From contig JAKFVN010000005.1 of assembly GCA_021732145.1 (NCBI GenBank), forward strand, positions 7,019 through 71,018: DNA of 64,000 nucleotides, read 5' to 3'. The notes beneath the pieces were generated by a model. The model was not told where the DNA came from. It did not search any database and saw only the letters and a program-made list of their open reading frames with translations. How positions within the stretch are numbered: the stretch's first letter is position 1; each line of letters starts with the position of its first letter. The position numbers and the translations under genes are program-made. The DNA is from Alphaproteobacteria bacterium (GTDB taxonomy: Bacteria > Pseudomonadota > Alphaproteobacteria > UBA9219 > RGZA01). Shown here piece by piece: positions 1-64,000 of this stretch.

Positions 1-955
1 TGCCCCAATCAGCTTGTTCAGCTTTCTTCACGCGCGCATCGATGGATTGAATGGCATCATCGCCGCGCACTTCGCAGCCCGCATCCAGCAATGCTGTGAT
101 GGATGCGGTGGCAATGGTTTTCAGCGTGCTGGCTTCAAACAGCAGGCATTCCACCGCGCCGCAAATGCTGCAACGGCGCATCTTTGCGTTTTGAATAATG
201 GCCTTCGCCTTTTCGCCATCGGCGTTGGCATCCACATAAATGTGATTCACGCCTTCATACTGGCGCAGCAAGGGGATTTTGCTTTCGCGTTCGACGCGTT
301 CAATGAGTTCGCGCCCACCACGTGGCACAATCACATCCACATATTGGCTCATGGTGAGCAGCGCGCCGACCGCAGCGCGGTCTGTTGTAGGCACCAATTG
401 AATAGCAGTTTTTGGCAAGCCGCTTTCGCTGAGACCTTCTTGCAGGGCATTGGCAATTGCCAGTGAACTTTCAAAACAATCCGAACCGCAGCGCAAAATA
501 ATCGCGTTACCTCCGCGCAGCGCAATGGATGCAGCTTCTGCTGTTACATTCGGGCGGCTTTCGTAAATCATACCAATGACGCCAAGGGGCGCGGAGACGC
601 GCTGGATTTTCAAACCGTTTGGGCGCGCCCATTCTTCCAGAACTTTTCCAACAGGGTCGGGTTGCTTCGCCACTTCCTCCAACCCCTTCGCAATTCCTTC
701 GAGCCGTTCGGGGGTGAGGGTGAGGCGGTCAACCATCGCCTTGCTAATCGTGGTTTGGCCGCGCGCAACATCAAGCGCGTTGGCTTTTAAAATCGCATCC
801 TTATTACTGCGAAGTTTTTGCGCGCAGATTTGCAGGGCTTTGGTGCGCTGCGCAGCGGTCGCGTTGGCAAGCAAAGGCAGGGCAGCCTTGGCATTTAAAC
901 CAATCGCTTCCAATTCCTTTACCCAGTCCGTTGTGTCTTTTGTTGCTGTTTGCAT
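1..955 (-). CDS. proA: gamma-glutamyl phosphate reductase. The gene's 3' end runs past the window edge.
   Basis: The minus-strand translation reads MQTATKDTTDWVKELEAIGLNAKAA... and continues through the VIVPRGGRELIERV motif typical of ProA. The ATG is at 955 and the gene lies just downstream of proB. Confidence 0.8.
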   Translation of the reverse strand, partial: MQTATKDTTDWVKELEAIGLNAKAALPLLANATAAQRTKALQICAQKLRSNKDAILKANALDVARGQTTISKAMVDRLTLTPERLEGIAKGLEEVAKQPDPVGKVLEEWARPNGLKIQRVSAPLGVIGMIYESRPNVTAEAASIALRGGNAIILRCGSDCFESSLAIANALQEGLSESGLPKTAIQLVPTTDRAAVGALLTMSQYVDVIVPRGGRELIERVERESKIPLLRQYEGVNHIYVDANADGEKAKAIIQNAKMRRCSICGAVECLLFEASTLKTIATASITALLDAGCEVRGDDAIQSIDARVKKAEQADWG

Positions 956-965
956 AAGGCATAAT

Positions 966-1574
966 TTAGAGCCCCGCGCGGTACTTTTCCAGCGCCTTTT
1001 GCAATGCTTCCGGGCTTATTCCAAGGGGTTCCGGGTCAATCACGAGGACATTTTCGCGTTCCACGAGAGATTTGACCTGCGCCACATCATTTTCTTCCGA
1101 TGGTTCATAAAGCCATGTGATGGGCGGGGCGAGCTTGGTATGCACGCGGATTTCATAGGTCGTCTGTTCAATCGACTGTTTTTTGAAGGTGGTATTGGTT
1201 TTTAATTCAACCGATGTGACATACGTCCACGGAATAATCCAGCCATTGCGGCGCACATCATATTGCAGTTTTTGCGCGGTGATGGCGATAACCGGTTTGC
1301 TGTCATCAATCGCGCGGAATGCTTCGGCTTTTTGATGCAGCATGAATGCGCCAATGCCGCACATGATGGCCAGCGCGAGCGCGATGAGTGAACGTTTGGC
1401 AGCGCCAAATAACCCCAATGTGCAGAACAGGTAATAAACGCAGGCCGTTGCGGCAAGAATGGCGGCGATGGTTAAGCCGGATTTGCCGATTTGAATGGCA
1501 GTGGCATCGCTGAAAAACTGCGCATCGGAACCTGGTCTTAAATTCTCAAGAACCTGAACTGTGCTGTTATCCAT
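966..1574 (-). CDS. hypothetical membrane protein (202 aa, about three hydrophobic segments) inserted between proB and proA
   Basis: Intact ORF with predicted transmembrane stretches, tightly packed between proB and proA. Confidence 0.45.
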   Translation of the reverse strand: MDNSTVQVLENLRPGSDAQFFSDATAIQIGKSGLTIAAILAATACVYYLFCTLGLFGAAKRSLIALALAIMCGIGAFMLHQKAEAFRAIDDSKPVIAITAQKLQYDVRRNGWIIPWTYVTSVELKTNTTFKKQSIEQTTYEIRVHTKLAPPITWLYEPSEENDVAQVKSLVERENVLVIDPEPLGISPEALQKALEKYRAGL

Positions 1575-1582
1575 ATATTGCC

Positions 1583-2719
1583 CTATTTATTCATAACCAT
1601 GTTGTCGCGGTGAATCATTTCCTCCTGTCCTGCATAACCCAGCAGGCGTTCAATATCATCGCTGCGCTTGCCGCAGATTTTATCGGCCTCATCACGGTCG
1701 AACGCAATCAACCCGCAGCCAACGCTGTGGCCGGAGAGTGTTTTAATCGCAACGGCATCGCCCGCAACAAAACTTCCTTCGCAGGATTTAACGCCCGCCG
1801 GCAAAAGGCTGCGCCCGTCTTGCAACGCTTTGGCCGCGCCATCATCGATGATGATTGCGCCTTTCATGCTCATATGCGCGGCAATCCAGCGCTTGCGCGC
1901 TGCCAACGGAGTGGTGGACGGCGTGAACCATGTGCAACGCAATGTGCCTTCATCCAGTTTGCGTAATGGATTTTCTTCCGTGCCTTTTAAAATCGCCATG
2001 CGGCAGCCAGAGGTAACCGCGATTTTTGCCGCCATGATTTTGGTTTTCATGCCGCCGCTGCTGACCCCCGGTTGTGGGTCGCCCGCCATCGCTTCGATAT
2101 CAGTGGTAATTTCTTTTACTTCGGGAATAAAGGTGGCGGATGGGTTGGTTTTGGGGTCTGCCGTATAAAGCCCATCGATATCCGATAATAATATAAGCGT
2201 ATCGGCGCTCATCATCTGCGCAACACGCGCGGCGAGGCGGTCATTATCACCAATGCGGATTTCAGCGGTGCTGACAGTATCGTTTTCATTGATAATCGGC
2301 AGCGCATTGAGCTTTAAAATTTTTTCAATCGCGCCGCGGCAGGTTAAATGGCGCTGGCGGTCTTCGGTATCATCCAAGGTCAGCAGCACTTGCGCGGTGA
2401 GGGTGTTACTGCCTTTAAAAACTTCTTCCCATGCTTGCATCAAAATGGGTTGGCCAACGGCGGTTGCCGCCTGTTTTTCTTCCATGCTTAAATTGCGTTT
2501 GATTTTATCGCGCGATAAACCAACAAGGCTGCGGCCCAGTGCGCCAGCGCCGGATGTGACAATAATCACTTCGCGGCCTTTGGTGCGCCAACCTGCGATG
2601 TCGCTGGCCAAGGCCTTCATCCATGCAAGGCGCGCCTTGCCGTCGCCGTCAGCAATAAGTGCGGAGCCAATTTTGATGATGATGCGGTGGGCGTTATTCA
2701 ACACGTTCAAAACCTTCAT
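1583..2719 (-). CDS. proB: glutamate 5-kinase
   Basis: The N-terminus RIIIKIGSALI...VIIVTSGA and a C-terminal PUA-like region are typical of ProB. Confidence 0.9.
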   Translation of the reverse strand: MKVLNVLNNAHRIIIKIGSALIADGDGKARLAWMKALASDIAGWRTKGREVIIVTSGAGALGRSLVGLSRDKIKRNLSMEEKQAATAVGQPILMQAWEEVFKGSNTLTAQVLLTLDDTEDRQRHLTCRGAIEKILKLNALPIINENDTVSTAEIRIGDNDRLAARVAQMMSADTLILLSDIDGLYTADPKTNPSATFIPEVKEITTDIEAMAGDPQPGVSSGGMKTKIMAAKIAVTSGCRMAILKGTEENPLRKLDEGTLRCTWFTPSTTPLAARKRWIAAHMSMKGAIIIDDGAAKALQDGRSLLPAGVKSCEGSFVAGDAVAIKTLSGHSVGCGLIAFDRDEADKICGKRSDDIERLLGYAGQEEMIHRDNMVMNK

Positions 2720-2778
2720 ATGAATAAGGTCTTGATACTGCCTTTAGATTCCAAATAAGGCAACTGCCAGCGAAGGTG

Positions 2779-3300
2779 CTATTTCGCGATATTCACGGCA
2801 TTGCGCACCAGCTTCAGCAGCTTGGCGGGCTGCACATTCACGCCTGCATTATAGGATTCCCTGAAATAGGTCTGTGCGATGACACGCCATGCAATGAGCC
2901 GTTCTTCTTTTTCCGCGGCGGGCAGGGTAATCAGCTCATAGCCCGCGCCCTGCATTTCTGCAAGGAAAGTGTTGGTGGAAGAAGTGGGCCATGTATCCGC
3001 ATCAATATCCTGAATGGTCAGGCGGTATTTTTTTCCGTAGATGAGAAAAATATTGATGTAGGCTTCACGCCCCGTGAGCTGATACGCGCCAAGATTATAG
3101 GCAGCGCACATCGCCGCGATTTGCTTGCGCGTGGGCGGCGACAACGCTTCGCCTTCGGGCGAAAGACCCGCACCCGTACAAAGCTCCGTTTTCATTTCAG
3201 TGAACGTATCGGTATTCGTCCAGCTTTTTACATGCCCGACGATATAGATGATACTGATGATGAGGACGAGCCAAAGGAAGAATTTTAGTAAATCGAGCAT
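2779..3300 (-). CDS. hypothetical protein with an N-terminal transmembrane anchor (173 aa)
   Basis: ORF with a hydrophobic N-terminus (FLWLVLIISIIYIV), no recognised motif. Confidence 0.45.
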   Translation of the reverse strand: MLDLLKFFLWLVLIISIIYIVGHVKSWTNTDTFTEMKTELCTGAGLSPEGEALSPPTRKQIAAMCAAYNLGAYQLTGREAYINIFLIYGKKYRLTIQDIDADTWPTSSTNTFLAEMQGAGYELITLPAAEKEERLIAWRVIAQTYFRESYNAGVNVQPAKLLKLVRNAVNIAK

Positions 3301-3348
3301 GGGGGTACGCTAATCCACCCCGTATAAATAACGTATATGTTCTTGAGG

Positions 3349-4422
<1,074 letters not shown>

Positions 4423-4434
4423 TTAAAGGCGCGA

Positions 4435-4689
4435 TTAAGCAGCCTTAATGCTTACATACTTCTTGCCACCCTTACCGGTGTGGAATTCTACGCGGCCAGT
4501 GATGAGCGCGAATAGTGTGTGATCCTTACCCATGCCAACATTGTCTGCCGGGTGAACATCGGTACCGCGTTGACGCAGGATGATGTTGCCTGCAAGTGCA
4601 ACTTCGGAACCAAAACGCTTTACGCCCAAACGGCGACCAGCTGAATCGCGGCCATTTCGTGAACTACCGCCTGCTTTTTTATGTGCCAT
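4435..4689 (-). CDS. rpmA: 50S ribosomal protein L27
   Basis: [16 protein letters not shown]... is the canonical L27 N-terminus. Confidence 0.95.
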
Positions 4690-4722
4690 GACTTAATCTC
4701 CTGAAAACCCTGATTGATTTGA

Positions 4723-5037
4723 TTACGCGCTCTTGATGCCGGTGATGCGCAGAACGGTGAGATTCTGGCGGTGACCGTTCTTGCGGCGGTAATTTTGACG
4801 GCGCTTTTTCTTGAACACGATGACTTTATCGTCCTTCTCGTGGCGCACAACTTCGGCGCTTACGCTTGCGCCCTTAACGGTCGGGTTGCCAGAAGTGGTC
4901 TTGGAAGCATCGGCAACCAGCAGAACTTCTTTCAGTTCAATGGTCTTGCCTGCTTCAACGTCCAGCTTTTCAACGCGCAGAACATCGTCTTGCGCAACTT
5001 TGTATTGCTTGCCGCCAGTTTGAATAATCGCGAACAT
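4723..5037 (-). CDS. rplU: 50S ribosomal protein L21
   Basis: [14 protein letters not shown]... is the L21 N-terminus. I chose the internal ATG at 5037, which has an AGGA ribosome-binding site; the longer ORF reaching 5094 is probably not used. Confidence 0.9.
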
Positions 5038-5183
5038 GATACCTAATCCTAATCCAAAAATAAAAAAACCAGCTTTACGTCCGTGGAAATCCACGGGGTT
5101 TAAAGCTGCCTGAACTCTTTAGCGTGCTGTTTTGTAGTGGATTGGGTGGGGCTTTGTCAAATAAATAGCAGGTTCTTAATGGC

Positions 5184-7034
5184 TTATTTTGAGCCGTTTT
5201 TACCAATAAAATCAGCCAAAGCCGCTTTAACGCGGGCTAATACTTGGCTCCAATCGCCTGCGTTTTCCTGCCGGAACAGGCGCATGGTGGGGTACCACGG
5301 GCTGTCATCCCGCCCCAATAGCCAGCGCCAATCGGGGTTTTTGGTGATTAATGTCCAGACGGGCAGCCCAAGGGCCCCCGCCAAATGGGCCGGCGCGGAA
5401 TCGATGGTGATGAGTAAATCGAGCTCCGCCAGCGTCGCGGCAGTGTCCGCCAGATTTTTGATGTTGGGCGCAATATCCAGCACACCGAATTTTTGCATGC
5501 GCTGCGCATCACCTTCCTTCGGCTGATATTGCAGCGAATAAAACGTCATGCCCTTCATTCCCAAAATATCATCCCACATTTCAAAAGGTATCGAGCGTTC
5601 ATGGTCACGCTTATGCATGGGATTGCCCGCCCATACCAAACCAATTTTGATACCGCTGCCTTGCAGTTTAAATTTTGGGTCGCCCTTTTTGGGATTAGGC
5701 AAATAAGGAACATTGCCAGGAATGTTATTCAAACCGGTGCCGAGCATGCCGGGCAAATCCATCGTGCCGCACACCGCATCCACTTCCGGTGGAACGGTTT
5801 TATCTTCCACATTCCATGAGACAACTTTATCCGCGCCATCCCAATTTTCTAAAAGCGAATACAAAACCGGACGGACATAGGCATAAACCTTCGCGCCGCG
5901 TGCGCGCAGAATGGGCACATAGCGCAGCATGTGAATGGTATCGCCAAAGCCTTGCTCTTCCTGAACCAGAATAGTTTTACCTGCGGGATTGCTGCCATCC
6001 CATACTTCGCCGTTCATGCGCATGGCCTTGAATTTTTCCATCGCGGCCCAGCGCCAGCGATAGCGGCGGAAGCCTTCATGCAATTGGCCCGCGACCAATA
6101 AATTCATGGAACGGTTCCACGGCGCAGACAATTCGGTGGGGTTCAGCATAAACGTCTGGCTGTAATAATCATCCGCATCATCAAACTTGCATTGATTGAG
6201 CGCGAGGGAGCCGAGCGTGACGGAAACATCAGCAAGGTCGGGTTCCAATGTGAACAGCGTGCGCAAAATATAACTCGCCTTCGCATTATCGCCCTTCAGC
6301 AAATAACTGGTGCCAAGGGAAAAGATGCAATTGCGGATGCGTTCATCCTTGGTGTTCATCGAATACGCGTCCGACAGATAATCAATAATCCCGTCTTCCT
6401 TCAGGCCCAGAATTTGCTGCGCGGAACGCTGCGCGGCATCGAACATGGTTGGCTGGTCGTTATGTTCAATCGCGATGTCGTAAAGGCTGAACAGCATTTC
6501 AGAATGTTCGGGGTGGAGTTTTAAGCCCAGTTCCAGTTGCTGCTTTGCGGATTTATAATCCAAAAGCGCGCTATATATATGTGCAAGGTTGTTATGGGTA
6601 AGGGCGTGCGTGCTATCGATGCTTAGCACTTTCGCATAGCTTTCCTTGGCTTCCTTATACTTTTTCTGCTCACGCTGGGCATTGCCAAGATTGTAATATG
6701 CCTCCACCCAATCGGGCATCAGCCGCGCGGCGTTTTGAAATGCATTTTCGGCCAAGGCAAAGCGTTTTGATTTTTGACAGGCATTGCCAAGATAGAAATA
6801 GAAAAGACCGGAGTTACTATCAATCGCAATCGCTTGCTTGATATAATCAATCGCTGCATCATATTCTTTTTTATCGCAGAGCAGGGAGCCAAGCAGCGCG
6901 AGCGCATCCGCATTTTTTGGTTCAAATTTTAAAATGAGACGATAGCCGTTTTCGGCCTCGTTCAACTGGCCGGATTGATGCAACGCTGTTGCGCCTTTTA
7001 ATAATCCGCTTGTTGAAGATTCAGGCGCGCTCAT
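5184..7034 (-). CDS. TPR-repeat protein with a C-terminal glycosyltransferase family 9 (heptosyltransferase-like) domain
   Basis: Multiple TPR-like repeats are followed by a GT9-like C-terminus (QEEQGFGD ... DSAPAHLAGALGLPVWTL). Confidence 0.75.
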   Translation of the reverse strand: MSAPESSTSGLLKGATALHQSGQLNEAENGYRLILKFEPKNADALALLGSLLCDKKEYDAAIDYIKQAIAIDSNSGLFYFYLGNACQKSKRFALAENAFQNAARLMPDWVEAYYNLGNAQREQKKYKEAKESYAKVLSIDSTHALTHNNLAHIYSALLDYKSAKQQLELGLKLHPEHSEMLFSLYDIAIEHNDQPTMFDAAQRSAQQILGLKEDGIIDYLSDAYSMNTKDERIRNCIFSLGTSYLLKGDNAKASYILRTLFTLEPDLADVSVTLGSLALNQCKFDDADDYYSQTFMLNPTELSAPWNRSMNLLVAGQLHEGFRRYRWRWAAMEKFKAMRMNGEVWDGSNPAGKTILVQEEQGFGDTIHMLRYVPILRARGAKVYAYVRPVLYSLLENWDGADKVVSWNVEDKTVPPEVDAVCGTMDLPGMLGTGLNNIPGNVPYLPNPKKGDPKFKLQGSGIKIGLVWAGNPMHKRDHERSIPFEMWDDILGMKGMTFYSLQYQPKEGDAQRMQKFGVLDIAPNIKNLADTAATLAELDLLITIDSAPAHLAGALGLPVWTLITKNPDWRWLLGRDDSPWYPTMRLFRQENAGDWSQVLARVKAALADFIGKNGSK

Positions 7035-8863
7035 GCTGCGATTGCCTTGCTATTCTGGAATTCGAGAAGCGATTGCTGGACTTGTTTTAAGACAGGTGCC
7101 CAATCGCCCGAAACCGTTTGGCGGAACAGGCGCATGGTGGGGTACCACGGGCTGTCGGCTCTACCTAATAAATAGCGCCAATCGGCATCAACCGTTAGTA
7201 ATGTCCACACCGGCAGGCCCAGCGCGCCAGCCAAATGGGCGGGCGCGCTATCCACCGTTATCAGCAAATCAAGTTCAGCCAATGTCGCAGCACTGTCGGC
7301 CAACGTGTTGATTTTCTGTGCAAGATTGATGACACCGTATTGCTTCATCGTCTGCATATCTTTTTGTTCCGGTTTGAACTGCAAGCCATAAAAAGTGAAC
7401 CCTTGCATCGCCGTAATGTCTTTTAAAAGTTCAGGCGAATATGACCGCGCAAAGTTGCGTTTATGCGCAGGGTTGCCTGACCAGACGAGGCCAATTTTGA
7501 GGCCAGCACCTTCCAGCTTGTATTTTGCATCTCCCTTTTTGGGGTTGGGAATATAAGGTGCGTTTGCCGGAAGATTATTCATGGTGATGCCAAGATAACC
7601 CGGCAAATCCATCACGCCGCAGGCGCAGTCAACCTCCGGTGGAACATTTTTATTGTCGGCTTTCCATGACACAACTTGGCTTGGGCCATCCCAACCTTCC
7701 AATAGCGAATAAAGTTCCGGGCGCACATAAGCGAGCACATTCGCGCCGCGTTCTTTCAACAGCGGCATGAAGCGCAGCATTTGAAGAGTGTCGCCAAAGC
7801 CTTGCTCTTCCTGAACGGCAATCGTCTTGCCGTTTGGATTTTCGCCGTCCCAGCGTTCCACGTTTAAACGCATGCGCTTATATTTTTCCATCGCCGACCA
7901 GCGCCAGCCATAACGGCGGAACCCTTCCTGCAAATTGCCGTTAATCAGCAATGACATGGAACGGTTCCACGGCGCATCAATCTGCGCAGGGTTCATCATG
8001 AAGGTTTGCGCGTAATAGCAATCCGCCAGTTCCGGATTGTTGCGCGATAGCTGGACGGAACCCAGCATCAACTGCACTTCTTCCAAATCGGGTTCGTGTT
8101 GGTTGATTAAGCGCAGCACATAGCTGGCGCGTTGCAAATCAACGGTCAGGAAATAACTGGCCGCCACCGCCAGCAAACAATTGCGCGTTTGTTCATCGCG
8201 TGTATCCAGTTTGGGAATGCTTTCCAGATAATCGATAATATCCATGCCATTTGGCACGCCCAGTTTGATGCGCGCAATGCGCTGCGCGGCATCGAACGCG
8301 CCAAGGAAATCATTGTGTTCCAGCGCAATGTCATGCGCGCTGAACAGCAATTCCAGATTGGCAGGTTCCATCTTCAGCGCCATGTGCAATTGCGTTTTGG
8401 CGGATGGGTAATCGCTTAATTCGCTATACACCTGTGCCAGATTATTGTGGCATTGGATATGGCGCGGGGATTGTTGCAGCGCTTTCTTGTAGCTTTCCTT
8501 GGCAAAGGCGGGTTTGCCCAGTTTGCGTTGCGCATTGCCAAGATTATAAAGCGCGGCATCCCATTTCGGGGCGTAAGTGGTTGCTTTGGTGAACGAAGCT
8601 TCCGCGCTCACCACATCGCCCGATTTTTCATAGGCATTGCCGAGATGAAAATGAAACAGCGGTGCCTTCGCATCGATGGTGAGCGCTTGTTTAATCAGAG
8701 CAATCGCGTCTTGATGTTGGTTTTTGTACGAGAGGACGGAACCAAGCAGCGCCATGCCATCCGCATTGCGCGGTTCCTGATGCAGTAACAGACGATACGC
8801 GTTTTCCGCGTCATCCATCATGCCAGCTTGATGCAGGGCCATAGCACTCTGAAGTATATTCAT
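7031..8863 (-). CDS. TPR-repeat / GT9-like glycosyltransferase, tandem paralog of the 5184-7034 gene
   Basis: Same architecture and motifs as its neighbour (QEEQGFGDT ... DSAPAHLAGALGLPVWTL). Its stop overlaps the neighbour's start by 4 nt. Confidence 0.75.
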   Translation of the reverse strand: MNILQSAMALHQAGMMDDAENAYRLLLHQEPRNADGMALLGSVLSYKNQHQDAIALIKQALTIDAKAPLFHFHLGNAYEKSGDVVSAEASFTKATTYAPKWDAALYNLGNAQRKLGKPAFAKESYKKALQQSPRHIQCHNNLAQVYSELSDYPSAKTQLHMALKMEPANLELLFSAHDIALEHNDFLGAFDAAQRIARIKLGVPNGMDIIDYLESIPKLDTRDEQTRNCLLAVAASYFLTVDLQRASYVLRLINQHEPDLEEVQLMLGSVQLSRNNPELADCYYAQTFMMNPAQIDAPWNRSMSLLINGNLQEGFRRYGWRWSAMEKYKRMRLNVERWDGENPNGKTIAVQEEQGFGDTLQMLRFMPLLKERGANVLAYVRPELYSLLEGWDGPSQVVSWKADNKNVPPEVDCACGVMDLPGYLGITMNNLPANAPYIPNPKKGDAKYKLEGAGLKIGLVWSGNPAHKRNFARSYSPELLKDITAMQGFTFYGLQFKPEQKDMQTMKQYGVINLAQKINTLADSAATLAELDLLITVDSAPAHLAGALGLPVWTLLTVDADWRYLLGRADSPWYPTMRLFRQTVSGDWAPVLKQVQQSLLEFQNSKAIAA

Positions 8864-8905
8864 AAAATGAATCTACACCGCGCTTAACCGCACGAAAACG
8901 TGATT

Positions 8906-9805
8906 CTATCGGGCGGCGTGTTCGCGGCGGGGAACGTCGGCTGTCGTGTCGGCAATGGTCACGATTTCAATGCTTTGTTCATTGCGCGCTTTATAGCGGG
9001 TTTGCAGCCACATCACGCCGAATAAATCCATGATGCTGTCCAGTGCGCGTTTGAAATTGGTGTATTTCGATTGGCCGTGCGTGCGCTGGCGGTCATTGAC
9101 CGGAATATAAACGACATCATGCCCATACAGTTTGAACAAGGTGGGTTCATAACGGTGGATATTATCGAAATAGGGAAGGGCCAAATACGCATCGCGGCGG
9201 AATACTTTTAATGCGCAGCCGGTATCGGGGCAGTCGTCTTGCAATAATGCGCGGCGAACTGCATTGGCGAATTTGCTGGCGATGCGTTTGGAACCTGTTG
9301 CAGCGCGGTTCACGCGCACGCCGGAAACCAGAATGTTCTTATATGGATTGCTTTCCAGCGCAGTGGAAAGAAGGCGCGGAATATCGGCAGGGTCATTTTG
9401 CCCGTCGCCATCCATCGTAATAATCCATTCGCCGCGCGCATGACGAATGCCCGTCCACACGCCCTGGCTTTTTCCATAACGCGCCTGATGGCAGATAAGG
9501 CGGATGTTTGGGAAGCGGCGCATCGCGGTTTGAATTTCATCCGCTGTCGGGTCAGCGCTGTGGTCATCCACGAAAATGATTTCATAATTATTCTTTGTCC
9601 CATCTTTTTTAAAAAGAGGCAGGGTTTCCAAAACAGTGGTGATTTCCTGCGCCAGCGGCAGAATATTTCCCGCCTCATCCGCTACGGAAATAACAACCGA
9701 TACCAAACGGTCATGCGCTGCCCCGTTATGTGAAGGCGGAAAACCGGGGCGGTTTAATTGATGGGTTAAGGATTGAAAGGGGGCCATTTTATTTGACATG
9801 GTCAA
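8906..9805 (-). CDS. glycosyltransferase family 2 (polyprenyl-phosphate sugar transferase-like)
   Basis: GT2 motifs VVISV...EIIFVDDHS...MDGDGQNDP. Confidence 0.75.
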   Translation of the reverse strand: MTMSNKMAPFQSLTHQLNRPGFPPSHNGAAHDRLVSVVISVADEAGNILPLAQEITTVLETLPLFKKDGTKNNYEIIFVDDHSADPTADEIQTAMRRFPNIRLICHQARYGKSQGVWTGIRHARGEWIITMDGDGQNDPADIPRLLSTALESNPYKNILVSGVRVNRAATGSKRIASKFANAVRRALLQDDCPDTGCALKVFRRDAYLALPYFDNIHRYEPTLFKLYGHDVVYIPVNDRQRTHGQSKYTNFKRALDSIMDLFGVMWLQTRYKARNEQSIEIVTIADTTADVPRREHAAR

Positions 9806-9914
9806 TATATAATAACCGAAATATGAAATTACTAGGGCAATAGGCGGTAAAACGGGAACTTATGGGCTTGCAAAGAGTCCTGTTTTTGATTAGGTTGCGG
9901 CCTCTTAAAAAGTT

Positions 9915-9991
9915 GCACCCGTAGCTCAACTGGATAGAGCATCTGACTACGGATCAGAAGGTTAGAGATTCGAATTCTCTCGGGTGCACCA
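9915..9991 (+). tRNA. tRNA-Arg (anticodon ACG)
   Basis: A manual cloverleaf fold works: acceptor stem GCACCCG/CGGGTGC, D-arm GCTC..GAGC, anticodon loop CTACGGA, T-loop TTCGAAT, and 3' CCA. Confidence 0.9.
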
Positions 9992-10047
9992 TTTCCATTG
10001 AACAACTTGCATCGTTACAAAAGCGGTTTGTGCTATTCAAATCGACT

Positions 10048-10061
10048 TGTGCTATTCAATT
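10048..10061. repeat. 13-14-bp direct repeat tgtgctattcaat(t). Copies are at 10029-10040 (11/12 match), 10048-10061 and 11451-11464, and they flank the HAD gene.
   Basis: Exact string recurrence seen by eye. Confidence 0.6.
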
Positions 10062-10563
10062 GCTTTTTGGTGTAATTTTTCTCAATAAAATCAAATAGCC
10101 TTAAAGGCAAAATCTGTGAAATACAGATGCTCTAAATTTCCGTATAAAAGTTCGTTTGAACGAGTTGTTTAATGGTGTGCCTTACAAAGCACAATCTGTA
10201 GTCGGTTAGACTGCATGCAAAGGCATCCTTAAAACCCATTTAATTTGAGGTTTTTGATATCTTCTAAAGAAAAGTTAACTGGACGCTGTTTTTCTGCTCA
10301 GAATCTCAAAATATTTTTGGCTTTATAACTCAAATATGTATTACCATTTATTTATAAATAACCCGCGCCGTGCTGTGCTATGACCCGTAAGATATCTCTA
10401 TTAAAAACACAGACCAGATCTCCGTTTGAGTATGCATACGATAAGTCTGGCTATGTTGTATTAGAAGGTTTAGTAAGAAGAGATGCTAATACTGGGCAAT
10501 TAATTGCTAAAGCTTCCAGAGTTCTAAAAGATCCACCTAAAAACAAAAAAAAGTAACTTAGCT

Positions 10564-11448
10564 ATGCCAAACATCGCAATCGTTTGGGATTTTGATGGCA
10601 CGTTGTCGCCTGATGATTCAACGACAAAAGTCGTGGAAACATTACAAGGCGATGGTAAGGGCGGTCCTTTTTGGGATTATATTCATTCTCTGCGTGGAGA
10701 TAAAAATGATCCAGCAGAATGGGAGCATATTTTAGCCATGGATGCTCCTATTTGGATGTATTCACTTTCTAGATTGGCAGTACAAAAAAAAGTTCCGCTC
10801 AATAAAGAATTCTTTCAAAAATTTGTACTACCAAAAATCAAATTATTTCCAGAAGTCCCAAGTTTTCTTAAGGCTATAAAAAAGCTGGAAGAAGCGCCTG
10901 AATTTAAAAAAGTGAATCTGGAAATACATCACTTTATTGTTTCGGCTGGTTTAAAAGAATTAATTGAACAAGTTTTTCCAGAAGGGCTTATTAAATGGAC
11001 CTTTGGATGTAGGTACACAGTTGTAATCGATAAGTTGCATCCAGATGAGCCAGAAAGCGTCCCTGTATTTTGTATGGATGAAACGGTTAAGACCAGATCG
11101 TTATTTGAAATATCTAAAGGCGCATTTTGCAATCCAGAAATAAAAGTTAACTCACGAGTTGAGGATTCAAAATTGTGGGCTTCGTTTAATAACTTCATAT
11201 ACATTGGAGATGGCGATACAGATATCCCAGCGCTTTCATTGGTCAGAAGCAAAGGTGGAATGGGGGTGGCGTTGTATAATCCCGATGCACCAAAAGAAAA
11301 AGTTAAAGCAAGGCACAAATCAATGAGGCTAGATAAAAGAGCTGATATGATAACTGCGGCAGATTTTTCATCGAGCGGCGAGCTTTTTTCCTTCATAAAA
11401 ACGCGATGCATGCAAATACGGTATAGATATGAAGCAGCGCAGAATTAA
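10564..11448 (+). CDS. HAD-superfamily hydrolase in an AT-rich (about 38% GC) segment
   Basis: HAD motif I (VWDFDGTL) and motif IV (IYIGDGDTD). GC content is well below the 55% of the flanking genome. Confidence 0.65.
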   Translation: MPNIAIVWDFDGTLSPDDSTTKVVETLQGDGKGGPFWDYIHSLRGDKNDPAEWEHILAMDAPIWMYSLSRLAVQKKVPLNKEFFQKFVLPKIKLFPEVPSFLKAIKKLEEAPEFKKVNLEIHHFIVSAGLKELIEQVFPEGLIKWTFGCRYTVVIDKLHPDEPESVPVFCMDETVKTRSLFEISKGAFCNPEIKVNSRVEDSKLWASFNNFIYIGDGDTDIPALSLVRSKGGMGVALYNPDAPKEKVKARHKSMRLDKRADMITAADFSSSGELFSFIKTRCMQIRYRYEAAQN

Positions 11449-11565
11449 TCTGTGCTATTCAATTAAGACCAATCCAATACAAACAATGACTTAAACGGCG
11501 TAATATTGAAAATTTGTAGCACAAATTTTTTTGGCTATCCGATTGTAACAAAATAGATAATCAGC

Positions 11566-11616
11566 TTTTCGTAGGCTGACTACGGATCAGAAGGTTAGAG
11601 ATTCGAATTCTCTCGG
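11566..11616 (+). repeat. perfect 51-bp direct repeat of the tRNA-Arg 3' half (identical to 9943-9993). Candidate attR or att remnant.
   Basis: ctgactacggatcagaaggttagagattcgaattctctcgggtgcaccatt is present at both positions. Confidence 0.85.
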
Positions 11617-11662
11617 GTGCACCATTCTTTCAGGCACATCACGCATAATGCTTGGATTGTTG

Positions 11663-12010
11663 GGGAAATTAAAACCCGCAGCAGTGCCAGAATTTTGCTA
11701 ACACCAACCCTACTGCGGGCAGATCGTTCTGCTTGAACAGGAACGAAGCTTCAATATATACGCCGATTTGCATAAAAAGTCATCAGGCTAAATTGCCATG
11801 ATTTGCAAATAATTAGCTGGACGATTCATGGCAAGCGCGTAGATTCGGCGGTGCTAACACCACCAACCAATCCAGTGACAGAATTCATTTTTACTCAGAA
11901 TAGTTTGAACGGCGCATTGTCCATTCCGCTTTTGCGGGTTGATGGCTCACGTCTGCGCTAACCTATTCGGGTATGCATGCATCTTTCACTGGTAACAGTG
12001 CCGGGATTCC
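11663..12010 (+). promoter_or_regulatory. conserved leader module, copy 1, upstream of the GT28 gene. The 49-nt invariant stretch is at 11671-11719.
   Basis: Contains the stretch aaaacccgcagcagtgccagaattttgctaacaccaaccctactgcggg (an imperfect hairpin); a promoter-like ttgcat-N15-taaatt; cgctggacgattca; a second gctaacacc box followed by ccagtgacagaat; and the hairpin ccgcttttgcggg. Confidence 0.6.
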
Positions 12011-13306
12011 ATGACCCACCATTTTACCTTCGATGACCAAGCGCGGCCGGATGCCGCGCCTGCCAAGCCGCGCAAACTGCAATTATTTTTTTTTGATGCG
12101 GGCGGCGGGCACCGCAGCGCCGCAGAAGCGTTGATTGAAAGCGCAAAGGCGACTTATCCCAACTGGGATATCGAACTGATGAATTTGCAGGAACTGCTGA
12201 AGAAGACCGATCCTGTCTATCAGGTAACGGGATATCAGGCGGAAACGCTTTATAACGCGGCGATCAAGCGCGGCTGGACGTATGGCTCGCGGCCATTCCT
12301 GCGCGCGTTGCAACGCGGCATCCGCATGAATGCAGCGCCAATGAGAAAAGTACTGCGGGAGTATTTCGCGCAGTCAAAACCCGATTTAATCGTGTCGGTG
12401 GTTCCGAATTTCAACAAGGTGATGTTCGATGCACTGCGTGCAGTGCATGCGGATGTACCCTATGTGACCATTATGACGGATATTGCAGATAGCCCGCCGA
12501 ATTTCTGGATGGCAAACCAAGACCAGTACATGATTGTGGGCAGCCACAAGGCATTGTTGCAGGCGCATATGTCCGGCTTCTACAGGCCGGAGCGGATTTT
12601 TGAAACATCCGGCATGATTTTGCGGCCCGCGTTTTATAAAGATGTGTCGGATGCACCGTTGACGCATGAAACGATTGGCCTAGATCCCAATAAAAAGACA
12701 GCACTGATTATGTTTGGCGGCAATGGCGCGGTGGTTTCAAAAGAAATCGCGTTGAAGCTGCAAGCGCAGGGCATTCAAAGCATCGTGCTGTGCGGCCATA
12801 ACAAGGCATTGCTGGCGGATATGCAGGGCATTGAAGGGTGCCACGCGATTGGCTTTACCCAAAAGGTTGCCGATTACATGTGCCTCGCGAACTTCTTTGT
12901 TGGTAAGCCCGGCCCCGGCAGCATGACCGAAGCGTTGCATCTGGGGCTGCCGGTGATTATCGAAAACAATTCCCGCACGATGATACAGGAACGCTACAAC
13001 ATCATCTGGGCGGAAGAAAACAGGCTGGGCGTTTCCATCAAAAACTTTGCCCATATCGGCCGCGCCGCCACATTCTTGTTAAACAGCGGGCGGCTTGACC
13101 AACATATATCCAACGCCAACCGCCTGAATAACCGCGCGGTCTACGAAATTCCAAACATGCTGGAAAGCATTATGAATGCAAACCCCGTTTCGCGAGATAC
13201 ACAGCCGATTGTGCTGCCGGAACGCATGGCCGTGCGCGCAGGTGCGCGGCTTCGCGCCATGCTTCGAAGCAGGCCACATCATCAACCCCGAACCCCTTTT
13301 ATATAG
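12011..13306 (+). CDS. GT28-family glycosyltransferase, monogalactosyldiacylglycerol-synthase-like (candidate diacylglycerol glycosyltransferase)
   Basis: N-terminal FFFDAGGGHRSAAEAL matches the MGDG-synthase GGGHRASAEA motif. C-terminal GKPGPGSMTEALHLGLPVI matches the GT28 C-terminal motif. Confidence 0.75.
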   Translation: MTHHFTFDDQARPDAAPAKPRKLQLFFFDAGGGHRSAAEALIESAKATYPNWDIELMNLQELLKKTDPVYQVTGYQAETLYNAAIKRGWTYGSRPFLRALQRGIRMNAAPMRKVLREYFAQSKPDLIVSVVPNFNKVMFDALRAVHADVPYVTIMTDIADSPPNFWMANQDQYMIVGSHKALLQAHMSGFYRPERIFETSGMILRPAFYKDVSDAPLTHETIGLDPNKKTALIMFGGNGAVVSKEIALKLQAQGIQSIVLCGHNKALLADMQGIEGCHAIGFTQKVADYMCLANFFVGKPGPGSMTEALHLGLPVIIENNSRTMIQERYNIIWAEENRLGVSIKNFAHIGRAATFLLNSGRLDQHISNANRLNNRAVYEIPNMLESIMNANPVSRDTQPIVLPERMAVRAGARLRAMLRSRPHHQPRTPFI

Positions 13307-13323
13307 AAACGAATATTCAAGAC

Positions 13324-14580
13324 ATGACTGATACGACGCCTTTACTGCTGACCGATGGTGAACTGGATGCCTTGCACCGCAGATTGGAACCATTTGCCGG
13401 TGCCGATATGCCGGATACCGATTTACCCATTCACGAATTCCGCACCGCGTTTATGTCGGATTTGCATTTGGGGCGGCCCGATAGCAAGACCGATAAACAA
13501 TCCATTTTTTTAGACCGTGCGCGGCTTTCCAACAAAATCATCATCAATGGTGACTTCATTGATTACTGGTTGTTCCGCGCATCACGCCCGCAGCATCTGG
13601 GCCGCATTTTCAAAGATGATACGCATATGCGCACTGCTGTGAAATTTTTAAAGCTGGCGGCGCATGTGGGTTTTCGCCTGGTAAAGTGGGAAGTGTTCAA
13701 GCCATCGGGCGATGAAACCATGCGCTGGGAACAATCGCATAATATCCCGCTGCAAAAACTGCTGCGCATATTGCGCAAAGTGCCGGGCATTTTCGTGCCC
13801 GGAAACCATGATGAAATCTTCCGCGGCTTTACCAATGAATTGCATTTAATGGGCGGGGATGTCGCCGCATTGGCTACAGCGAAAAACGGTGCGCCAATTG
13901 ACTCCAAATTGCGCAATGCGTATTTCAAAAGCCCGTCGCTGGGCAATATGGATGTGCTGGAAGAATTCGTGTATGAAACCATGTCGGGCGAGCATATGCA
14001 TGTGTGCCACGGCGATAAATTCGATAATCCCATGAAAAAATCCAGCGCGCTGGGCATGATGGCAACCTGCGTTTATCACAACGGCATTGCGCCGCTGGTG
14101 CGCAATCTCGGCTTTCCTGAAACGGCATCATCCATGACTGATTATGTGAACAGCATGGATGGCAAAAAGGACATGACGAAGTATTACGATCGCTACGCTG
14201 AATTTCTGGGTAATCAAAATGCAGCTATTGTGGAGCATAACCGTGCGCATCCTGACCAAAAGCCGCGCCCATTACTGCGCGGCGGCATTCATGGCCATAT
14301 TCATAATCCCGGTATTTTTCACCATCGCGGCTATGTATTTATCGATAGCGGCGATTGGGTGGATGATGCGCATTGCACCGCTGCCGTCGAGCATCGCGAT
14401 GGGTCATGGCAGATTATGACGGTCAATCGGGAGAAGGGGATACATCCGCATCCTGTTACGCCGGAACGCGTGCAGCTATTCCAAAACCGCAGCGCATTAT
14501 CGCCCATTCCCAAACAACGTCCGCCGCGTCCCGATGTGGGGTGGATGACGCCCGGTGCAACGATGGAGGCACGGCTATGA
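13324..14580 (+). CDS. calcineurin-like metallophosphoesterase (PlcP-like phospholipase C candidate)
   Basis: Metallophosphoesterase motifs MSDLHLG, NGDFIDYW and VPGNHD. Confidence 0.75.
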   Translation: MTDTTPLLLTDGELDALHRRLEPFAGADMPDTDLPIHEFRTAFMSDLHLGRPDSKTDKQSIFLDRARLSNKIIINGDFIDYWLFRASRPQHLGRIFKDDTHMRTAVKFLKLAAHVGFRLVKWEVFKPSGDETMRWEQSHNIPLQKLLRILRKVPGIFVPGNHDEIFRGFTNELHLMGGDVAALATAKNGAPIDSKLRNAYFKSPSLGNMDVLEEFVYETMSGEHMHVCHGDKFDNPMKKSSALGMMATCVYHNGIAPLVRNLGFPETASSMTDYVNSMDGKKDMTKYYDRYAEFLGNQNAAIVEHNRAHPDQKPRPLLRGGIHGHIHNPGIFHHRGYVFIDSGDWVDDAHCTAAVEHRDGSWQIMTVNREKGIHPHPVTPERVQLFQNRSALSPIPKQRPPRPDVGWMTPGATMEARL

Positions 14581-15428
14581 ACCATAAGAAATCACTTATC
14601 CTGCTTTTGGATATTGATGGCACATTGGTTGATACCGATGCGCATTTAAGCCATGCGATGACCGCGCAATTTGGAAAATACGGCTTGGCATTCGAACCGC
14701 ATGAATTTTTTGAGCCCAAGGCATTCACGATGCCCAATAAAGACGGGGTGATGGAGGTTAAAACCACCATGCTGTTCGGTGCATCATGGGAAATCAATTA
14801 TTATTATCTGAAATCAGAAATTCCCGATGTACCGGTGGATGTGCAAACCTTCCGCAAGGAAATCGTGGAACGCGTGACCAGCAACCATGATGGCGTGATG
14901 CCGCGCCGCGATGTTATTGAAGCCGTATTGGAATTGCGCGCGCATTGCGAAGCGAATGACATAGGTTTTGCTGCTGTTGCCGTTACCAATGGCGCAGGCA
15001 GCGAAGCCAACGCAAATCTGAAAATCGTGAAAGCCGCAGGATTAGTGGTGGATGGGCTGGTTAATGCCGATGATGTGGAAATTCCATATCGCAAGCCGCA
15101 CCCCAAGCCGTATCAGATGGGATATAACATTGCCCGCGCTGTATTGCGCCACAAAGGATATGATGCAGAAGGTGCATGCATTGTTGCGATGGAAGATAGC
15201 CCGCCGGGCGCGCGCAGCGCATTGGCGGCCGGCGAAATATATGACGGCGTGTGTTATTATATTCCCACAACCAAACGCAAAATGCTGATGCCGGAAATGA
15301 CCGATGCGCAATTGGAGCGTTTTGTAGTGCAGCAGGATATATCAGCGCTTGGCATGCATATTAAAACGCAATTGCATGGCAGAGGGGAGCGCGCAGCAAT
15401 GCAATTTGAGAAGCGTGCAGCGTTATAA
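14577..15428 (+). CDS. HAD-superfamily hydrolase / phosphatase
   Basis: HAD motif I LLLDIDGTLVDTD. Its start overlaps the upstream stop (ATGA). I chose the internal ATG at 14577 rather than the longer ORF from 14373. Confidence 0.7.
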   Translation: MNHKKSLILLLDIDGTLVDTDAHLSHAMTAQFGKYGLAFEPHEFFEPKAFTMPNKDGVMEVKTTMLFGASWEINYYYLKSEIPDVPVDVQTFRKEIVERVTSNHDGVMPRRDVIEAVLELRAHCEANDIGFAAVAVTNGAGSEANANLKIVKAAGLVVDGLVNADDVEIPYRKPHPKPYQMGYNIARAVLRHKGYDAEGACIVAMEDSPPGARSALAAGEIYDGVCYYIPTTKRKMLMPEMTDAQLERFVVQQDISALGMHIKTQLHGRGERAAMQFEKRAAL

Positions 15429-15438
15429 ATTTTATGTG

Positions 15439-15810
15439 GGGGAATTTAAAACCCGCAGCAGTGCCAGAATTTTGCTAACACCAACCCTACTGCGGGCAGA
15501 CATTCTCGCTAAACAAGAATGAAGCAATTAGATATAAGATGATTTGCATAAAAAGTCGATGAGGTAAATTGATACGAAAGTAAAATTATTCGCTGGACGA
15601 TTCAGTCAAATAATATAAATTTCATGTTGCTAACACCAACAACAACCAGTGACGGAATACCCTACTCAATTTGAAAATTATGGCATGGCAGGTTTACCCG
15701 CTTTAGCGGGGTGATTTGCATCGGCATTTTTAACAACAGAACGCGCAGGAATTGCGTTTTCTGCATGTGTGGGCGCGTGTTTTTGAACTGGCAACATTGC
15801 CGGAATACGA
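15439..15810 (+). promoter_or_regulatory. conserved leader module, copy 2, upstream of the four-gene operon. The 49-nt stretch is at 15447-15495.
   Basis: Same ordered blocks as copy 1: the 49-nt stretch, ttgcat-N15-taaatt, cgctggacgattca, gctaacaccaacaacaaccagtgacggaat, the hairpin cccgctttagcgggg, and attgccggaatacga immediately before the ATG. Confidence 0.6.
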
Positions 15811-16776
15811 ATGTCCCCTGATGCGAATTTACGGGAACGTGCGGAGCTTTGCCCAGAACCCAGCAGAGCATTGCCATTAGATGGGCAAGCTGCGCGTCGT
15901 CCACATGAAGTGATTTATACGCCAGCGCTCGCTGAAGCTATTCCTGATCCTCAATTGCAACGTATACCTCCGGGGCATGGGCTGGTGATGGTTGGCGAGA
16001 AGAAGCGCGCAATTGTTTTTCGTGACCATAGCAGCCGTGAAAACGTTCGCCGCACGCGCCAGACCTTGGCGCTGTGCGAACGTTATCATTATGATGTGTT
16101 GGTTGTTGACCCAGCGCGCGGGCAGCATGACGTGTTGCTGGATAAACGCGCGCAGGAATTTCTGCGCATAGACCGCGATTTACCGCTGATTACGCTGCAA
16201 ACTCCGCAATTAAGCAGGGAGCAGATGCTGAGCTGGCTGTTCAGTGCCAATACCAATATGGTACTGGAAGTTGCCAAGGACGGCCTGCGTATTCTGGCGG
16301 ATAGCCATGTGGATGCGCCATACGCGCAGAAAAAACTAAACCGCAATACGGATGTGATTGGCGTGAGCACGCATGAACGTTTGACGGATGATACCAAACA
16401 TCATGCACTCACATCATCTTACTTGATTATCGCAATTGATGAAACGCATGCGCAGCAACTTATCCGCAGTTATGGCACGGCGCATGCGGTGGTACATGGC
16501 GGGCATTCGCATGATTGTCAGCAAATTTCCGAAATGGCAGCGCGCACAGATAAAAAAGTTGCCGTATTCCACCCCGACCCGCCGCAACGTTTACAGCATG
16601 CAGGAAAAATAAGCTTATCGCGCCTTCGCGCCGATAACGCCGTGGTGATTACCACCACGCCGGACATGATCCGCGCATTGAAAGATCTTTCCAGGCCAAC
16701 GGGAGGCGCGCCGTTTTTTGCGCAGCGTCCCGGAACGCGTAACGGAGGAATGGTTCACGCCCCGCAAGTTTTATAA
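15811..16776 (+). CDS. hypothetical protein (321 aa), first gene of the large operon
   Basis: ORF directly downstream of leader copy 2. No motif recognised. Confidence 0.55.
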   Translation: MSPDANLRERAELCPEPSRALPLDGQAARRPHEVIYTPALAEAIPDPQLQRIPPGHGLVMVGEKKRAIVFRDHSSRENVRRTRQTLALCERYHYDVLVVDPARGQHDVLLDKRAQEFLRIDRDLPLITLQTPQLSREQMLSWLFSANTNMVLEVAKDGLRILADSHVDAPYAQKKLNRNTDVIGVSTHERLTDDTKHHALTSSYLIIAIDETHAQQLIRSYGTAHAVVHGGHSHDCQQISEMAARTDKKVAVFHPDPPQRLQHAGKISLSRLRADNAVVITTTPDMIRALKDLSRPTGGAPFFAQRPGTRNGGMVHAPQVL

Positions 16777-16805
16777 GGGCGTTTTTTGTTAAGTGAGGTT
16801 TGCTG

Positions 16806-19800
16806 ATGAGTAAAACCGACCCGTTGCACATTGCAGACGCCGCGCGTGATGTTGCGCAGCGTAAAAAAGACAAATCATTCAATTTGTTTTCGCCGGATTA
16901 TTGTTTGCAATTGCTGGGGCTGGATGGCGCGGTGAAGCCATTACCCAAAAACGAGCCGGTTATTCTAAGCGATGGCGCTATTGACCCGCGCACGGGCGGG
17001 GGCGTTGTCTTAAAAACAATGCTTAAGCTCGATGAACATAAGCGCCTGCGCAGCCTTGAGGCATTATATATGTCATTGCAGCCCAATGGGCGGTATGTGG
17101 TCAGCAAATTGGCAGAATTATCGTTCCGTGCTTATCCCAGCTATCTCGTATTACAGCAAGCCAGCATTCTTGGGCGCGGCATTAATCCGGATCATACCGA
17201 CCGCGTGCTGCGTTTATTTGGCGCGTTGCAACGCATGCATACCGATATTCGCAATATGAATTTTCCGGATGTTGGAAAAATCATGGATGAGTTCCAGATT
17301 TCCGCATTGATTGGTGAGCGGTTGCATCTGCCCGGCATGTCCGCCAAAGGCGGATTTGATTTTCAGGCACCGATTGATTTACCGGTTAGCGCGGGCGCAC
17401 CGCTATTGCCACGCGATTTCCTTCCCGAGCTGCTGGGCCTTGGCCGCAATGATTTGGAGCCGATGTATGATTTTGGCGATGGCCGTGCCAAGACAGAAAT
17501 CGATAGGCAACATGGCGCTATCCATAATTTCAAGGCCAATCTGGTGGCCGATGCCACGCAAGGATCGTTGATTGCGGTAACCACGCCGCATAATGCACGG
17601 CATGGCAGTGCGATTACCGATTTGATCAAGGTAGGCTGGCGGTTGAAGGGCGATCATGCATTACTCGACCAGTTTGTATTGCTCGGCGAAGAAAGCCGCA
17701 GCCTGCCAGCCGCGCAATTGCAAAAGCGCATCGGCATTGTGAACAAGGCGATGAAGAATTTGCGCATGCGCCGTTACCCGCATGTGCTGGATTACATCGC
17801 GGAATATGACCAGCGCGATTTGGTGGATAAGCGCGCGCTGACGGGCATGGTTGATGAGCACAAGCAAATGATTGTCGTGCCCTTTGGCGGGCATAATGAC
17901 CGCGAATATCTGCCGGGCTTTGGCGCGACGATTGGCGGCAATTGCAAAGGTATTTTTACCTATTGGCGCGATGCGAATGGGCAGGTGCAGCGCAAGGGCG
18001 TTATCATCGATATGGGAATTATTTTTAGTAAGAACCATGCGGTGCAAGCGAGCGAGCAAGGCAATTGGGATTACGTGGTTCCCGATATTGTGAATTACCT
18101 CAACGATATCGACCATTTTTTTGCCACGCATTTACACGCTGACCATCTGGATGGATATATCGATTACATTGCGCGCGGCTTGATGCAGGGAAAGCATCTC
18201 CACGCCACTGCCTTCGTATGCCGCGTGCTGGAACAAAAGCTGAAGAAACGCAAAGTACCGCAGGAACGCTGGCCGCACATGCACACGCTGAAAGGCAAGG
18301 GCTTTGTGCATATTGCGGCGGGCGATGAGCGCGTGATGTCGGTTTATTATGCGGCCGACAGCATTCCGCACAGCACCGATAACACGCCGTATCTCGTACT
18401 GCCCGCGCCATATCGCTGCGATACCAAAGGTGTGCCAAAAGAGAAAGCTGTCACCGTCAATCCGCATTACTGGGTTTATGGCAATATGGGCGATACCAGT
18501 TTCGGGCGTTATAATTTGCCGGATTACGAAGGTGAGAAACCGCCCGATACCGGTTTCTCGCAAGATTTGCTGCGCATCTTTAAAAAAAATCTGGGCGGCG
18601 AATACAATGGCATTGCCAAAGCATCGCAAGCTGCGTTTGGCAAAGTGCATTTCATGGAGTGCGATCCCACATCCATTCACCGTGACGGCTTTGCGCCCGA
18701 TGTAGTGGATGTGGAGCAAAACCTTTGCTGTCTCAATGAATGGTTTTCGGATAAGGGGCTTATCCTGTTGGGTTTAAGTACAGCAAAGCGTCAGGATGAA
18801 ATGTGCCTGCGCTTTGCCAATCATTCGCAGCGCGATGTATCGGTATTTGGTGCGTATAAGGAAGACCGCTTCACTGATATGAGCGTGATGGGCGTGAACA
18901 CCAATGTGCTGGCGCGTAATCCGGCTGGAAAAAATGTGCAGGCGTATCTGGATTGGCATGGCGGCAGCAAAGGCGTGGTGCCCGTTAAATATTTCCGCCG
19001 CACCGCAAAGGAATGGCATGGCATTGTGGATGCGGATGTTAGCCGCGTGCTCATCCTTGGCACCGGCAGTCAGGGTACCGATATTGAAAAGGATGCGTTT
19101 GGCACGCAACTTGCGGAATTCCGCTCGCTTTTGCAAATGGATCCCAAATATCGCCCAACCGCGTTTGGCAAGGATTTGCGGAATTTCTTGGTTGTATATG
19201 CGCAGGGCGCCATTCCTGGGAATGAAGAAACGCAATATGCGCAAATTAAGAAAACTGCGATTGAGCTGGATATCACCGTTGCTGTTTCCGTGCATGAAGG
19301 CGCGCGGTTTTATAATGTAAAGGAATCGTATCTCTCGCGCATTGTTCAGGATTTGGAACGGCGCGGCGAACGCTTCACGCGCGAACCCAATAACGGCTTG
19401 TTCATTCAAAAATTTGCGCTCTACCCGCCGGGTCATGGCTGGAAGGAAGATTACCGCCAGGGCGTATTCCCGTGGATGAAGAAAAATGGCGTGGGCATGA
19501 TTTCCGCGCAGCATTTCGGCAAATTGGAATCCCCGCGCATCACGCATGAATTAGCGCGCGAGGCGGGCTTGCGTCACCCCAATGAAGCGATTTCAAACCA
19601 CACCGCCTTTTCAATGCGTGATGGCGGAAAACGCCTCGAAATTATCGGGCAGTTGCCGCCATCCTTTATTTTGGCGCGGCAAAACCGCCGCGCCGATAAA
19701 TATCATGGGGGCACGGCAGAATATAAGCGCGTGGTGGTCGCAGCGGGGCAGGTGGGTGCATCGCTTGGCGGGCTATTTGCCAACACCAACACGGTCTATA

Positions 19801-19994
19801 CGCAGGATTTCGGGAATGAAGATTACGACCGCGTGCTGTCGGAGGCGCAATGGCTGCCCGCCAAGCGCACGCGCCGCGATATTCATGCGGCACTCACCGA
19901 ATTGCCGCCGGAACTCGCCGCACGGCGCAATTTGCCAACGGCGGGCATGCGCACGCCCGCGCTTCCGCAGCATGATCATCTGGAGTTTGCCTGA
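16806..19994 (+). CDS. large hypothetical protein (about 1062 aa) with a metallo-beta-lactamase-fold signature, possibly beta-CASP-like
   Basis: HxHxDH motif (FATHLHADHLDG) followed by candidate MBL motifs IPHSTD and NMGD. A ribosome-binding site GTGAGGT precedes the ATG at 16806. Confidence 0.6.
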   Translation: MSKTDPLHIADAARDVAQRKKDKSFNLFSPDYCLQLLGLDGAVKPLPKNEPVILSDGAIDPRTGGGVVLKTMLKLDEHKRLRSLEALYMSLQPNGRYVVSKLAELSFRAYPSYLVLQQASILGRGINPDHTDRVLRLFGALQRMHTDIRNMNFPDVGKIMDEFQISALIGERLHLPGMSAKGGFDFQAPIDLPVSAGAPLLPRDFLPELLGLGRNDLEPMYDFGDGRAKTEIDRQHGAIHNFKANLVADATQGSLIAVTTPHNARHGSAITDLIKVGWRLKGDHALLDQFVLLGEESRSLPAAQLQKRIGIVNKAMKNLRMRRYPHVLDYIAEYDQRDLVDKRALTGMVDEHKQMIVVPFGGHNDREYLPGFGATIGGNCKGIFTYWRDANGQVQRKGVIIDMGIIFSKNHAVQASEQGNWDYVVPDIVNYLNDIDHFFATHLHADHLDGYIDYIARGLMQGKHLHATAFVCRVLEQKLKKRKVPQERWPHMHTLKGKGFVHIAAGDERVMSVYYAADSIPHSTDNTPYLVLPAPYRCDTKGVPKEKAVTVNPHYWVYGNMGDTSFGRYNLPDYEGEKPPDTGFSQDLLRIFKKNLGGEYNGIAKASQAAFGKVHFMECDPTSIHRDGFAPDVVDVEQNLCCLNEWFSDKGLILLGLSTAKRQDEMCLRFANHSQRDVSVFGAYKEDRFTDMSVMGVNTNVLARNPAGKNVQAYLDWHGGSKGVVPVKYFRRTAKEWHGIVDADVSRVLILGTGSQGTDIEKDAFGTQLAEFRSLLQMDPKYRPTAFGKDLRNFLVVYAQGAIPGNEETQYAQIKKTAIELDITVAVSVHEGARFYNVKESYLSRIVQDLERRGERFTREPNNGLFIQKFALYPPGHGWKEDYRQGVFPWMKKNGVGMISAQHFGKLESPRITHELAREAGLRHPNEAISNHTAFSMRDGGKRLEIIGQLPPSFILARQNRRADKYHGGTAEYKRVVVAAGQVGASLGGLFANTNTVYTQDFGNEDYDRVLSEAQWLPAKRTRRDIHAALTELPPELAARRNLPTAGMRTPALPQHDHLEFA

Positions 19995-22900
19995 TGGCCA
20001 TGCCAGACCCGCAGATGCAGCGCCATTTTTCCATGAACTATTACCGCGGGCCAGCGCAGGAAACGTTTTACAGCGCCCATCCTGATTACAGGCCATCATA
20101 TGATGATGTGCGGCATATGGTGGAAGCCGGAAAGCTCATTGAAATCTTCTATGATTTCGAAGCATCCGATAAACTGGCGGGCAGCGCCGTGCCAAAAGAA
20201 TATGCTGCGCTGGCCTTTGATTTGCGCGGGCGGCTGCTGGCGCATTTACGCATTCCCATCGCTATTCCCGAGCATCAGGCCTATGCCATTGGCGCGGCAT
20301 TGGTGGGCCGCATCGGCGTGCGTGATATGGCGCAAGGTTGGCCGGGCCATATGGCGGCGACCATGGTGCAAAACTTCCTTAAAGAATCCACACAGCTCAA
20401 CGGAAATGTATTAGGGCTAGAAGAAGTCACCTTTGCTGATGGCAAAAAAGGCTTCCGCTATGATTTGCCAAGCGATGGCAAAGCGCCGGTTGAATTGGAA
20501 ATCCACCAAAGCGGAAAAAAATTCCGTTTTGCTGGCGAGGAAGACTGGCAAAAAATCTACGGCGTATCGCAGCCATTCAACGGCGAAAATTATGATGACC
20601 CGATGGCCAGCCATTGGTATGCGCGCATGGGCATGGCGAGCCTGTTCCCCGGAAACCAGAAACGCCACGATACATTCCGCGAAGACGTGCGCGCCAAAGC
20701 CATTTGGGAATGGGCATTTGGCAAGCAAGGCAAGGATGGTTTGGTGTTGCCAGACCGCTGGCATAAAAAGACCAAACGCATGGTGCGCTCAACGCGCCTT
20801 GGCGATATTTTGCTGGCCAATAGCCGTACAGCCAACCGTGCGCGCGGTGTGGAAGGCGGGGCGGTGTTCTATGATGGCCGCGACCCAGACCCAGAAATCA
20901 TGCATGCATCCGATGAAGATGCGGCGGGTACAGCCGCGCTTAGTTTTTATCTGCGCCGCCTTGACCCTGAAGGCATGCGGTTTGTTTCCAGTTTGGCAGA
21001 GCGCAATAGTTATAAGGATTTCCTGCAAGGCACGGATGATTTCACCGACCGCCCGGCGCTTGGTTTCGTGCATTATGATGAAGGGATGCTGACGCGCGGC
21101 ATTGGCACGCTGCTGGCGACCGATGATGAATATGACGGCTTTGGCGACCGCAAGCGCGCGCTGCTGTTTAATTTATGCCATAATCCCGATGATTTATTGC
21201 ATTTGAACCATGAACAATTGCGCCCGCTGCTGGTGCAGCGGCACAACCCGATTTTTGTGCCATTGGTTTTAAACCGCACGCCGCAAGTGTGCGAATTTGA
21301 CCGCGCCTATAAGGCAGGCGCGGGCGGGCAGCACTCACCGGAAGAATATCACCGCCGCCGCCATGTTATTCTTAGCCACCGCGCATTCATTCAGCGCGTG
21401 ATGGAAACGCAGCTGGATTTGGTTAGCGTAACGCGTCCGCCCAATATCGTGACGACGCGGTCATTGGAAGACGATAGTTACAGTAGATATGGCGATTTGA
21501 AATACTTTGCGTATAAGGATGCTGCGACGGGGCAAGTTATCCCCATTCGCAAAACGGAATACCCTGATGTGTATGCACGCGCGACCAATAAATGGAATTA
21601 TGTGCGCCAGTTTGATTATTTGCTGCGCAGGGCAACCGAAGGTCATGCGATTGAATACAGCGATGATGACACAGCGCTGCTGGATTATCAGGAACGGCTG
21701 AAGGAAGTTGAACGCAAGTTGAAAGCGCATCAAGTCGGGTGGGATAAGCCGTTCACTTTGCCGGAAACCGGCATGGCGCTGGGCACGATTGAAGATGCGC
21801 GCATGCATTTATGGACGCTGCGCCACGCATGCCGCGCCGCATTGTTCAATTGCGTGCCGGAATTCTGGGTGATTAATTCGCGTGGGCAGCGTTTGCCGTG
21901 GGAAAAAGTGATTGCGATGGAAAGCGGCACGCGCAAAGGGCAATGGCCGCTGCGCGAAGACCGCGAAACGGGCGACCATTTGCGCATTACGTTTGAGCGC
22001 AATGATAAATTGCATGCCATTATCACCGCGCTGCGCGTTTTAGATGCCGATGCGTTTCTTGCAAAGCAGGGAAGCAGGCGCTGGCAAGAATGGTGGCGCA
22101 ATTATGTGGATACGAACTACGCCGAATGGAAACCGTTTTACGAAGCGTTTATCACATTGGGCGTGCAAGGCCCGCCGAACTTAGAGGCATCCGAACAGCG
22201 CCGCATGAGCGAGCGCAAGGCATTGCTGGAAATCGACCAGTTGATGAACAAGGCGGCGGAAACACCCGCCAGCGATTACATCCGCACGGTTTTAAAAACG
22301 CCGCAGGGGCAAAAACTGCTCGCGGAGCATCACGCGCATAAAAAACGCCGCATGAAAGCGTATCGGTGGACACCGGATAAGATGGAATTGATGGGATACG
22401 ATGCGCAGACGGCGTACCCAACGCTGAATACGCGTTACCGCATTGACCCGAAGAAGCTGATACGCCTGAAAGTGCCGGATGTAATGCTGGATCACCCGGA
22501 TTGGGATGATCACTGGCATCGCTTCCATATTATTGAACGCCCGCACCGCGATGTGCTGCGCGCCATTGAAAAGGCCGGGCCGGATACAGTCGTGTTGCTG
22601 GAAGGCGAAGCCACAGGCATGTTCCGCCTGGCAGCAAAAGCCGTGTGTCACCGCTTGCCGCCGCAGGGCGAGCGCACCCAGCAGGCAATTGCACGCGCAA
22701 AAAGTTCATATGGCACGGTTGGCAGGCAGTTATCCGGCCTTGCCGATGGGTTGCGCCTATTGAGTTTCGAGCAAATGGCGCCCGTGCATTTTGAACGCAA
22801 GGTGGATGAGTGTATTCAGCATGTCGCACTGCCGGCGCAGGATTGGGCGGGTTTAGCCGATGCCCGCGCAGGTGGTTTGCCAAAACCGCTGAAGAAGCTG

Positions 22901-23305
22901 ACCGGCATTATTGTGCGTGATACGGGTCAGGAATTCACCCAAGGGGATATTCGCCTGCGCCGCATGTCACGCGGGGAAGAAACGGGCGATGAGTATTCAG
23001 GGCGCCTCAAATCCGCGCAGCGCGTATCGCTCGACGATATTTGCAAGATGAGCGATGCGCAGGCGCAGCCATTCGGAAAATTATCCGCCGCCGATTTATA
23101 CAGCCAATGGAAAAAACTATTTGCCGATATGCGCGTCACTGACCCCGCCAAACAAAAGCTGTGGATTTTGAAGCTGGAGCGCCCGGTTAGCAAACTGACC
23201 TACACTTATTTCAACCGCGCGCAGCAGCCGGTTGCTGCGTTTATTTCCACACGGCCATTAAAAGGCCGCCAACAAAAACCGCAAGCTAGAAGGGCCGCAG
23301 CATGA
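19994..23305 (+). CDS. large hypothetical protein (1103 aa)
   Basis: Its start overlaps the upstream stop by 1 nt (TGATG). No NTPase motif. A possible DnaQ-like Exo-I-type DxE (IFYDFEASD) lies near the N-terminus. Confidence 0.55.
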   Translation: MAMPDPQMQRHFSMNYYRGPAQETFYSAHPDYRPSYDDVRHMVEAGKLIEIFYDFEASDKLAGSAVPKEYAALAFDLRGRLLAHLRIPIAIPEHQAYAIGAALVGRIGVRDMAQGWPGHMAATMVQNFLKESTQLNGNVLGLEEVTFADGKKGFRYDLPSDGKAPVELEIHQSGKKFRFAGEEDWQKIYGVSQPFNGENYDDPMASHWYARMGMASLFPGNQKRHDTFREDVRAKAIWEWAFGKQGKDGLVLPDRWHKKTKRMVRSTRLGDILLANSRTANRARGVEGGAVFYDGRDPDPEIMHASDEDAAGTAALSFYLRRLDPEGMRFVSSLAERNSYKDFLQGTDDFTDRPALGFVHYDEGMLTRGIGTLLATDDEYDGFGDRKRALLFNLCHNPDDLLHLNHEQLRPLLVQRHNPIFVPLVLNRTPQVCEFDRAYKAGAGGQHSPEEYHRRRHVILSHRAFIQRVMETQLDLVSVTRPPNIVTTRSLEDDSYSRYGDLKYFAYKDAATGQVIPIRKTEYPDVYARATNKWNYVRQFDYLLRRATEGHAIEYSDDDTALLDYQERLKEVERKLKAHQVGWDKPFTLPETGMALGTIEDARMHLWTLRHACRAALFNCVPEFWVINSRGQRLPWEKVIAMESGTRKGQWPLREDRETGDHLRITFERNDKLHAIITALRVLDADAFLAKQGSRRWQEWWRNYVDTNYAEWKPFYEAFITLGVQGPPNLEASEQRRMSERKALLEIDQLMNKAAETPASDYIRTVLKTPQGQKLLAEHHAHKKRRMKAYRWTPDKMELMGYDAQTAYPTLNTRYRIDPKKLIRLKVPDVMLDHPDWDDHWHRFHIIERPHRDVLRAIEKAGPDTVVLLEGEATGMFRLAAKAVCHRLPPQGERTQQAIARAKSSYGTVGRQLSGLADGLRLLSFEQMAPVHFERKVDECIQHVALPAQDWAGLADARAGGLPKPLKKLTGIIVRDTGQEFTQGDIRLRRMSRGEETGDEYSGRLKSAQRVSLDDICKMSDAQAQPFGKLSAADLYSQWKKLFADMRVTDPAKQKLWILKLERPVSKLTYTYFNRAQQPVAAFISTRPLKGRQQKPQARRAAA

Positions 23306-25572
23306 GCACAGAACCCGATTATGCAGCATTATACCGTGATGTTCATTTGTTTGGCGAGAAGCGCGGAATGTTTTCACCGTTTTATCAAGCGCATGCGCGA
23401 AAGAAAGGCCCGCGCTTTGACCAAATGCGTGCGGTGAACACGGTTGCGTTTGTAACATTGGCGCAGTTGCTGCAGGGCAAACGCACGATTTACCGCTTTG
23501 GTGCGATTTCAAAAGGCATGCGTGCCAATTATCAGGCGAAGATGAACGGCCCATTCATGGTGGAACGCGGCGACGGGTCATTAAAGCGCGGTTTTGATAC
23601 GCTTGATCTCGATGAAAAAATTGGCTCGCAGCAATATGTCGCCGAAGTCATTCTGCCGAACCAGCGCACGCAGATTGAGGGTCTCAGCTTCCTGCGTTCG
23701 CTGTTTCCGGAAAGCCCGGTGATTGTGCCCGCGTTTTTGCAGGCAGCAACCGTGCTGGCTGGCCAGCCCAATTTCGACCGTGGCGTAAAGCGCAAGGACA
23801 AGGATTACATGGTGCTGTGGGACCCCGTGATTGTGGAGTTGATTAACATGCTGCCCATGCAGGGGGATTGGCATTTCTCGCGCTCATCACACCTTGAACT
23901 GGGCCGCGCCGTGTTGATTGCCGCGGGATTGGAACCACGCAGACCCGAAGCGGATATGAGCTTCCCCGATGTTGAAAAAAATGAAGTCACACTATTTGAA
24001 ATGGCAAAGAAACGCCTTGAGTACCTGGTATGGGCGGCAGAAAACAAATTTGATTTGGATATAGAGCCAACGCATCTTGTTCGTGACTTGGCGATTGCGC
24101 AAATGGCGGAGCGCGGGCTGCTGCCCAATGCCAACCCCGTATTCATGGCGGGGATTGAAGCGAATATTGCAGGCCTTCGTGAGTTGCAAAAGGAAGTCGA
24201 ACCGTTTTTGCTGGCGCAAATTAAAGCGGATAAGTTTGAAATTGATACAACGGATTTGAAAGCGGTTAATCCCAATTTCGCGTTTTCCGTTGAAGCGGCA
24301 AAGAGCGGTGTATTGCCCGCCTCATCCTTCAGTCTTTCGGGCATTGCGGACAGGTTCGGTTTGCGCCGCTATTCCGATGCCGATTTGCAATCGGATATTT
24401 ATAACAGTGAAGAAATCCAGCGCATGAACAGGCAGGGGTTTGCGCTGGGCGCGGGGGATATTTTCCTTCCCCCCATGCGCCCCAGCGATACGGAGGCCAA
24501 ATCGCTGAAAGACCATGATGGGCGCAGCATTTTCTCCCGCCCCGTCATCACCGATTTGACCGAGCGTGAGATGATGCAGGCGCAGTTTGTGCTGGGCGCG
24601 GCAGAAACATTCATGCTGCCTGCCAAGCGCACGCTGTTTATTGTCGCCGATGATAAGTACGGGCCGGAAACCGCAAAACTGAACGGGCTGGCGTATGATG
24701 ATGAAGCGCCCAATGCCGCTGGCGCGGAGTTCCAAAAGAAAGTTCGCGAGCCGCATCGCGCCATCATCCGTGACTTGCAGCACCAGCTAAGCGCGCACGG
24801 CCATGTGATTAGCGCGCCGGACTTCCAACGTGTTTATGGCGTGTTCCAAGCCTTACCGGAATTTGCGGTATCGCCCGGCGAAGCCATGCCCGGAAGCGCG
24901 GCGCGGCTGGCGGCACGGCACCGTTACCTTGCGCGCAACGTGACCGATTTTGTGTTCAAGACAGGAATGTGGGAACAGTCGAATGACGGGGTGCAGGATA
25001 TGATTTTGGCAACCCGCATGCAGTTGGGACTGGAATCTGGCGCAGCACATGAACCGCACACCATTCGTGTCGTTGACGAAAACGGCAAGCCGCTATCGCT
25101 GGCTGACCGTGCGATGGCGATATGGCCGCAGTTGAAGAAGGCGATTGAAGCAGGGCGTGACGCGCATGATTTGGTGGAGCCAGCAACGGCGATTGCGCAG
25201 TGTTGGGCGTTCCACCGCTTGCTCACCGATCATCCGCTGCGCCAGATGGTGTTCACCGATTTACGCGAAAAAGAAAAGCTGTTCCTCCCCGCGAATATGA
25301 ATTGGCACCGCTTGCCCGTGCAACCCGGGGCCTATGGCCAGCAGGAATTTGAAAAATTATGGCATGACGAAATCAAGCCTGCGCTCGAAGGACGCATGGC
25401 AATGGCCGTGCGCACGCGTCACTTATCGCACATGGATGATTTTGCGGAATTAAAACGCAGGCAGGATGCCGCGCAAAAAATGGATATGGCTGGCACGCGG
25501 CCAGAAGCGGCGCGCGCGGCAAAAAGCGGCGGCGTGGCTGGCGTGCGCGAAGCGGCGCGCAATACCATGTGA
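23302..25572 (+). CDS. hypothetical protein (756 aa), last gene of the large operon
   Basis: Overlaps the upstream gene by 4 nt (ATGA). No recognised motif. Confidence 0.55.
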   Translation: MSTEPDYAALYRDVHLFGEKRGMFSPFYQAHARKKGPRFDQMRAVNTVAFVTLAQLLQGKRTIYRFGAISKGMRANYQAKMNGPFMVERGDGSLKRGFDTLDLDEKIGSQQYVAEVILPNQRTQIEGLSFLRSLFPESPVIVPAFLQAATVLAGQPNFDRGVKRKDKDYMVLWDPVIVELINMLPMQGDWHFSRSSHLELGRAVLIAAGLEPRRPEADMSFPDVEKNEVTLFEMAKKRLEYLVWAAENKFDLDIEPTHLVRDLAIAQMAERGLLPNANPVFMAGIEANIAGLRELQKEVEPFLLAQIKADKFEIDTTDLKAVNPNFAFSVEAAKSGVLPASSFSLSGIADRFGLRRYSDADLQSDIYNSEEIQRMNRQGFALGAGDIFLPPMRPSDTEAKSLKDHDGRSIFSRPVITDLTEREMMQAQFVLGAAETFMLPAKRTLFIVADDKYGPETAKLNGLAYDDEAPNAAGAEFQKKVREPHRAIIRDLQHQLSAHGHVISAPDFQRVYGVFQALPEFAVSPGEAMPGSAARLAARHRYLARNVTDFVFKTGMWEQSNDGVQDMILATRMQLGLESGAAHEPHTIRVVDENGKPLSLADRAMAIWPQLKKAIEAGRDAHDLVEPATAIAQCWAFHRLLTDHPLRQMVFTDLREKEKLFLPANMNWHRLPVQPGAYGQQEFEKLWHDEIKPALEGRMAMAVRTRHLSHMDDFAELKRRQDAAQKMDMAGTRPEAARAAKSGGVAGVREAARNTM

Positions 25573-25604
25573 TGGATTGGGCAATCGAGTGAGTTAGGAT
25601 TTTC

Positions 25605-25944
25605 GAGGACTAAAAACCCGCAGCAGTGCCAGAATTTTGCTAACACCAACCCTACTGCGGGTCATTGCGTTCTGAACGTTGAAGCAGAACGAACCTTCAT
25701 ATTTATGCTGATTTGCCTAAAGAGTCGATATGGAAAATTGATACGAAAGTAAAATAATTCGCTAGACGATTCATTTTATTCGGGTAAGTTTTGCGTCGCT
25801 AACACCACTAAACCAGTGACAGAATCACTATCTGAACATGCATGTGGCACAATGTGATTACCCGCTTTAGCGGGGTAGTCTTGCGCCAAGCTTGATGTGC
25901 ATGTGGATAACTTTCTGGCATTGGCACAATTGCCGGAATATCCA
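25605..25944 (+). promoter_or_regulatory. conserved leader module, copy 3. The 49-nt stretch is at 25613-25661.
   Basis: Same blocks as copies 1 and 2, including the hairpin cccgctttagcgggg at 25861-25875 and caattgccggaatatcca immediately before the ATG at 25945. Confidence 0.6.
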
Positions 25945-27042
25945 ATGCCCCACAAGGCACACGAAGAACCAGAACCCAAAATTGCCCAAATAAGCCCGGA
26001 TGTGCTGCGTCATATTGACCGCGCCAATAATGTTGATTGGGACAGGGTTGTGCCGCTTGCCATCAATTATGGCCGTTGCAGAGCAACTGGCATAATGGTG
26101 AAAGAGTTTGCCGAAGAGCTGGCGGCGGCTGGCTTCGTAAAGCAGGCAGGCAACGGTACTTATGCGCTGAATATCGAAAAGCACCCGCTGGCCAAGGAAG
26201 ATGTTGAAGCGCATATCAAGACAGTCGAGCAATACTGCATTGAAAAGAAGCATATTGCGGAGCTGCGCGGCGAGCGCCTGTATTTAACCGACAGTTTAAA
26301 CCCCGAACATAAAGACCGCTATGCCACCTATGACCGCAATTTGCGCGTGATGGGCTTTTGGGTGCATTCGGTATGCGTGATTACGCATCAATGCACGGGC
26401 GAGCATAAGGGCGATCTCATTCTGGCGGAACGCCACCCGCTGATTATCGAAACCAAGAATGACAGCAAATGGGATCCGTTATCGGGCGCGATTGCCGCGG
26501 GCACAACGCCATTTGAAACATTGGTCAGCGAAGGGTTTGATGAGTACGGTTTAAGCGAGCGCCAGATGCGCCGCGCGCGACCCTTAACAACAGTGACAAC
26601 GCAGCGCGTGTGCAGCGAAAACTCAAATCATATTGTGCGTGAACGTGTGCAGGTCAGCATGCTTGGCTTAACCGGAAAAGAATTCAAACGCCTGGCCTGC
26701 CATGACGTGAAAGATGTGGTGGTGCGGCACGGCGAAGGCACGCGCAAGATGGGCGTGACATCGAATGTCGGCTTTGTGCGCGTATCGCCTGGCAAGGTGA
26801 TGGAGCATTTGCGCAAGCGCAAGCACTTGAAGAACGGCAAGGCCTTATCGATGCTCAGCTATTTGGTGCGTGAGGGCCATACTGCAGCAGCCGACCCCAG
26901 CGCGGCAGATATCCGCAATCGCCTTGCGCATAAGCCAAAAACCTATTGCCGCACCAGCAAAACCTGGAAAATGCATATCCGCACGCCGGTTCGCGGCGCG
27001 ATGCGTCATGCGCAACCTGCACAATGCAGGCTTGCGGCATGA
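25945..27042 (+). CDS. hypothetical protein with a degenerate Nudix-like box
   Basis: GAIAAGTTPFETLVSEGFDEYGL resembles the Nudix motif Gx5Ex7REUxEExGU. I set the start at 25945 because the leader alignment with copy 2 places the ATG there; the longer ORF from 25897 would run over conserved leader sequence. Confidence 0.5.
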   Translation: MPHKAHEEPEPKIAQISPDVLRHIDRANNVDWDRVVPLAINYGRCRATGIMVKEFAEELAAAGFVKQAGNGTYALNIEKHPLAKEDVEAHIKTVEQYCIEKKHIAELRGERLYLTDSLNPEHKDRYATYDRNLRVMGFWVHSVCVITHQCTGEHKGDLILAERHPLIIETKNDSKWDPLSGAIAAGTTPFETLVSEGFDEYGLSERQMRRARPLTTVTTQRVCSENSNHIVRERVQVSMLGLTGKEFKRLACHDVKDVVVRHGEGTRKMGVTSNVGFVRVSPGKVMEHLRKRKHLKNGKALSMLSYLVREGHTAAADPSAADIRNRLAHKPKTYCRTSKTWKMHIRTPVRGAMRHAQPAQCRLAA

Positions 27043-28139
27043 GTTTTATCACAACGCGTGATTTATTCATTGACGCTGCACGCATGGTTGCCAAACGGAT
27101 GAAAATTATCCACCCGCGCCCATTGCTGATGCGGCTTGATTTTGAAGACGGCGTTCACCTGTTCACGCATGGCGCAAAACCAAATCTCAATACGATTGGC
27201 GTTGGCAAAATCGCCAGGGATAAGGATTTAACGGTGCGCGTTCTGGAAAATCTGGGCTTGCCCACGCCGCCATCGCATTTCGTTGAATTAACGCGCGAAA
27301 AATTTGCCAAGGCCGATGACATTACCCAGACAGCGGAATATAAGGCGTTGGATGCGTTTGCGCAGCGCGTGGGTTACCCGATTTTTCTAAAGCCCAACCA
27401 GGGTTCGCAGGGTTGCAATGTGTTCTGCGTGCCGGATGAAGATAAGCTGAAAAATATTGTGGGTTCACTGATTAAACGCGCGCCGGGTTATTTCATCGCG
27501 CAGGAAGCATCAGTGGGCGAGGAATACCGCATTGTAGTGGTGCAGGGTGAAATCCAGCTTGCCTATTACCGCCGCCCGTTATCGGTAGTGGGGGATGGCG
27601 TTGCAACCATTCAGCATTTGGTTGACCGCCAGAATAGATGGCTGCAAAAACGCGGCCGCCATACCAATTTGAAATCCAATAGCGATAAAATTAAAATGCA
27701 TTTGGCAAGCCAAGGCCTGCGCCTTGATAGCGTATTGCCAATGGGCGATGTGGTGACGGTATTATCTAACCGCAATCTGTCCGATGGCAGCGAGCCCGTT
27801 GAATGCACGCAGATGATACGCGAAAAATACAGCGCGCTGTGTCGCGATGTTTATGAGCGGGGCGGCGTTGATTATTGCGGGTTGGATTTAATCGAAGATA
27901 TTCGCAGCGGTCAGATTAAACCTGTAATCATCGAAATTAACAGCAGCCCCGGCTACAAGCATTTCATTCGCAGCGCGCCGGAAAACCCGCCGCTGGTGCG
28001 CAGCGTATTCATCGAAGCCATTCATGCATCGCACCGCAAGCAGGTGCTGCTGCATTCGGCATACCGCCCCAGCGTTTATCTTTTAACCAGCACCACGCCG
28101 CCGCAACCCCCGCACGCCGCACTGTTAATCCAGGGATGA
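27039..28139 (+). CDS. ATP-grasp family ligase (RimK/cyanophycin-synthetase-like fold)
   Basis: PIFLKPNQGSQGCNVF, EEYRIVVVQGEI and GLDLIED...PVIIEINSSPG fit ATP-grasp motifs. The start overlaps the upstream stop (ATGA). Confidence 0.65.
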   Translation: MSFITTRDLFIDAARMVAKRMKIIHPRPLLMRLDFEDGVHLFTHGAKPNLNTIGVGKIARDKDLTVRVLENLGLPTPPSHFVELTREKFAKADDITQTAEYKALDAFAQRVGYPIFLKPNQGSQGCNVFCVPDEDKLKNIVGSLIKRAPGYFIAQEASVGEEYRIVVVQGEIQLAYYRRPLSVVGDGVATIQHLVDRQNRWLQKRGRHTNLKSNSDKIKMHLASQGLRLDSVLPMGDVVTVLSNRNLSDGSEPVECTQMIREKYSALCRDVYERGGVDYCGLDLIEDIRSGQIKPVIIEINSSPGYKHFIRSAPENPPLVRSVFIEAIHASHRKQVLLHSAYRPSVYLLTSTTPPQPPHAALLIQG

Positions 28140-28143
28140 AAGG

Positions 28144-29424
28144 ATGCCCCGTATGACCGCACCCCCAAGCAATAGCCATGCAGCGCATGATTTATTTGCG
28201 CCCGCAGCGCAGCAGGTTTCCTTAAGCGATGCAATTGAATTGCACCGTTTTCAGGGCGTGAAGGACGCGCACCGCGTCGCGCTGATTGAAAGATTGCTGC
28301 ACGGGCTTGCCACGGTTGTGCCCAGCAAGGCGAATAGCGACATTTTGCTGATGGTGTGCGGCAATGAAGAACATTTTCGCTTGGCCAAAAAACTGATGGC
28401 TGAATTCAGTGACATGTTCGCGGCTGTAAAAGAAAAGCATGACAATAATAAAAAATGCGTTGAAGCGATGCATGAGCGCGTGAAAACCATGCGTGAAAGC
28501 AATGGCCTGTTTAAAGACAGGGATACGAAGGTTCCAGGCTTCCTTCGTGATGTGAAGCTGCGCCCGCGCGAAGCCTTAAGCGAAGGCCAAACCCCGCTGA
28601 TTGATAGCCTTGCCGATGAAACCACCAATATCATTGCCGTGCTGGGGCATTTTGGTTCGGGCAAAACCTATCTGGCGGTGGCGCAGGGGCTTGAGGATAT
28701 TATCACGGGCCGCCGCACCAAGCTGATTGCGACGCGTAAAGAGTCGCCGGTGCATAAGCAAATCGGCTTTGTGCCGGGCACCCAGCACGACAAAACCAAG
28801 CGTGATAACCACGCCGTGTTTGAAAATCTGGTCAAGGTGATGATGGATTGGGGCGTGCCTGAAAAGGATGCGATTGATAAAACCGAACGCCTCATCAAGC
28901 CATCCAAATCATTATTACCGGGGCAGGAAATTGTTGAAGTGGTGCTGCCCGCGCAATTGGAAGGCCGCACCATCCACGATGCGGTGATTATCCTGGATGA
29001 AGCGCATGGCATTCCCACCGCGTTGATGCGCGGCATTCTGGGACGGCTTGGCAATAATTCGAAGCTCATTATCATGGGGGACTTCCACCAGATTAATGAC
29101 AAGCGCTTGCGCCAAACCCATTATGATGAAGATGACGGATGCGGCCTTGCCTATGCGGTGTCGTTTCTGGCCGATAGCCCGAACATTGATAACATTGCCA
29201 TGATTGTGAACATGGATGCCAAGGATGTGCATCGCAGCGCGGCAACGCGCGAAGTTGCCTTTGCGATGCAGGCTTACGCTAAAAAGCGCGGGCGTTTTCC
29301 CGTATGGCAGGGTGATATTGATAATGCGCTGGTGCAATATGCGGAACGCAAGCAAACCGCAATGCGTTCAAACGTGGCAACGCTGCGCAGGTCGCGCATT
29401 GCCACTGCATCCTGCGATGCCTGA
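28144..29424 (+). CDS. PhoH-like ATPase with an N-terminal extension of about 170 aa
   Basis: Walker A LGHFGSGKTYLAVA, ATRKESPV...GFVPGT, and Walker B IILDEAHG match PhoH-family motifs. Confidence 0.7.
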   Translation: MPRMTAPPSNSHAAHDLFAPAAQQVSLSDAIELHRFQGVKDAHRVALIERLLHGLATVVPSKANSDILLMVCGNEEHFRLAKKLMAEFSDMFAAVKEKHDNNKKCVEAMHERVKTMRESNGLFKDRDTKVPGFLRDVKLRPREALSEGQTPLIDSLADETTNIIAVLGHFGSGKTYLAVAQGLEDIITGRRTKLIATRKESPVHKQIGFVPGTQHDKTKRDNHAVFENLVKVMMDWGVPEKDAIDKTERLIKPSKSLLPGQEIVEVVLPAQLEGRTIHDAVIILDEAHGIPTALMRGILGRLGNNSKLIIMGDFHQINDKRLRQTHYDEDDGCGLAYAVSFLADSPNIDNIAMIVNMDAKDVHRSAATREVAFAMQAYAKKRGRFPVWQGDIDNALVQYAERKQTAMRSNVATLRRSRIATASCDA

Positions 29425-29500
29425 TTGAGTCGCAGGCATGATGCGGCTGAAATGAGGCAGCTTGTTTCGCCGGCGATGGCGGTGGTATCGTCAGCTTATG

Positions 29501-30574
29501 AAATTCAAAGCATTTTTATTATCGGTCATTATTTCTCTCGTCCTGTTGTGCGTCCCGGCTTTTGCCAAGGATGCGCAACCTGCTGCACCTGCCAAAGCAC
29601 CCGTTGCGGCCGCGCCTGTTCAGGACAAAACCATTTTGCCGCCTAAAATCGCGCCGGATAAACTGCCAAAGAAAATCAAGCTGGCCGGCAGCGCCTATAT
29701 TCCGTTCAAGACATGGGATAGGGGCAAGGAAATTCAAGGGGGCGGATTTTTATTGCTGCCGCCTAATCTCATTATCGGTAAGGACAAGGTTCCGGTTGTC
29801 ATCATTATGCATGGCAGCAGGGGCGTGACGCCCGAGCATGAATATGTCTATGCGCGGGAATTGGTCGCGATGGGCGTGGCTGCCTTTGTGGTGGATAGTT
29901 ATACACCGCGCGGCATTGCCACGACGCATGAAAACCAGCGCCTTATCTCCATTCGCGACTTCACGCTCGATGCGTACCGCGCGCTTTATGAACTGCGCAA
30001 GGAACCGCGCGTGGATATCAGCAGGGCAGGGATTGTCGGCTTTTCCAAGGGCGCGATTATTTCATTGCTGACCGCAATGAATGTGAAACGCAATGAATTG
30101 CGCATTGATAAAAATTTGAAGTTTAAAGCGCATTATCTGTTTTATCCCGGATGCGTGCTGCATTACCGCGATAATTCAACAACCGGCGCGCCGATTACGT
30201 TCTTCCTTGGCGAAAAGGATACGTATACCGGCGTGAAGCCATGCGTGAATTTGTCGAACGAATTATTTGCCAATGGCGCAAAAACGCAGAGCATTATTTA
30301 CAAAGACGCCGTGCATGCATGGGATTTTCCCGGCGAAGAAGCGCACCCCGAAGCGGAAGTATTTATGAATTGTGATTTTTACCAGCAGCCCGATAACACA
30401 TGGATCGAAAAGAAATCCGGCGTGACGGGCATTCGGGGATTGGAAGGCCCCACTTATGAAAAAGCGCTGAAGGGTTGCCTGACCTTTGGCGAAGTTTCAA
30501 AAGAAAACGCGAAAGCCAATGCGCAATCGATGGCGGATTTCAAGCGCCTGGTGAAAGAGCAGCTTTTTAAATAG
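29501..30574 (+). CDS. secreted alpha/beta hydrolase (dienelactone-hydrolase-like)
   Basis: Signal peptide MKFKAFLLSVIISLVLLCVPAFA and nucleophile elbow GFSKG. I chose the ATG at 29501; the longer ORF from 29462 is less likely. Confidence 0.6.
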   Translation, partial: KFKAFLLSVIISLVLLCVPAFAKDAQPAAPAKAPVAAAPVQDKTILPPKIAPDKLPKKIKLAGSAYIPFKTWDRGKEIQGGGFLLLPPNLIIGKDKVPVVIIMHGSRGVTPEHEYVYARELVAMGVAAFVVDSYTPRGIATTHENQRLISIRDFTLDAYRALYELRKEPRVDISRAGIVGFSKGAIISLLTAMNVKRNELRIDKNLKFKAHYLFYPGCVLHYRDNSTTGAPITFFLGEKDTYTGVKPCVNLSNELFANGAKTQSIIYKDAVHAWDFPGEEAHPEAEVFMNCDFYQQPDNTWIEKKSGVTGIRGLEGPTYEKALKGCLTFGEVSKENAKANAQSMADFKRLVKEQLFK

Positions 30575-30617
30575 CGCCCGTTGCTAAGGGTGTTGCATCG
30601 CAACAGGTTATTCACAT

Positions 30618-30642
30618 GTTTTTTGGAAATTGCCCAAAAAAC
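30618..30642. promoter_or_regulatory. palindromic operator-like site gttttttgg-N7-ccaaaaaac upstream of the protease gene
   Basis: 9-bp inverted arms in an AT-rich intergenic region. Confidence 0.35.
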
Positions 30643-30729
30643 TGCTAAACACAAATCAAATTTGGCAATACGATTCAAAGCTTGTTCGTCGCACTTATAT
30701 ATATGTGTTCACATAGATAGGGTTATTAG

Positions 30730-32433
30730 TTGCTGGCACCCTTGGACAAAGTTTTAGCTTTTTCTCCCGCTGGTGCAGCGGCGCCTGCCAGCCGCCTAGA
30801 GCGAAGCAACGAAGCCAAATACAAAACTGGCAAAGAACTGGCAGAATTCTGCAAAAAGCATAATATTCCCCATGTGCTTGATGCCACCAGCATGGTGTTG
30901 CCAACGCGCGAATTGCAGGATTTGTTCAGCAAAGAATATCCAATTTCGTGGTTTCCGGATATTGGCCTGCGCCAGGAAGGTGCATCCACCGTTATTGCGC
31001 TGGAAAGCAAGAACAAGGACAGCCCCGATAGTCTGCACGGCCATGTGATGTCGGCGATTTCCGGTTATGTCGCCAAGAAATTGGGGATGGTGACGGATAG
31101 CGTTTATATCCAAGCCGACCCCGAACTGGAATACCGCGTGGCGTTTCAACCGGCATTGGTTGACCCCATGACCACGCTGCTCAAAGACCAAGGCGCGGCG
31201 GTTATTTCATCCTGCGTTGAATGGAATGACTTGTTTCTTGATTTTGGTCACAAGGCCGACAGCCAATACGAATTATTCTGGCATACAACGGCGTTTGCGT
31301 TTACTTCGGCTGGGAATAACGGCCTTTATGGGCCTGATGGCGATATTAAAGTTCCAACACAAAAGCACATGGCGTTTTGTCATGCGCCCCCGCTTGCCGC
31401 CAGTGTCGGCGCGGTGGAGTGGGGCGAACGTACGTCGATGCTGACCGAAGGTTTTTATATTCCGGGTTATAGCTCGGCAAATGGGCCGACATTCTTGGCG
31501 CCGGTTGCGCCGCTGGCCAAAGTGAAATGGAAAAATGACAAAGAACCGGAAGCGATTACTGGTTCATCCGCGGCAGAGCCTTATGCGGCGGGTGTGTTTG
31601 CGGCGCTGAACAAACGCTTTGGCCCATATTTAACGCGTGAACAGATTTTGTTCGCGGTGATTGCGACCTGCGATAAGACCACGCAGGTGCATAAATTCGA
31701 TAAGCAAACGCCGGATGATTACTCCATTATCTACAAGCCAAATGCGGCGGGGCATACTTTTAACGACGGGCCGGGCGGCTTTGGTATGATTAACCCATAC
31801 AAGGCGCATCGTTTATTGGCGCATATGGTTCTGTTGACACAGAACAATCCGGATTTAATTACCGAGCCAACGGAAGTACGCGCGGAATTGCCCATTCCAA
31901 AAAATCCTGCCAGCTATGCGGCGAAGGATGGTTTTTATTATTATGAGATTGAATTGCCAGCGGGCTATGCATTGAAGACCACGATTGAAGCGCAATTCAC
32001 CAACGCAGAGGGCGTTGATGTGGCGCATGGTCAATTGCGCATGACCAGCCCATCGGGAACGGAGTTTGCGATGGTGACCAGCCGTTCCTATAAGGATGGT
32101 GTGTTTAATGGTGTATCCACAACGCATGGCTTTACGGGCGAGCAAACCGCAGGCACATGGCGCGTGCGCAGCACCGAACCCATCAGCCATCTGCGCATTA
32201 GCGCGCATCGCTTCATGGAAGGCGATGTTGTTCATCAATTGGATATTAAACGGCTAATGAATACACCAGAGCCGTATATTCAGAATGCGGTGCCATTGGT
32301 TGAATTGAAAAATGATTTGCGCGCGGTGCAAACGGTTGCCATGCAACCGCGCCGTCCGCAGCATGCCGCAAAAGGGGCAGAAAGAATGCCTCATGCTTCT
32401 GCGTTTCCGCAGGTTGCTGTCGCAGCGATGTAG
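30730..32433 (+). CDS. subtilisin-like serine protease (peptidase S8) with a C-terminal beta-rich domain. The start codon is uncertain.
   Basis: Candidate Asp region HVLDATS, His motif LHGHVMSAISG, and Ser motif GSSAAEPYAAGVFAAL resembling GTSMAAPHVAG. Confidence 0.6.
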   Translation: MLAPLDKVLAFSPAGAAAPASRLERSNEAKYKTGKELAEFCKKHNIPHVLDATSMVLPTRELQDLFSKEYPISWFPDIGLRQEGASTVIALESKNKDSPDSLHGHVMSAISGYVAKKLGMVTDSVYIQADPELEYRVAFQPALVDPMTTLLKDQGAAVISSCVEWNDLFLDFGHKADSQYELFWHTTAFAFTSAGNNGLYGPDGDIKVPTQKHMAFCHAPPLAASVGAVEWGERTSMLTEGFYIPGYSSANGPTFLAPVAPLAKVKWKNDKEPEAITGSSAAEPYAAGVFAALNKRFGPYLTREQILFAVIATCDKTTQVHKFDKQTPDDYSIIYKPNAAGHTFNDGPGGFGMINPYKAHRLLAHMVLLTQNNPDLITEPTEVRAELPIPKNPASYAAKDGFYYYEIELPAGYALKTTIEAQFTNAEGVDVAHGQLRMTSPSGTEFAMVTSRSYKDGVFNGVSTTHGFTGEQTAGTWRVRSTEPISHLRISAHRFMEGDVVHQLDIKRLMNTPEPYIQNAVPLVELKNDLRAVQTVAMQPRRPQHAAKGAERMPHASAFPQVAVAAM

Positions 32434-32447
32434 GGGGAGTTAATCAT

Positions 32448-32625
32448 TGGAGCGGGGATGAGGATTCGAACCCTGTGCCGCTTTGCGGCACGTATAAATT
32501 TGTCGAGGGTTCCTGACAACTACCGCTAGCTCTCAATGGAGCGGGGATGAGGATTCGAACCCTGTGCCGCTTTGCGGCACGTATAAATTTGTCGAGGGTT
32601 CCTGACAACTACCGCTAGCTCTCAA
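32448..32625. repeat. two tandem 89-bp direct repeats (32448-32536 and 32537-32625). Each begins with a tRNA-Gly-3'-end-like segment and contains a perfect 7-bp hairpin gtgccgc-ttt-gcggcac.
   Basis: The two units are identical by eye. Their first roughly 27 nt resemble the T-arm and acceptor 3' end of the adjacent tRNA-Gly (tggagcggg...attcgaaccct). A manual fold of either unit into a full cloverleaf failed. Confidence 0.7.
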
Positions 32626-32700
32626 TGGAGCGGGCGAAGGGATTCGAACCCTCGACCCTAACCTTGGCAAGGTTATGCTCTACCCCTGAGCTACGCCCGC
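32626..32700 (-). tRNA. tRNA-Gly (anticodon GCC)
   Basis: The reverse complement GCGGGCGTAGCTCAGGGGTAGAGCATAACCTTGCCAAGGTTAGGGTCGAGGGTTCGAATCCCTTCGCCCGCTCCA folds as a cloverleaf with anticodon loop TTGCCAA. Confidence 0.9.
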
Positions 32701-32837
32701 TTCCTGTTGAGTGGCGCGATAATACGGAATACGCGCTACTTTGCAAGTATCTTTAATAAATGCCCTAAAACACTTGCCGTTAGGCCATAACTGCACCATC
32801 TTATAACCATTCAACAAACCTTTTAACGAATAGCCCC

Positions 32838-33773
32838 ATGCAATCGCCTGCACAATCACTTGCGCCTAATCCGCAAATCCCGAATGTCATCAAAGATGGC
32901 ACGACGGAGTCGTTCATGACGGATGTGATTGAGGCATCCCAGGAACGCCCCGTGATTGTGGATTTTTGGGCGGAATGGTGCGGCCCGTGCAAGCAATTAA
33001 TCCCATCACTTGAAAAAGCGGTGAAGGCACAAAATGGCAAGGTGCACCTCGTGAAGGTGAATGTTGACCAGAACCGTGAATTGGCTGCGGGCCTTCGCGT
33101 GCAATCCATCCCAGCTGTATTCGTGTTTTTCCAAGGCCAGCCAATTGACGCGTTTGTGGGTGCGCTCCCTGACAGCGAAATTAAAAAAATGGTAGATAGC
33201 CTTGCCAATGTGAACGCCAAAAACCCTGAAGGCGCAAATGTGGCATCGATGCTGAAACAGGCGGAAGGGTTTGTAGCAGAAGGTAAGCTCGACCACGCGC
33301 AGGCGCTGTATAGCGCCGTATTGGAAATTGAAGGCGAAAACGCCACTGCTTACACAGGTTTAATCAAGGCATTCCTCGCGGCCGATAATGCGGAAGAAGC
33401 GACGTATTTATATGAAAACGCACCCGATGCGGTGAAGGCCGATAAAGCGTGGGCATCGGTGCAAACCGCGTTTGAATTGAAGGAAAAAATGGCGAAGTCT
33501 GCGCTGGGCGCGGATGCAACGCGAGGTTTAAAGGCAAAGGTGGACGCAGAACCCACAAACCATCAGGCGCGGTTTGATTATGCGCTGGCGCTTTTTGCCG
33601 AAGGCAACCGCGAAAACGCAATAGATGAATTGCTGGAAATCATCAAGCGTGACCGCAAATGGAATGAAGAAGCTGCGCGCAAGGAACTGGTAACAATATT
33701 TGAAGCGCTAGGCCCGATGGATCCGTTGGTGATTGCGGCGCGCAAGCGCATGTCATCCATTTTGTTCGCGTGA
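32838..33773 (+). CDS. thioredoxin-domain protein with C-terminal TPR-like region (YbbN/CnoX-like co-chaperone)
   Basis: Thioredoxin active site WCGPC followed by a helical repeat region. Confidence 0.7.
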   Translation: MQSPAQSLAPNPQIPNVIKDGTTESFMTDVIEASQERPVIVDFWAEWCGPCKQLIPSLEKAVKAQNGKVHLVKVNVDQNRELAAGLRVQSIPAVFVFFQGQPIDAFVGALPDSEIKKMVDSLANVNAKNPEGANVASMLKQAEGFVAEGKLDHAQALYSAVLEIEGENATAYTGLIKAFLAADNAEEATYLYENAPDAVKADKAWASVQTAFELKEKMAKSALGADATRGLKAKVDAEPTNHQARFDYALALFAEGNRENAIDELLEIIKRDRKWNEEAARKELVTIFEALGPMDPLVIAARKRMSSILFA

Positions 33774-33782
33774 GAGGACATT

Positions 33783-34478
33783 ATGACGGATCCGACAAAA
33801 CCAAAAATTGCCGGAACACCGTTCATCACGCGGCCTGAAGATTTGCCGGAAATCATTCCCATTTTCCCGATGGCGGGCGTGTTGCTGCTGCCCGGTGGGC
33901 GTTTGCCGCTGAACATATTCGAGCCGCGCTATCTGGCGATGGTGGAAAACGCGCTGGCGCATAAGCGCATTTTTGGCATGGTGCAACCCACCGGCATTAA
34001 TAATCCCGATGGTTCATCGCAGGTGTTCAAGGTTGGCTGCGCGGGGCGCATCCACTCCTTCAATGAAACCGATGATGGCCGTTTGCTGATTAGTCTCGTT
34101 GGCGTTTGCCGTTTCCGCATTCGCGAGGAAGCCGACATGCAAAACGGCTTCCGCCGCGCCAAAGCCGAATGGGATGATTATTTGCATGACTTGACCGAAA
34201 CCTGCAAACCCGCCTGCGTTGACCGCGATAAACTGATGCAGCACATGAAATGCTACTTCAAATTGCAGGGCGTGGCAGGGGACTGGGATGTGATTGAAAA
34301 AACCAATGACAATAAGTTGATTACATCGCTGGCGATGATTTGCCCGTTCCAGCCAAGCGAAAAGCAGGCGTTACTGGAAGCCAAAACGATTGAAGAACGT
34401 TGCCGTTTATTGACAACGCTGATGGATATGGCATTGCTGGGCGAAGACGATGATGATTGCGATATGATAAAGCATTAG
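33783..34478 (+). CDS. Lon protease N-terminal (LON substrate-binding) domain protein
   Basis: [29 protein letters not shown] matches the Lon N-domain signature. Confidence 0.65.
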
Positions 34479-34486
34479 GGGATAGC

Positions 34487-34693
34487 ATGAGCCAGAAGGA
34501 CGAATTGCCAAACACCCATACCCGCGTTGACCCGCGTTTGCTGGAAGTGTTGGTATGCCCCATTACCAAATCATCACTGCGCTATGACGCAGCGGCGCAG
34601 GAACTGATTTCCGATGCGGCCAAGCTGGCATTCCCCATTCGCGATGGCATTCCCATTATGTTGATTGATGATGCGCGCCGTATCGATGAGTAA
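34487..34693 (+). CDS. Trm112-family small protein
   Basis: [14 protein letters not shown]...[11 protein letters not shown] is the Trm112/YcaR-like motif. I chose the internal ATG at 34487. Confidence 0.6.
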
Positions 34694-34982
34694 AGAGCCT
34701 TGGCCAACCGATATTAAATTAAAGAAAAGCGAGAACACGCTTTCCATCACCTTTGATGATGGGAAGGTTTTGGTATTTAGCGCAAAGAACCTGCGTGAAA
34801 ACAGCCCATCTGCCGAAGTGCAGGGGCATGGTGGGCAAAAGCCAGAAGTTCATATTAATCCAAACGTGCGCATCGCCAGCATCGAAGCAGTGGGCAATTA
34901 TGCCGTGCGTATTTTGTTTGATGATGGGCATGCCACGGGCCTTTATAGCTGGGCGTGGCTTTATAATTTGAAAAAAGAATAA
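34686..34982 (+). CDS. DUF971-like protein (gamma-butyrobetaine-hydroxylase N-terminal-like)
   Basis: Conserved small-protein pattern. Start at ATG 34686, which overlaps the upstream stop. Confidence 0.5.
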
Positions 34983-34989
34983 ACGTTCA

Positions 34990-35086
34990 CGTCATTGCGA
35001 GGAGGGCGTTAGCCCGACGCGGCAATCCATTTTAAAATACGTTTAGTGTAAGGATTCTGGATTGCTTCGCTACGCTCGCAATGACG
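34990..35086. terminator. nested inverted repeat between convergent genes: outer arms cgtcattgcgag / ctcgcaatgacg, inner arms gcaatcca / tggattgc. Candidate bidirectional terminator or miniature-element remnant.
   Basis: 12-bp perfect outer arms at 34990-35001 and 35075-35086, and 8-bp inner arms at 35022-35029 and 35058-35065. Confidence 0.4.
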
Positions 35087-35089
35087 AAG

Positions 35090-36058
35090 TTACGCTGATT
35101 TACGCGGCGTGTTACTAGCATTATCCTCATCATCATAATCTTGCGCGAGCTCACGCGTTTCGATGAGGGTTTCTTCGGCTTTCTGCGCAGGTGATTTCTG
35201 GCGTTGTCCGCCTTTGCCGTTCTTATTCAATGCATCCAGCATCAATGAAATCATGCTGGTGGTGGTGTTAAAGAAAATGGTCGCATCGCTGATGCTGATA
35301 TGGGCATCGGCATTGTGCCCATTGGTATTAGTTAGGGCAGGGCGAATGCGGCCTTCGATATCGCTGAGCATTCCAACAATACGTGCATCAGGGGCATTGG
35401 GGTTCTTACCCTTGCTCATTGCAACGAGACGCGGCAGCGCTTCATGCCACAAAACGTCGGATTTGCTGGCGGTTCCGCCGCCAAAGGCTTCGCTGTACTT
35501 GCTGAGCAAATCTTCAGCTGCGCGTACCAAATGAAAGCAGCATGCGCTGGCAAGGCCGAATGCAAGGGCGCGGCCAGCCGCGCGAATATCGGCACGCACG
35601 CCCTGCGGCATGATGCGCAGGGTTTCTTCGGCAAATTGATTATCTGCATGTTCGGTCAGTTCATAGGTATCGAACAAGCCGCGCTTTGGCACCGTGAACA
35701 CGGCCTTGCGGCTCAGTTCGGATGCAAACGCGGTTTCAAATTTTTCAACGAGGGAGCGGAGCAGGGTAAGCTCGTGCGCATCAATCACTTCTTCGCGGCC
35801 GGGGAAACGGAATTGGCGCGTGTTCAAATCAATAAAGTTCTTATCAAAAATCGCGCCAAGCTTGTTCAGCAGCGCGTTGGCTTCTGGCTTTGAATGTTCC
35901 AGTTGAATGGGGTCGCCCTTGATCAGGGTGTCGAGCGCGGTTTGCGCTTCCATCAGCGGAACGAACATCTCCGCCGCGCCAACGGCAGTGCGGTTGGCGA
36001 CTACGCGATATAATTTCGCGCCGAGATCATAAAATTTATACTGGCTAATTGGGTTCAT
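35090..36058 (-). CDS. hypothetical protein (322 aa)
   Basis: Long ORF on the minus strand with no recognised motif. Confidence 0.5.
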   Translation of the reverse strand: MNPISQYKFYDLGAKLYRVVANRTAVGAAEMFVPLMEAQTALDTLIKGDPIQLEHSKPEANALLNKLGAIFDKNFIDLNTRQFRFPGREEVIDAHELTLLRSLVEKFETAFASELSRKAVFTVPKRGLFDTYELTEHADNQFAEETLRIMPQGVRADIRAAGRALAFGLASACCFHLVRAAEDLLSKYSEAFGGGTASKSDVLWHEALPRLVAMSKGKNPNAPDARIVGMLSDIEGRIRPALTNTNGHNADAHISISDATIFFNTTTSMISLMLDALNKNGKGGQRQKSPAQKAEETLIETRELAQDYDDEDNASNTPRKSA

Positions 36059-36426
36059 ATTTTTCTACTGGCCCACAACTTATATATGCCAAATGCGTTT
36101 TAAAATTGGTGCGCTCGCATAAGCTCGCGGGCGGCTTTGTCACCTTGCTGCTGAATCGAATTCAGCACCAAAATGGTCGCTCTGTTTAGCAAGCGCTCCG
36201 TAATCGAGGCAAGCAGAATGTTACGGTATAGCAAAGAAACAAGTGTATATTAACGTTTAGAGCATGGAGTGGACTAGTTGGTTTAGCGCAATAACCACGG
36301 TAGCTAAACGCCTCTTAACAAAAAAACATAAAAATACCTCTTTAGTTTCGCACCCGGCAGTGTATAACGCTGCACCGCACAAAATGTGGATAAGTTGTGG
36401 ATATAAACGGAACGGAAGTAACAGAG

Positions 36427-36699
36427 ATGAGTCAGCAACAACAACGTTTGAGATCAGTAGGCAGAGGCGTAGCAGAAACGCCAGACGCATATGCAGATCT
36501 GCATGCATATGATGCGCGCTCGCGGAGAACACCGCGCCCCGCAAATGATGCTGCATCCGTTCGTGTTGTGCGCGACGAAACACCAGTTCAGGAAATTGAA
36601 TTTGTTGCATCGGGTTCCGGCAACCAACAACAGCAGCAACGCATGCAACGCCAAGTGCAGCAACGCCATACCGGCGCATTGCTTACGCCGCGCACATAA
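36427..36699 (+). CDS. hypothetical Gln-rich small protein
   Basis: ATG with a GGAAG ribosome-binding site. Product MSQQQQRLRSV... contains a QQQQQ run. Confidence 0.35.
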   Translation: MSQQQQRLRSVGRGVAETPDAYADLHAYDARSRRTPRPANDAASVRVVRDETPVQEIEFVASGSGNQQQQQRMQRQVQQRHTGALLTPRT

Positions 36700-36738
36700 C
36701 AACCCCAAATAAAAAAGAGAAAGTAGTTAGTTAAGGTA

Positions 36739-37269
36739 ATGTCCAGTCAGCAGCAAGTACAAGTCCAGTCCCGTAAATTAGGCCAACGTGTTCGTACTAC
36801 CCCAGACAAACACGAAGTCGTATTATTCCCAGGCGTAACACGTGCGCCCGTGCCAGCAAAAAAAGAAGCGCCAATTCCAGCCGAGCAGCGCCGCATGGTA
36901 CAATTAGGTTTCCAAACCTATCAAACTGGAACCAGCCTTAAGGTTATTGCAGAAAATCTTGCGGAACTGGATGCCGCAATTCGCAATCCGGAAAATGAAA
37001 AATTGTACAAAGTTGATGAAGAAGATACCGGTTCAACGGTAAAAGGTGTTGCTCTGACAGCCTATGCCAATGCTTACCGCAACCTTGCCTATATTGCGCA
37101 GGATCTTGCGAACAAGGACAAGCATGAAGCGGCCAACGAATTGAAGGCCGTGTTAGCGAATTCCAAAGCGGATAGAGAGCGTCCTGTTGATATTCAACAA
37201 CAGCAGCGCCCAGACCCGAACCGTCAAGAAAAAGACAGACAAGCCGGCCAGCAGCAACCGCAGCTTTAA
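36739..37269 (+). CDS. hypothetical Gln-rich protein (176 aa)
   Basis: ORF whose N-terminus MSSQQQVQVQSRKLGQRV resembles that of the upstream small ORF. Confidence 0.4.
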   Translation: MSSQQQVQVQSRKLGQRVRTTPDKHEVVLFPGVTRAPVPAKKEAPIPAEQRRMVQLGFQTYQTGTSLKVIAENLAELDAAIRNPENEKLYKVDEEDTGSTVKGVALTAYANAYRNLAYIAQDLANKDKHEAANELKAVLANSKADRERPVDIQQQQRPDPNRQEKDRQAGQQQPQL

Positions 37270-37293
37270 TGAAGCCGATGAGTCATTAGGCGA

Positions 37294-37626
37294 TTAATGC
37301 TGATCGGCTTTTTGTGGTGCGCTGCCTGTAGGCGGCGTCGCAAATTGCGGATGTTCCTTCATCCATTTCTCGCGGCGTTCTTGCATGTTTTTTTCAAATG
37401 CCTTGCGTTCCTCCGGTGTCATTGCATCCAGCTTGGCTTTCATTATTTTTTGATGATCTTCAATTATCGCCTTCATTTGCTCGGTCGTTATGTTTTGCAT
37501 GGGAACGGGCTGCTGCTGTGCATCCGTCCTGGCGGCTACAGGCGGCACATTATTTTCAGCATGCGCCGCGCCGCATAGTAACAACCCGAATAAGGAAAGC
37601 AGGGCGAGCGATTTCAGATTGGTCAT
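37294..37626 (-). CDS. hypothetical periplasmic protein with a signal peptide
   Basis: MTNLKSLALLSLFGLLLCGAAHA signal peptide. A ribosome-binding site GGAG lies upstream of the ATG at 37626. Confidence 0.5.
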   Translation of the reverse strand: MTNLKSLALLSLFGLLLCGAAHAENNVPPVAARTDAQQQPVPMQNITTEQMKAIIEDHQKIMKAKLDAMTPEERKAFEKNMQERREKWMKEHPQFATPPTGSAPQKADQH

Positions 37627-37681
37627 GCAGACTCCATCAGTGAATTCAGTGAATTCACTCTGGCGCAAGCATATGGCTTTG

Positions 37682-40561
37682 TCAGGCAGATTGTGTGCGC
37701 TTTTTCTGCGCGGTTTCAGGCAAATAGGGCTTCAGGTATTTGCCGGTATAGCTGGCTTCACATGCCGCTACATCTTCGGGTGTGCCTTCGGCAACGATTT
37801 CACCGCCGCGATCACCGCCATCCGGGCCTAGATCAATAATCCAGTCGGCGGTTTTAATCACTTCCAGATTATGTTCGATGACCACAACTGTGTTGCCTTG
37901 GTCAACCAGCGTATGCAGCACTTCCAGTAAACGTTTCACGTCTTCGAAGTGCAGGCCCGTTGTGGGTTCATCCAAGATATAGAATGTTTTGCCCGTTGAA
38001 CGGCGTGATAATTCCTTGGCCAGCTTCACGCGTTGCGCTTCGCCGCCCGAAAGCGTCGTTGCGTTCTGGCCGATGGCCATATAGCTGAGGCCAACCTGGT
38101 TTAGCGTCGCAATCTTATCGCGGATGGACGGGATGCTTTCAAAGAACATCAGGCCTTCTTCCACATTCATGTTCAATACATCGCTGATGGATTTGTCTTT
38201 CCACGTCACTTGCAGCGTTTCGCGGTTATAGCGCTTGCCATTGCATTCATCACACGTCACATACACATCCGGCAGGAAGTGCATTTCGATTTTGATAACG
38301 CCGTCACCTTCGCAGGCTTCGCAGCGGCCGCCCTTTACGTTGAATGAAAAACGGCCGGGGCCATACCCGCGCGCCTTTGCTTCGGGCAGCCCCGCAAACC
38401 AATCGCGGATTGGCGCAAATGCGCCGGTATAGGTGGCGGGGTTCGAACGCGGCGTGCGGCCAATGGGCGATTGGTCGATATCAATCACCTTGTCAATCAG
38501 GCTGAGGCCTTTAATCGATTTGTGCGGGCCTGGAATATCCCGTGCATCGTTCAATTCCTGCGCAATACCACGGAAGAGTGTTTCAAGAATAAGCGTCGAT
38601 TTACCCGAACCCGACACGCCGGTAACACAGGTGAACGTACCCTGCGGAATTTTGGTGGAAACATTTTTCAGATTGTTGCCCGATGCGCCGGTGATTTCAA
38701 TGAATTCACCCTTGCGGCCCGCGCGGCGTTTTTCCGGCAATGGAATTTTGCGTTTGCCGGATAGATAAAGCGCGGTGAGGCTGTGCGGATTTTTAGTGAC
38801 TTCATCCGGTGTGCCTTGCGCAATTACCTTGCCGCCGTGAATACCTGCGCCCGGGCCGATATCCACCAAATGATCTGCGGCGCGAATGGCGTCTTCATCA
38901 TGTTCCACCACAATTACGGTGTTCCCCAGTTCACGAAGACGGCGTAGCGTTTCCAGCAAGCGGTCGTTATCGCGTTGATGGAGGCCGATACTGGGTTCAT
39001 CAAGCACATATAATACACCCGTAAGGCCCGAACCAATTTGCGATGCAAGCCGAATGCGCTGGCTTTCTCCGCCGGATAATGTGCCGGAATGGCGCGATAG
39101 CGATAGGTAATCAAGCCCCACATTCACAAGGAACCCAAGGCGTTCATTGATTTCCTTTAAAATACGCGCGGCGATTTCTTTTTCTTTTGGTTTTAATGCG
39201 GTGTGCAGATTTTTAAACCATGCGGCGGCGTTTAAAATGGAAAGGTCGCCAATCTCGGCAATATTTTTCTTGTCAATCTTTACTGCCAGCGCTTCAGCCT
39301 TCAACCGTTGACCGTGACACGCATCGCAAGGGCGCGTGTTCTGATACTTGCTCATATCCTCGCGCTTCCAGTTGCTTTCGGTTTCCTTAAAGCGGCGCTC
39401 CAGATTTGCCAGTACACCTTCAAACGGCTTGTTGACCTTTAAATACCCATTCGCGCTTTCCCATGTGTAGGGAAGCGGTTCATCACCCGTGCCGTTTAAA
39501 ATAATGTCCTTGGTTTTTTCAGGCAGCTTTTTCCACGGGTCGTTTATCTTCCCGCCGAATTTCTTACAAATCGCCTCCAGCACTGATGTATAATACGTCT
39601 TCCACGGTGCAATCGCGCCATCTGCCAAACTGATATTCTCATTCGGGATGACCAGTTTGGGGTCGAAAATCATTTTCTCGCCGAGGCCATCGCAATTCGG
39701 GCATGCGCCATGCGGGTTGTTGAAGGAGAATAAGCGCGGTTCGATTTCTTCAATCGTGAAGCCGCTGACGGGGCAGGCGAATTTCGCGGAGTACACATGG
39801 CGTTTGCCGCCATCTACTTCTTCCACGAACACCAAGCCTTCGCCCATCTTCAATGCGGTTTCGATGGAGTCAGCTACGCGATTCCCCCCATTTTTTTCTG
39901 GGCCATCTTTCTTCACCACCAAACGGTCAACGACGACTTCGATATCGTGTTTGAGTTTTTTATCCAGCTTTGGCAAATCATCGGCTTCGTAAAGTTTTCC
40001 ATCAATCTTGAAGCGCTGAAATCCTTTTTTATGAAGTTCGACCAGTTCCTTTTTATATTCACCCTTGCGGCCACGCACGATGGGCGCGAGGAGGAGTAGC
40101 TTCGTTCCTTCCTTCATCGCCGCGATGCGGTCAACCATTTGGCTCACCGTCTGGCTTTCAATCGGCAGGCCTGTTGCAGGTGAATAGGGAACGCCCACGC
40201 GTGCCCACAGCAAACGCATATAGTCGTAAATTTCGGTAACGGTACCAACAGTGGAACGCGGATTGCGCGATGTGGTTTTTTGTTCAATGGAGATGGCGGG
40301 CGATAGGCCTTCGATAGAGTCCACATCCGGCTTTTGCATCATTTCCAAAAACTGGCGCGCATAGGCCGAAAGGCTTTCCACGTAACGGCGCTGGCCTTCG
40401 GCATAAATGGTATCGAAGGCGAGGGAGGATTTGCCAGAACCAGACAAGCCCGTTATCACCACCAACTTGTTCTTTGGCAGTGATATATCAATGTTCTTCA
40501 GGTTATGTTCGCGCGCACCTTTAATAACAATTTGCGGTTCGCTGCTTTGCTTACTTGCCAT
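37682..40561 (-). CDS. uvrA: excinuclease ABC subunit A
   Basis: 959 aa with two ABC ATPase modules (GLSGSGKSS and GVSGSGKST), LSGGE signature motifs and zinc-finger cysteines. Confidence 0.95.
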
Positions 40562-40683
40562 GACTTATCCACAGTTTATCGGTGAACACATCATATAACG
40601 TAGGCTTTGATAAAAACAAGAACTTGTCGTGAACAAAATTGTGCAATAAGGTCGGGGTCTCACATTTTAAAAATAGGTGCAAC

Positions 40684-41190
40684 ATGGCAGGCAGCGTTAA
40701 TAAAGTTATTTTAGTAGGTAATTTGGGCAAAGACCCTGAAGTTCGTTCATTCCAGAATGGCGGGCGCGTAGCCAATTTCTCCGTTGCGACGTCAGAGAAC
40801 TGGAAAGACAAGGCAACCGGTGAGAGAAAAGAAAAAACCGAGTGGCACAAGATTGAAATTTACAATGACCGCATCGTGGATGTTGCCGAAAAATACCTAA
40901 GAAAAGGCAGCAAGGTATACATTGAAGGCGCATTGGAAACCCGCAAATACACCGATAAGGAAGGCCAGGAACGCTACACAACCGCAGTTGTGATTAAGCA
41001 GTTCAGGGGCGAGCTGACCATGCTGGATGGCAAGAGCGGCGGCGGTTCGGGCGCAGGTGATTATTCCGTTGATGATGCATCAAATGACAGCGGTTCATCA
41101 TTCGCGCCAGCGCAAAAGCGCGTGGCATCAGGCGGCTCAATGTCCGGTGGGGGCGGCGCATCAGACCTCGATGATGAAATTCCGTTTTAG
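40684..41190 (+). CDS. ssb: single-stranded DNA-binding protein
   Basis: [21 protein letters not shown]... OB-fold region, a Gly/Ser-rich tail, and the acidic C-terminus DLDDEIPF. Confidence 0.9.
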
Positions 41191-41223
41191 ATTCTAATAA
41201 CGTCGTTAACAGAGGAGGGAAGC

Positions 41224-41517
41224 ATGAAGAACTTTGTATTTTTGCTTATTCTGCTAATGCCAATGGCTGCCTATGCTGATAGCTATTATAACGGTTATAT
41301 TAATAGGAATGGCAACTATGTGCAGCCGCACTATCAAACTGCACCTGACAACACCATGTTCAATAATTATTCAACCAAAGGAAATGTTAATCCTTATAAC
41401 GGTAATTTAGGAACAGTTAATCCATATCAGCCACACAATAACGGCTTAGGCACACATAACAGCTTTAATAATTCGCACAGCTTATATGGTTCGCATGGAG
41501 GTCGCCGTAGCAGGTAA
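41224..41517 (+). CDS. hypothetical secreted Asn/Tyr-rich small protein
   Basis: Signal peptide MKNFVFLLILLMPMAAYA followed by an N-, Y- and G-rich low-complexity sequence. Confidence 0.4.
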   Translation: MKNFVFLLILLMPMAAYADSYYNGYINRNGNYVQPHYQTAPDNTMFNNYSTKGNVNPYNGNLGTVNPYQPHNNGLGTHNSFNNSHSLYGSHGGRRSR

Positions 41518-41528
41518 CCTGTCTGTGC

Positions 41529-44500
41529 ATGTTCATCCATCTCCGCACCCATTCGGCCTATTCGCTTCTTGAAGGCGCGATAAAGGTCAAAGACGTTGTC
41601 AAACTGGCAAAGCATAACCACATGCCTGCCGTTGCGATTACCGATACCAACAATATGTTTGGGGCGCTGGAATTCGCACTGGAAGCGGTGGAAAACGGCA
41701 TTCAACCGATTATGGGTTGCCAGCTTCGCTTGCTCGATAAATCCATTAAAGGGTTTGATAAAATTGCCGATGCATCGTTATTGCTGCTCGCGCAAAATGA
41801 GAAGGGGTATAAAAACCTCACACAGCTGGTCAGCGCCGCGTATTTGGATGCACCCGAAGATGTATCGCCGCATATTACATTGGCGAAGCTGGAAAAATAC
41901 AATGAAGGTATCATCGTTTTAACGGGCGGCGTGAATGGCCCCGTTGGCCAGTTGATTTTGACAGGGCAGGCCGCCAGCGCGGATGAGCTTATCCAGCGTG
42001 TGAATAAAGCGTTCAAAGGGCGGCTATACATTGAGCTGCAACGCCACAAGGAAGGCGATATCGGCGATAAGGAAGAGCGTACCGAAGGGCACTTTTTAGA
42101 TTTAGCCTATAAATATAACGTGCCGATTGTTGCGACGAATGATGTGCAATTCGCGATTGAAGAAATGAATGAAGCGCATGATGCGTTGCTGTGCATTGCA
42201 TCCAAAGGTTATGTCAGCGATACCGACCGCGCACGCGTGACAACTAACCATTATTTCAAAACCGCGGAGGAGATGGAAAATCTGTTTGATGATTTGCCGG
42301 AAGCCATCGTGAACACTGGCATCATCGCGCAGCGTTGCGCCTTCTGGCCAAAGAAACACAAACCGATTTTGCCGCCGTTTAAAACCGCATCTGGCTTGGA
42401 TGAAGTGGGCGAATTAAAACGCCAAGCGGAAGAAGGTTTAAAGAAACGCTACGTCACCAACACCTATATTACTGACAAGAAGCTGTATGAAGACCGCCTG
42501 AATTTCGAACTCGGCGTGATTACCAATATGGGTTTCGCGGGTTACTTCCTGATTGTTGCGGATTTCATTCAATGGGCGAAGGCGAATAATATTCCGGTTG
42601 GCCCCGGCCGTGGTTCGGGTGTGGGCTCGCTGGTTGCGTGGGCGCTGACGATTACCGACCTTGACCCCATTCCATTTGGCTTGCTGTTCGAGCGTTTCCT
42701 CAACCCCGAACGCGTATCGATGCCCGATTTCGATATCGACTTTTGCCAGGAACGCCGCGACGAAGTGATTGGCTATGTGCAGCAGCGTTATGGTAATGAC
42801 CGCGTCGCGCAGATTATCACGTTTGGTAAGTTGCAAGCGCGCGCGGTGCTGCGCAATGTTGGCCGCGTATTGGGCATGCCGCTGGGTTACGTTGACAAAA
42901 TTTGCAAGCTTGTGCCGTTTAATCCCGCCAACCCTGTCACGCTGAAAGATGCGGTGAAGGTTGAGCCGCAATTGAAAGCGCTGCGCGATGAAGATGCCAG
43001 CGTGGCGCAGTTGATTGATATTGCGCTGAAACTCGAAGGGTTATATGCGCACGCATCAACCCACGCGGCGGGTCTGGTGATTGGCGACAGGCCATTGCAG
43101 GAATTAATCCCCATGTACCGCGATCCGCGCTCCCCATTGCCGGTCACGCAGTTTAATATGAAAACGGTTGAGCAGGCGGGGCTGGTGAAGTTCGACTTTT
43201 TGGGCTTGAAAACGCTGGACGTATTGCAGCTTGCGGAAAAGATGGCGAAGGCGCAGGGCGCCGTCATTGATATCGGCAATCTGCCGCTCGATGATGCCAA
43301 GACGTATGAGATGATTGCCAAGGGCGACACGCTGGGCATCTTCCAGCTTGAAAGCGCGGGCATGCGCGACACGTTGCGCCGCATGAAGCCCAACCGCTTT
43401 GAAGACATCATCGCGCTGGTGGCGCTGTACCGCCCCGGCCCGATGGATAATATTCCCAAATACATCAAGGTGAAGGCGGGCGAAGAACAGCCGGATTATT
43501 TGCATCCATTGCTGGAACCGGTTTTAAAAGAAACTTATGGCATTGCGATTTATCAGGAACAAGTCATGCAAATTGCGCAGGTGCTGGCGGGTTATACGCT
43601 GGGCGGCGCTGACTTGCTGCGCCGCGCGATGGGTAAAAAGATCAAGGAAGAAATGGCCGCGCAGCGCCAAAGCTTTGTTGAAGGCGCCGCGAAAAAAGGC
43701 GTGGACGGCGAGCAGGCATCGATGATTTTTGATCAGGTCGATAAGTTTGCAGGCTATGGCTTCAATAAATCCCACGCGGCTGCTTATGCGCTCATTGCCT
43801 ATCAAACCGCGTATATGAAGGCGAATTATCCGGTCGCGTTCTATGCGGCATCGATGACATTCGAAATGGGCGCAGTCGATAAATTGAATTTATTCCGTCA
43901 GGAATTAACGCGCAAATCCATTCCATTACTGCCGCCCGATGTGAACAAAAGCCATGATGTGTTCGCGATGGAAGATGTGGGTGAGGGTAAGCAGGGCATT
44001 CGTTATGCATTGGCCGCGATTAAGGGCGTGGGGAGTGCAGCGATGAAAGCGCTGGTCGCGGAGCGCGAAGCACAAGGAAAATTCAAAGACATGTTCGAAT
44101 TTGCATCACGGCTTGATAACCGCGTGATGAATAAACGCCAGATGGAAAACCTGATTAACGCCGGCGCGTTCGATGGCATGCACAAAAACCGCGCGCAGCT
44201 GATTGACCATGTTGAAATGTTCACGCGGCTTGCCAGCGCGGCATCGCAGGAACGTGAAAGCGGCCAGGTCAGCATGTTTGGCAATGCGCAGAACATCAGC
44301 AAGCCGCAAATGCAGGATGTGAAGCCGTGGGATGAGCTGGTAAAACTGCAAAACGAATTCTCCGCGCTGGGTTTCTTCCTTTCATCGCATCCACTCGATG
44401 CATACCGCCCGCTGTTAGATAGATTGGGCGCGATTAAAGCATCGGGCCTTGCGGGTGCAGCAGGTTCATCGGGTTCCACGCGGCGCAAGATTGCGGGCAT

Positions 44501-44960
44501 TGTGATTTCAAAGCAGGAACGCACGGCAAAATCGGGCAACCGTTTTGCGTTTGTGCAGCTTTCCGATAATTCCGGTATGTTTGAAGCAACATTATTCTCC
44601 GAAACACTTTCTGTTCACCGTGATAGTCTGGTGGCAGGAACACCGTTGCTGCTGAGCGTGGATGTGCAGGGCAAGCCCGATGAATACCGTTTGACGGTGC
44701 AGGGTTTGGAAAAACTGGAGATGGTCGCGGCGCGCGAAAGCCAAGGGCTTGCGCTGGTGCTCGGCATGGATAGGGCGGTTGGGCCATTACAGGCAATCGC
44801 AGCCAAGCTGCCCAAGGGCAAAAGCCGTATCCAGATTAAAATCGACATTGATGGGGAAGAGGAGGCGGAGATTGAACTGGCGGGCCGCTATACCATTGCG
44901 CCGGAAATGCGCAGTGAAATCAAATCGCTGAACGGAATTCTTGAGGTGCAGGATTTATAG
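41529..44960 (+). CDS. dnaE: DNA polymerase III alpha subunit
   Basis: 1143 aa beginning MFIHLRTHSAYSLLEGA (PHP domain), with the motifs GPGRGSG and FDFLGL. Confidence 0.95.
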   Translation: MFIHLRTHSAYSLLEGAIKVKDVVKLAKHNHMPAVAITDTNNMFGALEFALEAVENGIQPIMGCQLRLLDKSIKGFDKIADASLLLLAQNEKGYKNLTQLVSAAYLDAPEDVSPHITLAKLEKYNEGIIVLTGGVNGPVGQLILTGQAASADELIQRVNKAFKGRLYIELQRHKEGDIGDKEERTEGHFLDLAYKYNVPIVATNDVQFAIEEMNEAHDALLCIASKGYVSDTDRARVTTNHYFKTAEEMENLFDDLPEAIVNTGIIAQRCAFWPKKHKPILPPFKTASGLDEVGELKRQAEEGLKKRYVTNTYITDKKLYEDRLNFELGVITNMGFAGYFLIVADFIQWAKANNIPVGPGRGSGVGSLVAWALTITDLDPIPFGLLFERFLNPERVSMPDFDIDFCQERRDEVIGYVQQRYGNDRVAQIITFGKLQARAVLRNVGRVLGMPLGYVDKICKLVPFNPANPVTLKDAVKVEPQLKALRDEDASVAQLIDIALKLEGLYAHASTHAAGLVIGDRPLQELIPMYRDPRSPLPVTQFNMKTVEQAGLVKFDFLGLKTLDVLQLAEKMAKAQGAVIDIGNLPLDDAKTYEMIAKGDTLGIFQLESAGMRDTLRRMKPNRFEDIIALVALYRPGPMDNIPKYIKVKAGEEQPDYLHPLLEPVLKETYGIAIYQEQVMQIAQVLAGYTLGGADLLRRAMGKKIKEEMAAQRQSFVEGAAKKGVDGEQASMIFDQVDKFAGYGFNKSHAAAYALIAYQTAYMKANYPVAFYAASMTFEMGAVDKLNLFRQELTRKSIPLLPPDVNKSHDVFAMEDVGEGKQGIRYALAAIKGVGSAAMKALVAEREAQGKFKDMFEFASRLDNRVMNKRQMENLINAGAFDGMHKNRAQLIDHVEMFTRLASAASQERESGQVSMFGNAQNISKPQMQDVKPWDELVKLQNEFSALGFFLSSHPLDAYRPLLDRLGAIKASGLAGAAGSSGSTRRKIAGIVISKQERTAKSGNRFAFVQLSDNSGMFEATLFSETLSVHRDSLVAGTPLLLSVDVQGKPDEYRLTVQGLEKLEMVAARESQGLALVLGMDRAVGPLQAIAAKLPKGKSRIQIKIDIDGEEEAEIELAGRYTIAPEMRSEIKSLNGILEVQDL

Positions 44961-45230
44961 GTTCTGCCCAAATCTTCTGGGTTATGTACAATTATTAATG
45001 AACCAAATATCTGCTTGCAATCGGGGCGGAACATCCCTAGAACATCGCTCACAACTTCATTAAGAAGTTTAACTTTAAATCACACGTAAACATATCACAG
45101 GCAAGTTTAGGCCTATGGGTGGACAAAAAAACTACCCTGCTGCCGTCCGGTGTTAGAAAACTCTTTTTCATTAAAGAGGGCTAATCACAACAGACTTGCC
45201 GACGTATTAACCGGAGAAAGGGAACACCAT

Positions 45231-46010
45231 ATGGCAATGCCATCATTCAGCATGCGTCAGCTCATGGAAGCAGGCGTACATTTCGGACATAACACGCGCC
45301 GTTGGAATCCGAAGATGTCTTCGTATCTTTTCGGCGTTCGTAATAACGTGCACATCATCGATTTGGAACAAACCGTTCCATTGCTTTACCGTGGCCTGAA
45401 CGCCATTCGCGATGTGGTATCGCAAGGCGGCCGCGTTCTTTTCGTTGGCACCAAGCACCAGGCCCAGGAAAAAATCGCAGCTTCTGCCCGTCAATGCGGC
45501 CAGTACTTCGTCAACAGCCGCTGGCTGGGCGGCATGCTCACCAACTGGAAGACCATTTCATACTCCATTAAGCGCCTGCGCGATTTGGAAACCGAAATCG
45601 TTGAGCAAGCTGCAAAGCTGACCAAGAAAGAACTTTTGGAAAAGACCCGTGAACGCAACAAGCTGGAACAGGCTTTGGGCGGCATTAAAGACATGGGCGG
45701 CTTGCCAGATATCATCTTCATCATCGATACCAACAAGGAAGATATCGCGGTGAAGGAAGCGCAAAAGCTTGGCATCCCCGTGGTTGCCGTTCTTGACAGC
45801 AACTCCGATCCATCGGGCATTGCATACCCCGTTCCAGGTAACGATGACGCGCTGCGCGCCATTGAATTCTACTGCGATGTGGTTGCGCAATCCGTTCTTG
45901 ATGGCCTGCAAAAAGAAATGGTTGCCAGCGGTATTGATTTGGGCGCGGCAGAAAAGCCAGCTGAAATCCTGCTGCCAACCGGCGTAGCAAACGACACCAA
46001 GACTGCTTAA
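45231..46010 (+). CDS. rpsB: 30S ribosomal protein S2
   Basis: [20 protein letters not shown]... is the S2 N-terminus. A ribosome-binding site GGAGAAAG lies upstream. Confidence 0.93.
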
Positions 46011-46043
46011 GACTTAACGACCTACCATATATAAGAGGAACTC

Positions 46044-46967
46044 ATGGCGGAAATTTCTGCAAATGCGGTAAAGGAACTGCGCGAAAAAACGGGCGCAGGC
46101 ATGATGGATTGCAAGAAGGCTTTGACTGAAAGCTCTGGCGACATGGAAGCAGCGGTTGATTGGCTGCGCAAAAAGGGCCTTTCCGCAGCTGCCAAGAAAG
46201 CTGGCCGTGTTGCGGCAGAAGGCCTCGTTGCAGTTGTTGCTTCCGGCACCAAGGGCACCGCGGTGGAAGTGAATGCGGAAACCGACTTCGTTGGCCGCAA
46301 TGAAGGCTTCCAATCCTATGTTCGCACGGTTGCTGATGTTGCGCACACCACCACAACCGACATTGAAAAGCTGAAGACCCAAGCATACCCCGGCACAGGC
46401 CGCGACGTGTTTGGCGAAATCACCAACCTGATTGCAACCGTGGGTGAAAACATGAACCTTCGCCGTGCCACGCAAGTCAGCGTGAAGGAAGGCATTGTTG
46501 CCAGCTATATGCACAACGCAATCGCCCCCGGCATTGGTAAGATTGGCGTGCTCGTTGCGCTGGAATCCAAGGCGGATGTGAGCAAGCTGCAAGCATTGGG
46601 CAAGCAAATTGCCATGCACATTGCGGCGGCGCGTCCTGAATTCCTCGATGCAAGCAGCGTGGATGCCAAGGCATTGGAACGTGAACGCGCGATTTTCACC
46701 GAACAAGCGCAAGCCGCAGGCAAGCCAGCCGAAATCATCGCCAAGATGGTCGATGGCCGCATCAAGAAGTACTACGAAGAAGTATGCCTGCTTGAGCAGA
46801 CCTTTGTCGTGGACGGCGAAACCAAGATTAAGGCTGTTGTTGAAAAAGCAGCCAAAGACCTTGGTACACCCGTGCAATTGACCGCTTTTGTTCGTTATCA
46901 CCTTGGTGAAGGAATCGAGAAAGAACAGACGGACTTTGCCGCTGAAGTTGCTAAGATGGCTAGCTAG
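46044..46967 (+). CDS. tsf: elongation factor Ts
   Basis: [27 protein letters not shown] is the canonical EF-Ts N-terminus. Confidence 0.95.
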
Positions 46968-47024
46968 TACGTCGCTGCTTTCTGGCGTTGGTTTTTTTCA
47001 GGTGGTTTGGATGGGGAGAAATAC

Positions 47025-47810
47025 ATGGCTGATAATCTCGCACGTAAAAATGTTAAGGATGATGCCATGAATTCTTCTGGGAATACTTCCATCAAGCCCG
47101 CAAAATACCAGCGCATTCTTCTCAAGCTTTCCGGTGAAGCCTTGATGGGCGAGCGCGATTACGGCCTTGACCAAACGGTGCTTGACCGCGTTGCCGAGGA
47201 AATCAAGGACGTTGTATCCAAGGGCATTCAGGTATGCGTGGTAATTGGCGGCGGAAATATTTTCCGCGGCGTATCCGGCGCAGCCAGCGGCATGGAGCGC
47301 GCCACCGCCGATTACATGGGTATGCTTGCCACGATGATGAATGCGCTGGCGATGCAAAATGCCTTGGAAAAAGTTTCCGTTCAAACCCGCGTGCAATCCG
47401 CCATTCCGATGGCGGCTGTGTGCGAACCCTATATTCGCCGTCGCGCCATCCGCCACATGGAAAAAGGCCGCGTGGTGATTTTCGCAGCCGGTACCGGCAA
47501 CCCGTTCTTTACAACCGACACAGCCGCCGCGCTTCGTGCATCCGAAATGGGCTGCGATGCGCTGATTAAAGCAACCAAGGTGGATGGTGTTTATTCCGCC
47601 GACCCACGCAAGGATAAGAACGCGACCCGCTTTGAACGCCTGACATATCTGGATGTTCTGACCAAGGATCTGGAAGTGATGGATGCATCCGCCATTTCAT
47701 TGGCACGGCAAAGCCGCATTCCGATTATCGTATTCTCCATCTTCTCGCATGGCGAACTTGCCGAAGTTGTTCAAGGCAAGGGACGCTTCACCATCATTAC
47801 CGAAAACTAG
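47025..47810 (+). CDS. pyrH: UMP kinase
   Basis: [14 protein letters not shown]...[11 protein letters not shown] motifs. I chose the ATG at 47025, which has a ribosome-binding site. Confidence 0.92.
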
Positions 47811-47821
47811 GAAGACACATC

Positions 47822-48373
47822 ATGGCTATTCTCGATGATTTGAAGCACCGCATGGACGGTTCGCTCGACAGCTTTAAAAAAGAACTCGCTGGCCTGCGCA
47901 CCGGCCGCGCCAATGTCGGCATGCTGGAACCGGTGATGGTGGAAGCGTATGGCAACATGATGCCGCTCAATCAGGTTGCAACCATCAGCGTTGCCGAACC
48001 GCGTTTGCTGACCGTGCAGGTGTGGGATAAGGGCATGGGCAAGAATGTTGAAAAAGCCATTCGTGACGCTGGGCTGGGCTTGAACCCGCAAGGCGACGGC
48101 CAACTTATCCGCGTGCCGGTGCCTGATTTAACGCAGGAACGCCGCACTGAACTTTCCAAAGTTGCCGGCAAATACGCCGAAGCCGCGCGCGTCGCCGTGC
48201 GCAACGTGCGCCGTGATGGCATGGATGATTTGAAGAAGCAGGAAAAAGAAAAGAAGATTGGCGAGGACGAGCACAAGTCGCTGTCTGAAAAAATCCAGAA
48301 GCTGACCGATGAAGTCATCAAGAAAATTGATGAAGCATTGGCGCACAAAGAAAAAGACATCATGGTTGTTTAA
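47822..48373 (+). CDS. frr: ribosome recycling factor
   Basis: 183 aa showing the Frr pattern ([14 protein letters not shown]...). Confidence 0.93.
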
Positions 48374-48394
48374 GCGACAATTGGGGCTAGACGC

Positions 48395-49117
48395 ATGAGC
48401 ACTCCTCCCGCGATCACAACGCCTCGGCATGTCGCGATTATCATGGATGGCAATGGCCGCTGGGCTGCTGCGCGCCATGTGCCGCGCGTGATGGGGCACA
48501 AGGCCGGCATTGATGCGGTGCGCCGCGCCCTGCAATCGGCGGCGGATGCGGGCATTCCTTATTTAACCTTATATGGTTTCTCATCGGAAAACTGGAAACG
48601 CCCCAGCGATGAAGTGCAGGATTTGATGGGGTTGCTGCGCCTTTATCTGCAAGGCGAACTCGCGCAGCTTCATAAAGAACAGGTTCGCCTGCGCATTATT
48701 GGTGACCGCAGCCGGTTTGACGCGGACATTATCGGCCTGATTGAAAAAGCTGAGGAGCTGACCGCCAAGAACACGCGGCTGAATTTAACCGTGGCGCTCA
48801 GCTATGGCGGACGGCAGGAAATGGTGCGCGCGGTGCAGATGCTGGCCGAAAAAGCCGCCGCAGGCGTGATTGCACCCGAAGCGATTGATGAAGCGGCGGT
48901 ATCGTCGCAGCTTTATACGCAGGATATTCCAGATCCTGATTTAATCATCCGCACATCGGGTGAAAAGCGCATCAGCAATTTTTTGCTGTGGCAATCGGCA
49001 TATGCGGAATTTGTCTTCCTTGATACGCTATGGCCGGATTTCACCGCCGAAGACATGAACCGCGCCCTGGATGAATTCAACAAGCGCGAGCGCCGCTACG
49101 GTGCGCGTGCATCATGA
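48395..49117 (+). CDS. uppS: undecaprenyl diphosphate synthase
   Basis: HVAIIMDGNGRWA and the C-terminal DLIIRTSGEKRISNFLLWQSAY motif. Confidence 0.93.
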   Translation: MSTPPAITTPRHVAIIMDGNGRWAAARHVPRVMGHKAGIDAVRRALQSAADAGIPYLTLYGFSSENWKRPSDEVQDLMGLLRLYLQGELAQLHKEQVRLRIIGDRSRFDADIIGLIEKAEELTAKNTRLNLTVALSYGGRQEMVRAVQMLAEKAAAGVIAPEAIDEAAVSSQLYTQDIPDPDLIIRTSGEKRISNFLLWQSAYAEFVFLDTLWPDFTAEDMNRALDEFNKRERRYGARAS

Positions 49118-49935
49118 GTTTGTTTCGTGTTTCGAAGAATTTGCTGATCCGCATTGCAAGCGCATTGGTGCTTGCGCCATCGTTCTTGGCGTTGCTTGCG
49201 CTGAACGGGTTGCCGTTTCAAAGCCTGATGCTGCTGGGCTGCCTGTTCGCCGGCTATGAATGGCTCGCGATGCTGAACCCGCAACAACAAAAACGCGTAT
49301 GGGTAAGCGTGCTGTTTTCGCTTGCGCTGACATGGGGGATTGCGTTGCAGGCCGATACCACGACAGCATTCATTTTGTGCCTGTCGCTCAGCCTGGTTTT
49401 GATGGTTGGCTTCTGGCTCGGCAAGGTTCAAAAGCCCGTATTGTTATCGATGGGTGTTTCGTATCTCGGCTCCGCGATGCTTGGCTTGCTTGATCTTCGG
49501 AATGTCGGGGGCTTTAGTCTGGCGGCGACGGTGGTGGTGGTTGTGTGGTTCACCGATATTGGTGCGTTTTTTTCGGGCAAGATGCTGCGCGGGGCAAAGC
49601 TTGCTCCCGATATCAGCCCAAGCAAGACATGGACGGGGTTCATGGGCGGGCTGATTTGCGCGGCTGCTATCGCATATGCCTGCGCATGGCTGTTTTCTGC
49701 AAAAAACCCCCTGATTGCGCTGTACGCGGGGCTTGGCTTGTCATTGGCCGCCCATTGTGGTGACCTGTTCGAATCCTGGGTAAAACGCCAGGCCGGCGTT
49801 AAGGATAGCGGCGTGATTTTCCCGGGACATGGCGGTATGCTCGACCGTGTCGATGGATTAATAATGGCCGTTCTGCTATCTTCGGTCGCCCTGTGGGCCA
49901 GTGGATTTGATTTGTCCTGGTGGGATGTACAATAG
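49114..49935 (+). CDS. cdsA: phosphatidate cytidylyltransferase
   Basis: Multi-transmembrane protein carrying the CTP-transferase signature SWVKRQAGVKDSGVIFPGHGGMLDRVD. Confidence 0.9.
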   Translation: MSLFRVSKNLLIRIASALVLAPSFLALLALNGLPFQSLMLLGCLFAGYEWLAMLNPQQQKRVWVSVLFSLALTWGIALQADTTTAFILCLSLSLVLMVGFWLGKVQKPVLLSMGVSYLGSAMLGLLDLRNVGGFSLAATVVVVVWFTDIGAFFSGKMLRGAKLAPDISPSKTWTGFMGGLICAAAIAYACAWLFSAKNPLIALYAGLGLSLAAHCGDLFESWVKRQAGVKDSGVIFPGHGGMLDRVDGLIMAVLLSSVALWASGFDLSWWDVQ

Positions 49936-51171
49936 ATGAGTGATAACGTGAAGGCATTGAAGCAACCGATTGATTACCCAGAAAAAAATATGGGGCCAAA
50001 ACAAGACACTGCGCTGCGCAGTGTGACGGTGCTTGGCTCGACCGGTTCCGTGGGCACGCAAACGCTGGAACTGATTGAAGCGAACCCGAACCAGTTTAAT
50101 GTCGTTGCCCTGACCGCCAATCAGAACGTTGAACTCCTCATCAAGCAGGCATTGGCGCTGCGCCCTGAACTGGTCGTCATTGGCGATGAAAGCAAGTACA
50201 AGGCATTAAAAGATGGCTTGTCCGGTAAGGGCATTGAAGTCGCCGCAGGCGCGGGGGCCGTCACGCAAGCCGCCCAACGCAAAAGCGATTGGGTGATGGC
50301 CGCGATTGTCGGCGCGGCAGGCTTGCCGCCAACCTTGGCAGCCGTGAAGCGCGGCGCAACGGTTGCGTTTGCGAATAAGGAATGCTTGGTATGCGCGGGG
50401 CCGTTGATGATGCGTGAAGTGCGCGATCACGGCGCGTATCTGCTGCCAGTGGATAGCGAGCACAACGCCATCTATCAGGTGTTTGATGATGAAGGCCGTG
50501 ACGGTATTGAACGGTTAATTCTTACAGCTTCAGGTGGCCCGTTCCGCCACACCAGTTTGGAAGACATGGCGAATGTCACGCCGCAGGAAGCGGTGAAGCA
50601 TCCGGTTTGGTCGATGGGCTCCAAGATTTCCATCGATAGCGCGACGATGATGAATAAGGGGCTGGAAATTATCGAGGCAAGCTTCCTGTTCGATATGCCG
50701 GAAGATAAAATTGGCGTGATTGTCCACCCGCAATCGGTCATTCACAGCATGGTGGAATATAAGGATGGTTCGGTGCTCGCCCAGCTTGGCAGTCCCGATA
50801 TGCGCACGCCGATTGCCTATGCGCTTGCCTACCCCAAGCGCATGACAACGCCGGCTGCGCGCCTGAACCTTGCGCAAATTGGTTCATTAACATTCGAAGA
50901 ACCAGACCCGACCCGTTTCCGCGCGCTGGTGTTGACCAGAGAAGCCTTAAAGCGCGGCGGCACAGCCCCCACCATTTTGAATGCCGCCAATGAAGTAGCG
51001 GTAGATGCGTTTTTAAACAGCCGGATTGGCTTCCTTGATATTGCCAAAATTGTAGAGGAGACTCTTTCGGCCATAACTATCCAGCCGCTTGATACACTTG
51101 AAGCGGTGACGACCAGCGATGCAGCGGCGCGCCGCATTGCATCGGAAAAAGTTAAGGCTTGCGGTAAGTAA
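49936..51171 (+). CDS. dxr: 1-deoxy-D-xylulose 5-phosphate reductoisomerase. The exact start is uncertain.
   Basis: VTVLGSTGSVGTQTL and other Dxr motifs. Confidence 0.92.
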   Translation: MSDNVKALKQPIDYPEKNMGPKQDTALRSVTVLGSTGSVGTQTLELIEANPNQFNVVALTANQNVELLIKQALALRPELVVIGDESKYKALKDGLSGKGIEVAAGAGAVTQAAQRKSDWVMAAIVGAAGLPPTLAAVKRGATVAFANKECLVCAGPLMMREVRDHGAYLLPVDSEHNAIYQVFDDEGRDGIERLILTASGGPFRHTSLEDMANVTPQEAVKHPVWSMGSKISIDSATMMNKGLEIIEASFLFDMPEDKIGVIVHPQSVIHSMVEYKDGSVLAQLGSPDMRTPIAYALAYPKRMTTPAARLNLAQIGSLTFEEPDPTRFRALVLTREALKRGGTAPTILNAANEVAVDAFLNSRIGFLDIAKIVEETLSAITIQPLDTLEAVTTSDAAARRIASEKVKACGK

Positions 51172-51200
51172 GCCGACTAAACCAATTAATAGGAACTTGA

Positions 51201-52334
51201 ATGTTAGATATTTTGCTCCATACCTTGCCATCCTTCCTGCTCGTGCTCGGCATTGTCGTGTTCGTGCATGAATTCGGCCATTACATCGTTGCCAAAATGT
51301 GCGGCGTTAAAATTGAATCCTTCTCGCTCGGCTTTGGCCCTGAAATTGTCGGCTTCAACGATAAATCGGGCACGCGCTGGCGCTTCAGCATTTTGCCCTT
51401 GGGCGGTTATGTAAAAATGTTCGGCGATGCCGATCCATCCAGCACACCGGATGCAAAAGTGCATGTGATGACTGAAAGTGAAAAGAAGCAGGCGTTTTTC
51501 CATAAAACCGTTGGCCAGCGCGCAGCGATTGTTGCGGCGGGCCCTGCTATCAACTTTCTCTTCACCTTTATTGTGTTTGTTGGCCTGTTCACCACTGAAG
51601 GCCAGCCATTCACCCCGCCGCGCATAGGCGACGTAGTAAAGGATGGCCCTGCGGCAATGGCGGGTATTTTGCCCGGCGATACATTCCTGAAAATCAACAC
51701 GGTTGCGGTGACTCGCTTTGAAGATATTCGTTTGGAAATTTCCACCAGTCGCGCCGAACCGATGGTCATCTCCCTTGACCGCGGCGGCGTGGTAATGGAA
51801 AAGACCATCACGCCAAAAATGGCAGAAGTAAAAGACCGTTTTGGCGCGGTGCATCAGGTGGGACAAATTGGCGTGAAAGCCGAAACCGGCAAGATGACCT
51901 ACCGCAAGCTGGAATTTGTTCCAGCGGTGAATGCCGCCGTAACCGAAATGGGCAGCATGGTTGGAACAACACTGAAAGCCATCGGCCAGATTATTGTGGG
52001 CACCAGAGGCACCGAAGAACTGGGCGGGCCATTACGCATTGCCGAAATGTCAGGAAAAATTGGCAAGGAAGGCCTTGTGCCACTGATTTGGTTCATGGCG
52101 GTGATTTCGCTTAGCCTGGGCTTGTTCAACTTATTTCCCATCCCCTTGCTGGATGGCGGACATTTGTTCTTCTATGCAATTGAAGCGATTAAAGGCGGGC
52201 CTGTGAATGAATCCATCATGGAATTCACATCAAAGGTTGGCTTCTTCTTCATCATCAGCATGATGCTGTTCTTTACATGGAACGACATTAATCAGCTACA
52301 GATCTTTAATTATGTTAAAGGTCTCTTTTCCTAA
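51201..52334 (+). CDS. rseP: RIP zinc metalloprotease RseP (site-2 protease)
   Basis: HEFGHY zinc site, a PDZ region, and a C-terminal LDG motif. Confidence 0.9.
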   Translation: MLDILLHTLPSFLLVLGIVVFVHEFGHYIVAKMCGVKIESFSLGFGPEIVGFNDKSGTRWRFSILPLGGYVKMFGDADPSSTPDAKVHVMTESEKKQAFFHKTVGQRAAIVAAGPAINFLFTFIVFVGLFTTEGQPFTPPRIGDVVKDGPAAMAGILPGDTFLKINTVAVTRFEDIRLEISTSRAEPMVISLDRGGVVMEKTITPKMAEVKDRFGAVHQVGQIGVKAETGKMTYRKLEFVPAVNAAVTEMGSMVGTTLKAIGQIIVGTRGTEELGGPLRIAEMSGKIGKEGLVPLIWFMAVISLSLGLFNLFPIPLLDGGHLFFYAIEAIKGGPVNESIMEFTSKVGFFFIISMMLFFTWNDINQLQIFNYVKGLFS

Positions 52335-52353
52335 TTCAACCTATCCCGCCTGA

Positions 52354-54717
52354 ATGAATTTATTGGTTCGTTATCTTCTTAGTGCGTTGCTTGTGCTGCT
52401 GTTGCCAGCGCAAGCGTTTGCGTTCCAGTCATTCACGCCGGAAGCGCAAAGTCTTGATGCCGGGCCGGTATTTGGCGCAGAGCCTGCTGCGCCGCCAGCG
52501 GAAAGCGCGCCGATTATTTCCGATGTACGGGTAGAAGGCGTGCAGCGTATTGAAGCCGACACGGTGCGTTCATACCTGTCGCTGACCAAGGGCGATGCCG
52601 CCACAACCGCCAAAATGAATGATAGCGTGAAAGTATTATTCTCAACCGGATTTTTCTCCGATGTGCATGTCAGCCTCGCCGAAGGCAATGTACTGCTGGT
52701 GAAGGTAGCGGAAAACCCCGTGATTAACCGCGTGGTATTTGAAGGCAACCATGCGATTGAAACGAAGGATCTGGAAAAGGAAATCCAGTTAAAGGTGCGC
52801 CAAGTTTATACCAAAAGCCGCGTTAAGAGCGATACGCAGCGTATCTTGGACGTGTACCGCCGTTCCGGCCGCTTTGCCGTATTGGTGGAGCCAAAGGTAA
52901 TTAGCCTTGAGCAAAACCGCGTGGATTTGGTGTTTGAAGTAACCGAAGGCGCGCGCACGGGCGTGCGCCGCATCAACTTCATTGGCAATAAGGTGTTTGA
53001 TGATGAGGAATTGCGCGCCGCAGTGAATACCCGTGAAACCGAATGGTGGCGTTTCTTCAGCAATTCCGATTTTTATGACCCCGACCGTTTGAACTATGAC
53101 AAGGAATTGCTGCGCAGATTTTATCTGAACAACGGCTATGTCGATTTCCGCGTGCTGTCATCCCATGCCGAATTGACGCCAGACCGCAAGGATTTCCTTA
53201 TCACCTTCGCGATTGAAGAAGGGGAGAAATACACCTTTGGCAAGGTTGAGTTGCGCACAACGCTGAAGCGCATTAATCTTGATGCGCTGCGCGCGAAAAT
53301 TACCACCGCCACTGGCGATACCTATAGTGCGGAAAAGATTGAGAAAAGCGTTGCGCAACTGACCGCTGCGATTGGCGATTTGCAATATGGCTTCGCGCAG
53401 GTGCAGCCCAAACTGAACCCCGATAAGGCGAAGCGCATGGTGGATATTAATTATGCGGTGAATGAAGGGCCGCGTGTATTCGTGCAGCGTATCGATATTG
53501 CCGGCAATACCCGCACGCTTGACCGCGTTATCCGCCGCCAGATGCGATTATCGGAAGGTGACCCGTTCCTGAACAGCAAGGTCAAGAAATCCGAGCAAAA
53601 CATTCGCGATTTGGGCTTCTTTGAGGATGTGAAGGTAACGCCAAGCGAAGGCGGGCAGCCTGACCAATCCGTCATTGCGGTGGATGTAAAGGAAAAATCA
53701 ACCGGCGATTTCTCTATTGGCGCGGGATTCTCGTCAACCGACGGGCCTTTGGGCGACTTCAGCATTAATGAACGAAACCTGCTGGGCAAGGGTCAGAACC
53801 TGCGCTTTGGCATTCAGGCATCTGCCCGTACGCAGCAATATGACATCAGCTTTACCGAGCCGTATTTCCTTGGAAAGGACTTAGCGACGGGCTTGGACTT
53901 GTTCCGCATCACCCGAGATAATCAGAATTCAAGCTCGTTCAATGAAGCGCGCAATGGCTTTAACCTGCGTGCGGGCTATGCGCTGTCAGACGTGCTTAAT
54001 GAAAAATGGAATTACGGTTTAACGCAAACCAAGATTACCAACGTACCTATTACCGCATCGCGCTTTGTTCGCGAACAGCAGGGCTCCAGCATCACATCCC
54101 TGATTGGCCATGAATTGCTGTATGATAAGCGCAACAGCAAGCTGAATCCGACCGAAGGCTTTTATTTGAAAATGAATAATGATCTGGCGGGGCTTGGCGG
54201 CAATGTGCAGTTCTTGCGCGCCAAGCTGGGCGGCGCATATTATACCCCATTATTCAATAAGTGGACATTGACCCTGGGCGGCGAGGTTGGCTACATCTTC
54301 GGCCTTGGCCAGAATGTGCGCATCAACGACCGTTTCTATCTGGGGGGCGAAAACCTGCGCGGCTTTAAGTTTGCCGGCGTTGGCCCGCGTGACTTGACGC
54401 GCGGCGTGAACGATGCTTTGGGCGGCAACCGCTTTGGGCGTACCCGCGTGGAAGTCAGTTTCCCGACAGGCCTACCCGAAGAGTTTGGCGTGCGCGGCCG
54501 CGTATTTAACGATGCCGGCATTCTTGATCAGGTGGATGCAACCCCGCTGCCGGGTGAAAATTTCAAATCTGCCACTAAACTTCGCATGAGTGCTGGTATT
54601 GGTATTACATGGCAATCGCCGTTCGGCCCAATCGGGGTGGATTTGGCGCAGCCCATTCTTAAAGAATCCTATGACGTAACTGAATTCTTCCGCTTCAGCT
54701 TTGGTACACGCTTCTAG
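52354..54717 (+). CDS. bamA: outer membrane protein assembly factor BamA
   Basis: 787 aa with a signal peptide, POTRA repeats and a C-terminal beta-barrel ending RFSFGTRF. Confidence 0.93.
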   Translation: MNLLVRYLLSALLVLLLPAQAFAFQSFTPEAQSLDAGPVFGAEPAAPPAESAPIISDVRVEGVQRIEADTVRSYLSLTKGDAATTAKMNDSVKVLFSTGFFSDVHVSLAEGNVLLVKVAENPVINRVVFEGNHAIETKDLEKEIQLKVRQVYTKSRVKSDTQRILDVYRRSGRFAVLVEPKVISLEQNRVDLVFEVTEGARTGVRRINFIGNKVFDDEELRAAVNTRETEWWRFFSNSDFYDPDRLNYDKELLRRFYLNNGYVDFRVLSSHAELTPDRKDFLITFAIEEGEKYTFGKVELRTTLKRINLDALRAKITTATGDTYSAEKIEKSVAQLTAAIGDLQYGFAQVQPKLNPDKAKRMVDINYAVNEGPRVFVQRIDIAGNTRTLDRVIRRQMRLSEGDPFLNSKVKKSEQNIRDLGFFEDVKVTPSEGGQPDQSVIAVDVKEKSTGDFSIGAGFSSTDGPLGDFSINERNLLGKGQNLRFGIQASARTQQYDISFTEPYFLGKDLATGLDLFRITRDNQNSSSFNEARNGFNLRAGYALSDVLNEKWNYGLTQTKITNVPITASRFVREQQGSSITSLIGHELLYDKRNSKLNPTEGFYLKMNNDLAGLGGNVQFLRAKLGGAYYTPLFNKWTLTLGGEVGYIFGLGQNVRINDRFYLGGENLRGFKFAGVGPRDLTRGVNDALGGNRFGRTRVEVSFPTGLPEEFGVRGRVFNDAGILDQVDATPLPGENFKSATKLRMSAGIGITWQSPFGPIGVDLAQPILKESYDVTEFFRFSFGTRF

Positions 54718-54731
54718 CATTTGGGTTTCTC

Positions 54732-55328
54732 ATGACACGGTTACTGGCAATCATCATCGCATTTTGGGCATTCACGGCAATGGCTGAAGTGGCCCCGGCG
54801 CCGCCCGGCGCGCCCGCAACGCCGCGCTTCCCGATTTTGATTGTGGATGTAAAGCACGTGCTGGATGATTCAAAGGCAGCCATCAGCGCGCAAAAGAAAA
54901 TTGAAGTGCAGCGCAGCGCGTTCCAGGATGAAATCTCGTCGCAGGAAAAGAAAATCCGGGAAGCGGAACAGGAACTGGTACAGCAGCGCGGCAAGCTGGA
55001 TGAAAAAGCCTATGCCGAAAAAGAAACCCAGCTGCGCCAGAAATTCCGTGACGTTGAAAAATACGTTCAGGAACGCCGCGCGACATTGGAAAAGGCAACC
55101 AGCCAATCCTTGGGCAAGGTGCATGATGTGATGCAGGGGATAGTTTCCGACATCGCCAAGAAGCGCGGCGCGCAATTGGTGCTGGCAAAGCAGGGCAATC
55201 AGGCTGTGCTATGGACCATTGACGGCAACGATATTACCGCGGAAGTCAGCGCCCGTTTGAACGCGCAATTGCCGGATATCGCTGTCAACATTGATGTTCC
55301 GGATGCAAAAAAAGACCCCGCTAAATAA
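54732..55328 (+). CDS. skp: OmpH/Skp periplasmic chaperone
   Basis: Signal peptide, coiled-coil-rich sequence, and position directly after bamA. Confidence 0.8.
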   Translation: MTRLLAIIIAFWAFTAMAEVAPAPPGAPATPRFPILIVDVKHVLDDSKAAISAQKKIEVQRSAFQDEISSQEKKIREAEQELVQQRGKLDEKAYAEKETQLRQKFRDVEKYVQERRATLEKATSQSLGKVHDVMQGIVSDIAKKRGAQLVLAKQGNQAVLWTIDGNDITAEVSARLNAQLPDIAVNIDVPDAKKDPAK

Positions 55329-55485
55329 AGATTTTTGAAGCCTGTTTTTGTCGCATTTTCTAAGGAAAACCGGTGCCGTCTTTTCCCGAAAATGCTATAT
55401 CACCTTGATTTTACATTGATTTGCAGGACGAAATAAGGCATTGATAAACGCTCTTCATTTTCCAAGAGCCGTGCCGAGACCCACC

Positions 55486-55986
55486 ATGACTGACGCAAAA
55501 GCAAAATCCAGCACCACGATTGATATCCAAGGGATTATGAACCGCATCCCGCATCGTTACCCGATGCTGCTGATTGACCGCGTGATTGATGTGGTAACGG
55601 GCGAAAGTGCCACAGGCGTTAAGAACGTGACGGTGAATGAACCATTTTTCCAAGGCCATTTCCCCGGCCACCCGATTATGCCGGGCGTGTTGATTGTGGA
55701 GGCGATGGCGCAGACCTCTGCCGTGCTCGTCGTCGATATGCTCGATGAAATCGAGGAAGGCCGCCATATGGTGTATTTCATGACAATTGATGAGGCGCGC
55801 TTCCGTCGCCCGGTATTCCCCGGCGATACGCTGCACATTAAGGTCAAGAAAGATCGCCAGCGCGGCAATGTATGGAAGTTCAGGGGCGAAGCCTATGTGG
55901 GCAGCGACAAGGTTGCCGAAGCGATGTATAGCGCCATGCTGATTGATACCAAGCGCGAAAGCATGCTTGGCCAGGATAAACAATAG
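55486..55986 (+). CDS. fabZ: 3-hydroxyacyl-ACP dehydratase FabZ
   Basis: RYPMLLIDRV...FFQGHFPGHPIMPGVLIVEAMAQ motifs. Confidence 0.92.
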   Translation: MTDAKAKSSTTIDIQGIMNRIPHRYPMLLIDRVIDVVTGESATGVKNVTVNEPFFQGHFPGHPIMPGVLIVEAMAQTSAVLVVDMLDEIEEGRHMVYFMTIDEARFRRPVFPGDTLHIKVKKDRQRGNVWKFRGEAYVGSDKVAEAMYSAMLIDTKRESMLGQDKQ

Positions 55987-55994
55987 GAACAACC

Positions 55995-56798
55995 GTGGCG
56001 CAGGAACTTCATAAAACCGCAATCATTGACCCTGCCGCGAGCATCGCGGATGGCGTGAGCATTGGCCCGTATTGCGTGATTGGCCCGGATGTAAAGCTTA
56101 GCTGGAATGTGAAGCTGCACAGCCATGTAGTGATTGATGGCAATACCAGCATTGGCGAAGGCACCGAAATTTACCCCTTCGCATCCATCGGCACCGCGCC
56201 GCAGGATAAGAAATTCAAGGGCGAGCATTCGCGCCTTGAAATCGGCAAGCGCAATTCCATCCGCGAGCATGTGACGATTAACCCCGGCACCGAAGGTGGC
56301 GGGCTTGTTACCAAAATCGGCGATGATTGCCTGATTATGATTGGCGCGCATGTGGCGCATGATTGCCAGATTGGCAATAACGTTATTCTGGTCAACAACG
56401 CGACGCTGGCGGGCCATGTGCATGTGGGCCACCACGCGATTATTGGCGGCAATTCCGCCGTGCACCAATTTGTGCGCATTGGCGCGCATGCGATGATTGG
56501 CGGCATGTCGGGCGTTGAAAACGATGTTATTCCGTATGGCACCGTAATGGGCGAACGCGCACGTCTGGCCGGATTAAATCTGGTTGGCCTTGAACGCCGC
56601 GGTTTCAAGAAAGAACAAATCAATGAACTGCGTAATGCGTACCGCATGCTGTTTGCACCGGAAGGCACATTCTCCGAGCGCCTGGAAGGCGTTGCGGATA
56701 ATTATGCGGCATCGGAAGTTGTCAAAGACATCGTCGCTTTCATTCGCAACAAATCTTCGCGGCCCATTTGCCAGCCGCGCAGTGATCAAGCTGCATAA
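55995..56798 (+). CDS. lpxA: acyl-ACP--UDP-N-acetylglucosamine O-acyltransferase
   Basis: Hexapeptide-repeat left-handed beta-helix protein of 267 aa, sitting between fabZ and lpxB. Confidence 0.9.
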   Translation: MAQELHKTAIIDPAASIADGVSIGPYCVIGPDVKLSWNVKLHSHVVIDGNTSIGEGTEIYPFASIGTAPQDKKFKGEHSRLEIGKRNSIREHVTINPGTEGGGLVTKIGDDCLIMIGAHVAHDCQIGNNVILVNNATLAGHVHVGHHAIIGGNSAVHQFVRIGAHAMIGGMSGVENDVIPYGTVMGERARLAGLNLVGLERRGFKKEQINELRNAYRMLFAPEGTFSERLEGVADNYAASEVVKDIVAFIRNKSSRPICQPRSDQAA

Positions 56799-56804
56799 TT
56801 CTGC

Positions 56805-57629
56805 ATGGAAAAGCCACTCGGTATCATTGCTGGTGGTGGGGAAGCCCCAAAACGCTTGATTGCGCAATGCCTGCGCATGAACAAGCCATTCCATGTTCTG
56901 GCGCTGGAAGGCCAGACCGATAAAGACATTATCGATATCGCCGATGATTTGCCCATTAGCTGGCTGCCGCTTGGCGCTGCCGCTGCCGCCATCGCGCTCG
57001 GCAAGGAAAAAGGCGTAACCGATGTGGTGTTGCTGGGCCGCGTTCGCCGCCCAAGCCTTGCCGAATTAAAACCCGATTGGCTGATGGTGCAAAAGCTGGC
57101 GCGCATTGGCTTTGGTGTTTTGGGTGATGATGGGCTTTTGAAAGCCATCGCCAAGGAATTTGAAATGGAAGGCTTCCATATTGTCGCTGTGCAGGATGTA
57201 TTCGCGGATGTGCTGTTTCCTGAAGGCCAGCTTGGCAAGCATGCAGCCAATGAAACCGCGCAAACCGATATTAAGCGCGGCATTGAAATTGCGCGCACCC
57301 TTGGCGCGCTGGATGTAGGCCAAGCGGTGGTGGTGCAGCAGGGCATTGTGCTGGGCATTGAAGCGATTGAAGGCACCGATGCGCTGATTGGCCGCGCGGG
57401 CGTATTAAAACGCGAAGGCGCAGCGCCGGTATTGGTGAAATTGAAAAAACCGCAGCAGGATATGCGCCTTGATTTGCCAGCCATCGGCATTTCCACGGTG
57501 CGCGAAGCGCGCGCCGCCGGGTTTTGTGGCATTGCCGCGCAAGCGGGCGGTTGCCTGTTGATTGATCGCGAGGAAGCGATTAAAGCCGCAGATGCCGCCG
57601 GCATGTTTATTATCGGGCTGAAGCTATGA
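56805..57629 (+). CDS. lpxI: UDP-2,3-diacylglucosamine hydrolase LpxI (DUF1009 family)
   Basis: N-terminus MEKPLGIIAGGGEAPKRL, and the position between lpxA and lpxB that is characteristic of alphaproteobacteria. Confidence 0.75.
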   Translation: MEKPLGIIAGGGEAPKRLIAQCLRMNKPFHVLALEGQTDKDIIDIADDLPISWLPLGAAAAAIALGKEKGVTDVVLLGRVRRPSLAELKPDWLMVQKLARIGFGVLGDDGLLKAIAKEFEMEGFHIVAVQDVFADVLFPEGQLGKHAANETAQTDIKRGIEIARTLGALDVGQAVVVQQGIVLGIEAIEGTDALIGRAGVLKREGAAPVLVKLKKPQQDMRLDLPAIGISTVREARAAGFCGIAAQAGGCLLIDREEAIKAADAAGMFIIGLKL

Positions 57630-58804
57630 ACCAAGGAACAGCCGATAAGGTGCCGTGTTTTTTTTTGGTGGCCTGCGAACCATCGGGTGATTTGCTCGGC
57701 GCGCGGTTGATGTCGGCTTTAAAAAAGCTGTTTAATGGCCAGGTGCGGTTTGAAGGCGTGGGCGGTGAACGCATGCAGGCGGAAGGGCTTAATACCCTGT
57801 TCCAGCAATCGGAACTGGCGCTGTTTGGCCTGGTTGAATTGCTGCCAAAAATCCCGCATGTGCTCAAACGCCTTGAAGAAACAGTGGAGGCCGCCAAGCG
57901 CATCAAGCCCGATGCCGTGATTACGATTGATGGCCCTGATTTTTGTTTTCGTCTGGCAAAAAAGCTAAAAGGTCAGAAAATTCCGCTCATTCATTATGTC
58001 GCGCCAACCGTGTGGGCATGGCGACCCGGGCGCGCGAAAAAAATTGCCAAACTGTATGACCATTTGCTGGCGATTTTGCCATTTGAACCGCCGTATTTTG
58101 AAAAGGTTGGCCTGCCATGCACCTTTGTGGGGCACACCGTGATGGAGCAGGGCGCGGATAAGGGCGACGCGGAACGCTTTTATAAGGAAATGAATGTTCC
58201 GCGTAATATGAAAATCATCACGGTGCTGCCCGGCAGCCGCCGCAGTGAAATTAAACGCCTTGCGCCTGTGTTTGCCGAAACGCTGAAGCATCTTCAGCCA
58301 TTGACCGAAGGGTTTAAGGTCATTGTGCCGACCGTGCCGCAGGTTCTGGATTTTCTTGGGCCATATTTAAAAAACTGGCCCATTAAGCCGTTGGTATTAA
58401 TTGGCGACCAGCAAAAATACGATGCCTTCGCGGCAAGCCATGTGTCACTCGCGGCATCGGGCACGGTTGCGCTGGAGCTCGCGCTTGCCAAAACGCCGCA
58501 TATTATCGCGTATAAACTGAACCCGATTACCGTGTTGCTGTATCGCTGGTTCATCAAGGTCAAATACGCGAATTTGACCAATTTACTGCTGAACCGCCTG
58601 GTTGTGCCGGAATTCTTGCAGGAATTCTGCGCGCCCGAAGCGATGTCGAAGAAATTATTTGAATTATGGAGCGATGCATCGGCGCGCAACAACCAGCGCA
58701 AGGCGTTTGATGAAATAAAAACCATGCTGATTAACGGCGATATGCCTCCATCTGAAAAAGCCGCGCGCGTGGTATGCGAGGTTGCGAATGTCCGCATCCG
58801 ATAA
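57626..58804 (+). CDS. lpxB: lipid-A-disaccharide synthase
   Basis: GT19 motifs (EPSGDLLGARL, TVWAWRPGRAKK). Confidence 0.9.
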   Translation: MNQGTADKVPCFFLVACEPSGDLLGARLMSALKKLFNGQVRFEGVGGERMQAEGLNTLFQQSELALFGLVELLPKIPHVLKRLEETVEAAKRIKPDAVITIDGPDFCFRLAKKLKGQKIPLIHYVAPTVWAWRPGRAKKIAKLYDHLLAILPFEPPYFEKVGLPCTFVGHTVMEQGADKGDAERFYKEMNVPRNMKIITVLPGSRRSEIKRLAPVFAETLKHLQPLTEGFKVIVPTVPQVLDFLGPYLKNWPIKPLVLIGDQQKYDAFAASHVSLAASGTVALELALAKTPHIIAYKLNPITVLLYRWFIKVKYANLTNLLLNRLVVPEFLQEFCAPEAMSKKLFELWSDASARNNQRKAFDEIKTMLINGDMPPSEKAARVVCEVANVRIR

Positions 58805-59924
58805 GCTCACCGTATTGCAGGTTATTCCAAGCCTTGAAGCAGGCGGGGCAGAACGCGCGACCGTGGATATTTCCGTAGCGCTGATTAAAGCAGGGCATGA
58901 AGCAATTGTGGTGAGCAAAGGCGGGTATTTGCAGGCGGAATTGCAGGCCAAGCATGCGCGGCATATCCGCCACGATGTCGCGAGCAAGAACCTGTTCCGC
59001 ATGCTATTTAACGCATTTTTCCTGGCATACATCATCATCAAGGAAGAAGTGGATGTTATTCATGCGCGCAGCCGCGCCCCGGCATGGAGCGCATTATGGG
59101 CATCGCGCATGACGGGCATTCCGTTTATCACGACATTCCATGCGGCATATAAGGGCAGTTTCTTTTTAAAAAAATGGTATAACAGCGTGATGACGAAGTC
59201 TGACCGCATCATCGCGATTTCGGAATTCATCGCGCGGCACATCAAAAAGAATTACGGCGTGAACGCATCACGCATCACGGTCATTCCGCGCGGAATTGAC
59301 ATGGGCGTATATGATGCCGCCAGCATTTCCGATGAACGCAAGCAGAAATTGCTGAATAGCTGGAATAATAAAGCGGGCGTGCCGGTGATGATCATGCCAG
59401 GGCGCTTATCGCCGATTAAGGGGCATGAATTGGTGCTGGATGCCTTAAGCACCCTGAAGCAGCACCCGTTTATATGCGTATTTATTGGCCCCGACCAAGG
59501 CCGCAGCAAATACAGCGAACGCCTGCGCGGTTTAGTTGAGGAATATGGTTTGAAAGACAAAATCATGTGGATGGATGGCGGTGATGTGCCCGCCGCCTAT
59601 TCGCTGGCGCAACTGGTGTTAAGCCCCAGCCAGGTTGCGGAAGGGTTCGGGCGCGTGCCCGTGGAAGCGCAGGCGATGGGCGTGCCCGTGATTGCAACGG
59701 CGCTTGGCGCAACCGATGAAACGATAATGGATGGTCAAACCGGATGGCTGGTGCCACCTGGTGATGCGCAGGCGCTAAGCAACGCGATTTTAAAATGCCT
59801 ACTGCTCAGCGCGGATGAACGCGCCGTCATGTCAAAGCGCGCAAAAGATTACGTGCATGGCAAATTCCAGCTGCAGCACATGTGCGCCGCCACATTGCAG
59901 GTCTATGCGGAGATCGTGAAGTGA
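58788..59924 (+). CDS. glycosyltransferase family 4 (GT-B fold, LPS core / Kdo-lipid A associated)
   Basis: N-terminus VLQVIPSLEAGGAERATVD and the C-terminal EGFGRVPVEAQAMGVPVIAT motif. Confidence 0.75.
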   Translation: MSASDKLTVLQVIPSLEAGGAERATVDISVALIKAGHEAIVVSKGGYLQAELQAKHARHIRHDVASKNLFRMLFNAFFLAYIIIKEEVDVIHARSRAPAWSALWASRMTGIPFITTFHAAYKGSFFLKKWYNSVMTKSDRIIAISEFIARHIKKNYGVNASRITVIPRGIDMGVYDAASISDERKQKLLNSWNNKAGVPVMIMPGRLSPIKGHELVLDALSTLKQHPFICVFIGPDQGRSKYSERLRGLVEEYGLKDKIMWMDGGDVPAAYSLAQLVLSPSQVAEGFGRVPVEAQAMGVPVIATALGATDETIMDGQTGWLVPPGDAQALSNAILKCLLLSADERAVMSKRAKDYVHGKFQLQHMCAATLQVYAEIVK

Positions 59925-59941
59925 GCAGTCCCAAAAATATC

Positions 59942-60850
59942 ATGGTCATTCGCTTGGGCGCGCTTGGCGATATTCTGCTGTGCATGAAGCCGTTTCAGGA
60001 TATCCGCGCGGCGCAGAACAATGCGAAAGTGACGTTATTGACCATGCCGGCCTTTGCGGGGCTTGCGCGCCAGATGCCGTGGTTTGATGCAGTCATTGAG
60101 GATAAGCGCCCAAGCTGGTGGCAATGGGATGAATGGAAAAAATTATACCATGCCATGCGCTCGCAGAATTTTGATTGCGTGATTGATTTGCAGAACAAGC
60201 CGCGCTCCCGTTTTTACAAACCATTTTTCTTTGCTAAAGACGTGCAATGGTCAAGCACCGCCAGCAATTCCACATTCCCGCCAACGACTTTTCCGTTGAA
60301 AATCCACCGCCAGCAGGAATTGCTGGTGCAATTGCGTAATGCAGGTATTGGCGATAGCGGCCCGTTAAATCTGGATTGGCTGGCAGCGCCGATTAATGAT
60401 TTAAATTTGCCTGCGCGCTATGTGGTGTTTATTCCGGGCTGTTCGCCGCATCTCCTGCATAAACGCTGGCCGCCCGCGCATTACGCCAAATTGGCAAAAA
60501 GCTTTGCTGATATGGGCTGCGGCGTGGTGGTGGTGGGCACCAAGGCCGATGCCGTATCCATCGCCGCGATTAAGGAAGCAGCGGGCTTTATTATTGATGT
60601 ATCTGGCCGCACCAGCTTCGCGCAATTGGCAAGCCTGGTGCGCAAGGCCGAAGGCGTGGTGGGTAATGACACAGGCCCCACATTCCTGGCGGCAATGGTG
60701 GGCGCGCCAACGCTTACCCTTATGTCGCATCACACCGACCCCGTGCGGTCTGGCCCGGTTGGCCCGCGTTGTGCATGGCTGAAGGAAAACAATATCGCGG
60801 ATATCAGCGTTGAAGCGGTTCAGCGCGAAATGGCCAAGTTAATTAAATAG
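59942..60850 (+). CDS. ADP-heptose:LPS heptosyltransferase-like glycosyltransferase family 9
   Basis: IMVIRLGALGDILLCMKPF and NDTGPTFLAAMVGAPTLTL motifs. Confidence 0.8.
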   Translation: MVIRLGALGDILLCMKPFQDIRAAQNNAKVTLLTMPAFAGLARQMPWFDAVIEDKRPSWWQWDEWKKLYHAMRSQNFDCVIDLQNKPRSRFYKPFFFAKDVQWSSTASNSTFPPTTFPLKIHRQQELLVQLRNAGIGDSGPLNLDWLAAPINDLNLPARYVVFIPGCSPHLLHKRWPPAHYAKLAKSFADMGCGVVVVGTKADAVSIAAIKEAAGFIIDVSGRTSFAQLASLVRKAEGVVGNDTGPTFLAAMVGAPTLTLMSHHTDPVRSGPVGPRCAWLKENNIADISVEAVQREMAKLIK

Positions 60851-60855
60851 GCTTC

Positions 60856-62250
60856 TCATTTAATAATGAAGATGGTCGCAAGGCCAAGGAACGCCAGATA
60901 ACCGCATACATCGGTTACGGTGGTTACCAATGCGCTGGATGAAATTGCAGGGTCGATTTTGAATTTATTGAGAATAATGGGGATAAGCGCGCCCGCAAGC
61001 CCCGCCGCAATCATATTGATAATCATGGCGAGCGCGATGACCAGCGCAATCATCCAGTTATGATACCAAAGGCCTGCGCAGATGCTGATAATGCCCGCGA
61101 ACAATAAACCATTGAATGCGCCAACCGATGCTTCCTTGGCAAGGAAGGCGACGGCGTTGACCGATGTTAACTCGCGCAGTGCAAGCCCGCGCACGGCAAC
61201 CGCGAGGGTTTGCGTGCCTGCATTGCCGCCTTGCGAAGCCACAATCGGCATCAGCACGGCAAGCGCAACAACCGATTGCAGCGTGCCTTCGAAAAAGGAA
61301 ATAACATAGGATGCCAGCATCGCGGTGATTAAATTCACAAACAGCCATGTAAAGCGCGAGCGCGTGGTAGTAACAATGTCGCGATAGAAGTCGGGCTCGC
61401 TCACGCCGCTGAGGTGAACCAGTTCTTCGGTAGCGCGTTCCTCGATGATGTCGATGACATCATCAATCGTAATCATGCCGACCAGGCGGTGCTGTTCATC
61501 TTCCACTGGCGCGGAAACAAGGCCGTAGCGCTGGAATAAGTACGCGACTTCCTTTTGGTCCATCATCACCGGCATGCGCTGGCTTTGCTCATCCATGATT
61601 TCTTTGATGGGCGTCGTCGATTTTGCAGTCAGCAAGCGGTGCAGCGGCACAGCGCCAAGGGTATGGCCTTCGCTATCGACTACGAACACGTCGTAAAACG
61701 CTTCCGGCAATTCCTGGCGGCTGCGGATGTAATCCACGCATTGCTGGCTGTTCCAATCATCGGGCACCGCGAGCAATTCGCGCTGCATCAAGCGGCCTGC
61801 GCTGTCTTCCGGATAGGAAAGGGCAGTGCGCAGCGCATCGCGTTCTTCGGCAGGCAGCGCGGATAGAACCTCGCGCTGCGTTTGACGGTCGAGGTTTTCC
61901 ATAACCTCCACCGCGTCATCGGTTTCAAGATTGGTGATGGCTTCGGCAAGCTGGCCGGGTTCCATCTGTTCCACGACATCTTCGCGCACATTTTCATCAA
62001 GCAGCGGAAGCACATCCGGGTTTAATTTTGTCTTTGTTAAATCAAATAACTGCTCGCGCTGTTCGGCCGAGCAAAAATGCAAAAGGTCTGCGTAGTCTTC
62101 GGGTTCTAAGGGATCAATCAGCGCCAGCAATGCCACAGAATCATGGGCATCCAGCGCATCAAACACACGCAGCAAAAATCCATCCGTCAACACGGCGTGT
62201 TTATTGCCCGTTTTCTCTGTTGGGTTGATGGGGTCGGCCATTTGGTTCAA
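60856..62250 (-). CDS. mgtE: magnesium transporter MgtE
   Basis: N-domain, tandem CBS domains, and C-terminal transmembrane helices ending in the motif GLATIFIIK. Confidence 0.9.
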   Translation of the reverse strand: MNQMADPINPTEKTGNKHAVLTDGFLLRVFDALDAHDSVALLALIDPLEPEDYADLLHFCSAEQREQLFDLTKTKLNPDVLPLLDENVREDVVEQMEPGQLAEAITNLETDDAVEVMENLDRQTQREVLSALPAEERDALRTALSYPEDSAGRLMQRELLAVPDDWNSQQCVDYIRSRQELPEAFYDVFVVDSEGHTLGAVPLHRLLTAKSTTPIKEIMDEQSQRMPVMMDQKEVAYLFQRYGLVSAPVEDEQHRLVGMITIDDVIDIIEERATEELVHLSGVSEPDFYRDIVTTTRSRFTWLFVNLITAMLASYVISFFEGTLQSVVALAVLMPIVASQGGNAGTQTLAVAVRGLALRELTSVNAVAFLAKEASVGAFNGLLFAGIISICAGLWYHNWMIALVIALAMIINMIAAGLAGALIPIILNKFKIDPAISSSALVTTVTDVCGYLAFLGLATIFIIK

Positions 62251-62450
62251 CTATGGGGTCAAGACTCTGGTTTTCGCGTAAATCCTTCTCGCGTTTTATG
62301 CTGTGCAGTCTGTTTTCACAAGCAAATAAATCATTGAAATGGAAGTGATTTGCGGCCCCGCTTGACCTATGGTTGCAGCCTTGCGCAACGGCCATTATGG
62401 GCAGTATAGTTAGGCGCGATTTACACGCCATTTTCTGGGGATAAACAGGC

Positions 62451-63518
62451 ATGATTTTGGTAACGGGCGGCGCGGGATTTATCGGTGCGAATTTTGTCCT
62501 TGATTGGCTGGCAGGGAATGCCGAGCCCGTTGTGAACCTTGATAAGCTGACCTATGCCGGCAATGCCGAGAACCTGTCGGCGCTGCAAGGCGATAAGCGC
62601 CATGTGTTTGTGCAGGGCGATATCGGAAATTATGCGCTGGTCGCCAAATTGCTGGCGGAGCATAAACCCCGCGCGATTGTGCATTTTGCTGCGGAATCGC
62701 ACGTAGACCGCTCCATTCACAGCCCTGATGCGTTCATTGAAACCAACGTGATGGGCACCTTCCGCCTGCTGGAAGCGGCCCTGGCCTATTGGCGGGAATT
62801 GCAGGGTGAGGCATCGGGTGCCTTTCGCTTCCTGCATGTCTCCACCGATGAGGTTTATGGCTCATTAGGGCCAACAGAGCCTGCTTTTACAGAAAATCAC
62901 CCGCACCAGCCCAACAGCCCATATTCGGCCAGCAAGGCTGCCGCAGACCATTTGGTGCGCGCATACCACCACACTTATGGGCTGCCGGTGCTGACCACCC
63001 ATTGCTCGAATAATTACGGGCCGTATCATTTTCCTGAAAAGCTTATCCCGCTGATGATTGTCAATGCGCTGGCGGGAAAAGCGCTGCCGGTTTATGGCGA
63101 TGGGCTGCAAATCCGCGACTGGCTGTATGTGACCGACCATTGTGCCGCTATTCGCCGCGTGCTCCAAGCAGGCAGAGTGGGGGAGGCTTATAATATCGGC
63201 GGCAATAATGAACGCGCCAATATCGAACTTGTGAAAGCCATTTGCGCGTTGCTGGATAAGGAACGTCCATTGGCAGGCGGCAAATCCTATGCACAGCAAA
63301 TCACCCATGTGACCGACCGCCCCGGCCATGACCGCCGCTATGCGATTAATGCAGGAAAGATTGCGCGCGAGCTGGGATGGAAACCGACCGAGACGTTTGA
63401 GACGGGCCTGCGCAAAACAGTAGACTGGGTTTTGAAAAACCCGCAATGGATTGCCAATGTGCAATCGGGTGCCTACCGCGAATGGATAAAGAAGAATTAT
63501 CTCGGACAAGTGGCATGA
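62451..63518 (+). CDS. rfbB: dTDP-glucose 4,6-dehydratase
   Basis: [27 protein letters not shown] and other short-chain dehydrogenase/epimerase motifs. Confidence 0.93.
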
Positions 63519-64000
63519 AGATTTTACTGTTTGGTAAAAACGGCAATCTGGGCAGTGATCTGCAACGCAGCCTTGCGCCGCTGGGTACGCTGGTGGCATT
63601 GAACAGGGGCAGCACGGAGCATTGCGGCGATTTGGGTAATCTGGATGGCATTGCGCACACCATCGCCGCCGTAAGGCCGGATGTGATTGTGAATGCAGCG
63701 GCATATACGGCCGTTGATAAGGCTGAAAGCGAAAAGCCGGTTGCCAAGCTGATAAACACATCAGCGCCCGAAGTAATGGCGGCGGAAGCAAAGCGGTTTA
63801 ACGCCAAGCTCATCCACTTCTCGACCGATTATGTGTTTGATGGCGCGGGCAATAAACCATACCGCGAAACGGATACGCCAAACCCTATCAACACTTACGG
63901 GCAAACCAAGAAGGATGGGGAAGATGCGATTATCGCATCCGGCGCGCAGCATATTATTTTGCGTACGTCGTGGGTGTATGGTGCGGCGGGGCGTAATTTT
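63515..64000 (+). CDS. rfbD: dTDP-4-dehydrorhamnose reductase. The gene's 3' end runs past the window edge.
   Basis: [20 protein letters not shown]...YTAVDKAE...NTYGQTK. The start overlaps the rfbB stop. Confidence 0.85.

What the first reader, a model, noticed from the sequence alone, without database searches (positions are those of the whole stretch)
9915..32700. Roughly 22.7-kb accessory region bracketed by two inward-pointing tRNA genes, with no integrase
tRNA-Arg(ACG) on the plus strand and tRNA-Gly(GCC) on the minus strand both have their 3' ends facing the intervening region. The 3' end of a tRNA is the classical insertion point for genomic islands. Both borders carry att-like partial tRNA repeats: a 51-bp copy of the tRNA-Arg 3' half at 11566, and two 89-bp tRNA-Gly-3'-like units at 32448-32625. 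Nothing in the region looks like core housekeeping: it encodes glycosyltransferase, phosphoesterase and HAD enzymes, giant unknown proteins, an ATP-grasp enzyme, a PhoH-like ATPase and secreted hydrolases. No integrase, transposase or recombinase ORF is detectable. Except for the 10-11.5 kb segment, GC content is close to the genome average. This points to an old, stabilised island or to a composite of two islands.
Basis: partly seen in the sequence, partly recalled or inferred. Interest (0 to 1): 0.7.

Follow-up and report, generated by a model that had tools for sequence, protein, structure and literature searches.

The report
tRNA hot spot, not one island
The 22.7-kb stretch between the two tRNA genes is not one genomic island: it holds a recently inserted 1.6-kb integrase-less islet with a candidate anti-phage gene pair at tRNA-Arg, a 17.8-kb rare gene cluster of native composition, and two genes also found at this spot in a related genome.

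Summary
All the sequence facts check out: both tRNAs, an exact 51-bp tRNA-Arg repeat, two 89-bp units beside tRNA-Gly, no integrase, and a GC dip at 10-11.6 kb.

The single-island reading holds for only 1.6 kb. The segment 9994-11626 is the only compositional outlier in the 64 kb. It is bounded by perfect att-type repeats and carries a conserved pair: a 58-aa ORF plus a HAD phosphatase (PADLOC PDC-S34). It is absent from a related genome. A 99%-identical strain has a different tRNA-Arg 3' half and unrelated DNA there.

The remaining DNA has native tetranucleotide and codon usage. It forms three co-directional operons, each headed by a conserved ~350-nt leader. Relatives carry the same operons in other orders and places, without tRNAs or recombinases.

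One relative (trx 83%) has only the DLH and S8-like genes between the same two tRNAs. It also keeps a truncated leader right after tRNA-Arg, so it most likely lost the cluster by deletion.

The giant proteins are nuclease-like: g1103 resembles Exonuclease I and g1064 weakly resembles RNase J.

Verdict: a tRNA-linked variable region containing one small CIME-like islet, not a 22.7-kb island. Interest is moderate.

The parts
9915..9991 (+). tRNA-Arg(ACG), the target of integration. The att repeat begins at tRNA position 29, in the anticodon stem.
   Evidence: The sequence is identical in relative L148.
9943..9993 (+). attL-type copy of the 51-bp direct repeat, running from the anticodon stem to 2 nt past CCA.
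   Evidence: 51/51 identical to 11576-11626, with 0 matches in shuffles.
9994..11575 (+). Interior of the islet: 1,582 bp with GC about 0.35-0.38. It is the only compositional outlier in the window.
   Evidence: GC; tetranucleotide z up to 12.2; GC3 0.315, codon distance 0.62. Absent from L148. 100% identical in an independent sample, L086.
10029..10059 (+). Two copies of TGTGCTATTCAA (10029-10040 and 10048-10059). A third copy lies at 11451-11462. These are possible arm-type recombinase-binding sites on both arms of the att site.
   Evidence: 3 matches, all inside the islet, against 0.46 expected. Their function is inferred.
10380..10556 (+). 58-aa ORF, the conserved partner of the HAD gene. 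Its motif is YDxSxYVV...RRDAxTGxL.
   Evidence: Found 4-92 nt upstream of the HAD homolog in 35 of the 42-44 loci with enough upstream sequence (a few are duplicates of one contig).
10564..11448 (+). 294-aa HAD-superfamily phosphatase that matches PADLOC candidate defence family PDC-S34. Its fold is closest to cytosolic 5'-nucleotidase III and phosphoserine phosphatase.
   Evidence: (E 5.7e-45), (pLDDT 90; NT5C3 E 1e-8; 531 homologs).
11576..11626 (+). attR-type displaced copy of the tRNA-Arg 3' half. The DNA just after it aligns with the DNA after tRNA-Arg in L148.
11652..12010 (+). Leader element e1, upstream of operon A.
12011..15428 (+). Operon A: a diglycosyl-DAG-synthase-like GT28 (12011-13306), an LpxH-like metallophosphoesterase (13324-14580) and a HAD phosphatase (14577-15428).
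   Evidence: Composition is native.
15431..15812 (+). Leader element e2, upstream of operon B.
15811..25572 (+). Operon B: u321 (15811-16776), g1064 with an RNase-J-like MBL domain (16800-19994), g1103 with an Exonuclease-I-like N-terminal half (19994-23305) and g756 (23302-25572). Adjacent genes overlap at their stop and start codons.
   Evidence: The same gene order is found in L081, L082 and L084.
25594..25944 (+). Leader element e3, upstream of operon C. The true u381 start is probably the ATG at about 25945.
25945..29424 (+). Operon C, cluster part: u381, a cyanophycin-synthetase/RimK-like ATP-grasp (27039-28139) and a PhoH-like ATPase (28144-29424).
29462..32433 (+). DLH-family hydrolase (29462-30574) and an S8-like protease with a P-domain (30730-32433). 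Both are also found between the same two tRNAs in L148.
   Evidence: In L148 they are the only genes between the same two tRNAs, at 52% and 51% identity.
32444..32621 (-). Two tandem 89-bp units. Each holds a degenerate tRNA-3'-end-like 31-mer and an inverted T-arm fragment around a perfect hairpin. They are lineage-specific scars or duplications at the tRNA-Gly 3' end.
   Evidence: Absent from L148.
32626..32700 (-). tRNA-Gly(GCC). The junction tRNA-Gly / thioredoxin-TPR / Lon-N is conserved even in distant Alphaproteobacteria.

Best explanation
The interval is a tRNA-linked variable region made of four layers of different age. It is not one island.

1. A recent 1,633-bp insertion at tRNA-Arg (9994-11626). 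It was made by tyrosine-integrase-type recombination in the anticodon-loop region, which leaves a rebuilt tRNA plus a displaced 51-bp 3' fragment. It has no recombinase of its own but keeps both att sites intact, which is the definition of a cis-mobilizable element (CIME). It is either a hitch-hiker moved by an integrase supplied in trans or the minimal remnant of a larger island. Its cargo is a conserved two-gene cassette: a ~58-aa protein plus a 5'-nucleotidase-like HAD phosphatase. PADLOC lists the phosphatase as candidate anti-phage system PDC-S34. I infer that it acts by dephosphorylating nucleotides.

2. A 17.8-kb cluster of native composition (11627-29424). Its three co-directional operons each start with the same ~350-nt leader, so I infer they form one regulon. 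Operon A looks like a glycolipid/phospholipid-turnover set. Operon B encodes giant nuclease-like proteins resembling RNase J and Exonuclease I. Operon C encodes an ATP-grasp ligase and a PhoH-like ATPase. The cluster was probably already at this locus in the common ancestor shared with relative L148, which later deleted it. Other relatives carry it rearranged or elsewhere.

3. DLH and S8-like genes that a related genome also carries between these two tRNAs.

4. Two 89-bp tRNA-Gly-like scar units.

What is shown: the anatomy, composition, synteny and homology. What is inferred: the mode of integration, the defence role, the regulon, the direction of the indel and any physiological role.
For: Islet:
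- Exact 51-bp repeat.
- Tetranucleotide z up to 12.2, and codon distance 0.62 against at most 0.44 for every other gene.
- Absent in L148, where tRNA-Arg is followed directly by DNA that aligns with window 11627 onward.
- Sister strain L144 (99.1% identical) has the same tRNA 5' half. From position 38 onward it has a different 3' half, followed by unrelated DNA.
- PDC-S34 match at E 5.7e-45.
- A homolog in a Micavibrio MAG sits in a similar ~1.47-kb low-GC insert behind tRNA-Asp, with a repeat of the tRNA 3' part.
- The HAD gene has lower GC than its flanks in nearly all of 45 loci.
- The small ORF is conserved in 35 of the 42-44 loci with enough upstream sequence.
- CIME definition: PMC6323972. 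tRNA-island anatomy: PMC4383910.

Bulk of the region:
- Native composition.
- No recombinase family hit.
- The leader is found before each operon and before operon B in L081, L082 and L084.
- L081 has the order A-C-B, against A-B-C here.
- No tRNA in L081-L084.
- L148 synteny is proB-obg-rpmA-rplU-TPR_GT-GT2-tRNA-Arg-DLH-S8-tRNA-Gly-trx-lonN.
- The 10-mer CCCGCAGCAG occurs only in the three leaders here and once in L148, 35 nt after tRNA-Arg.
- Identity series: g1103 99/85/60/48/39% against thioredoxin 100/88/83/80/71/60/50%.
- g1103 resembles ExoI: the top 18 PDB hits are all ExoI, and D54, E56, D201, H304 and D309 are invariant.
Against: - The cluster's position differs in every genome seen, and it is missing at this locus in L148. 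An old mobile origin therefore remains possible.
- The deletion polarity rests on about 50 nt of alignment in one genome. The more distant relative L150 was uninformative.
- I could not tie L081-L084 to particular core genomes, so the comparison of identity series is indirect.
- No cognate integrase, empty site in the same strain, or excised circle was demonstrated. The 1,663-bp contig L086 with a 30-nt terminal overlap may be a circle or a de Bruijn-graph break at the repeat.
- tRNA adjacency of the HAD cassette is seen in only a minority of loci, and its non-coding flanks are not conserved.
- PDC-S34 is only a candidate system, and no paper in the library mentions it.
Confidence: 0.6

Rival explanations
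1. The whole tRNA-Arg to tRNA-Gly interval, or at least the 19.5 kb from tRNA-Arg to PhoH, is an old genomic island or two fused islands. It would have lost its integrase and become compositionally ameliorated.
For: - The interval lies between two tRNA 3' ends.
- Its content is non-housekeeping.
- The 19.5 kb is absent from the same locus in L148.
- The cluster sits in a different neighbourhood in each relative.
- A bona fide insertion and a second element at the same tRNA show that the site is active.
Against: - Composition and codon usage are native.
- There is no att repeat for the bulk of the region and no recombinase.
- L148 keeps a truncated leader after tRNA-Arg, which implies a deletion there.
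- DLH and S8 are also present at this position in L148.
- Close full-length g1103 relatives are few (12) and their identities fall off in steps, like those of the flanking thioredoxin gene.
- No tRNA or mobility gene lies near the cluster in L081-L084.
Confidence: 0.2
2. The islet is an inert remnant. A larger tRNA-Arg island or prophage lost everything except the defence cassette through internal deletion. It no longer moves, and its resemblance to a CIME is incidental.
For: - No integrase lies in the islet or in the rest of the finding's region.
- In other genomes the HAD cassette mostly sits as a lone gene between housekeeping genes, with no conserved element ends.
- In L088 it lies at the edge of a larger element that has a serine recombinase.
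Against: - The 51/51 repeat is perfect, and the islet is 100% identical in two samples.
- The 12-mer is repeated on both arms.
- A second, independent islet of minimal size lies at a different tRNA in Micavibrio.
- Another element is active at the same tRNA in a co-occurring strain.

These points argue for recency and possible competence, but they do not prove mobility.
Confidence: 0.35
3. The 17.8-kb cluster is a novel defence-type or nucleic-acid-degrading system. It relocates between genomes or loci by recombination at its repeated leader elements, so the region is a defence island without classical mobility genes.
For: - It encodes giant ExoI-like and RNase-J-like proteins and a PhoH-like ATPase.
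- It lies adjacent to a PDC-S34 cassette.
- The operon order is permuted exactly at the leaders between the window and L081.
- A 49-nt core is identical in all three leaders.
- Its presence among relatives is patchy.
Against: - None of the cluster proteins scanned matched a PADLOC model, apart from one marginal PhoH hit at E 0.008; the operon A proteins were not scanned.
- Composition is native.
- The family is rare and mostly confined to one lineage, unlike typical defence genes: 12 close and 109 remote representatives among 1.84 billion.
- Operon A looks metabolic.
Confidence: 0.15

Closest known systems
Cis-mobilizable elements (CIMEs) and genomic islets at tRNA genes. CIMEs are described for Streptococcus ICE families and defined in ICEberg 2.0, PMC6323972.
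   Same: The islet has intact attL and attR flanking a short cargo and no integration or transfer genes. It lies at the 3' part of a tRNA gene, with a rebuilt tRNA and a displaced fragment as in Islander-type islands (PMC4383910).
   Different: No cognate ICE or integrase is known. At 1.6 kb it is much smaller than the CIMEs I recall from the literature (my own knowledge). Its cargo is a candidate defence pair. Mobilisation has not been shown.
PADLOC candidate system PDC-S34 (a HAD-like single-gene candidate).
   Same: The match is strong and nearly full-length (E 5.7e-45, profile positions 5-271 of 284).
   Different: Here, and in most homologous loci, the HAD gene is preceded by a conserved ~45-60-aa ORF, so the unit looks like two genes. 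No experimental validation was found.
E. coli Exonuclease I (SbcB), a DEDDh exonuclease; compared with g1103.
   Same: The predicted fold of the N-terminal ~600 residues matches ExoI best (E 2e-6). Acidic and histidine residues are invariant at positions that fit the DEDDh motifs.
   Different: g1103 is 1,103 aa with a ~500-aa C-terminal extension of unknown fold. It shares only 10-14% identity with ExoI and has no Pfam hit. It is always encoded between an RNase-J-like 1,064-aa protein and a 756-aa protein.
plcP-glycosyltransferase lipid-remodelling operons of the Pho regulon (PMC4796936); compared with operon A.
   Same: A metallophosphoesterase lies next to a diacylglycerol glycosyltransferase-like gene. 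A PhoH-like gene is in the same cluster.
   Different: Orthology to PlcP or Agt was not tested. The glycosyltransferase belongs to the GT28/UgtP type. No Pho box was identified, and the shared leader is unlike any known element.
tRNA-linked repeats downstream of E. coli tyrT (RtT RNA); this comparison rests on my own knowledge. Compared with the 89-bp units.
   Same: Tandem repeats lie directly 3' of a tRNA gene, and each contains a copy of the tRNA's 3' end.
   Different: No Rfam match was found. The tRNA-like part is only 81% identical over 31 nt, the units differ in length and content from RtT, and they are absent in relative L148.

Membership tests
tRNA-integrated genomic island (Islander-type), applied to the whole 22.7 kb | A displaced fragment of the target tRNA marks the far end of the island. 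| tested here: not met
   The only second copy of the tRNA-Arg 3' half lies 1.6 kb away. The tRNA-Gly-like units abut tRNA-Gly itself and have no partner at the other end.
tRNA-integrated genomic island (Islander-type), applied to the whole 22.7 kb | An integrase gene lies within the island. | tested here: not met
   Pfam, NCBIfam and PADLOC scans of the major ORFs found no integrase, resolvase or transposase family.
tRNA-integrated genomic island (Islander-type), applied to the whole 22.7 kb | Composition or codon usage differs from the host genome. | tested here: not met
   Tetranucleotide z stays within the range seen elsewhere in the window (-1.4 to 2.3), and codon distance is 0.19-0.33, inside the flank-gene range of 0.15-0.44.
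tRNA-integrated genomic island (Islander-type), applied to the whole 22.7 kb | The island is present or absent between related genomes, with insertion polarity. | tested here: inconclusive
   About 19.5 kb is absent in L148, but L148 retains a truncated leader e1, which favours a deletion there. Only one genome was informative.
tRNA-integrated islet / CIME, applied to 9943-11626 | Intact attL and attR, seen as a direct repeat of the tRNA 3' part. | tested here: met
   The repeat is 51/51 identical and runs from the anticodon stem to 2 nt past CCA.
tRNA-integrated islet / CIME, applied to 9943-11626 | No integration or transfer genes inside the element. | tested here: met
   The only ORFs conserved in homologous loci are the 58-aa ORF and the 294-aa HAD gene.
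tRNA-integrated islet / CIME, applied to 9943-11626 | Foreign composition, and absence from relatives. | tested here: met
   Tetranucleotide z up to 12.2 and GC3 0.315. The islet is absent in L148, and a different tRNA 3' half with unrelated DNA is found in strain L144.
tRNA-integrated islet / CIME, applied to 9943-11626 | Can be mobilised by a cognate integrase or ICE. | not testable with these tools
   No integrase lies in the islet or the finding's region; the ORFs beyond about 40.5 kb were not scanned. The circle-like contig L086 is ambiguous.
PADLOC PDC-S34 | Match to the family HMM over most of its length. | tested here: met
   E 5.7e-45, 151.9 bits, residues 2-290 against profile positions 5-271 of 284.
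PADLOC PDC-S34 | Anti-phage activity. | not testable with these tools
   This is a candidate family only, and no paper in the library mentions it.
DEDDh exonuclease / Exonuclease I (g1103) | ExoI-like fold. | tested here: met
   The top 18 Foldseek PDB hits are all ExoI (E 2e-6 to 7e-4), followed by RNase T and TREX1. The model has mean pLDDT 70.
DEDDh exonuclease / Exonuclease I (g1103) | Catalytic motifs D-x-E, D and H-x4-D. | tested here: inconclusive
   D54, E56, Y200, D201, H304 and D309 are invariant in 12 homologs. I assigned them to the motifs by eye, not from a structural superposition.
DEDDh exonuclease / Exonuclease I (g1103) | Match to the family sequence model. | tested here: not met
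   No Pfam or NCBIfam hit at E <= 0.01, and no PDB sequence hit.
RNase J / beta-CASP metallo-beta-lactamase (g1064) | HxHxDH motif and a family-level HMM score. | tested here: inconclusive
   H444-L-H-A-D-H449 is invariant. Scores are far below the cut-offs: Lactamase_B_2 19.9 bits against 27, RNase J1 23 bits against 820, and PDB 3zq4 at E 0.088.
plcP-glycosyltransferase lipid-remodelling operon (operon A) | A PlcP-family phospholipase C next to a glycolipid glycosyltransferase, under a Pho box. | not tested
   Only the architecture resembles it: the GT28 matches diglucosyl-DAG synthase at E 1e-20, and the metallophosphoesterase has an LpxH-like N-terminus at E 9e-4. No PlcP sequence or Pho-box model was available.
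RtT / tRNA-linked repeats (89-bp units) | Match to the Rfam RtT model, or a tRNA-like fold. | tested here: not met
   No Rfam hit at E <= 1 other than tRNA-Gly itself. The folding z-score is about -2.

The most novel reading that the evidence does not exclude
The 17.8-kb cluster may be a previously undescribed, co-regulated system for nucleic-acid and lipid turnover. Its parts are giant Exonuclease-I-like and RNase-J-like proteins with two unknown partners, an ATP-grasp ligase, a PhoH-like ATPase and a glycolipid/phosphoesterase operon. It would be switched on through a new ~350-nt structured leader shared by all three operons, possibly in response to phosphate starvation or as a defence. Separately, the 58-aa + HAD pair may be a minimal cassette that is repeatedly captured at different tRNA genes without an integrase of its own.
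Probability: 0.25. Interest if true: 0.6.

Novelty: new member of a known kind. Interest (0 to 1): 0.4.

Why it matters
- It shows that lying between two tRNA genes and lacking housekeeping genes is not enough to call a genomic island. Here only 7% of the interval behaves like one.
- It gives a clean natural example of an integrase-less mini-islet with perfect att sites and a candidate anti-phage cargo. It also suggests that PDC-S34 is really a two-gene unit.
- It flags a rare gene cluster confined mainly to one lineage, with ExoI-like and RNase-J-like giant proteins and a conserved leader element. All of these can be tested experimentally.

Tried and rejected
- The genome-contig scan with the thioredoxin-TPR protein was saturated by the common thioredoxin motif (VDFWAEWC among the search patterns). 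It returned only relatives at 48% identity or less, which showed just that the tRNA-Gly/trx/lonN junction is conserved.
- The exact-protein look-up of the thioredoxin gene failed, probably because the gene was called with a different start.
- Logan contigs of the same species break at the 51-bp repeat and at the 49-nt leader core (k=31). They therefore could not reveal an empty site in this strain.
- The 1,663-bp contig L086 equals the islet unit plus 30 nt. I considered it as evidence for an excised circle and rejected it as ambiguous, because its ends coincide exactly with the repeat, as a graph break would.
- Viral-contig scans found nothing for the L144 junction, the islet attL junction or the HAD family. 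The phage collection gave only one weak partial hit, and plasmid hits were only 23-32% identical.
- Rfam found nothing for the 89-bp units or the leader. Consensus promoter and terminator scans were uninformative.
- I considered a sigma-54 reading of the TGGCA...TTGCC motif before each start codon and rejected it because the spacing is wrong (by eye).
- L150 (trx 59%) has lost the upstream synteny, so it gives no polarity information.
- The literature search for RtT was swamped by unrelated 'RTT' papers, and the search for PDC-S34 found no paper.
- PADLOC gave no convincing hit for the operon B and C proteins scanned (one marginal PhoH hit, E 0.008), so I did not file the cluster under any known defence system.

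Full report
**Observation**

ARAGORN and Rfam find exactly two tRNA genes in the window. tRNA-Arg(ACG) lies at 9915-9991 (+) and tRNA-Gly(GCC) at 32626-32700 (-), with their 3' ends pointing at each other.

The 3' part of tRNA-Arg (9943-9993, from the anticodon stem to 2 nt past CCA) is repeated exactly at 11576-11626. No third copy exists, even allowing 3 mismatches.

Next to tRNA-Gly lie two 89-bp tandem units that are 99% identical. Only their first ~31 nt resemble the tRNA-Gly 3' end, at 81%, and no tool calls them tRNA.

They find no integrase, resolvase or transposase. GC falls to 0.35-0.42 only at 10-12 kb.

The source is a 774,651-bp metagenome contig, ENA ERZ1079237 k127_68826. I read the name as assembly with k=127, which is longer than the 51-bp repeat, so the junctions should be read-supported.

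**Only 1.6 kb behaves like an island**

- In 2-kb windows, tetranucleotide deviation reaches z = 7.6-12.2 at 9-12 kb. It stays between -2.3 and 2.6 everywhere else in the 64 kb, and between -1.4 and 2.3 across 12-32.5 kb.
- Codon usage gives the same picture. The islet gene has GC3 0.315 and a distance of 0.62 from the flank reference. The other twelve genes of the interval score 0.19-0.33, inside the range of the flanking genes, 0.15-0.44.

**The islet (9994-11626)**

The repeat geometry is that of tyrosine-integrase insertion into a tRNA gene: a rebuilt tRNA plus a displaced 3' fragment (PMC4383910). That the crossover lies in the anticodon loop rests on my own knowledge of Williams 2002.

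A 12-mer, TGTGCTATTCAA, occurs three times in the window, all inside the islet. Two copies lie 36-66 nt from attL and one lies 114 nt before attR, against 0.46 matches expected by chance. I read these as possible arm-type binding sites, which is an inference.

The cargo is a 58-aa ORF (10380-10556) and a 294-aa HAD protein (10564-11448).
- The HAD protein matches PADLOC candidate system PDC-S34 at E 5.7e-45.
- Its AlphaFold model is confident (pLDDT 90). It is closest to cytosolic 5'-nucleotidase III (E 1e-8) and phosphoserine phosphatase.
- The family is widespread: 531 hits, at 60-75% identity across unrelated taxa.
- In 45 metagenome loci the gene is almost always lower in GC than its flanks. 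Only the coding sequence is conserved, not the flanks.
- Its neighbours are mostly housekeeping genes. One resolvase appears among 75 neighbours, and no tyrosine integrase appears among the 25 families listed.
- The small ORF lies 4-92 nt upstream in 35 of the 42-44 loci with enough upstream sequence (a few are duplicates of one contig), so the unit is a gene pair.

Three observations show that the site is active and the insert is recent.
1. Relative L148 (GCA_041917755.1) has an identical tRNA-Arg. It is followed directly by DNA that aligns with window 11627 onward, so L148 lacks the islet.
2. In sample DRR836179, a strain 99.1% identical in the GT2 gene has the same tRNA 5' half. From position 38 onward it has a different 3' half, which creates an A3·C70 mismatch, followed by unrelated DNA. 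A different insert therefore sits at the same site.
3. A 70%-identical HAD homolog in a Micavibrio aeruginosavorus MAG lies in a ~1.47-kb low-GC insert directly behind tRNA-Asp. It has a degenerate repeat of the tRNA 3' part and no recombinase nearby.

The islet meets the published definition of a CIME: intact attL and attR with no integration or transfer genes (PMC6323972). I could not decide whether it still moves. Contig L086 (1,663 bp, equal to the 1,633-bp unit plus 30 nt, with a 30-nt terminal overlap) may be an excised circle. Its ends, however, coincide with the repeat, as a k=31 graph break would.

**The bulk (11627-29424)**

This part consists of three co-directional operons.
- Operon A: a GT28 like diglucosyl-DAG synthase (E 1e-20), an LpxH-like metallophosphoesterase and a HAD phosphatase.
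- Operon B: u321, g1064, g1103 and g756, with overlapping stop and start codons.
- Operon C: u381, a cyanophycin-synthetase/RimK-like ATP-grasp and a PhoH-like ATPase, followed after 37 nt by DLH and S8like.

Each operon is preceded by the same ~350-nt element: e1 at 11652-12010, e2 at 15431-15812 and e3 at 25594-25944. The three copies share an identical 49-nt core. The element contains:
- a conserved hairpin with a 25-nt loop carrying GCTAACACCAAC, with two compensatory changes at one base pair of the stem across genomes;
- a second hairpin whose sequence varies while its pairing is kept;
- a near-invariant ~65-nt block;
- a second GCTAACACCAAC motif;
- a third hairpin;
- a palindrome just before the start codon.

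No Rfam family matches the element, and it has no consensus sigma-70 promoter. An HMM of the element finds no further copies in the window.

g1103 has only 12 close homologs among 5.8 billion proteins. A profile search finds 109 representatives among 1.84 billion. Their genomic contexts are as follows.
- L081 (85% identical) has the order A-C-B instead of A-B-C, with the breaks at the leaders. Its PhoH is only 22% identical to the one here.
- L082/L083 (61%) and L084 (60%) carry leader-B with an ATP-grasp or a u381 homolog nearby, in unrelated neighbourhoods.
- No tRNA was found in any of these loci, and no gene with a recombinase-type Pfam domain was listed.

For function, the g1103 model (pLDDT 70) matches Exonuclease I in its top 18 PDB hits (E 2e-6 to 7e-4), followed by RNase T and TREX1. 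D54, E56, D201, H304 and D309 are invariant. g1064 has an invariant HLHADH motif and weak RNase J similarity. g756, u321 and u381 have no detectable relatives of known function. Apart from one marginal PhoH hit (E 0.008), none of the operon B and C proteins scanned matches a PADLOC model.

**The decisive synteny test**

L148 is a fairly close relative: trx 83%, uvrA 88.5%, obg 87% and proB 90% identical. Its gene order is proB-obg-rpmA-rplU-TPR_GT-GT2-tRNA-Arg-DLH-S8-tRNA-Gly-trx-lonN-...-uvrA-ssb-dnaE.

So DLH and S8like are also present at this position in L148, although they diverge fast (52% and 51% identity). About 19.5 kb is extra in the window.

The 61 nt between tRNA-Arg and DLH in L148 align with the start of e1. 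This includes the 10-mer CCCGCAGCAG, the 5' arm of hairpin 1. That 10-mer occurs in the window only in the three leaders, and occurs once in L148's 20.9 kb, 35 nt after tRNA-Arg. I estimate the chance of this at about 1e-4. The hairpin's 3' arm is missing in L148.

Full hairpins head operon B in three other genomes, in contexts without tRNAs. The simplest reading is therefore that L148 deleted the cluster from inside e1 to just before DLH. The cluster would then already have been at this locus in the common ancestor.

The identity series agree with descent inside one lineage: g1103 at 99/85/60/48/39%, against thioredoxin at 100/88/83/80/71/60/50%. This comparison is indirect, because I could not tie the contigs to particular genomes.

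The more distant L150 (trx 59%) has lost the upstream synteny. Alphaproteobacteria at about 46% identity share only the tRNA-Gly/trx/lonN junction.

**The 89-bp units**

L148 lacks them. Each unit ends with a copy of the native spacer before tRNA-Gly. Each also carries an inverted fragment of the T-arm around a perfect GTGCCGC/GCGGCAC hairpin. I regard them as duplicated integration or recombination scars, comparable in layout to the tRNA-linked repeats of E. coli tyrT (my own knowledge). They do not belong to that family.

**Conclusion**

The interval is a tRNA-linked variable region with layers of different age.
1. A recent CIME-like islet carrying a candidate defence pair.
2. A 17.8-kb three-operon cluster of native composition that is rare, mostly confined to one lineage and probably co-regulated.
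3. Two genes also present at this position in a related genome.
4. Small scars at tRNA-Gly.

An old, fully ameliorated island cannot be excluded; I give it about 0.2.

A functional idea for the cluster rests only on the resemblance of operon A to plcP-glycosyltransferase operons (PMC4796936), the PhoH-like gene and the nucleases. On that basis it may be a phosphate-starvation turnover regulon. This is a hypothesis, not a finding.

Noticed in passing
window 11652-12010, 15431-15812, 25594-25944; also L081 1500-1815 and 5467-5821, L082 6375-6717, L084 5559-5907: A conserved ~350-nt leader element precedes each of the three operons and operon B in relatives. It has an identical 49-nt core in the three window copies, two conserved hairpins (one with covarying sequence) and the motif GCTAACACCAAC twice. 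A palindrome (CTGGCAACATTGCCGG in e2, less perfect in the other copies) sits just before the ATG. It has no Rfam match. It could be a new cis-regulatory RNA or a complex promoter-operator.
   Followed up: partly
window 10380-10556 and the homologous position in L087-L128: A ~45-60-aa ORF with the motif YDxSxYVV...RRDAxTGxL lies 4-92 nt upstream of the PDC-S34-type HAD gene in 35 of the 42-44 loci with enough upstream sequence. The 'single-gene' candidate system therefore looks like a two-gene cassette.
   Followed up: yes
L144 1-210 (Logan DRR836179_273990), corresponding to window ~9880-9995: A strain 99.1% identical in the GT2 gene has a hybrid tRNA-Arg. The 5' half is identical and the 3' half is foreign from position 38, with an A3·C70 acceptor mismatch and a G discriminator. 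Unrelated GC-rich DNA follows. This indicates a different element at the same att site, and that element was not identified.
   Followed up: partly
L086 (Logan DRR836179_25653, 1,663 bp), equal to window 9964-11626: This contig equals the islet unit (1,633 bp) plus a 30-nt terminal overlap, which is k-1 for k=31. It may be an excised circle or a de Bruijn-graph break at the 51-bp repeat.
   Followed up: partly
L087 9490-11100 (Micavibrio aeruginosavorus MAG CP066681.1): A second mini-islet carries the same cassette at 70% aa identity. It lies behind tRNA-Asp(GTC), is about 1.47 kb with GC 0.42-0.45 against 0.55-0.60 in the flanks, and has a degenerate repeat. The repeat extends past the tRNA into its downstream terminator-like sequence.
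   Followed up: partly
window 28144-29424 compared with L081 4033-5268: The PhoH-like gene of operon C is only ~22% identical between the window and the 85% relative. Its neighbours u381 and the ATP-grasp are 59% and 70% identical. This suggests non-orthologous replacement of PhoH.
   Followed up: no
window 5184-7034 and 7031-8863: Two tandem paralogous TPR + GT9-like glycosyltransferase genes (about 68-72% nt identity in pieces) stand where relative L148 has a single copy.
   Followed up: no
window ~8000-10000: Gene orientation switches at tRNA-Arg: the main ORFs to its left are on the minus strand, and all from 10.4 to 34.5 kb are on the plus strand. Cumulative GC skew has its minimum near 8 kb. 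This could simply reflect transcription strand, or it could mark a replication-related switch.
   Followed up: no
window 32444-32621: Each 89-bp unit contains GAACCCT...AGGGTTC, an inverted copy of the tRNA-Gly T-arm, flanking a perfect 7-bp GC hairpin. On the plus strand this sits just after the S8like stop codon and may double as its terminator.
   Followed up: partly
L136-L141, corresponding to window ~11670-15475: In six samples, Logan contigs of this species start in the leader e1; the three complete ones also end in e2. The near-identical leader cores are collapsed by k=31 assembly. This is a practical trap for anyone judging synteny from such contigs.
   Followed up: yes

What the first reader, a model, noticed from the sequence alone, without database searches (positions are those of the whole stretch)
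9943..11616. Perfect 51-bp direct repeat of the tRNA-Arg 3' half delimits a 1.6-kb AT-rich cassette carrying a HAD hydrolase, with nested 13-bp repeats
The string ctgactacggatcagaaggttagagattcgaattctctcgggtgcaccatt occurs at 9943-9993, inside the tRNA, and again at 11566-11616. The sequence between the copies is about 38% GC versus about 55% for the flanks. It contains a single gene, a HAD hydrolase. That gene is flanked by the repeat tgtgctattcaat(t) at 10029, 10048 and 11451. This is the attL/attR footprint of a site-specific integration at tRNA-Arg, yet no recombinase remains. It is either a heavily decayed island or an integrase-less cassette captured in trans.
Basis: seen in the sequence. 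Interest (0 to 1): 0.6.

Follow-up and report, generated by a model that had tools for sequence, protein, structure and literature searches.

The report
Integrase-less islet at tRNA-Arg
A 1.6-kb piece of foreign, AT-rich DNA sits in the end of an arginine tRNA gene between two perfect copies of the tRNA's 3' part; it carries a small two-gene operon (a candidate phage-defence phosphatase and a tiny partner protein) but no recombinase, which makes it a stripped-down example of a well-known kind of genomic island.

Summary
The second copy of the 51-nt repeat lies at 11576-11626, not 11566-11616. The insert holds two conserved genes, not one.

The repeat runs from position 29 of tRNA-Arg(ACG) to 2 nt past its 3' end. 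That is the classic attL/attR scar of an integrase that targets the anticodon loop. The 1,582 nt between the copies are the most AT-rich stretch of the whole window (36% versus 52% GC). The closest available relative has the identical tRNA but lacks both the insert and the duplication.

No integrase or integrase fragment was found in the islet or within 10 kb either side. Ten further window ORFs tested were also not integrases.

The cargo is a 58-aa ORF followed by a 294-aa HAD phosphatase. The phosphatase matches PADLOC's untested defence candidate PDC-S34.

The same gene pair recurs in many bacteria. It is usually AT-richer than its host and enriched next to tRNA genes. Twice more it forms a 1.3-1.5-kb unit flanked by repeats of a target gene's 3' end, again without an integrase.

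Verdict: an ordinary CIME-like integrative islet with a moderately interesting recurrent minimal cargo. Whether it can still move is untested.

The parts
9915..9991 (+). Intact tRNA-Arg(ACG) gene, the integration target
   Evidence: ARAGORN; Rfam RF00005 at 67.8 bits; identical 77-nt sequence in relative L015.
9943..9993 (+). Direct repeat copy 1 (attL core): tRNA positions 29-77 plus 2 nt
   Evidence: Exact 51-nt match to 11576-11626, with 0 expected by chance.
9994..10379 (+). Left non-coding arm of the islet (34% GC). It holds two tandem 14-nt repeats and presumably the operon's promoter.
   Evidence: Sequence; GC. Only short ORFs are present and six-frame pieces have no Pfam match, so no integrase remnant. 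Folding is unremarkable, z = -1.75.
10029..10061 (+). Two tandem copies of TGTGCTATTCAA(A/T)T (10029-10042 and 10048-10061), 36-68 nt inside attL. Candidate arm-type recombinase or regulator binding sites (inferred).
   Evidence: three copies in the window, all inside the islet; 0 of 100 shuffles give 3 or more.
10380..10556 (+). 58-aa ORF with a basic tail and the motif YDKSxYVV..RRDAxxGR. It is the conserved upstream partner of the HAD gene.
   Evidence: Alignments A1 and A4. An HMM built from A1 finds it directly upstream of HAD homologues in 38 of 45 non-redundant loci that have upstream sequence. No Pfam, PADLOC, PHROG or NCBIfam family matches. The AF2 model is poor, pLDDT 62.
10564..11448 (+). 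294-aa HAD-superfamily phosphatase, a member of PADLOC candidate family PDC-S34
   Evidence: PADLOC PDLC05002, E = 5.7e-45. HAD motifs are invariant in the alignment: D9, D11, T13, K176, G215-D216-G217, D220. The Pfam HAD hit is just below cutoff. The AF2 model (pLDDT 72.8) matches HAD phosphatase structures.
11449..11575 (+). Right non-coding arm (31.5% GC). It holds the third 14-nt repeat (11451-11464, 3 nt after the stop codon) and a partial inverted copy, TAGCACAAA (11517-11525).
11576..11626 (+). Direct repeat copy 2 (attR core): a displaced tRNA 3' fragment, not a gene
   Evidence: No tRNA is called here. It is followed by native sequence that aligns with L015.

Best explanation
**What it is.** This is the scar of a site-specific, tyrosine-integrase-type insertion into the tRNA-Arg(ACG) gene of an uncultured alphaproteobacterium.

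**How it formed (inferred).** A circular element carried a copy of the tRNA from the anticodon stem to the 3' end. It recombined with the chromosomal gene. That rebuilt an intact tRNA at the left junction (attL) and pushed a 51-nt tRNA fragment to the right junction (attR).

**What remains.** The unit is 1,582 nt with no recombination or transfer genes, which fits the definition of a CIME-type islet. It consists of:
- a left arm with two short repeats;
- a tightly coupled operon of a 58-aa protein and a 294-aa HAD phosphatase;
- a right arm with a third, direct copy of the repeat and a partial inverted one.

**Most likely history (inferred).** It is the minimised derivative of a larger integrative element. 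Everything except the selected cargo and the att sites has been deleted. It cannot move by itself. Excision or re-integration would need a matching integrase supplied in trans.

**The cargo (inferred from family membership only).** The operon is most likely a phage-defence or toxin-antitoxin-like module. The phosphatase would be the effector and the small protein its partner.

**Shown:** the repeat, the composition, the gene content, the absence of an integrase, the absence of the insert in a relative, and the recurrence of the cassette.

**Inferred:** the integrase mechanism, the deletion history, the role of the short repeats, and the defence function.
For: **The scar**
- The perfect 51-nt repeat covers tRNA positions 29-77 plus 2 nt. 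One copy is in an intact tRNA; the other is a bare fragment.
- The insert is the GC minimum of the window, 36.4% against a median of 52%.
- The sequence after copy 2 is native. It aligns with the region upstream of the same glycosyltransferase gene in L015 and L013.

**Absence in a relative**
- L015 is fully syntenic, has the identical tRNA-Arg and a single repeat copy, and has no cassette.

**Not an assembly artefact**
- The identical HAD protein is on two long contigs with the same neighbours.

**No integrase**
- Searches found none.

**The short repeat**
- It occurs only inside the islet, on both arms.

**The cargo family**
- PDC-S34 match, E = 5.7e-45.
- Catalytic HAD motifs are invariant.
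- The small ORF is conserved upstream in 38 of 45 loci.
- The HAD gene is AT-richer than its flanks in 26 of 29 loci.
- A same-strand tRNA lies just upstream in 6 of 25 loci, against a background rate of 0.02 (p = 7.5e-6).

**Two more scars around the same pair**
- L007 (Micavibrio) sits at tRNA-Asp with a decayed tRNA repeat.
- L041 has a 100-nt, 92%-identical repeat of the 3' end of a protein-coding gene.

**Literature**
- Definition of a CIME: PMC5704250.
- Logic of tRNA att sites, with Arg among the commonest targets: PMC1635311.
Against: - No integrase that recognises this site was found anywhere, so the recombinase step rests on the shape of the scar.
- No true empty site from the same species was recovered. 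L015 is a different species and has yjdM at that position. Logan contigs of the same strain break inside the tRNA or in the downstream repeated leader module.
- A deletion that removed the integrase without a trace while leaving both att cores perfect is assumed, not shown.
- Among 127 ORFs within 7 kb of the cassette in 22 other loci, no integrase family is matched by two or more members. Intermediate stages of the proposed decay are therefore not seen.
- The defence role of PDC-S34 is untested. No paper in the library mentions it, and most of the cassette's neighbours are housekeeping genes.
Confidence: 0.6

Rival explanations
1. The unit is a living, non-autonomous mini-element rather than a relic. 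In this reading the att sites plus the two-gene operon are the whole element. It is excised and integrated in trans by tyrosine integrases of co-resident islands or phages that share its att specificity. The 14-nt repeats would be its arm-type binding sites.
For: - Both att cores are perfect, and a short repeat is kept on both arms in direct and inverted orientation.
- There is no integrase fragment at all.
- The same layout occurs at three different target genes: window, L007 and L041. It reads: repeat of the target's 3' end, then 200-390 nt, then the small ORF and HAD gene, then 70-130 nt, then the repeat again.
- Integrases are almost never found near the cassette.
Against: - No helper integrase, free circle or empty site was found.
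- The 1,663-nt Logan contig with a 30-nt terminal overlap starts exactly at the repeat's branch point. Another sample gives the 1,642-nt contig expected for a repeat-bounded unitig. It is therefore a de Bruijn graph effect, not evidence for a circle.
- The arms share no motif between the three elements.
- The three targets would need three different helper integrases.
- In other lineages the pair is stably embedded, for example between tmk and holB in two diverged genomes.
- The tRNA-Arg 3' 32-mer and the paired 12-mer motif have no exact match in IMG/VR.
Confidence: 0.25
2. Integration happened without a site-specific recombinase. A circular DNA carrying the cassette plus a captured tRNA-Arg 3' fragment integrated by RecA-dependent single crossover (Campbell type) at the identical chromosomal tRNA sequence. 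This would duplicate the 51-nt homology.
For: - The repeat is perfect, and the tRNA sequence is 100% conserved between distinct species, so homology would be available in many hosts.
- The repeat lengths differ between cases (51 nt, about 45 nt and 100 nt) and the targets differ.
- No integrase is ever nearby.
Against: - 51 nt is near the lower limit for efficient RecA recombination (established knowledge, not tested here).
- The repeats begin in the anticodon stem-loop and end at the gene's 3' end, in both tRNA cases and in the protein-gene case. That is the pattern integrases produce (PMC1635311).
- In L041 the two copies are only 92% identical. This suits a diverged attP better than a homologous crossover, unless the event is old.
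Confidence: 0.08
3. Metagenome assembly artefact. A small AT-rich replicon or a fragment from another organism that shares the tRNA-Arg sequence was threaded into this chromosome at the conserved tRNA.
For: - The window comes from a MEGAHIT metagenome contig.
- The insert's composition differs sharply from its flanks.
- k=31 assemblies collapse the repeat.
Against: - The repeat (51 nt) is much shorter than the final k (127, from the contig name), so the junctions need spanning sequence.
- A second long contig (50-200 kb block) carries the identical protein with the same neighbours.
- Similar scars around the same gene pair occur in a complete Micavibrio chromosome, CP066681.
Confidence: 0.03

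Closest known systems
[quoted passage not shown]
   Same: It is flanked by intact attL and attR at the 3' end of a tRNA gene, has no integrase or transfer genes, and carries only cargo.
   Different: - Described CIMEs are mostly in Streptococcus and other Firmicutes, and are recognised by their kinship to a known ICE or IME. Here no parent element or helper is known.
- The host is an uncultured alphaproteobacterium, and mobilisation is untested.
- The unit is very small (1.6 kb).
- The same cargo recurs in the same minimal form at other targets.
tRNA-gene genomic islands and prophages with anticodon-loop att sites (for example P4-like integrase elements; Williams 2002, as cited in PMC1635311)
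   Same: The target is a tRNA-Arg gene. The identity block runs from the anticodon stem-loop to the 3' end. The tRNA is regenerated and the native flank follows attR.
   Different: There is no integrase gene, which is the feature such elements are normally recognised by. The size is 1.6 kb rather than 5-100 kb.
PADLOC phage defence candidate PDC-S34, and HAD phosphatase effectors in defence systems (CARF-HAD, PMC12715507; PUA-Cal-HAD, PMC12871103; DS-9, PMC13092281)
   Same: The HAD protein matches the PDC-S34 model at E = 5.7e-45. It has an intact catalytic core and is carried on horizontally acquired DNA.
   Different: - PDC-S34 is an untested candidate listed as a single gene. Here it always comes with a conserved upstream ORF of about 45-65 aa.
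- It has no CARF, PUA or calcineurin-like sensor domains.
- Its neighbours are mostly housekeeping genes rather than defence islands.
Integron gene cassettes
   Same: A small, integrase-less unit of one or two genes that would depend on a recombinase encoded elsewhere.
   Different: - There is no attC. No GTTRRRY or RYYYAAC core lies at either boundary.
- The boundaries are copies of the target gene's 3' end, not attC x attI junctions.
- The cassette has a long upstream non-coding arm.

Membership tests
tRNA-integrated genomic island or prophage (integrase-mediated) | Direct repeat made of the 3' part of a tRNA gene, with an intact tRNA at one end and a fragment at the other | tested here: met
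   A 51-nt perfect repeat at 9943-9993 and 11576-11626. Only one tRNA-Arg is called.
tRNA-integrated genomic island or prophage (integrase-mediated) | Insert is absent from related genomes, with native sequence resuming after attR | tested here: met
   L015 has the identical tRNA, a single repeat copy and no cassette. The downstream leader and glycosyltransferase gene align. Caveat: L015 is a different species and has yjdM at the site. No same-species empty site was found.
tRNA-integrated genomic island or prophage (integrase-mediated) | Integrase gene inside the element, next to an att site | tested here: not met
   The only ORFs are the 58-aa ORF and the HAD gene. The arms give no Pfam hits. 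No integrase lies within 10 kb or among 10 other window ORFs.
CIME (cis-mobilizable element) | attL and attR retained; integration and transfer genes lost | tested here: met
   Definition from PMC5704250.
CIME (cis-mobilizable element) | Derived from an identifiable ICE or IME, and excisable or mobilisable by a related element's integrase | not testable with these tools
   No related integrase-bearing element was found. blastn against phages and plasmids gave nothing, and IMG/VR pattern scans gave nothing. Excision needs read mapping or PCR.
HAD-superfamily phosphatase | Motifs I-IV (DxDxT, S/T, K, GDxxxD) and a Rossmann-like HAD fold | tested here: met
   Invariant D9, D11, T13, K176, D216 and D220 across 15 homologues. 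Top Foldseek PDB hits are HAD phosphatases, with E down to 1.4e-5 and TM 0.45-0.55. Pfam HAD scores 25.1 bits against a cutoff of 27.
PADLOC PDC-S34 (phage defence candidate) | Match to the family HMM | tested here: met
   PDLC05002 at E = 5.7e-45, covering residues 2-290. Two further PDC-S34 models also match.
PADLOC PDC-S34 (phage defence candidate) | Protection against phage | not testable with these tools
   No paper in the library mentions PDC-S34. PDC entries are candidates only (PMC11514479).
Integron gene cassette | attC recombination site with R''/R' cores at the cassette boundary | tested here: not met
   The only GTTRRRY is internal, at 10205. There is none at the boundaries.

The most novel reading that the evidence does not exclude
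The small-ORF plus HAD (PDC-S34) pair, together with about 0.3-0.5 kb of arms and a copy of a host gene's 3' end, may be a recurrent integrase-less mobile cassette. It would be a miniature 'att-bearing' defence cassette of 1.3-1.6 kb. It would insert into the ends of tRNA or protein genes using integrases borrowed from other elements, and it would change target by swapping its att segment.

The window's copy, with perfect 51-nt cores and repeats on both arms, would be a still-competent example. An even more remote variant, that one of the two proteins itself catalyses the recombination, is not excluded, but nothing supports it.
Probability: 0.22. Interest if true: 0.65.

Novelty: new member of a known kind. 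Interest (0 to 1): 0.4.

Why it matters
- **Island finders would miss it.** Tools that require an integrase gene skip islets like this. It is a clean, datable example of how a single useful operon can be all that is left of, or all that travels with, a tRNA-targeting element.
- **An annotation correction.** PADLOC's 'single-gene' candidate PDC-S34 is really a two-gene operon with a conserved partner of about 45-65 aa. Anyone testing the system needs to clone both genes.
- **A testable hypothesis.** The same pair recurs in the same minimal, repeat-flanked form at three unrelated targets. That suggests small defence cassettes may spread by borrowing integrases.
- **Otherwise ordinary.** Apart from these points the structure is a standard integration scar.

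Tried and rejected
1. **Second tRNA gene.** Rejected by ARAGORN and Rfam.
2. **Structured RNA in the islet.** Rfam at E <= 1 found only the tRNA. Folding of the left arm is unremarkable.
3. **Integrase remnants in the arms.** Six-frame pieces gave no Pfam match.
4. **Integrase elsewhere in the window.** Ten candidate ORFs are housekeeping genes.
5. **Origin of the insert.** blastn against phage and plasmid collections found nothing. The HAD family is absent from IMG/VR. The tRNA 32-mer and the paired 12-mer have no exact match in IMG/VR. The best non-identical protein homologue is only 75% identical.
6. **Same-species empty site.**
   - The genome scan with the downstream glycosyltransferase gave one distant locus with broken synteny (L013).
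   - Exact-protein look-ups gave Logan contigs that end inside the tRNA or start in the repeated leader module.
7. **Excised circle.** The 1,663-nt contig L002 has a 30-nt terminal overlap. It starts exactly at the repeat's out-branch, and a 1,642-nt version exists in another sample. It is therefore a k=31 graph effect and not evidence.
8. **Shared arm motifs between the three repeat-flanked cassettes.** None beyond chance.
9. **PDB sequence hit to CroV588** (E = 1.8e-16). This is a sum of many weak matches of one 25-residue stretch to an LRR repeat. It is spurious.
10. **Structure of the small ORF.** pLDDT is 62 and only a beta-hairpin is predicted. It is not helix-rich like excisionases, but the model is too poor to use.
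11. **attC-like cores.** None at the boundaries.
Full report
**Observation**

Start-to-start spacing is 1,633 nt and no match is expected by chance.

Copy 1 lies inside the only tRNA-Arg gene, anticodon ACG, at 9915-9991 (ARAGORN; Rfam tRNA 67.8 bits). Counting along the gene, the repeat begins at tRNA position 29, in the 5' strand of the anticodon stem, 6 nt before the anticodon. It runs through the T arm, the acceptor strand and CCA, and ends 2 nt beyond. Copy 2 is a bare fragment. No tRNA is called there, and the preceding bases are unrelated to the tRNA's 5' half.

The 1,582 nt between the copies are 36.4% GC, against 51-52% on either side. No other 1,582-nt window of the 64 kb is lower.

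The 14-nt repeat TGTGCTATTCAA(A/T)T is at 10029, 10048 and 11451 and nowhere else in the window. In 100 shuffles, none gave three or more copies. A partial inverted copy, TAGCACAAA, lies at 11517-11525.

**Content of the insert**

There are two genes, not one.
- A 58-aa ORF (10380-10556) ends 7 nt before the second gene.
- A 294-aa ORF follows (10564-11448).

The larger protein is a HAD-superfamily enzyme.
- Its Pfam HAD hits fall just below the cutoff.
- The catalytic motifs are invariant among 15 homologues (DxDxT at residues 9-13, the conserved lysine, GDGxTD at 215-220).
- An AlphaFold model (pLDDT 72.8) finds HAD phosphatases as its best PDB neighbours.
- It matches PADLOC's PDC-S34 model at E = 5.7e-45. 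PDC entries are untested "phage defence candidates" (PMC11514479), and no paper in the library mentions PDC-S34.
- HAD phosphatases do act as effectors in several validated defence systems (PMC13092281).

The small protein has no family match and only a poor structural model.

The two non-coding arms (386 nt and 127 nt) contain no integrase remnant, no Rfam match and no unusual folding.

**Surroundings and relatives**

The window is part of a 774-kb metagenome contig from an uncultured alphaproteobacterium. Its neighbours are housekeeping and cell-envelope genes. No integrase lies within 10 kb or among ten further ORFs tested.

The closest available relative is L015, an alphaproteobacterial MAG whose GT2 neighbour is 84% identical.
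- It is syntenic over the whole 20 kb and has an identical tRNA-Arg.
- It has only one copy of the repeat and no cassette.
- After the tRNA come about 60 nt, a yjdM gene, and then the same conserved non-coding module and glycosyltransferase gene that follow copy 2 in the window.

The insert is therefore lineage-specific, and native sequence resumes after copy 2.

A strict same-species empty site could not be recovered. Contigs of the same strain in six Logan runs break inside the tRNA or in the downstream module. The one genome-collection hit has broken synteny.

The integrated form is not an assembly artefact. A second long contig carries the identical protein with the same neighbours. The repeat is also far shorter than the assembler's final k.

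**The cassette elsewhere**

The HAD protein has 531 relatives among 90%-identity clusters. The best non-identical one is 75% identical. Among 50%-identity representatives, 20 match at E <= 1e-30 and 293 at E <= 1e-10. None is in IMG/VR.

I examined 12 loci obtained by exact-protein look-up and 50 from JGI metagenomes. Four patterns emerged.

1. *The small ORF travels with the HAD gene.* It lies directly upstream in 38 of 45 non-redundant loci that have upstream sequence. This is a conserved two-gene operon, although PADLOC lists it as a single gene.
2. *The HAD gene is AT-richer than its flanks.* This holds in 26 of 29 loci, by up to 19 percentage points. Low GC is a property of the family and does not date the window's insertion.
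3. *The pair is enriched next to tRNA genes.* A same-strand tRNA ends 150-1,700 nt upstream in 6 of 25 loci (Arg, Asp, Gln twice, Glu, Ala). The background rate is 0.02 per such interval (p = 7.5e-6).
4. *Two further loci show the same minimal, repeat-flanked layout.*
   - In Micavibrio CP066681 (L007) the pair follows tRNA-Asp. About 100 nt after the HAD stop lies a decayed copy of the tRNA from the anticodon loop onward, including a similar terminator-like tail.
   - In L041 (flanks 69% GC, HAD gene 46%) the pair is bracketed by a sharply bounded 100-nt, 92%-identical repeat. That repeat is the last ~97 nt plus the stop codon of a membrane-protein gene.

Other contexts also occur.
- The pair is wedged between tmk and holB in two diverged genomes.
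- It sits at the edge of an island with a serine recombinase, ParB and PLD genes.
- It lies inside a 3.7-kb segment bracketed by a duplicated vapB and vapC fragment, together with a DUF1016 nuclease gene.

Among 127 ORFs within 7 kb of the cassette in 22 loci, no integrase family is matched by two or more members. The neighbours are mostly core genes.

**Mechanism**

[quoted passage not shown] The protein-gene case (L041) follows the same logic.

I therefore read the window's structure as attL - cargo - attR of a tyrosine-integrase-type event. This is inferred from anatomy.

With att sites kept and recombination genes gone, it meets the published definition of a CIME (PMC5704250).

The 14-nt repeats sit 36-68 nt inside attL and 62-125 nt inside attR, in direct and inverted orientation. 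That is where arm-type integrase sites are expected, but this role is only inferred. They could equally be regulator sites for the operon.

**Relic or active mini-element?**

For a relic:
- The cassette is also found as cargo at the edge of a larger island (L003).
- The tRNA-adjacent loci form a plausible decay series: a perfect repeat in the window, a decayed repeat in L007, and no repeat in L019, L029, L031 and L062.
- In some lineages the pair is stably embedded.

For an active, trans-mobilised unit:
- The att cores are perfect and both arms are preserved.
- There is no integrase trace at all.
- The same compact layout occurs at three targets.
- Integrases are almost never nearby.

A 1,663-nt Logan contig with a 30-nt terminal overlap looked like a circle. 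It starts exactly at the repeat's branch point, and another sample yields the 1,642-nt contig expected for a repeat-bounded unitig. It is therefore not evidence for a circle.

I rate the relic reading somewhat higher, at 0.6 against 0.25. A RecA-mediated Campbell insertion (0.08) and an assembly chimera (0.03) are minor alternatives.

**Comparison and verdict**

This is a new member of a known kind: a CIME-like, integrase-less islet at a tRNA gene.

Three points go beyond the routine.
- PDC-S34 is shown to be a two-gene operon.
- The operon is enriched next to tRNA genes.
- It recurs as the sole content of repeat-flanked units of 1.3-1.6 kb.

Function and mobility remain untested. The decisive checks are junction read mapping, a whole-genome integrase search, circle PCR, and phage or toxicity assays of the operon.

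Noticed in passing
window 11668-11890 and 15442-15660: A non-coding 'leader module' of about 230 nt occurs twice, upstream of the glycosyltransferase gene at 12011 and of the gene at 15811. It starts with the hairpin AACCCGCAGCAGTGCCAGAATTTTGCTAACACCAACCCTACTGCGGGCAG and ends with GCTGGACGATTCA...TGCTAACACCA.CAACC..AGTGAC.GAAT. A 53-nt core is identical in relative L015, and the 3' part is conserved in L013. Rfam gave no match over the first copy. The module also explains why Logan contigs of this strain start about 320 nt upstream of the glycosyltransferase gene.
   Followed up: partly
L015 9376-9729 (minus strand in the locus), compared with window 11627-11660: Relative L015 has a yjdM (zinc-ribbon, PhnA-like) gene between tRNA-Arg and the leader module. 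The window has only about 35 nt there. Either yjdM was lost in the window's lineage, possibly together with events at this att site, or it was gained in L015.
   Followed up: partly
L041 1298-1397 and 2738-2837 (JGI Ga0116151_10038449): A third minimal cassette. The small ORF and HAD gene (46% GC, flanks 69%) are bracketed by a sharply bounded 100-nt, 92%-identical direct repeat. The repeat is the 3' end plus stop codon of a membrane-protein gene. No integrase is on the 3.2-kb contig.
   Followed up: yes
L007 9490-11085 (Micavibrio aeruginosavorus MAG, CP066681): The same gene pair lies directly 3' of tRNA-Asp(GTC). A decayed copy of the tRNA from the anticodon loop onward lies about 100 nt after the HAD stop. 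It has a 26-nt core at 96% identity and an 8-nt deletion, and the similarity continues into a terminator-like tail.
   Followed up: yes
L008-L012 (for example L008 9147-12012; L011 9137-12160): In two diverged genomes the small ORF and HAD pair is wedged tightly between tmk (thymidylate kinase) and holB (DNA polymerase III delta'), with no spare DNA. This suggests long residence in a nucleotide-metabolism and replication operon, and it may hint at a nucleotide substrate.
   Followed up: no
L045 827-1180 and 4520-5198: A 3.7-kb segment holds a DUF1016/YhcG PD-(D/E)XK nuclease gene and the small ORF and HAD pair. It is bracketed by a 270-nt, 89%-identical duplication of a vapB-like antitoxin gene. 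A vapC 3' fragment lies on one side and an intact vapC on the other.
   Followed up: partly
L003 5651-11109: The closest long-contig homologue (72% identical) sits at the edge of an island with a large serine recombinase, two ParB/RepB genes and a PLD-family gene. Three copies of a 19-nt repeat, AAAATTCCCTGTTCCGTTT, lie just after the HAD stop (10943, 10984, 11091). This is reminiscent of the repeat placed right after the stop codon in the window.
   Followed up: no
L002 (Logan DRR836179_25653, 1,663 nt), equivalent to window 9964-11626: This contig consists of the last 30 nt of the 51-nt repeat, the insert and the full repeat, so its ends overlap by 30 nt (k-1). It looks circular, but it begins exactly at the repeat's branch point. 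In another sample the corresponding contig is 1,642 nt, which is the size expected for a repeat-bounded unitig. It is ambiguous and not counted as evidence of excision.
   Followed up: partly
window 10380-10556 and homologous loci: PADLOC lists PDC-S34 as a single-gene candidate. However, a conserved ORF of 45-65 aa (motif YDKSxYVV..RRDAxxGR, basic tail) precedes the HAD gene by 2-10 nt in 38 of 45 loci. It is often not called as a gene: only 7 entries were found in the protein database.
   Followed up: yes
window 5184-8863: Two tandem paralogous genes of about 610 aa each encode TPR repeats fused to a glycosyltransferase-9-like domain. [quoted passage not shown] The arrangement is conserved in L015 and L016.
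   Followed up: no

What the first reader, a model, noticed from the sequence alone, without database searches (positions are those of the whole stretch)
11663..25944. Three copies of a conserved leader module of about 350 bp, each placed directly upstream of a different operon
Copies at 11663-12010, 15439-15810 and 25605-25944 share the same ordered blocks. The first block is a 49-nt stretch identical in all three copies (aaaacccgcagcagtgccagaattttgctaacaccaaccctactgcggg); it folds as an imperfect hairpin with a 25-nt loop and has no T-run. The second block is a promoter-like ttgc(a/c)t-N15-(t/a)aaatt. Then comes cgct(g/a)gacgattca, followed by a second gctaacacc box (so each copy has this box twice) and ccagtgac(a/g)gaat. 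A short hairpin cccgcttt(a/t)gcgggg follows. Last is (c/t)attgccgg(g)aata immediately before the ATG. The downstream genes are unrelated to each other: the GT28 glycosyltransferase, the 321-aa first gene of the giant operon, and the Nudix-like gene. So the module is a shared control region (a promoter plus 5' UTR, or an sRNA or riboswitch-like element) that ties three operons into one regulon. The alignment also argues that the third gene starts at 25945 rather than at the longer ORF start of 25897. Conservation over about 350 bp is far more than a simple transcription-factor site would need.
Basis: seen in the sequence. Interest (0 to 1): 0.85.

Follow-up and report, generated by a model that had tools for sequence, protein, structure and literature searches.

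The report
Triplicated small-RNA and leader control cassette
Three neighbouring operons of an uncultured alphaproteobacterium each carry the same ~350-bp control cassette, which most likely holds a backward-facing gene for an ~85-nt regulatory RNA plus the operon's own promoter and leader; the leader carries sequences that this RNA could pair with, which would link the three operons into one RNA-controlled regulon.

Summary
The 49-nt stretch is exact in three copies (0 expected). The ~350-bp modules align block by block.

The modules are ancient, not a recent duplication. The same three module types occur upstream of the same gene families in eight other metagenomic genomes. There the proteins are only 48-82% identical, yet the 49-mer is nearly invariant.

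- **The 49-mer:** it reads best on the minus strand. There it forms a ~19-bp G·U-rich hairpin followed by a U-run, so it looks like an intrinsic terminator. A covarying 5' stem-loop and a conserved sigma-70-like promoter (xxGACx-N17-TAnnnT) precede it. Together these define an ~85-nt sRNA gene that diverges from the operon.
- **The operon promoter:** all 19 leaders carry T(G/A)GAC(G/T)-N16-(-10 hexamer, mostly TAnnTT)-N7-GCTAACACC. This puts the mRNA start at the second box.
- **Pairing potential:** the sRNA hairpin arms are antisense to the mRNA 5' end (boxes Y2 and X2) and to the box covering the ribosome-binding site (X3).
- **Supporting clues:** one relative shows changes in the sRNA box matched in the leader box. 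Another carries an Hfq paralog in the cluster.

There is no Rfam match. All evidence is computational, so transcription and pairing are inferred. I judge it a new sRNA family with cognate leaders, of moderate interest.

The parts
11666..11750 (-). Predicted sRNA gene, copy 1 (~85 nt).
   Evidence: Covariance model hit of 106 bits. Minus-strand fold -33.7 kcal/mol with z -3.3, against plus-strand z -0.3. Coordinates verified.
11755..11783 (-). Promoter-like site for sRNA copy 1: -35 ATGACT (11778-11783), 17-nt spacer, -10 TATATA (11755-11760).
   Evidence: The xxGACx-N17-TAnnnT pattern is kept in 13 of 13 copies tabulated. L022 and L025 fit with an 18-nt spacer.
11818..11845 (+). Promoter-like site for operon 1: -35 TGGACG (11818-11823), 16-nt spacer, -10 TAGATT (11840-11845). 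Box Y2 begins 7 nt further on.
   Evidence: The same geometry occurs in 19 of 19 leaders from 8 genomes.
11853..12010 (+). Predicted 5' UTR of the glycosyltransferase operon. It holds box Y2 GCTAACACC (11853-11861), box X2 CCAGTGACAGAAT (11872-11884), a small stem-loop (11925-11938), and anti-X CACTGG plus box X3 over the SD (11989-12007). The ATG is at 12011.
15443..15526 (-). Predicted sRNA gene, copy 2. The terminator hairpin is at 15452-15496 and the U-tract at 15443-15451.
   Evidence: Covariance model hit of 92 bits. Minus-strand fold -34.0 kcal/mol with z -4.75, against plus-strand -17.6 kcal/mol with z -1.0.
15531..15559 (-). Promoter-like site for sRNA copy 2: -35 TCGACT (15554-15559), 17-nt spacer, -10 TATATC (15531-15536).
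15594..15621 (+). Promoter-like site for operon 2: TGGACG-N16-TAAATT.
15629..15810 (+). Predicted 5' UTR of the giant operon. It holds Y2 (15629-15637), X2 (15646-15658), a stem-loop CCCGCTTTAGCGGG (15697-15710), and CTGGCAACATTGCCGGAAT, which is anti-X plus X3 over the SD (15788-15806). The ATG is at 15811.
25608..25695 (-). Predicted sRNA gene, copy 3. The terminator hairpin is at 25617-25661 and the U-tract at 25608-25616.
   Evidence: Covariance model hit of 86 bits. Minus-strand z -3.0, plus-strand z -1.5.
25700..25728 (-). Promoter-like site for sRNA copy 3: -35 TCGACT (25723-25728), 17-nt spacer, -10 TAAATA (25700-25705).
25763..25790 (+). Promoter-like site for operon 3: TAGACG-N16-TAAGTT.
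25798..25944 (+). Predicted 5' UTR of the 365-aa / ATP-grasp / PhoH operon. It holds Y2 (25798-25806), X2 (25813-25825), a stem-loop (25861-25874), and anti-X plus X3 over the SD (25921-25939). The ATG is at 25945.

Best explanation
Each module is a two-part regulatory cassette built around a pair of divergent promoters.

**Part 1, minus strand.** An ~85-nt small RNA gene with four elements:
- a sigma-70-like promoter (xxGACx-N17-TAnnnT);
- a short 5' stem-loop whose stem covaries;
- a U-tract, so the hairpin acts as an intrinsic terminator.

**Part 2, plus strand.** The operon promoter T(G/A)GAC(G/T)-N16-(-10 hexamer, mostly TAnnTT) would start the mRNA at the second GCTAACACC box (Y2). The resulting 150-190-nt leader has this order:
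- Y2 and box X2 (CCAGUGACRGAAU) at its 5' end;
- a small conserved stem-loop;
- an internal anti-X segment (CACUGG);
- box X3 (CAGUGCCGGAAU), which covers the Shine-Dalgarno GGA.

**Proposed action.** The two arms of the sRNA hairpin (GGUGUUAGC and AUUCUGGCACUG) are antisense to Y2 and to X2 and X3. The three sRNA copies have an identical core, so any of them could act on all three leaders. Pairing to Y2 and X2 would free the internal anti-X to close on X3. Direct pairing to X3 would have the same effect. In either case the ribosome-binding site is hidden and the first gene of each operon is repressed together.

**Shown by sequence analysis:**
- the conservation of the cassette;
- the strand asymmetry of the fold;
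- the covariation in the stems;
- the promoter and terminator motifs;
- the complementarity between sRNA and leader.

**Inferred:**
- that either strand is transcribed as proposed;
- the transcription start sites;
- that pairing happens;
- the sign of the regulation.
For: 1. **Strand asymmetry.** The same helices are 96.6% paired on the minus strand, with 71 G·U cells, against 74.1% on the plus strand. For the three window copies the minus-strand z-scores are -3.0 to -4.75 and the plus-strand scores -0.3 to -1.5.

2. **Terminator.** A GC-rich stem base followed by UUUU(A/U) on the minus strand is present in 12 of 14 copies.

3. **Covariation.** On 14 sequences, 96.5% of cells are paired against ~40% when partners are slid. 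Three pairs (8 cells) have changes on both sides, and 0 of 500 shuffles reach that. The 5' stem varies as CGUUC/GAACG, CAUUC/GAAUG, CAUUUC/GAAAUG and AUUCC/GGAAU.

4. **Promoters.** The minus-strand -35 and -10 elements keep a fixed 17-nt spacing in 13 of 13 copies. The plus-strand T(G/A)GAC(G/T)-N16-hexamer-N7-GCTAACACC geometry is kept in 19 of 19 leaders, with a variable spacer of invariant length.

5. **Constraint.** Between orthologous modules the hairpin is 85-95% identical and Y2+X2 is 72-94% identical. The adjacent coding sequence is 55-66% identical.

6. **Co-variation between sRNA and target.**
   - In L022 the sRNA-gene box X1 became CAGTGCCTGAAG. The leader box X2 became the same sequence, which gives 12 perfect base pairs.
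   - The Y2 variants GCTAACATC and GCTAACGCC keep pairing through G·U.

7. **Leader switch.**
   - An X2:anti-X helix of 5-8 bp is present in 18 of 18 leaders, with C-G, U-A and U·G exchanges.
   - Blocking the first 32 nt lowers the predicted accessibility of the ribosome-binding site in 10 of 15 leaders.

8. **Hfq.** An Hfq paralog is the fourth gene of the glycosyltransferase operon in L022 (Pfam 3.2e-24).

9. **Modularity.** The sRNA unit and the leader unit each occur without the other: L007 and L021 'nu', L016/L018/L020 GT leaders, and L008.
Against: - There are no transcript data of any kind.
- Local duplex energies of the sRNA core with Y2 (-20 to -27 kcal/mol) and X3 (-17 to -24) are only near the 0.1-1% tail of shuffled 18-nt windows, so they are not compelling on energy alone. 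Whole-molecule duplex energies were uninformative.
- Complementarity between a minus-strand transcript and plus-strand boxes is the same fact as the direct repeat of the boxes. The parallel change in L022 therefore fits equally well a protein that reads the boxes.
- X2 always carries one A·G mismatch to the sRNA. X3 often carries a U·C mismatch.
- The L022 copy and the L006 GT copy lack a good U-tract.
- The L008 hairpin has G·U pairs on the plus strand in its outer stem.
- Some -10 hexamers are weak: TAAATA and TATATC for the sRNA promoter, and TACAAA in the L025 GT leader for the operon promoter.
- The covariance-model alignment was fitted to the minus-strand structure.
- The RBS accessibility effect is absent in 5 of 15 leaders, including window copies 2 and 3.
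Confidence: 0.55

Rival explanations
1. Promoter TTGC(A/C)T-N15-(T/A)AAATT drives a long 5' UTR of about 250 nt. The 49-mer hairpin just upstream is a + strand element, such as the end of the upstream operon's transcript, an insulator or an upstream activating site.
For: The hexamers are present in all three window copies and in the close relatives. The 49-mer lies 20-40 nt after the stop codons of the upstream + strand genes in copies 2 and 3. A helix TCGCTGG/CCAGTGA predicted on + strand RNA has one compensatory change.
Against: - On the + strand the 49-mer forms only 7-9 bp and has no U-run. Its z-scores are not significant.
- 71 G·U cells become C·A mismatches on the + strand.
- The proposed promoter is not kept in L016, L018 or L020. 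It is absent from leaders that lack the sRNA unit, while the alternative promoter is found in 19 of 19.
- The hairpin is also present where no + strand gene lies upstream (copy 1, L007 GT).
- TCGCTGG coincides with the -35 element of the better-conserved promoter.
Confidence: 0.12
2. This is a DNA-level model. The repeated boxes X and Y are operators for one transcription factor. They flank the divergent promoter pair about 155 bp apart, and the factor represses or activates by looping the DNA.
For: - The boxes lie on either side of the promoter region in a mirror order: X1-Y1 ... Y2-X2.
- The box-to-box distance is 155-169 bp.
- The parallel change of X1 and X2 in L022 would also fit co-evolution with a protein.
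- A conserved GCTGATTTGCAT in the spacer of the minus-strand promoter suggests that at least one protein-binding site exists.
Against: - It does not explain the covarying stem of hairpin 2.
- It does not explain why all non-Watson-Crick positions of the 49-mer are G·U on one strand.
- It does not explain the conserved U-tract.
- Half-site order and spacing differ between site I (X-7 nt-Y) and site II (Y-7 to 13 nt-X).
- The spacing between the sites is not kept in helical phase (155 against 169 bp).
- A third X box sits on the ribosome-binding site, which is an odd place for an operator.
Confidence: 0.13
3. This is an RNA-binding-protein model. The X boxes (CNGGAAU, one of them on the SD) are sites for a CsrA-like or other RNA-binding protein on the + strand leader. 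The minus-strand RNA either does not exist or acts only indirectly.
For: There are two to four GGA-containing boxes per leader, and the last one is on the SD. An Hfq paralog lies in the cluster of L022.
Against: - Several X2 boxes read AGAAU, not GGAAU.
- The predicted sRNA carries no GGA motif, so it is not a CsrB-type sponge.
- The model does not account for the Y boxes or for the sRNA-gene features.
Confidence: 0.1
4. The module is a mobile or selfish repeat (REP or MITE-like), or the product of a recent segmental duplication, and has no regulatory role.
For: There are three near-identical 49-mers within 14 kb. Copy 1 lies 40 nt from a duplicated tRNA-Arg 3' end.
Against: - Copies group by downstream operon across genomes, so the triplication is old.
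- Similarity stops at the ATG, and the coding regions are unrelated.
- There are no further copies in the 64 kb.
- The module is always found with the same gene families in 9 genomes.
- Scans found 0 hits in viral contigs, 1 related genome in GTDB representatives, and none in JGI metagenomes.
Confidence: 0.02

Closest known systems
IstR-1/tisB, OhsC/shoB, OrzO/zorO and AgrB/dinQ: divergently transcribed sRNAs with short complementarity to the 5' UTR of the neighbouring gene (from my own knowledge of type I toxin-antitoxin loci in E. coli).
   Same: - The sRNA gene lies next to its target and is transcribed away from it.
- The two share only a short patch of complementarity (about 12-20 nt) in the target's long 5' UTR, not a full antisense overlap.
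- Some of these loci are also present in several copies.
   Different: - The neighbours here are large multi-gene operons, not small toxic peptides.
- No conserved small ORF was found in the leaders.
- There are several target boxes per leader, at the 5' end and at the ribosome-binding site.
- The cassette is triplicated before three different operons.
Sibling sRNAs with a shared seed, for example AbcR1/AbcR2 of Alphaproteobacteria (PMC5461406), and Qrr1-4 or OmrA/B (own knowledge).
   Same: There are several copies of one sRNA with an identical pairing region in one genome. The architecture has a terminator hairpin plus a U-tail. Hfq may be involved.
   Different: - There is no sequence or Rfam relation.
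- Here each sibling is physically coupled to one target promoter.
- The pairing sequences lie in the arms of the terminator hairpin rather than in a single-stranded 5' seed.
The rpoS leader with DsrA, RprA and ArcZ: an sRNA-driven switch between alternative leader pairings (own knowledge).
   Same: The long leader has an upstream segment and the ribosome-binding-site region competing for pairing partners. Binding of an sRNA to the upstream segment would shift that balance.
   Different: In rpoS the sRNA frees the ribosome-binding site, so it activates. Here the predicted effect is the opposite: the freed anti-X closes on the SD. This rests only on folding predictions.
Intrinsic (Rho-independent) terminators.
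   Same: The 49-mer read on the minus strand has a GC-rich stem base and a following U-tract.
   Different: The stem is unusually long (about 19 bp), rich in G·U pairs, and almost invariant in sequence across species. That points to a second function beyond termination.

Membership tests
Any Rfam family (riboswitch, leader, sRNA) | Match to a curated covariance model at or near its gathering score. | tested here: not met
   The whole window and L018 at gathering threshold gave only two tRNAs or nothing. Modules 1 and 2 at E<=10 on both strands gave only chance-level hits far below gathering.
Intrinsic terminator (on the minus strand) | A stable GC-rich hairpin directly followed by a U-tract. 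| tested here: met
   The CCCGCAGUAG.../...CUGCUGCGGG stem is followed by UUUUAAUUU, UUUUAAAUU or UUUUUAGUC in the window. This holds in 12 of 14 copies overall. L022 and the L006 GT copy are weak.
Base-pairing trans-acting sRNA | Its own promoter and a defined short transcript. | tested here: inconclusive
   A conserved -35/-10 pattern sits at fixed spacing, about 85 nt upstream of the end of the U-tract. No transcript data are available.
Base-pairing trans-acting sRNA | A conserved secondary structure supported by covariation on the transcribed strand. | tested here: met
   96.5% of cells are paired, and 3 pairs (8 cells) are compensatory with 0 of 500 shuffles reaching that. Pairing on the minus strand is 96.6% against 74.1% on the plus strand. 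Statistical power is limited, with 14 sequences from 9 genomes.
Base-pairing trans-acting sRNA | Complementarity to target mRNAs at or near the ribosome-binding site or 5' UTR, kept through evolution. | tested here: inconclusive
   - Contiguous pairing to Y2 is 10-14 bp in all leaders.
- Pairing to X3 on the SD is about 12 bp.
- Matching changes occur in L022, and Y2 variants are wobble-compatible.
- Duplex energies are not clearly beyond shuffles.
- The pattern equals a direct repeat, so a protein reader is not excluded.
Base-pairing trans-acting sRNA | Dependence on Hfq or ProQ. | not testable with these tools
   The only clue is circumstantial: an Hfq paralog inside the cluster of L022.
Riboswitch or cis-acting metabolite sensor in the 5' UTR | A conserved, covarying aptamer core followed by an expression platform. 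| tested here: not met
   The middle of the leader is 45-70% identical and variable in length, with only one 4-5-bp stem-loop kept. Rfam gives no match.
REP / MITE / other dispersed repeat | Many copies in unrelated genomic contexts. | tested here: not met
   There are three copies in 64 kb, all before the cluster's operons. The linkage is the same in 9 genomes. The rest of the 774-kb source contig could not be read.
Recent segmental duplication | Paralogous copies are closer to each other than to orthologs, and similarity extends into the flanks. | tested here: not met
   Copies cluster by operon type across genomes. Similarity ends at the ATG.
Type I toxin-antitoxin locus (tisB/istR-like) | A small hydrophobic toxin ORF downstream of the targeted leader. 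| tested here: not met
   Short ORFs in the leaders differ in frame and are often absent between orthologs, as seen by reading the sequences. The downstream genes encode proteins of 196-431 aa.

The most novel reading that the evidence does not exclude
The cassette is a self-contained RNA relay for a gene cluster of unknown function.
- Each sRNA's hairpin arms compete with an internal anti-box for two look-alike boxes in the leader, one at the 5' end and one on the ribosome-binding site. This would make a three-way RNA switch.
- The sRNA genes lie convergent to the preceding operon and have no + strand terminator. Read-through from operon N would therefore produce a perfect antisense sponge for the sRNA that guards operon N+1.
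- The three operons would then be switched on in order.
- Some lineages add a cluster-encoded Hfq.
Probability: 0.15. Interest if true: 0.7.

Novelty: new member of a known kind. Interest (0 to 1): 0.55.

Why it matters
If confirmed, this adds a new sRNA family with cognate leaders in uncultured Rhodospirillales-like Alphaproteobacteria. Its core of about 45 nt is held almost invariant across lineages whose proteins have diverged to 50-60% identity.

It would show a regulator gene and its target site being copied together as one cassette. It also gives a concrete, testable handle on when a very rare gene cluster is expressed. That cluster includes three giant proteins of 756-1103 aa without recognisable domains, and a 321-aa protein with only four relatives among 5.8 billion clusters. 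The shared control strongly suggests that the following act in one pathway:
- the glycolipid-synthase, phosphoesterase and HAD operon;
- the giant operon;
- the ATP-grasp and PhoH operon.

More generally, it is a reminder to read a conserved 'leader' on both strands.

Tried and rejected
**Known families and literature**
- Rfam, at gathering and at permissive thresholds, gave nothing.
- A literature search for the box sequences returned only chance primer or siRNA strings. A topical search returned nothing related.

**Collection scans**
- Genome contigs with a 23-mer of the 49-mer: 0 hits.
- Genome contigs with a gapped hairpin pattern: 1 genome, a Rhodospirillales MAG.
- Metagenome contigs with the hairpin pattern: 0 hits.
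- Metagenome contigs with a leader pattern: 5 hits, all chance matches without the other blocks.
- Viral contigs: 0 hits.

**Alternative motif readings, examined by eye on the sequences and dropped**
- Sigma-54 promoters: TGGCAC-like motifs have the wrong GG-to-GC spacing, and copy 3 has TAG in place of TGG.
- EcfG or ECF-type promoters: GAAC-N16 is present but the -10 element is not conserved.
- Pho boxes: only single CTGTCAC-like half-sites are present.
- CtrA boxes.
- tRNA-anticodon mimicry of the CUAACAC loop: the stems are weak and the box turned out to be a helix arm.
- Integron attC sites.
- A conserved leader peptide.

**Computations that did not help**
- Whole-molecule RNAduplex energies were uninformative, because large interior loops are allowed.
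- Windowed duplex energies were not clearly beyond shuffles.
- The AlphaFold2 model of the 365-aa protein was too poor for a fold search (pLDDT 39.6).
- PDB sequence searches with five cluster proteins found nothing.

Full report
**1. The observation**

The 49-nt sequence is exact at 11671-11719, 15448-15496 and 25613-25661. No shuffle of the window produced a match. GCTAACACC occurs six times in 64 kb, twice in each module, against 0.2 expected.

The downstream genes are unrelated to each other:
- **Operon 1:** an MGDG-synthase-family glycosyltransferase, followed by a metallophosphoesterase and a HAD hydrolase.
- **Operon 2:** a 321-aa protein followed by proteins of 1064, 1103 and 756 aa, with essentially no family matches.
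- **Operon 3:** a 365-aa protein followed by an ATP-grasp ligase, a PhoH-like ATPase and a dienelactone hydrolase.

The 'Nudix-like' label has no support.

**2. Origin and relatives**

The window comes from a 774-kb metagenomic contig. It is chromosomal, since uvrA and dnaE lie nearby.

The 321-aa protein has only four clusters among 5.8 billion. Through it, the 365-aa protein and the glycosyltransferase, I recovered loci from eight other genomes. They include two MAGs in NCBI, deposited as 'Alphaproteobacteria bacterium' and 'uncultured Rhodospirillales bacterium'.

All of these genomes have the same cluster, with the operons in varying order. All carry the module in front of the same gene families.

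In an alignment of eight modules, the copies group by downstream operon rather than by genome. The triplication is therefore older than the divergence of these species. Between orthologous modules, conservation by segment is as follows.

| Segment | Identity |
|---|---|
| 49-mer region | 85-95% |
| First 32 nt after the second box | 72-94% |
| Adjacent coding sequence | 55-66% |

This rules out a recent duplication. Together with the absence of further copies in the window, it also argues against a generic dispersed repeat.

**3. The 49-mer belongs to the minus strand**

On the + strand it forms only 7-9 base pairs with a large loop and no U-run. On the minus strand it forms a stem of about 19 bp in which every irregular position is a G·U pair. 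The conserved TTAAAA in front of it becomes a U-tract after the stem.

- Counted on 12 copies, the same helices are 96.6% paired on the minus strand, with 71 G·U cells, and 74.1% paired on the plus strand.
- For the three window copies the z-scores against dinucleotide shuffles are -3.0 to -4.75 on the minus strand and -0.3 to -1.5 on the plus strand.
- Between this hairpin and the next conserved block lies a second stem-loop. Its loop varies in length and its stem changes in a compensatory way: CGUUC/GAACG, CAUUC/GAAUG, CAUUUC/GAAAUG and AUUCC/GGAAU. Again, wobble pairs are valid only on the minus strand.
- On 14 copies, 96.5% of cells pair, against about 40% when partners are slid. Three pairs (8 cells) show changes on both sides, and 0 of 500 shuffles reach this.
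- Just upstream on the minus strand, all 13 copies tabulated have xxGACx, a 17-nt spacer and TAnnnT. The T-A of the -10 element are the only invariant bases in an otherwise variable stretch. L022 and L025 fit with an 18-nt spacer.

Promoter, 5' stem-loop, terminator hairpin and U-tract together define an sRNA gene of about 85 nt, transcribed away from the operon. Rfam has no such family.

**4. The operon promoter and leader**

It is not conserved in the more distant genomes, and it is absent from leaders that lack the sRNA unit.

By contrast, all 19 leaders share one fixed geometry:
- T(G/A)GAC(G/T), inside the block cgctggacgattca;
- a spacer of exactly 16 variable nucleotides;
- a -10-like hexamer, TAnnTT in 16 leaders (TAGATT, TAAATT, TACATT, TATATT or TAAGTT) and TATCTT, TACAAA and TATTTT in the L022 and L025 leaders;
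- exactly 7 nucleotides;
- then GCTAACACC.

Two conserved hexamers at fixed distance across a variable spacer are the signature of a promoter. This would start the mRNA at or one base before the second box (Y2). The leader of 131-192 nt then has the following order:
- Y2;
- box X2 (CCAGUGACRGAAU);
- a variable stretch containing one conserved small stem-loop, which reads CCCGC-UUUA-GCGGG, CCCAC-AUGU-GUGGG or GCCC-ACUAAA-GGGC;
- a segment CACUGG or CUGGC, which I call anti-X;
- box X3 (CA(G/U)UGCCGGAAU), whose GGA lies 6-8 nt before the AUG.

**5. How the parts relate**

The 49-mer on the + strand contains X1 (CAGTGCCAGAAT) and Y1 (GCTAACACC). The sRNA therefore carries their complements in the two arms of its terminator hairpin.

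- **Pairing to Y2.** The arm GGUGUUAGC, extended to GUUGGUGUUAGCAA, pairs with Y2 over 10-14 contiguous base pairs in every leader.
- **Pairing to X2 and X3.** The arm AUUCUGGCACUG pairs with X2 with one A·G mismatch. It also pairs with X3, which lies on the ribosome-binding site.
- **Y2 variants.** The two Y2 variants seen, GCTAACATC and GCTAACGCC, both keep pairing by wobble.
- **L022.** X1 has changed to CAGTGCCTGAAG. X2 has changed to the same sequence, which restores 12 perfect pairs. A further change within the hairpin keeps the sRNA stem.
- **Helix inside the leader.** X2 and anti-X form a long-range helix of 5-8 bp in 18 of 18 leaders, with C-G, U-A and U·G exchanges.
- **Competition for anti-X.** Anti-X can instead pair locally with X3.
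- **Predicted effect on the RBS.** In partition-function folds, making the first 32 nt unavailable lowers the probability that the SD-AUG region is unpaired in 10 of 15 leaders. For example, it falls from 0.57 to 0.27 for copy 1.

The simplest reading is that the sRNA represses the first genes of all three operons. It would do so by capturing Y2 and X2, by covering X3, or both.

Two circumstantial points fit an RNA-based circuit. An Hfq paralog is the fourth gene of the glycosyltransferase operon in L022. The sRNA unit and the leader unit can each occur without the other.

**6. Limits**

- Nothing here shows transcription.
- Windowed duplex energies for the Y2 and X3 sites fall only in the 0.1-1% tail of shuffled windows. 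The case for pairing therefore rests on position, conservation and co-variation, not on energy.
- A minus-strand transcript that is complementary to + strand boxes is the same fact as the boxes being direct repeats. A protein that reads X and Y on DNA or on + strand RNA would also explain their parallel evolution. Such a protein would not explain the strand-specific G·U pattern, the covarying 5' stem or the U-tract.
- Two copies have poor U-tracts.
- The diverged L008 copy has wobble pairs on the + strand in its outer stem.
- The structural alignment was produced with a model built on the minus-strand structure.

**7. Comparison with known systems and verdict**

The layout resembles the divergent sRNA-target pairs of some type I toxin-antitoxin loci, such as IstR-1/tisB, OhsC/shoB and OrzO/zorO. 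It also resembles sibling sRNAs such as AbcR1/2 of Alphaproteobacteria (PMC5461406). There is no toxin ORF and no sequence relation to any Rfam family.

What sets this case apart:
- The regulator is coupled to three different operon promoters as one copied cassette.
- The pairing sequences lie in the arms of the terminator hairpin.

I file it as a new sRNA family with cognate leaders, which is a new member of a known kind. Interest is moderate at 0.55: the element is real, strongly constrained and undescribed, and it regulates a very rare gene cluster, but the class of mechanism is familiar and all evidence is computational.

Noticed in passing
window 9943-9993 and 11576-11626: The 3' end of tRNA-Arg(acg) (gene at 9915-9991) is repeated as an exact 51-nt direct repeat. 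The repeats bracket 1.6 kb that holds only a weak HAD-like ORF (10564-11448). In the syntenic locus L006 this position holds a yjdM-like gene and no such insert. It looks like the att-site scar of an integrated element without an integrase. sRNA copy 1 ends 40 nt to the right of the second repeat.
   Followed up: partly
window 32444-32621, next to tRNA-Gly(gcc) at 32626-32700 (-): There are two tandem 89-nt units, 99% identical to each other. Their first 31 nt resemble the 3' part of the adjacent tRNA-Gly, and each contains a GUGCCGC-AAA-GCGGCAC hairpin. ARAGORN and Rfam (E<=1) do not call them.
   Followed up: partly
window 15811-25572: The operon of four proteins (321, 1064, 1103 and 756 aa) has almost no detectable relatives or domains.
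- The 321-aa protein has 4 clusters among 5.8 billion.
- The only domain signal is a weak metallo-beta-lactamase/RNase J-like stretch in the 1064-aa protein.
- PDB sequence searches are empty.
- In more distant genomes the giant genes are replaced. A 196-aa homolog of the N-terminal part of the 321-aa protein takes the first position. It is followed by 489-aa, 5'-nucleotidase and AdoHcy-hydrolase-like genes.
   Followed up: partly
L022 3903-4163: An 86-aa Hfq paralog (Pfam Hfq, E 3.2e-24) is encoded as the fourth gene of the glycosyltransferase, phosphoesterase and HAD operon in one relative. The intergenic region after it (4164-4520) has no module.
   Followed up: partly
window 11762-11773, 15538-15549, 25707-25718: GC(C/T)GATTTGC(A/C)T lies in the spacer of the predicted minus-strand promoter, yet it is conserved in nearly all copies. 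That is unusual for a spacer and suggests a binding site for an unknown transcription factor that controls the sRNA.
   Followed up: no
L007 4169-4507, L021 1120-1460; L016 2300-2668, L018 1360-1634, L020 2772-3111, L025 1566-1907; L008 95-186: The two halves of the cassette are separable.
- Two orthologous leaders (L007 4169-4507 and L021 1120-1460) keep the minus-strand promoter and the 5' stem-loop but lack the terminator hairpin.
- Four glycosyltransferase leaders lack the terminator hairpin. Three of them (L016, L018, L020) lack the whole sRNA unit.
- L008 has a diverged sRNA unit (40 bits) directly before the gene, with no leader.
   Followed up: partly
L016, L018 and L020 leaders before the 196-aa gene, for example L018 5322-5335: The distant leaders carry an extra box GCUGGAAUUUUGC about 40 nt before the AUG. 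It is complementary over 13 bp, two of them wobble pairs, to the apical part of the sRNA hairpin (GCAAAAUUCUGGC).
   Followed up: partly
window 5184-7034 and 7031-8863 (-): Two adjacent paralogous TPR-repeat proteins of about 610 aa share a 300-nt stretch at 69% identity. They lie next to a GT2 glycosyltransferase. This trio is syntenic with L006 upstream of the cluster.
   Followed up: no
window 25945-27042: The 365-aa first gene of operon 3 is conserved in seven protein clusters, with many invariant residues. It has no Pfam, NCBIfam or PDB sequence match, and the AlphaFold2 model from the 7-sequence alignment was poor (pLDDT 39.6). The 'Nudix-like' label could not be substantiated.
   Followed up: partly
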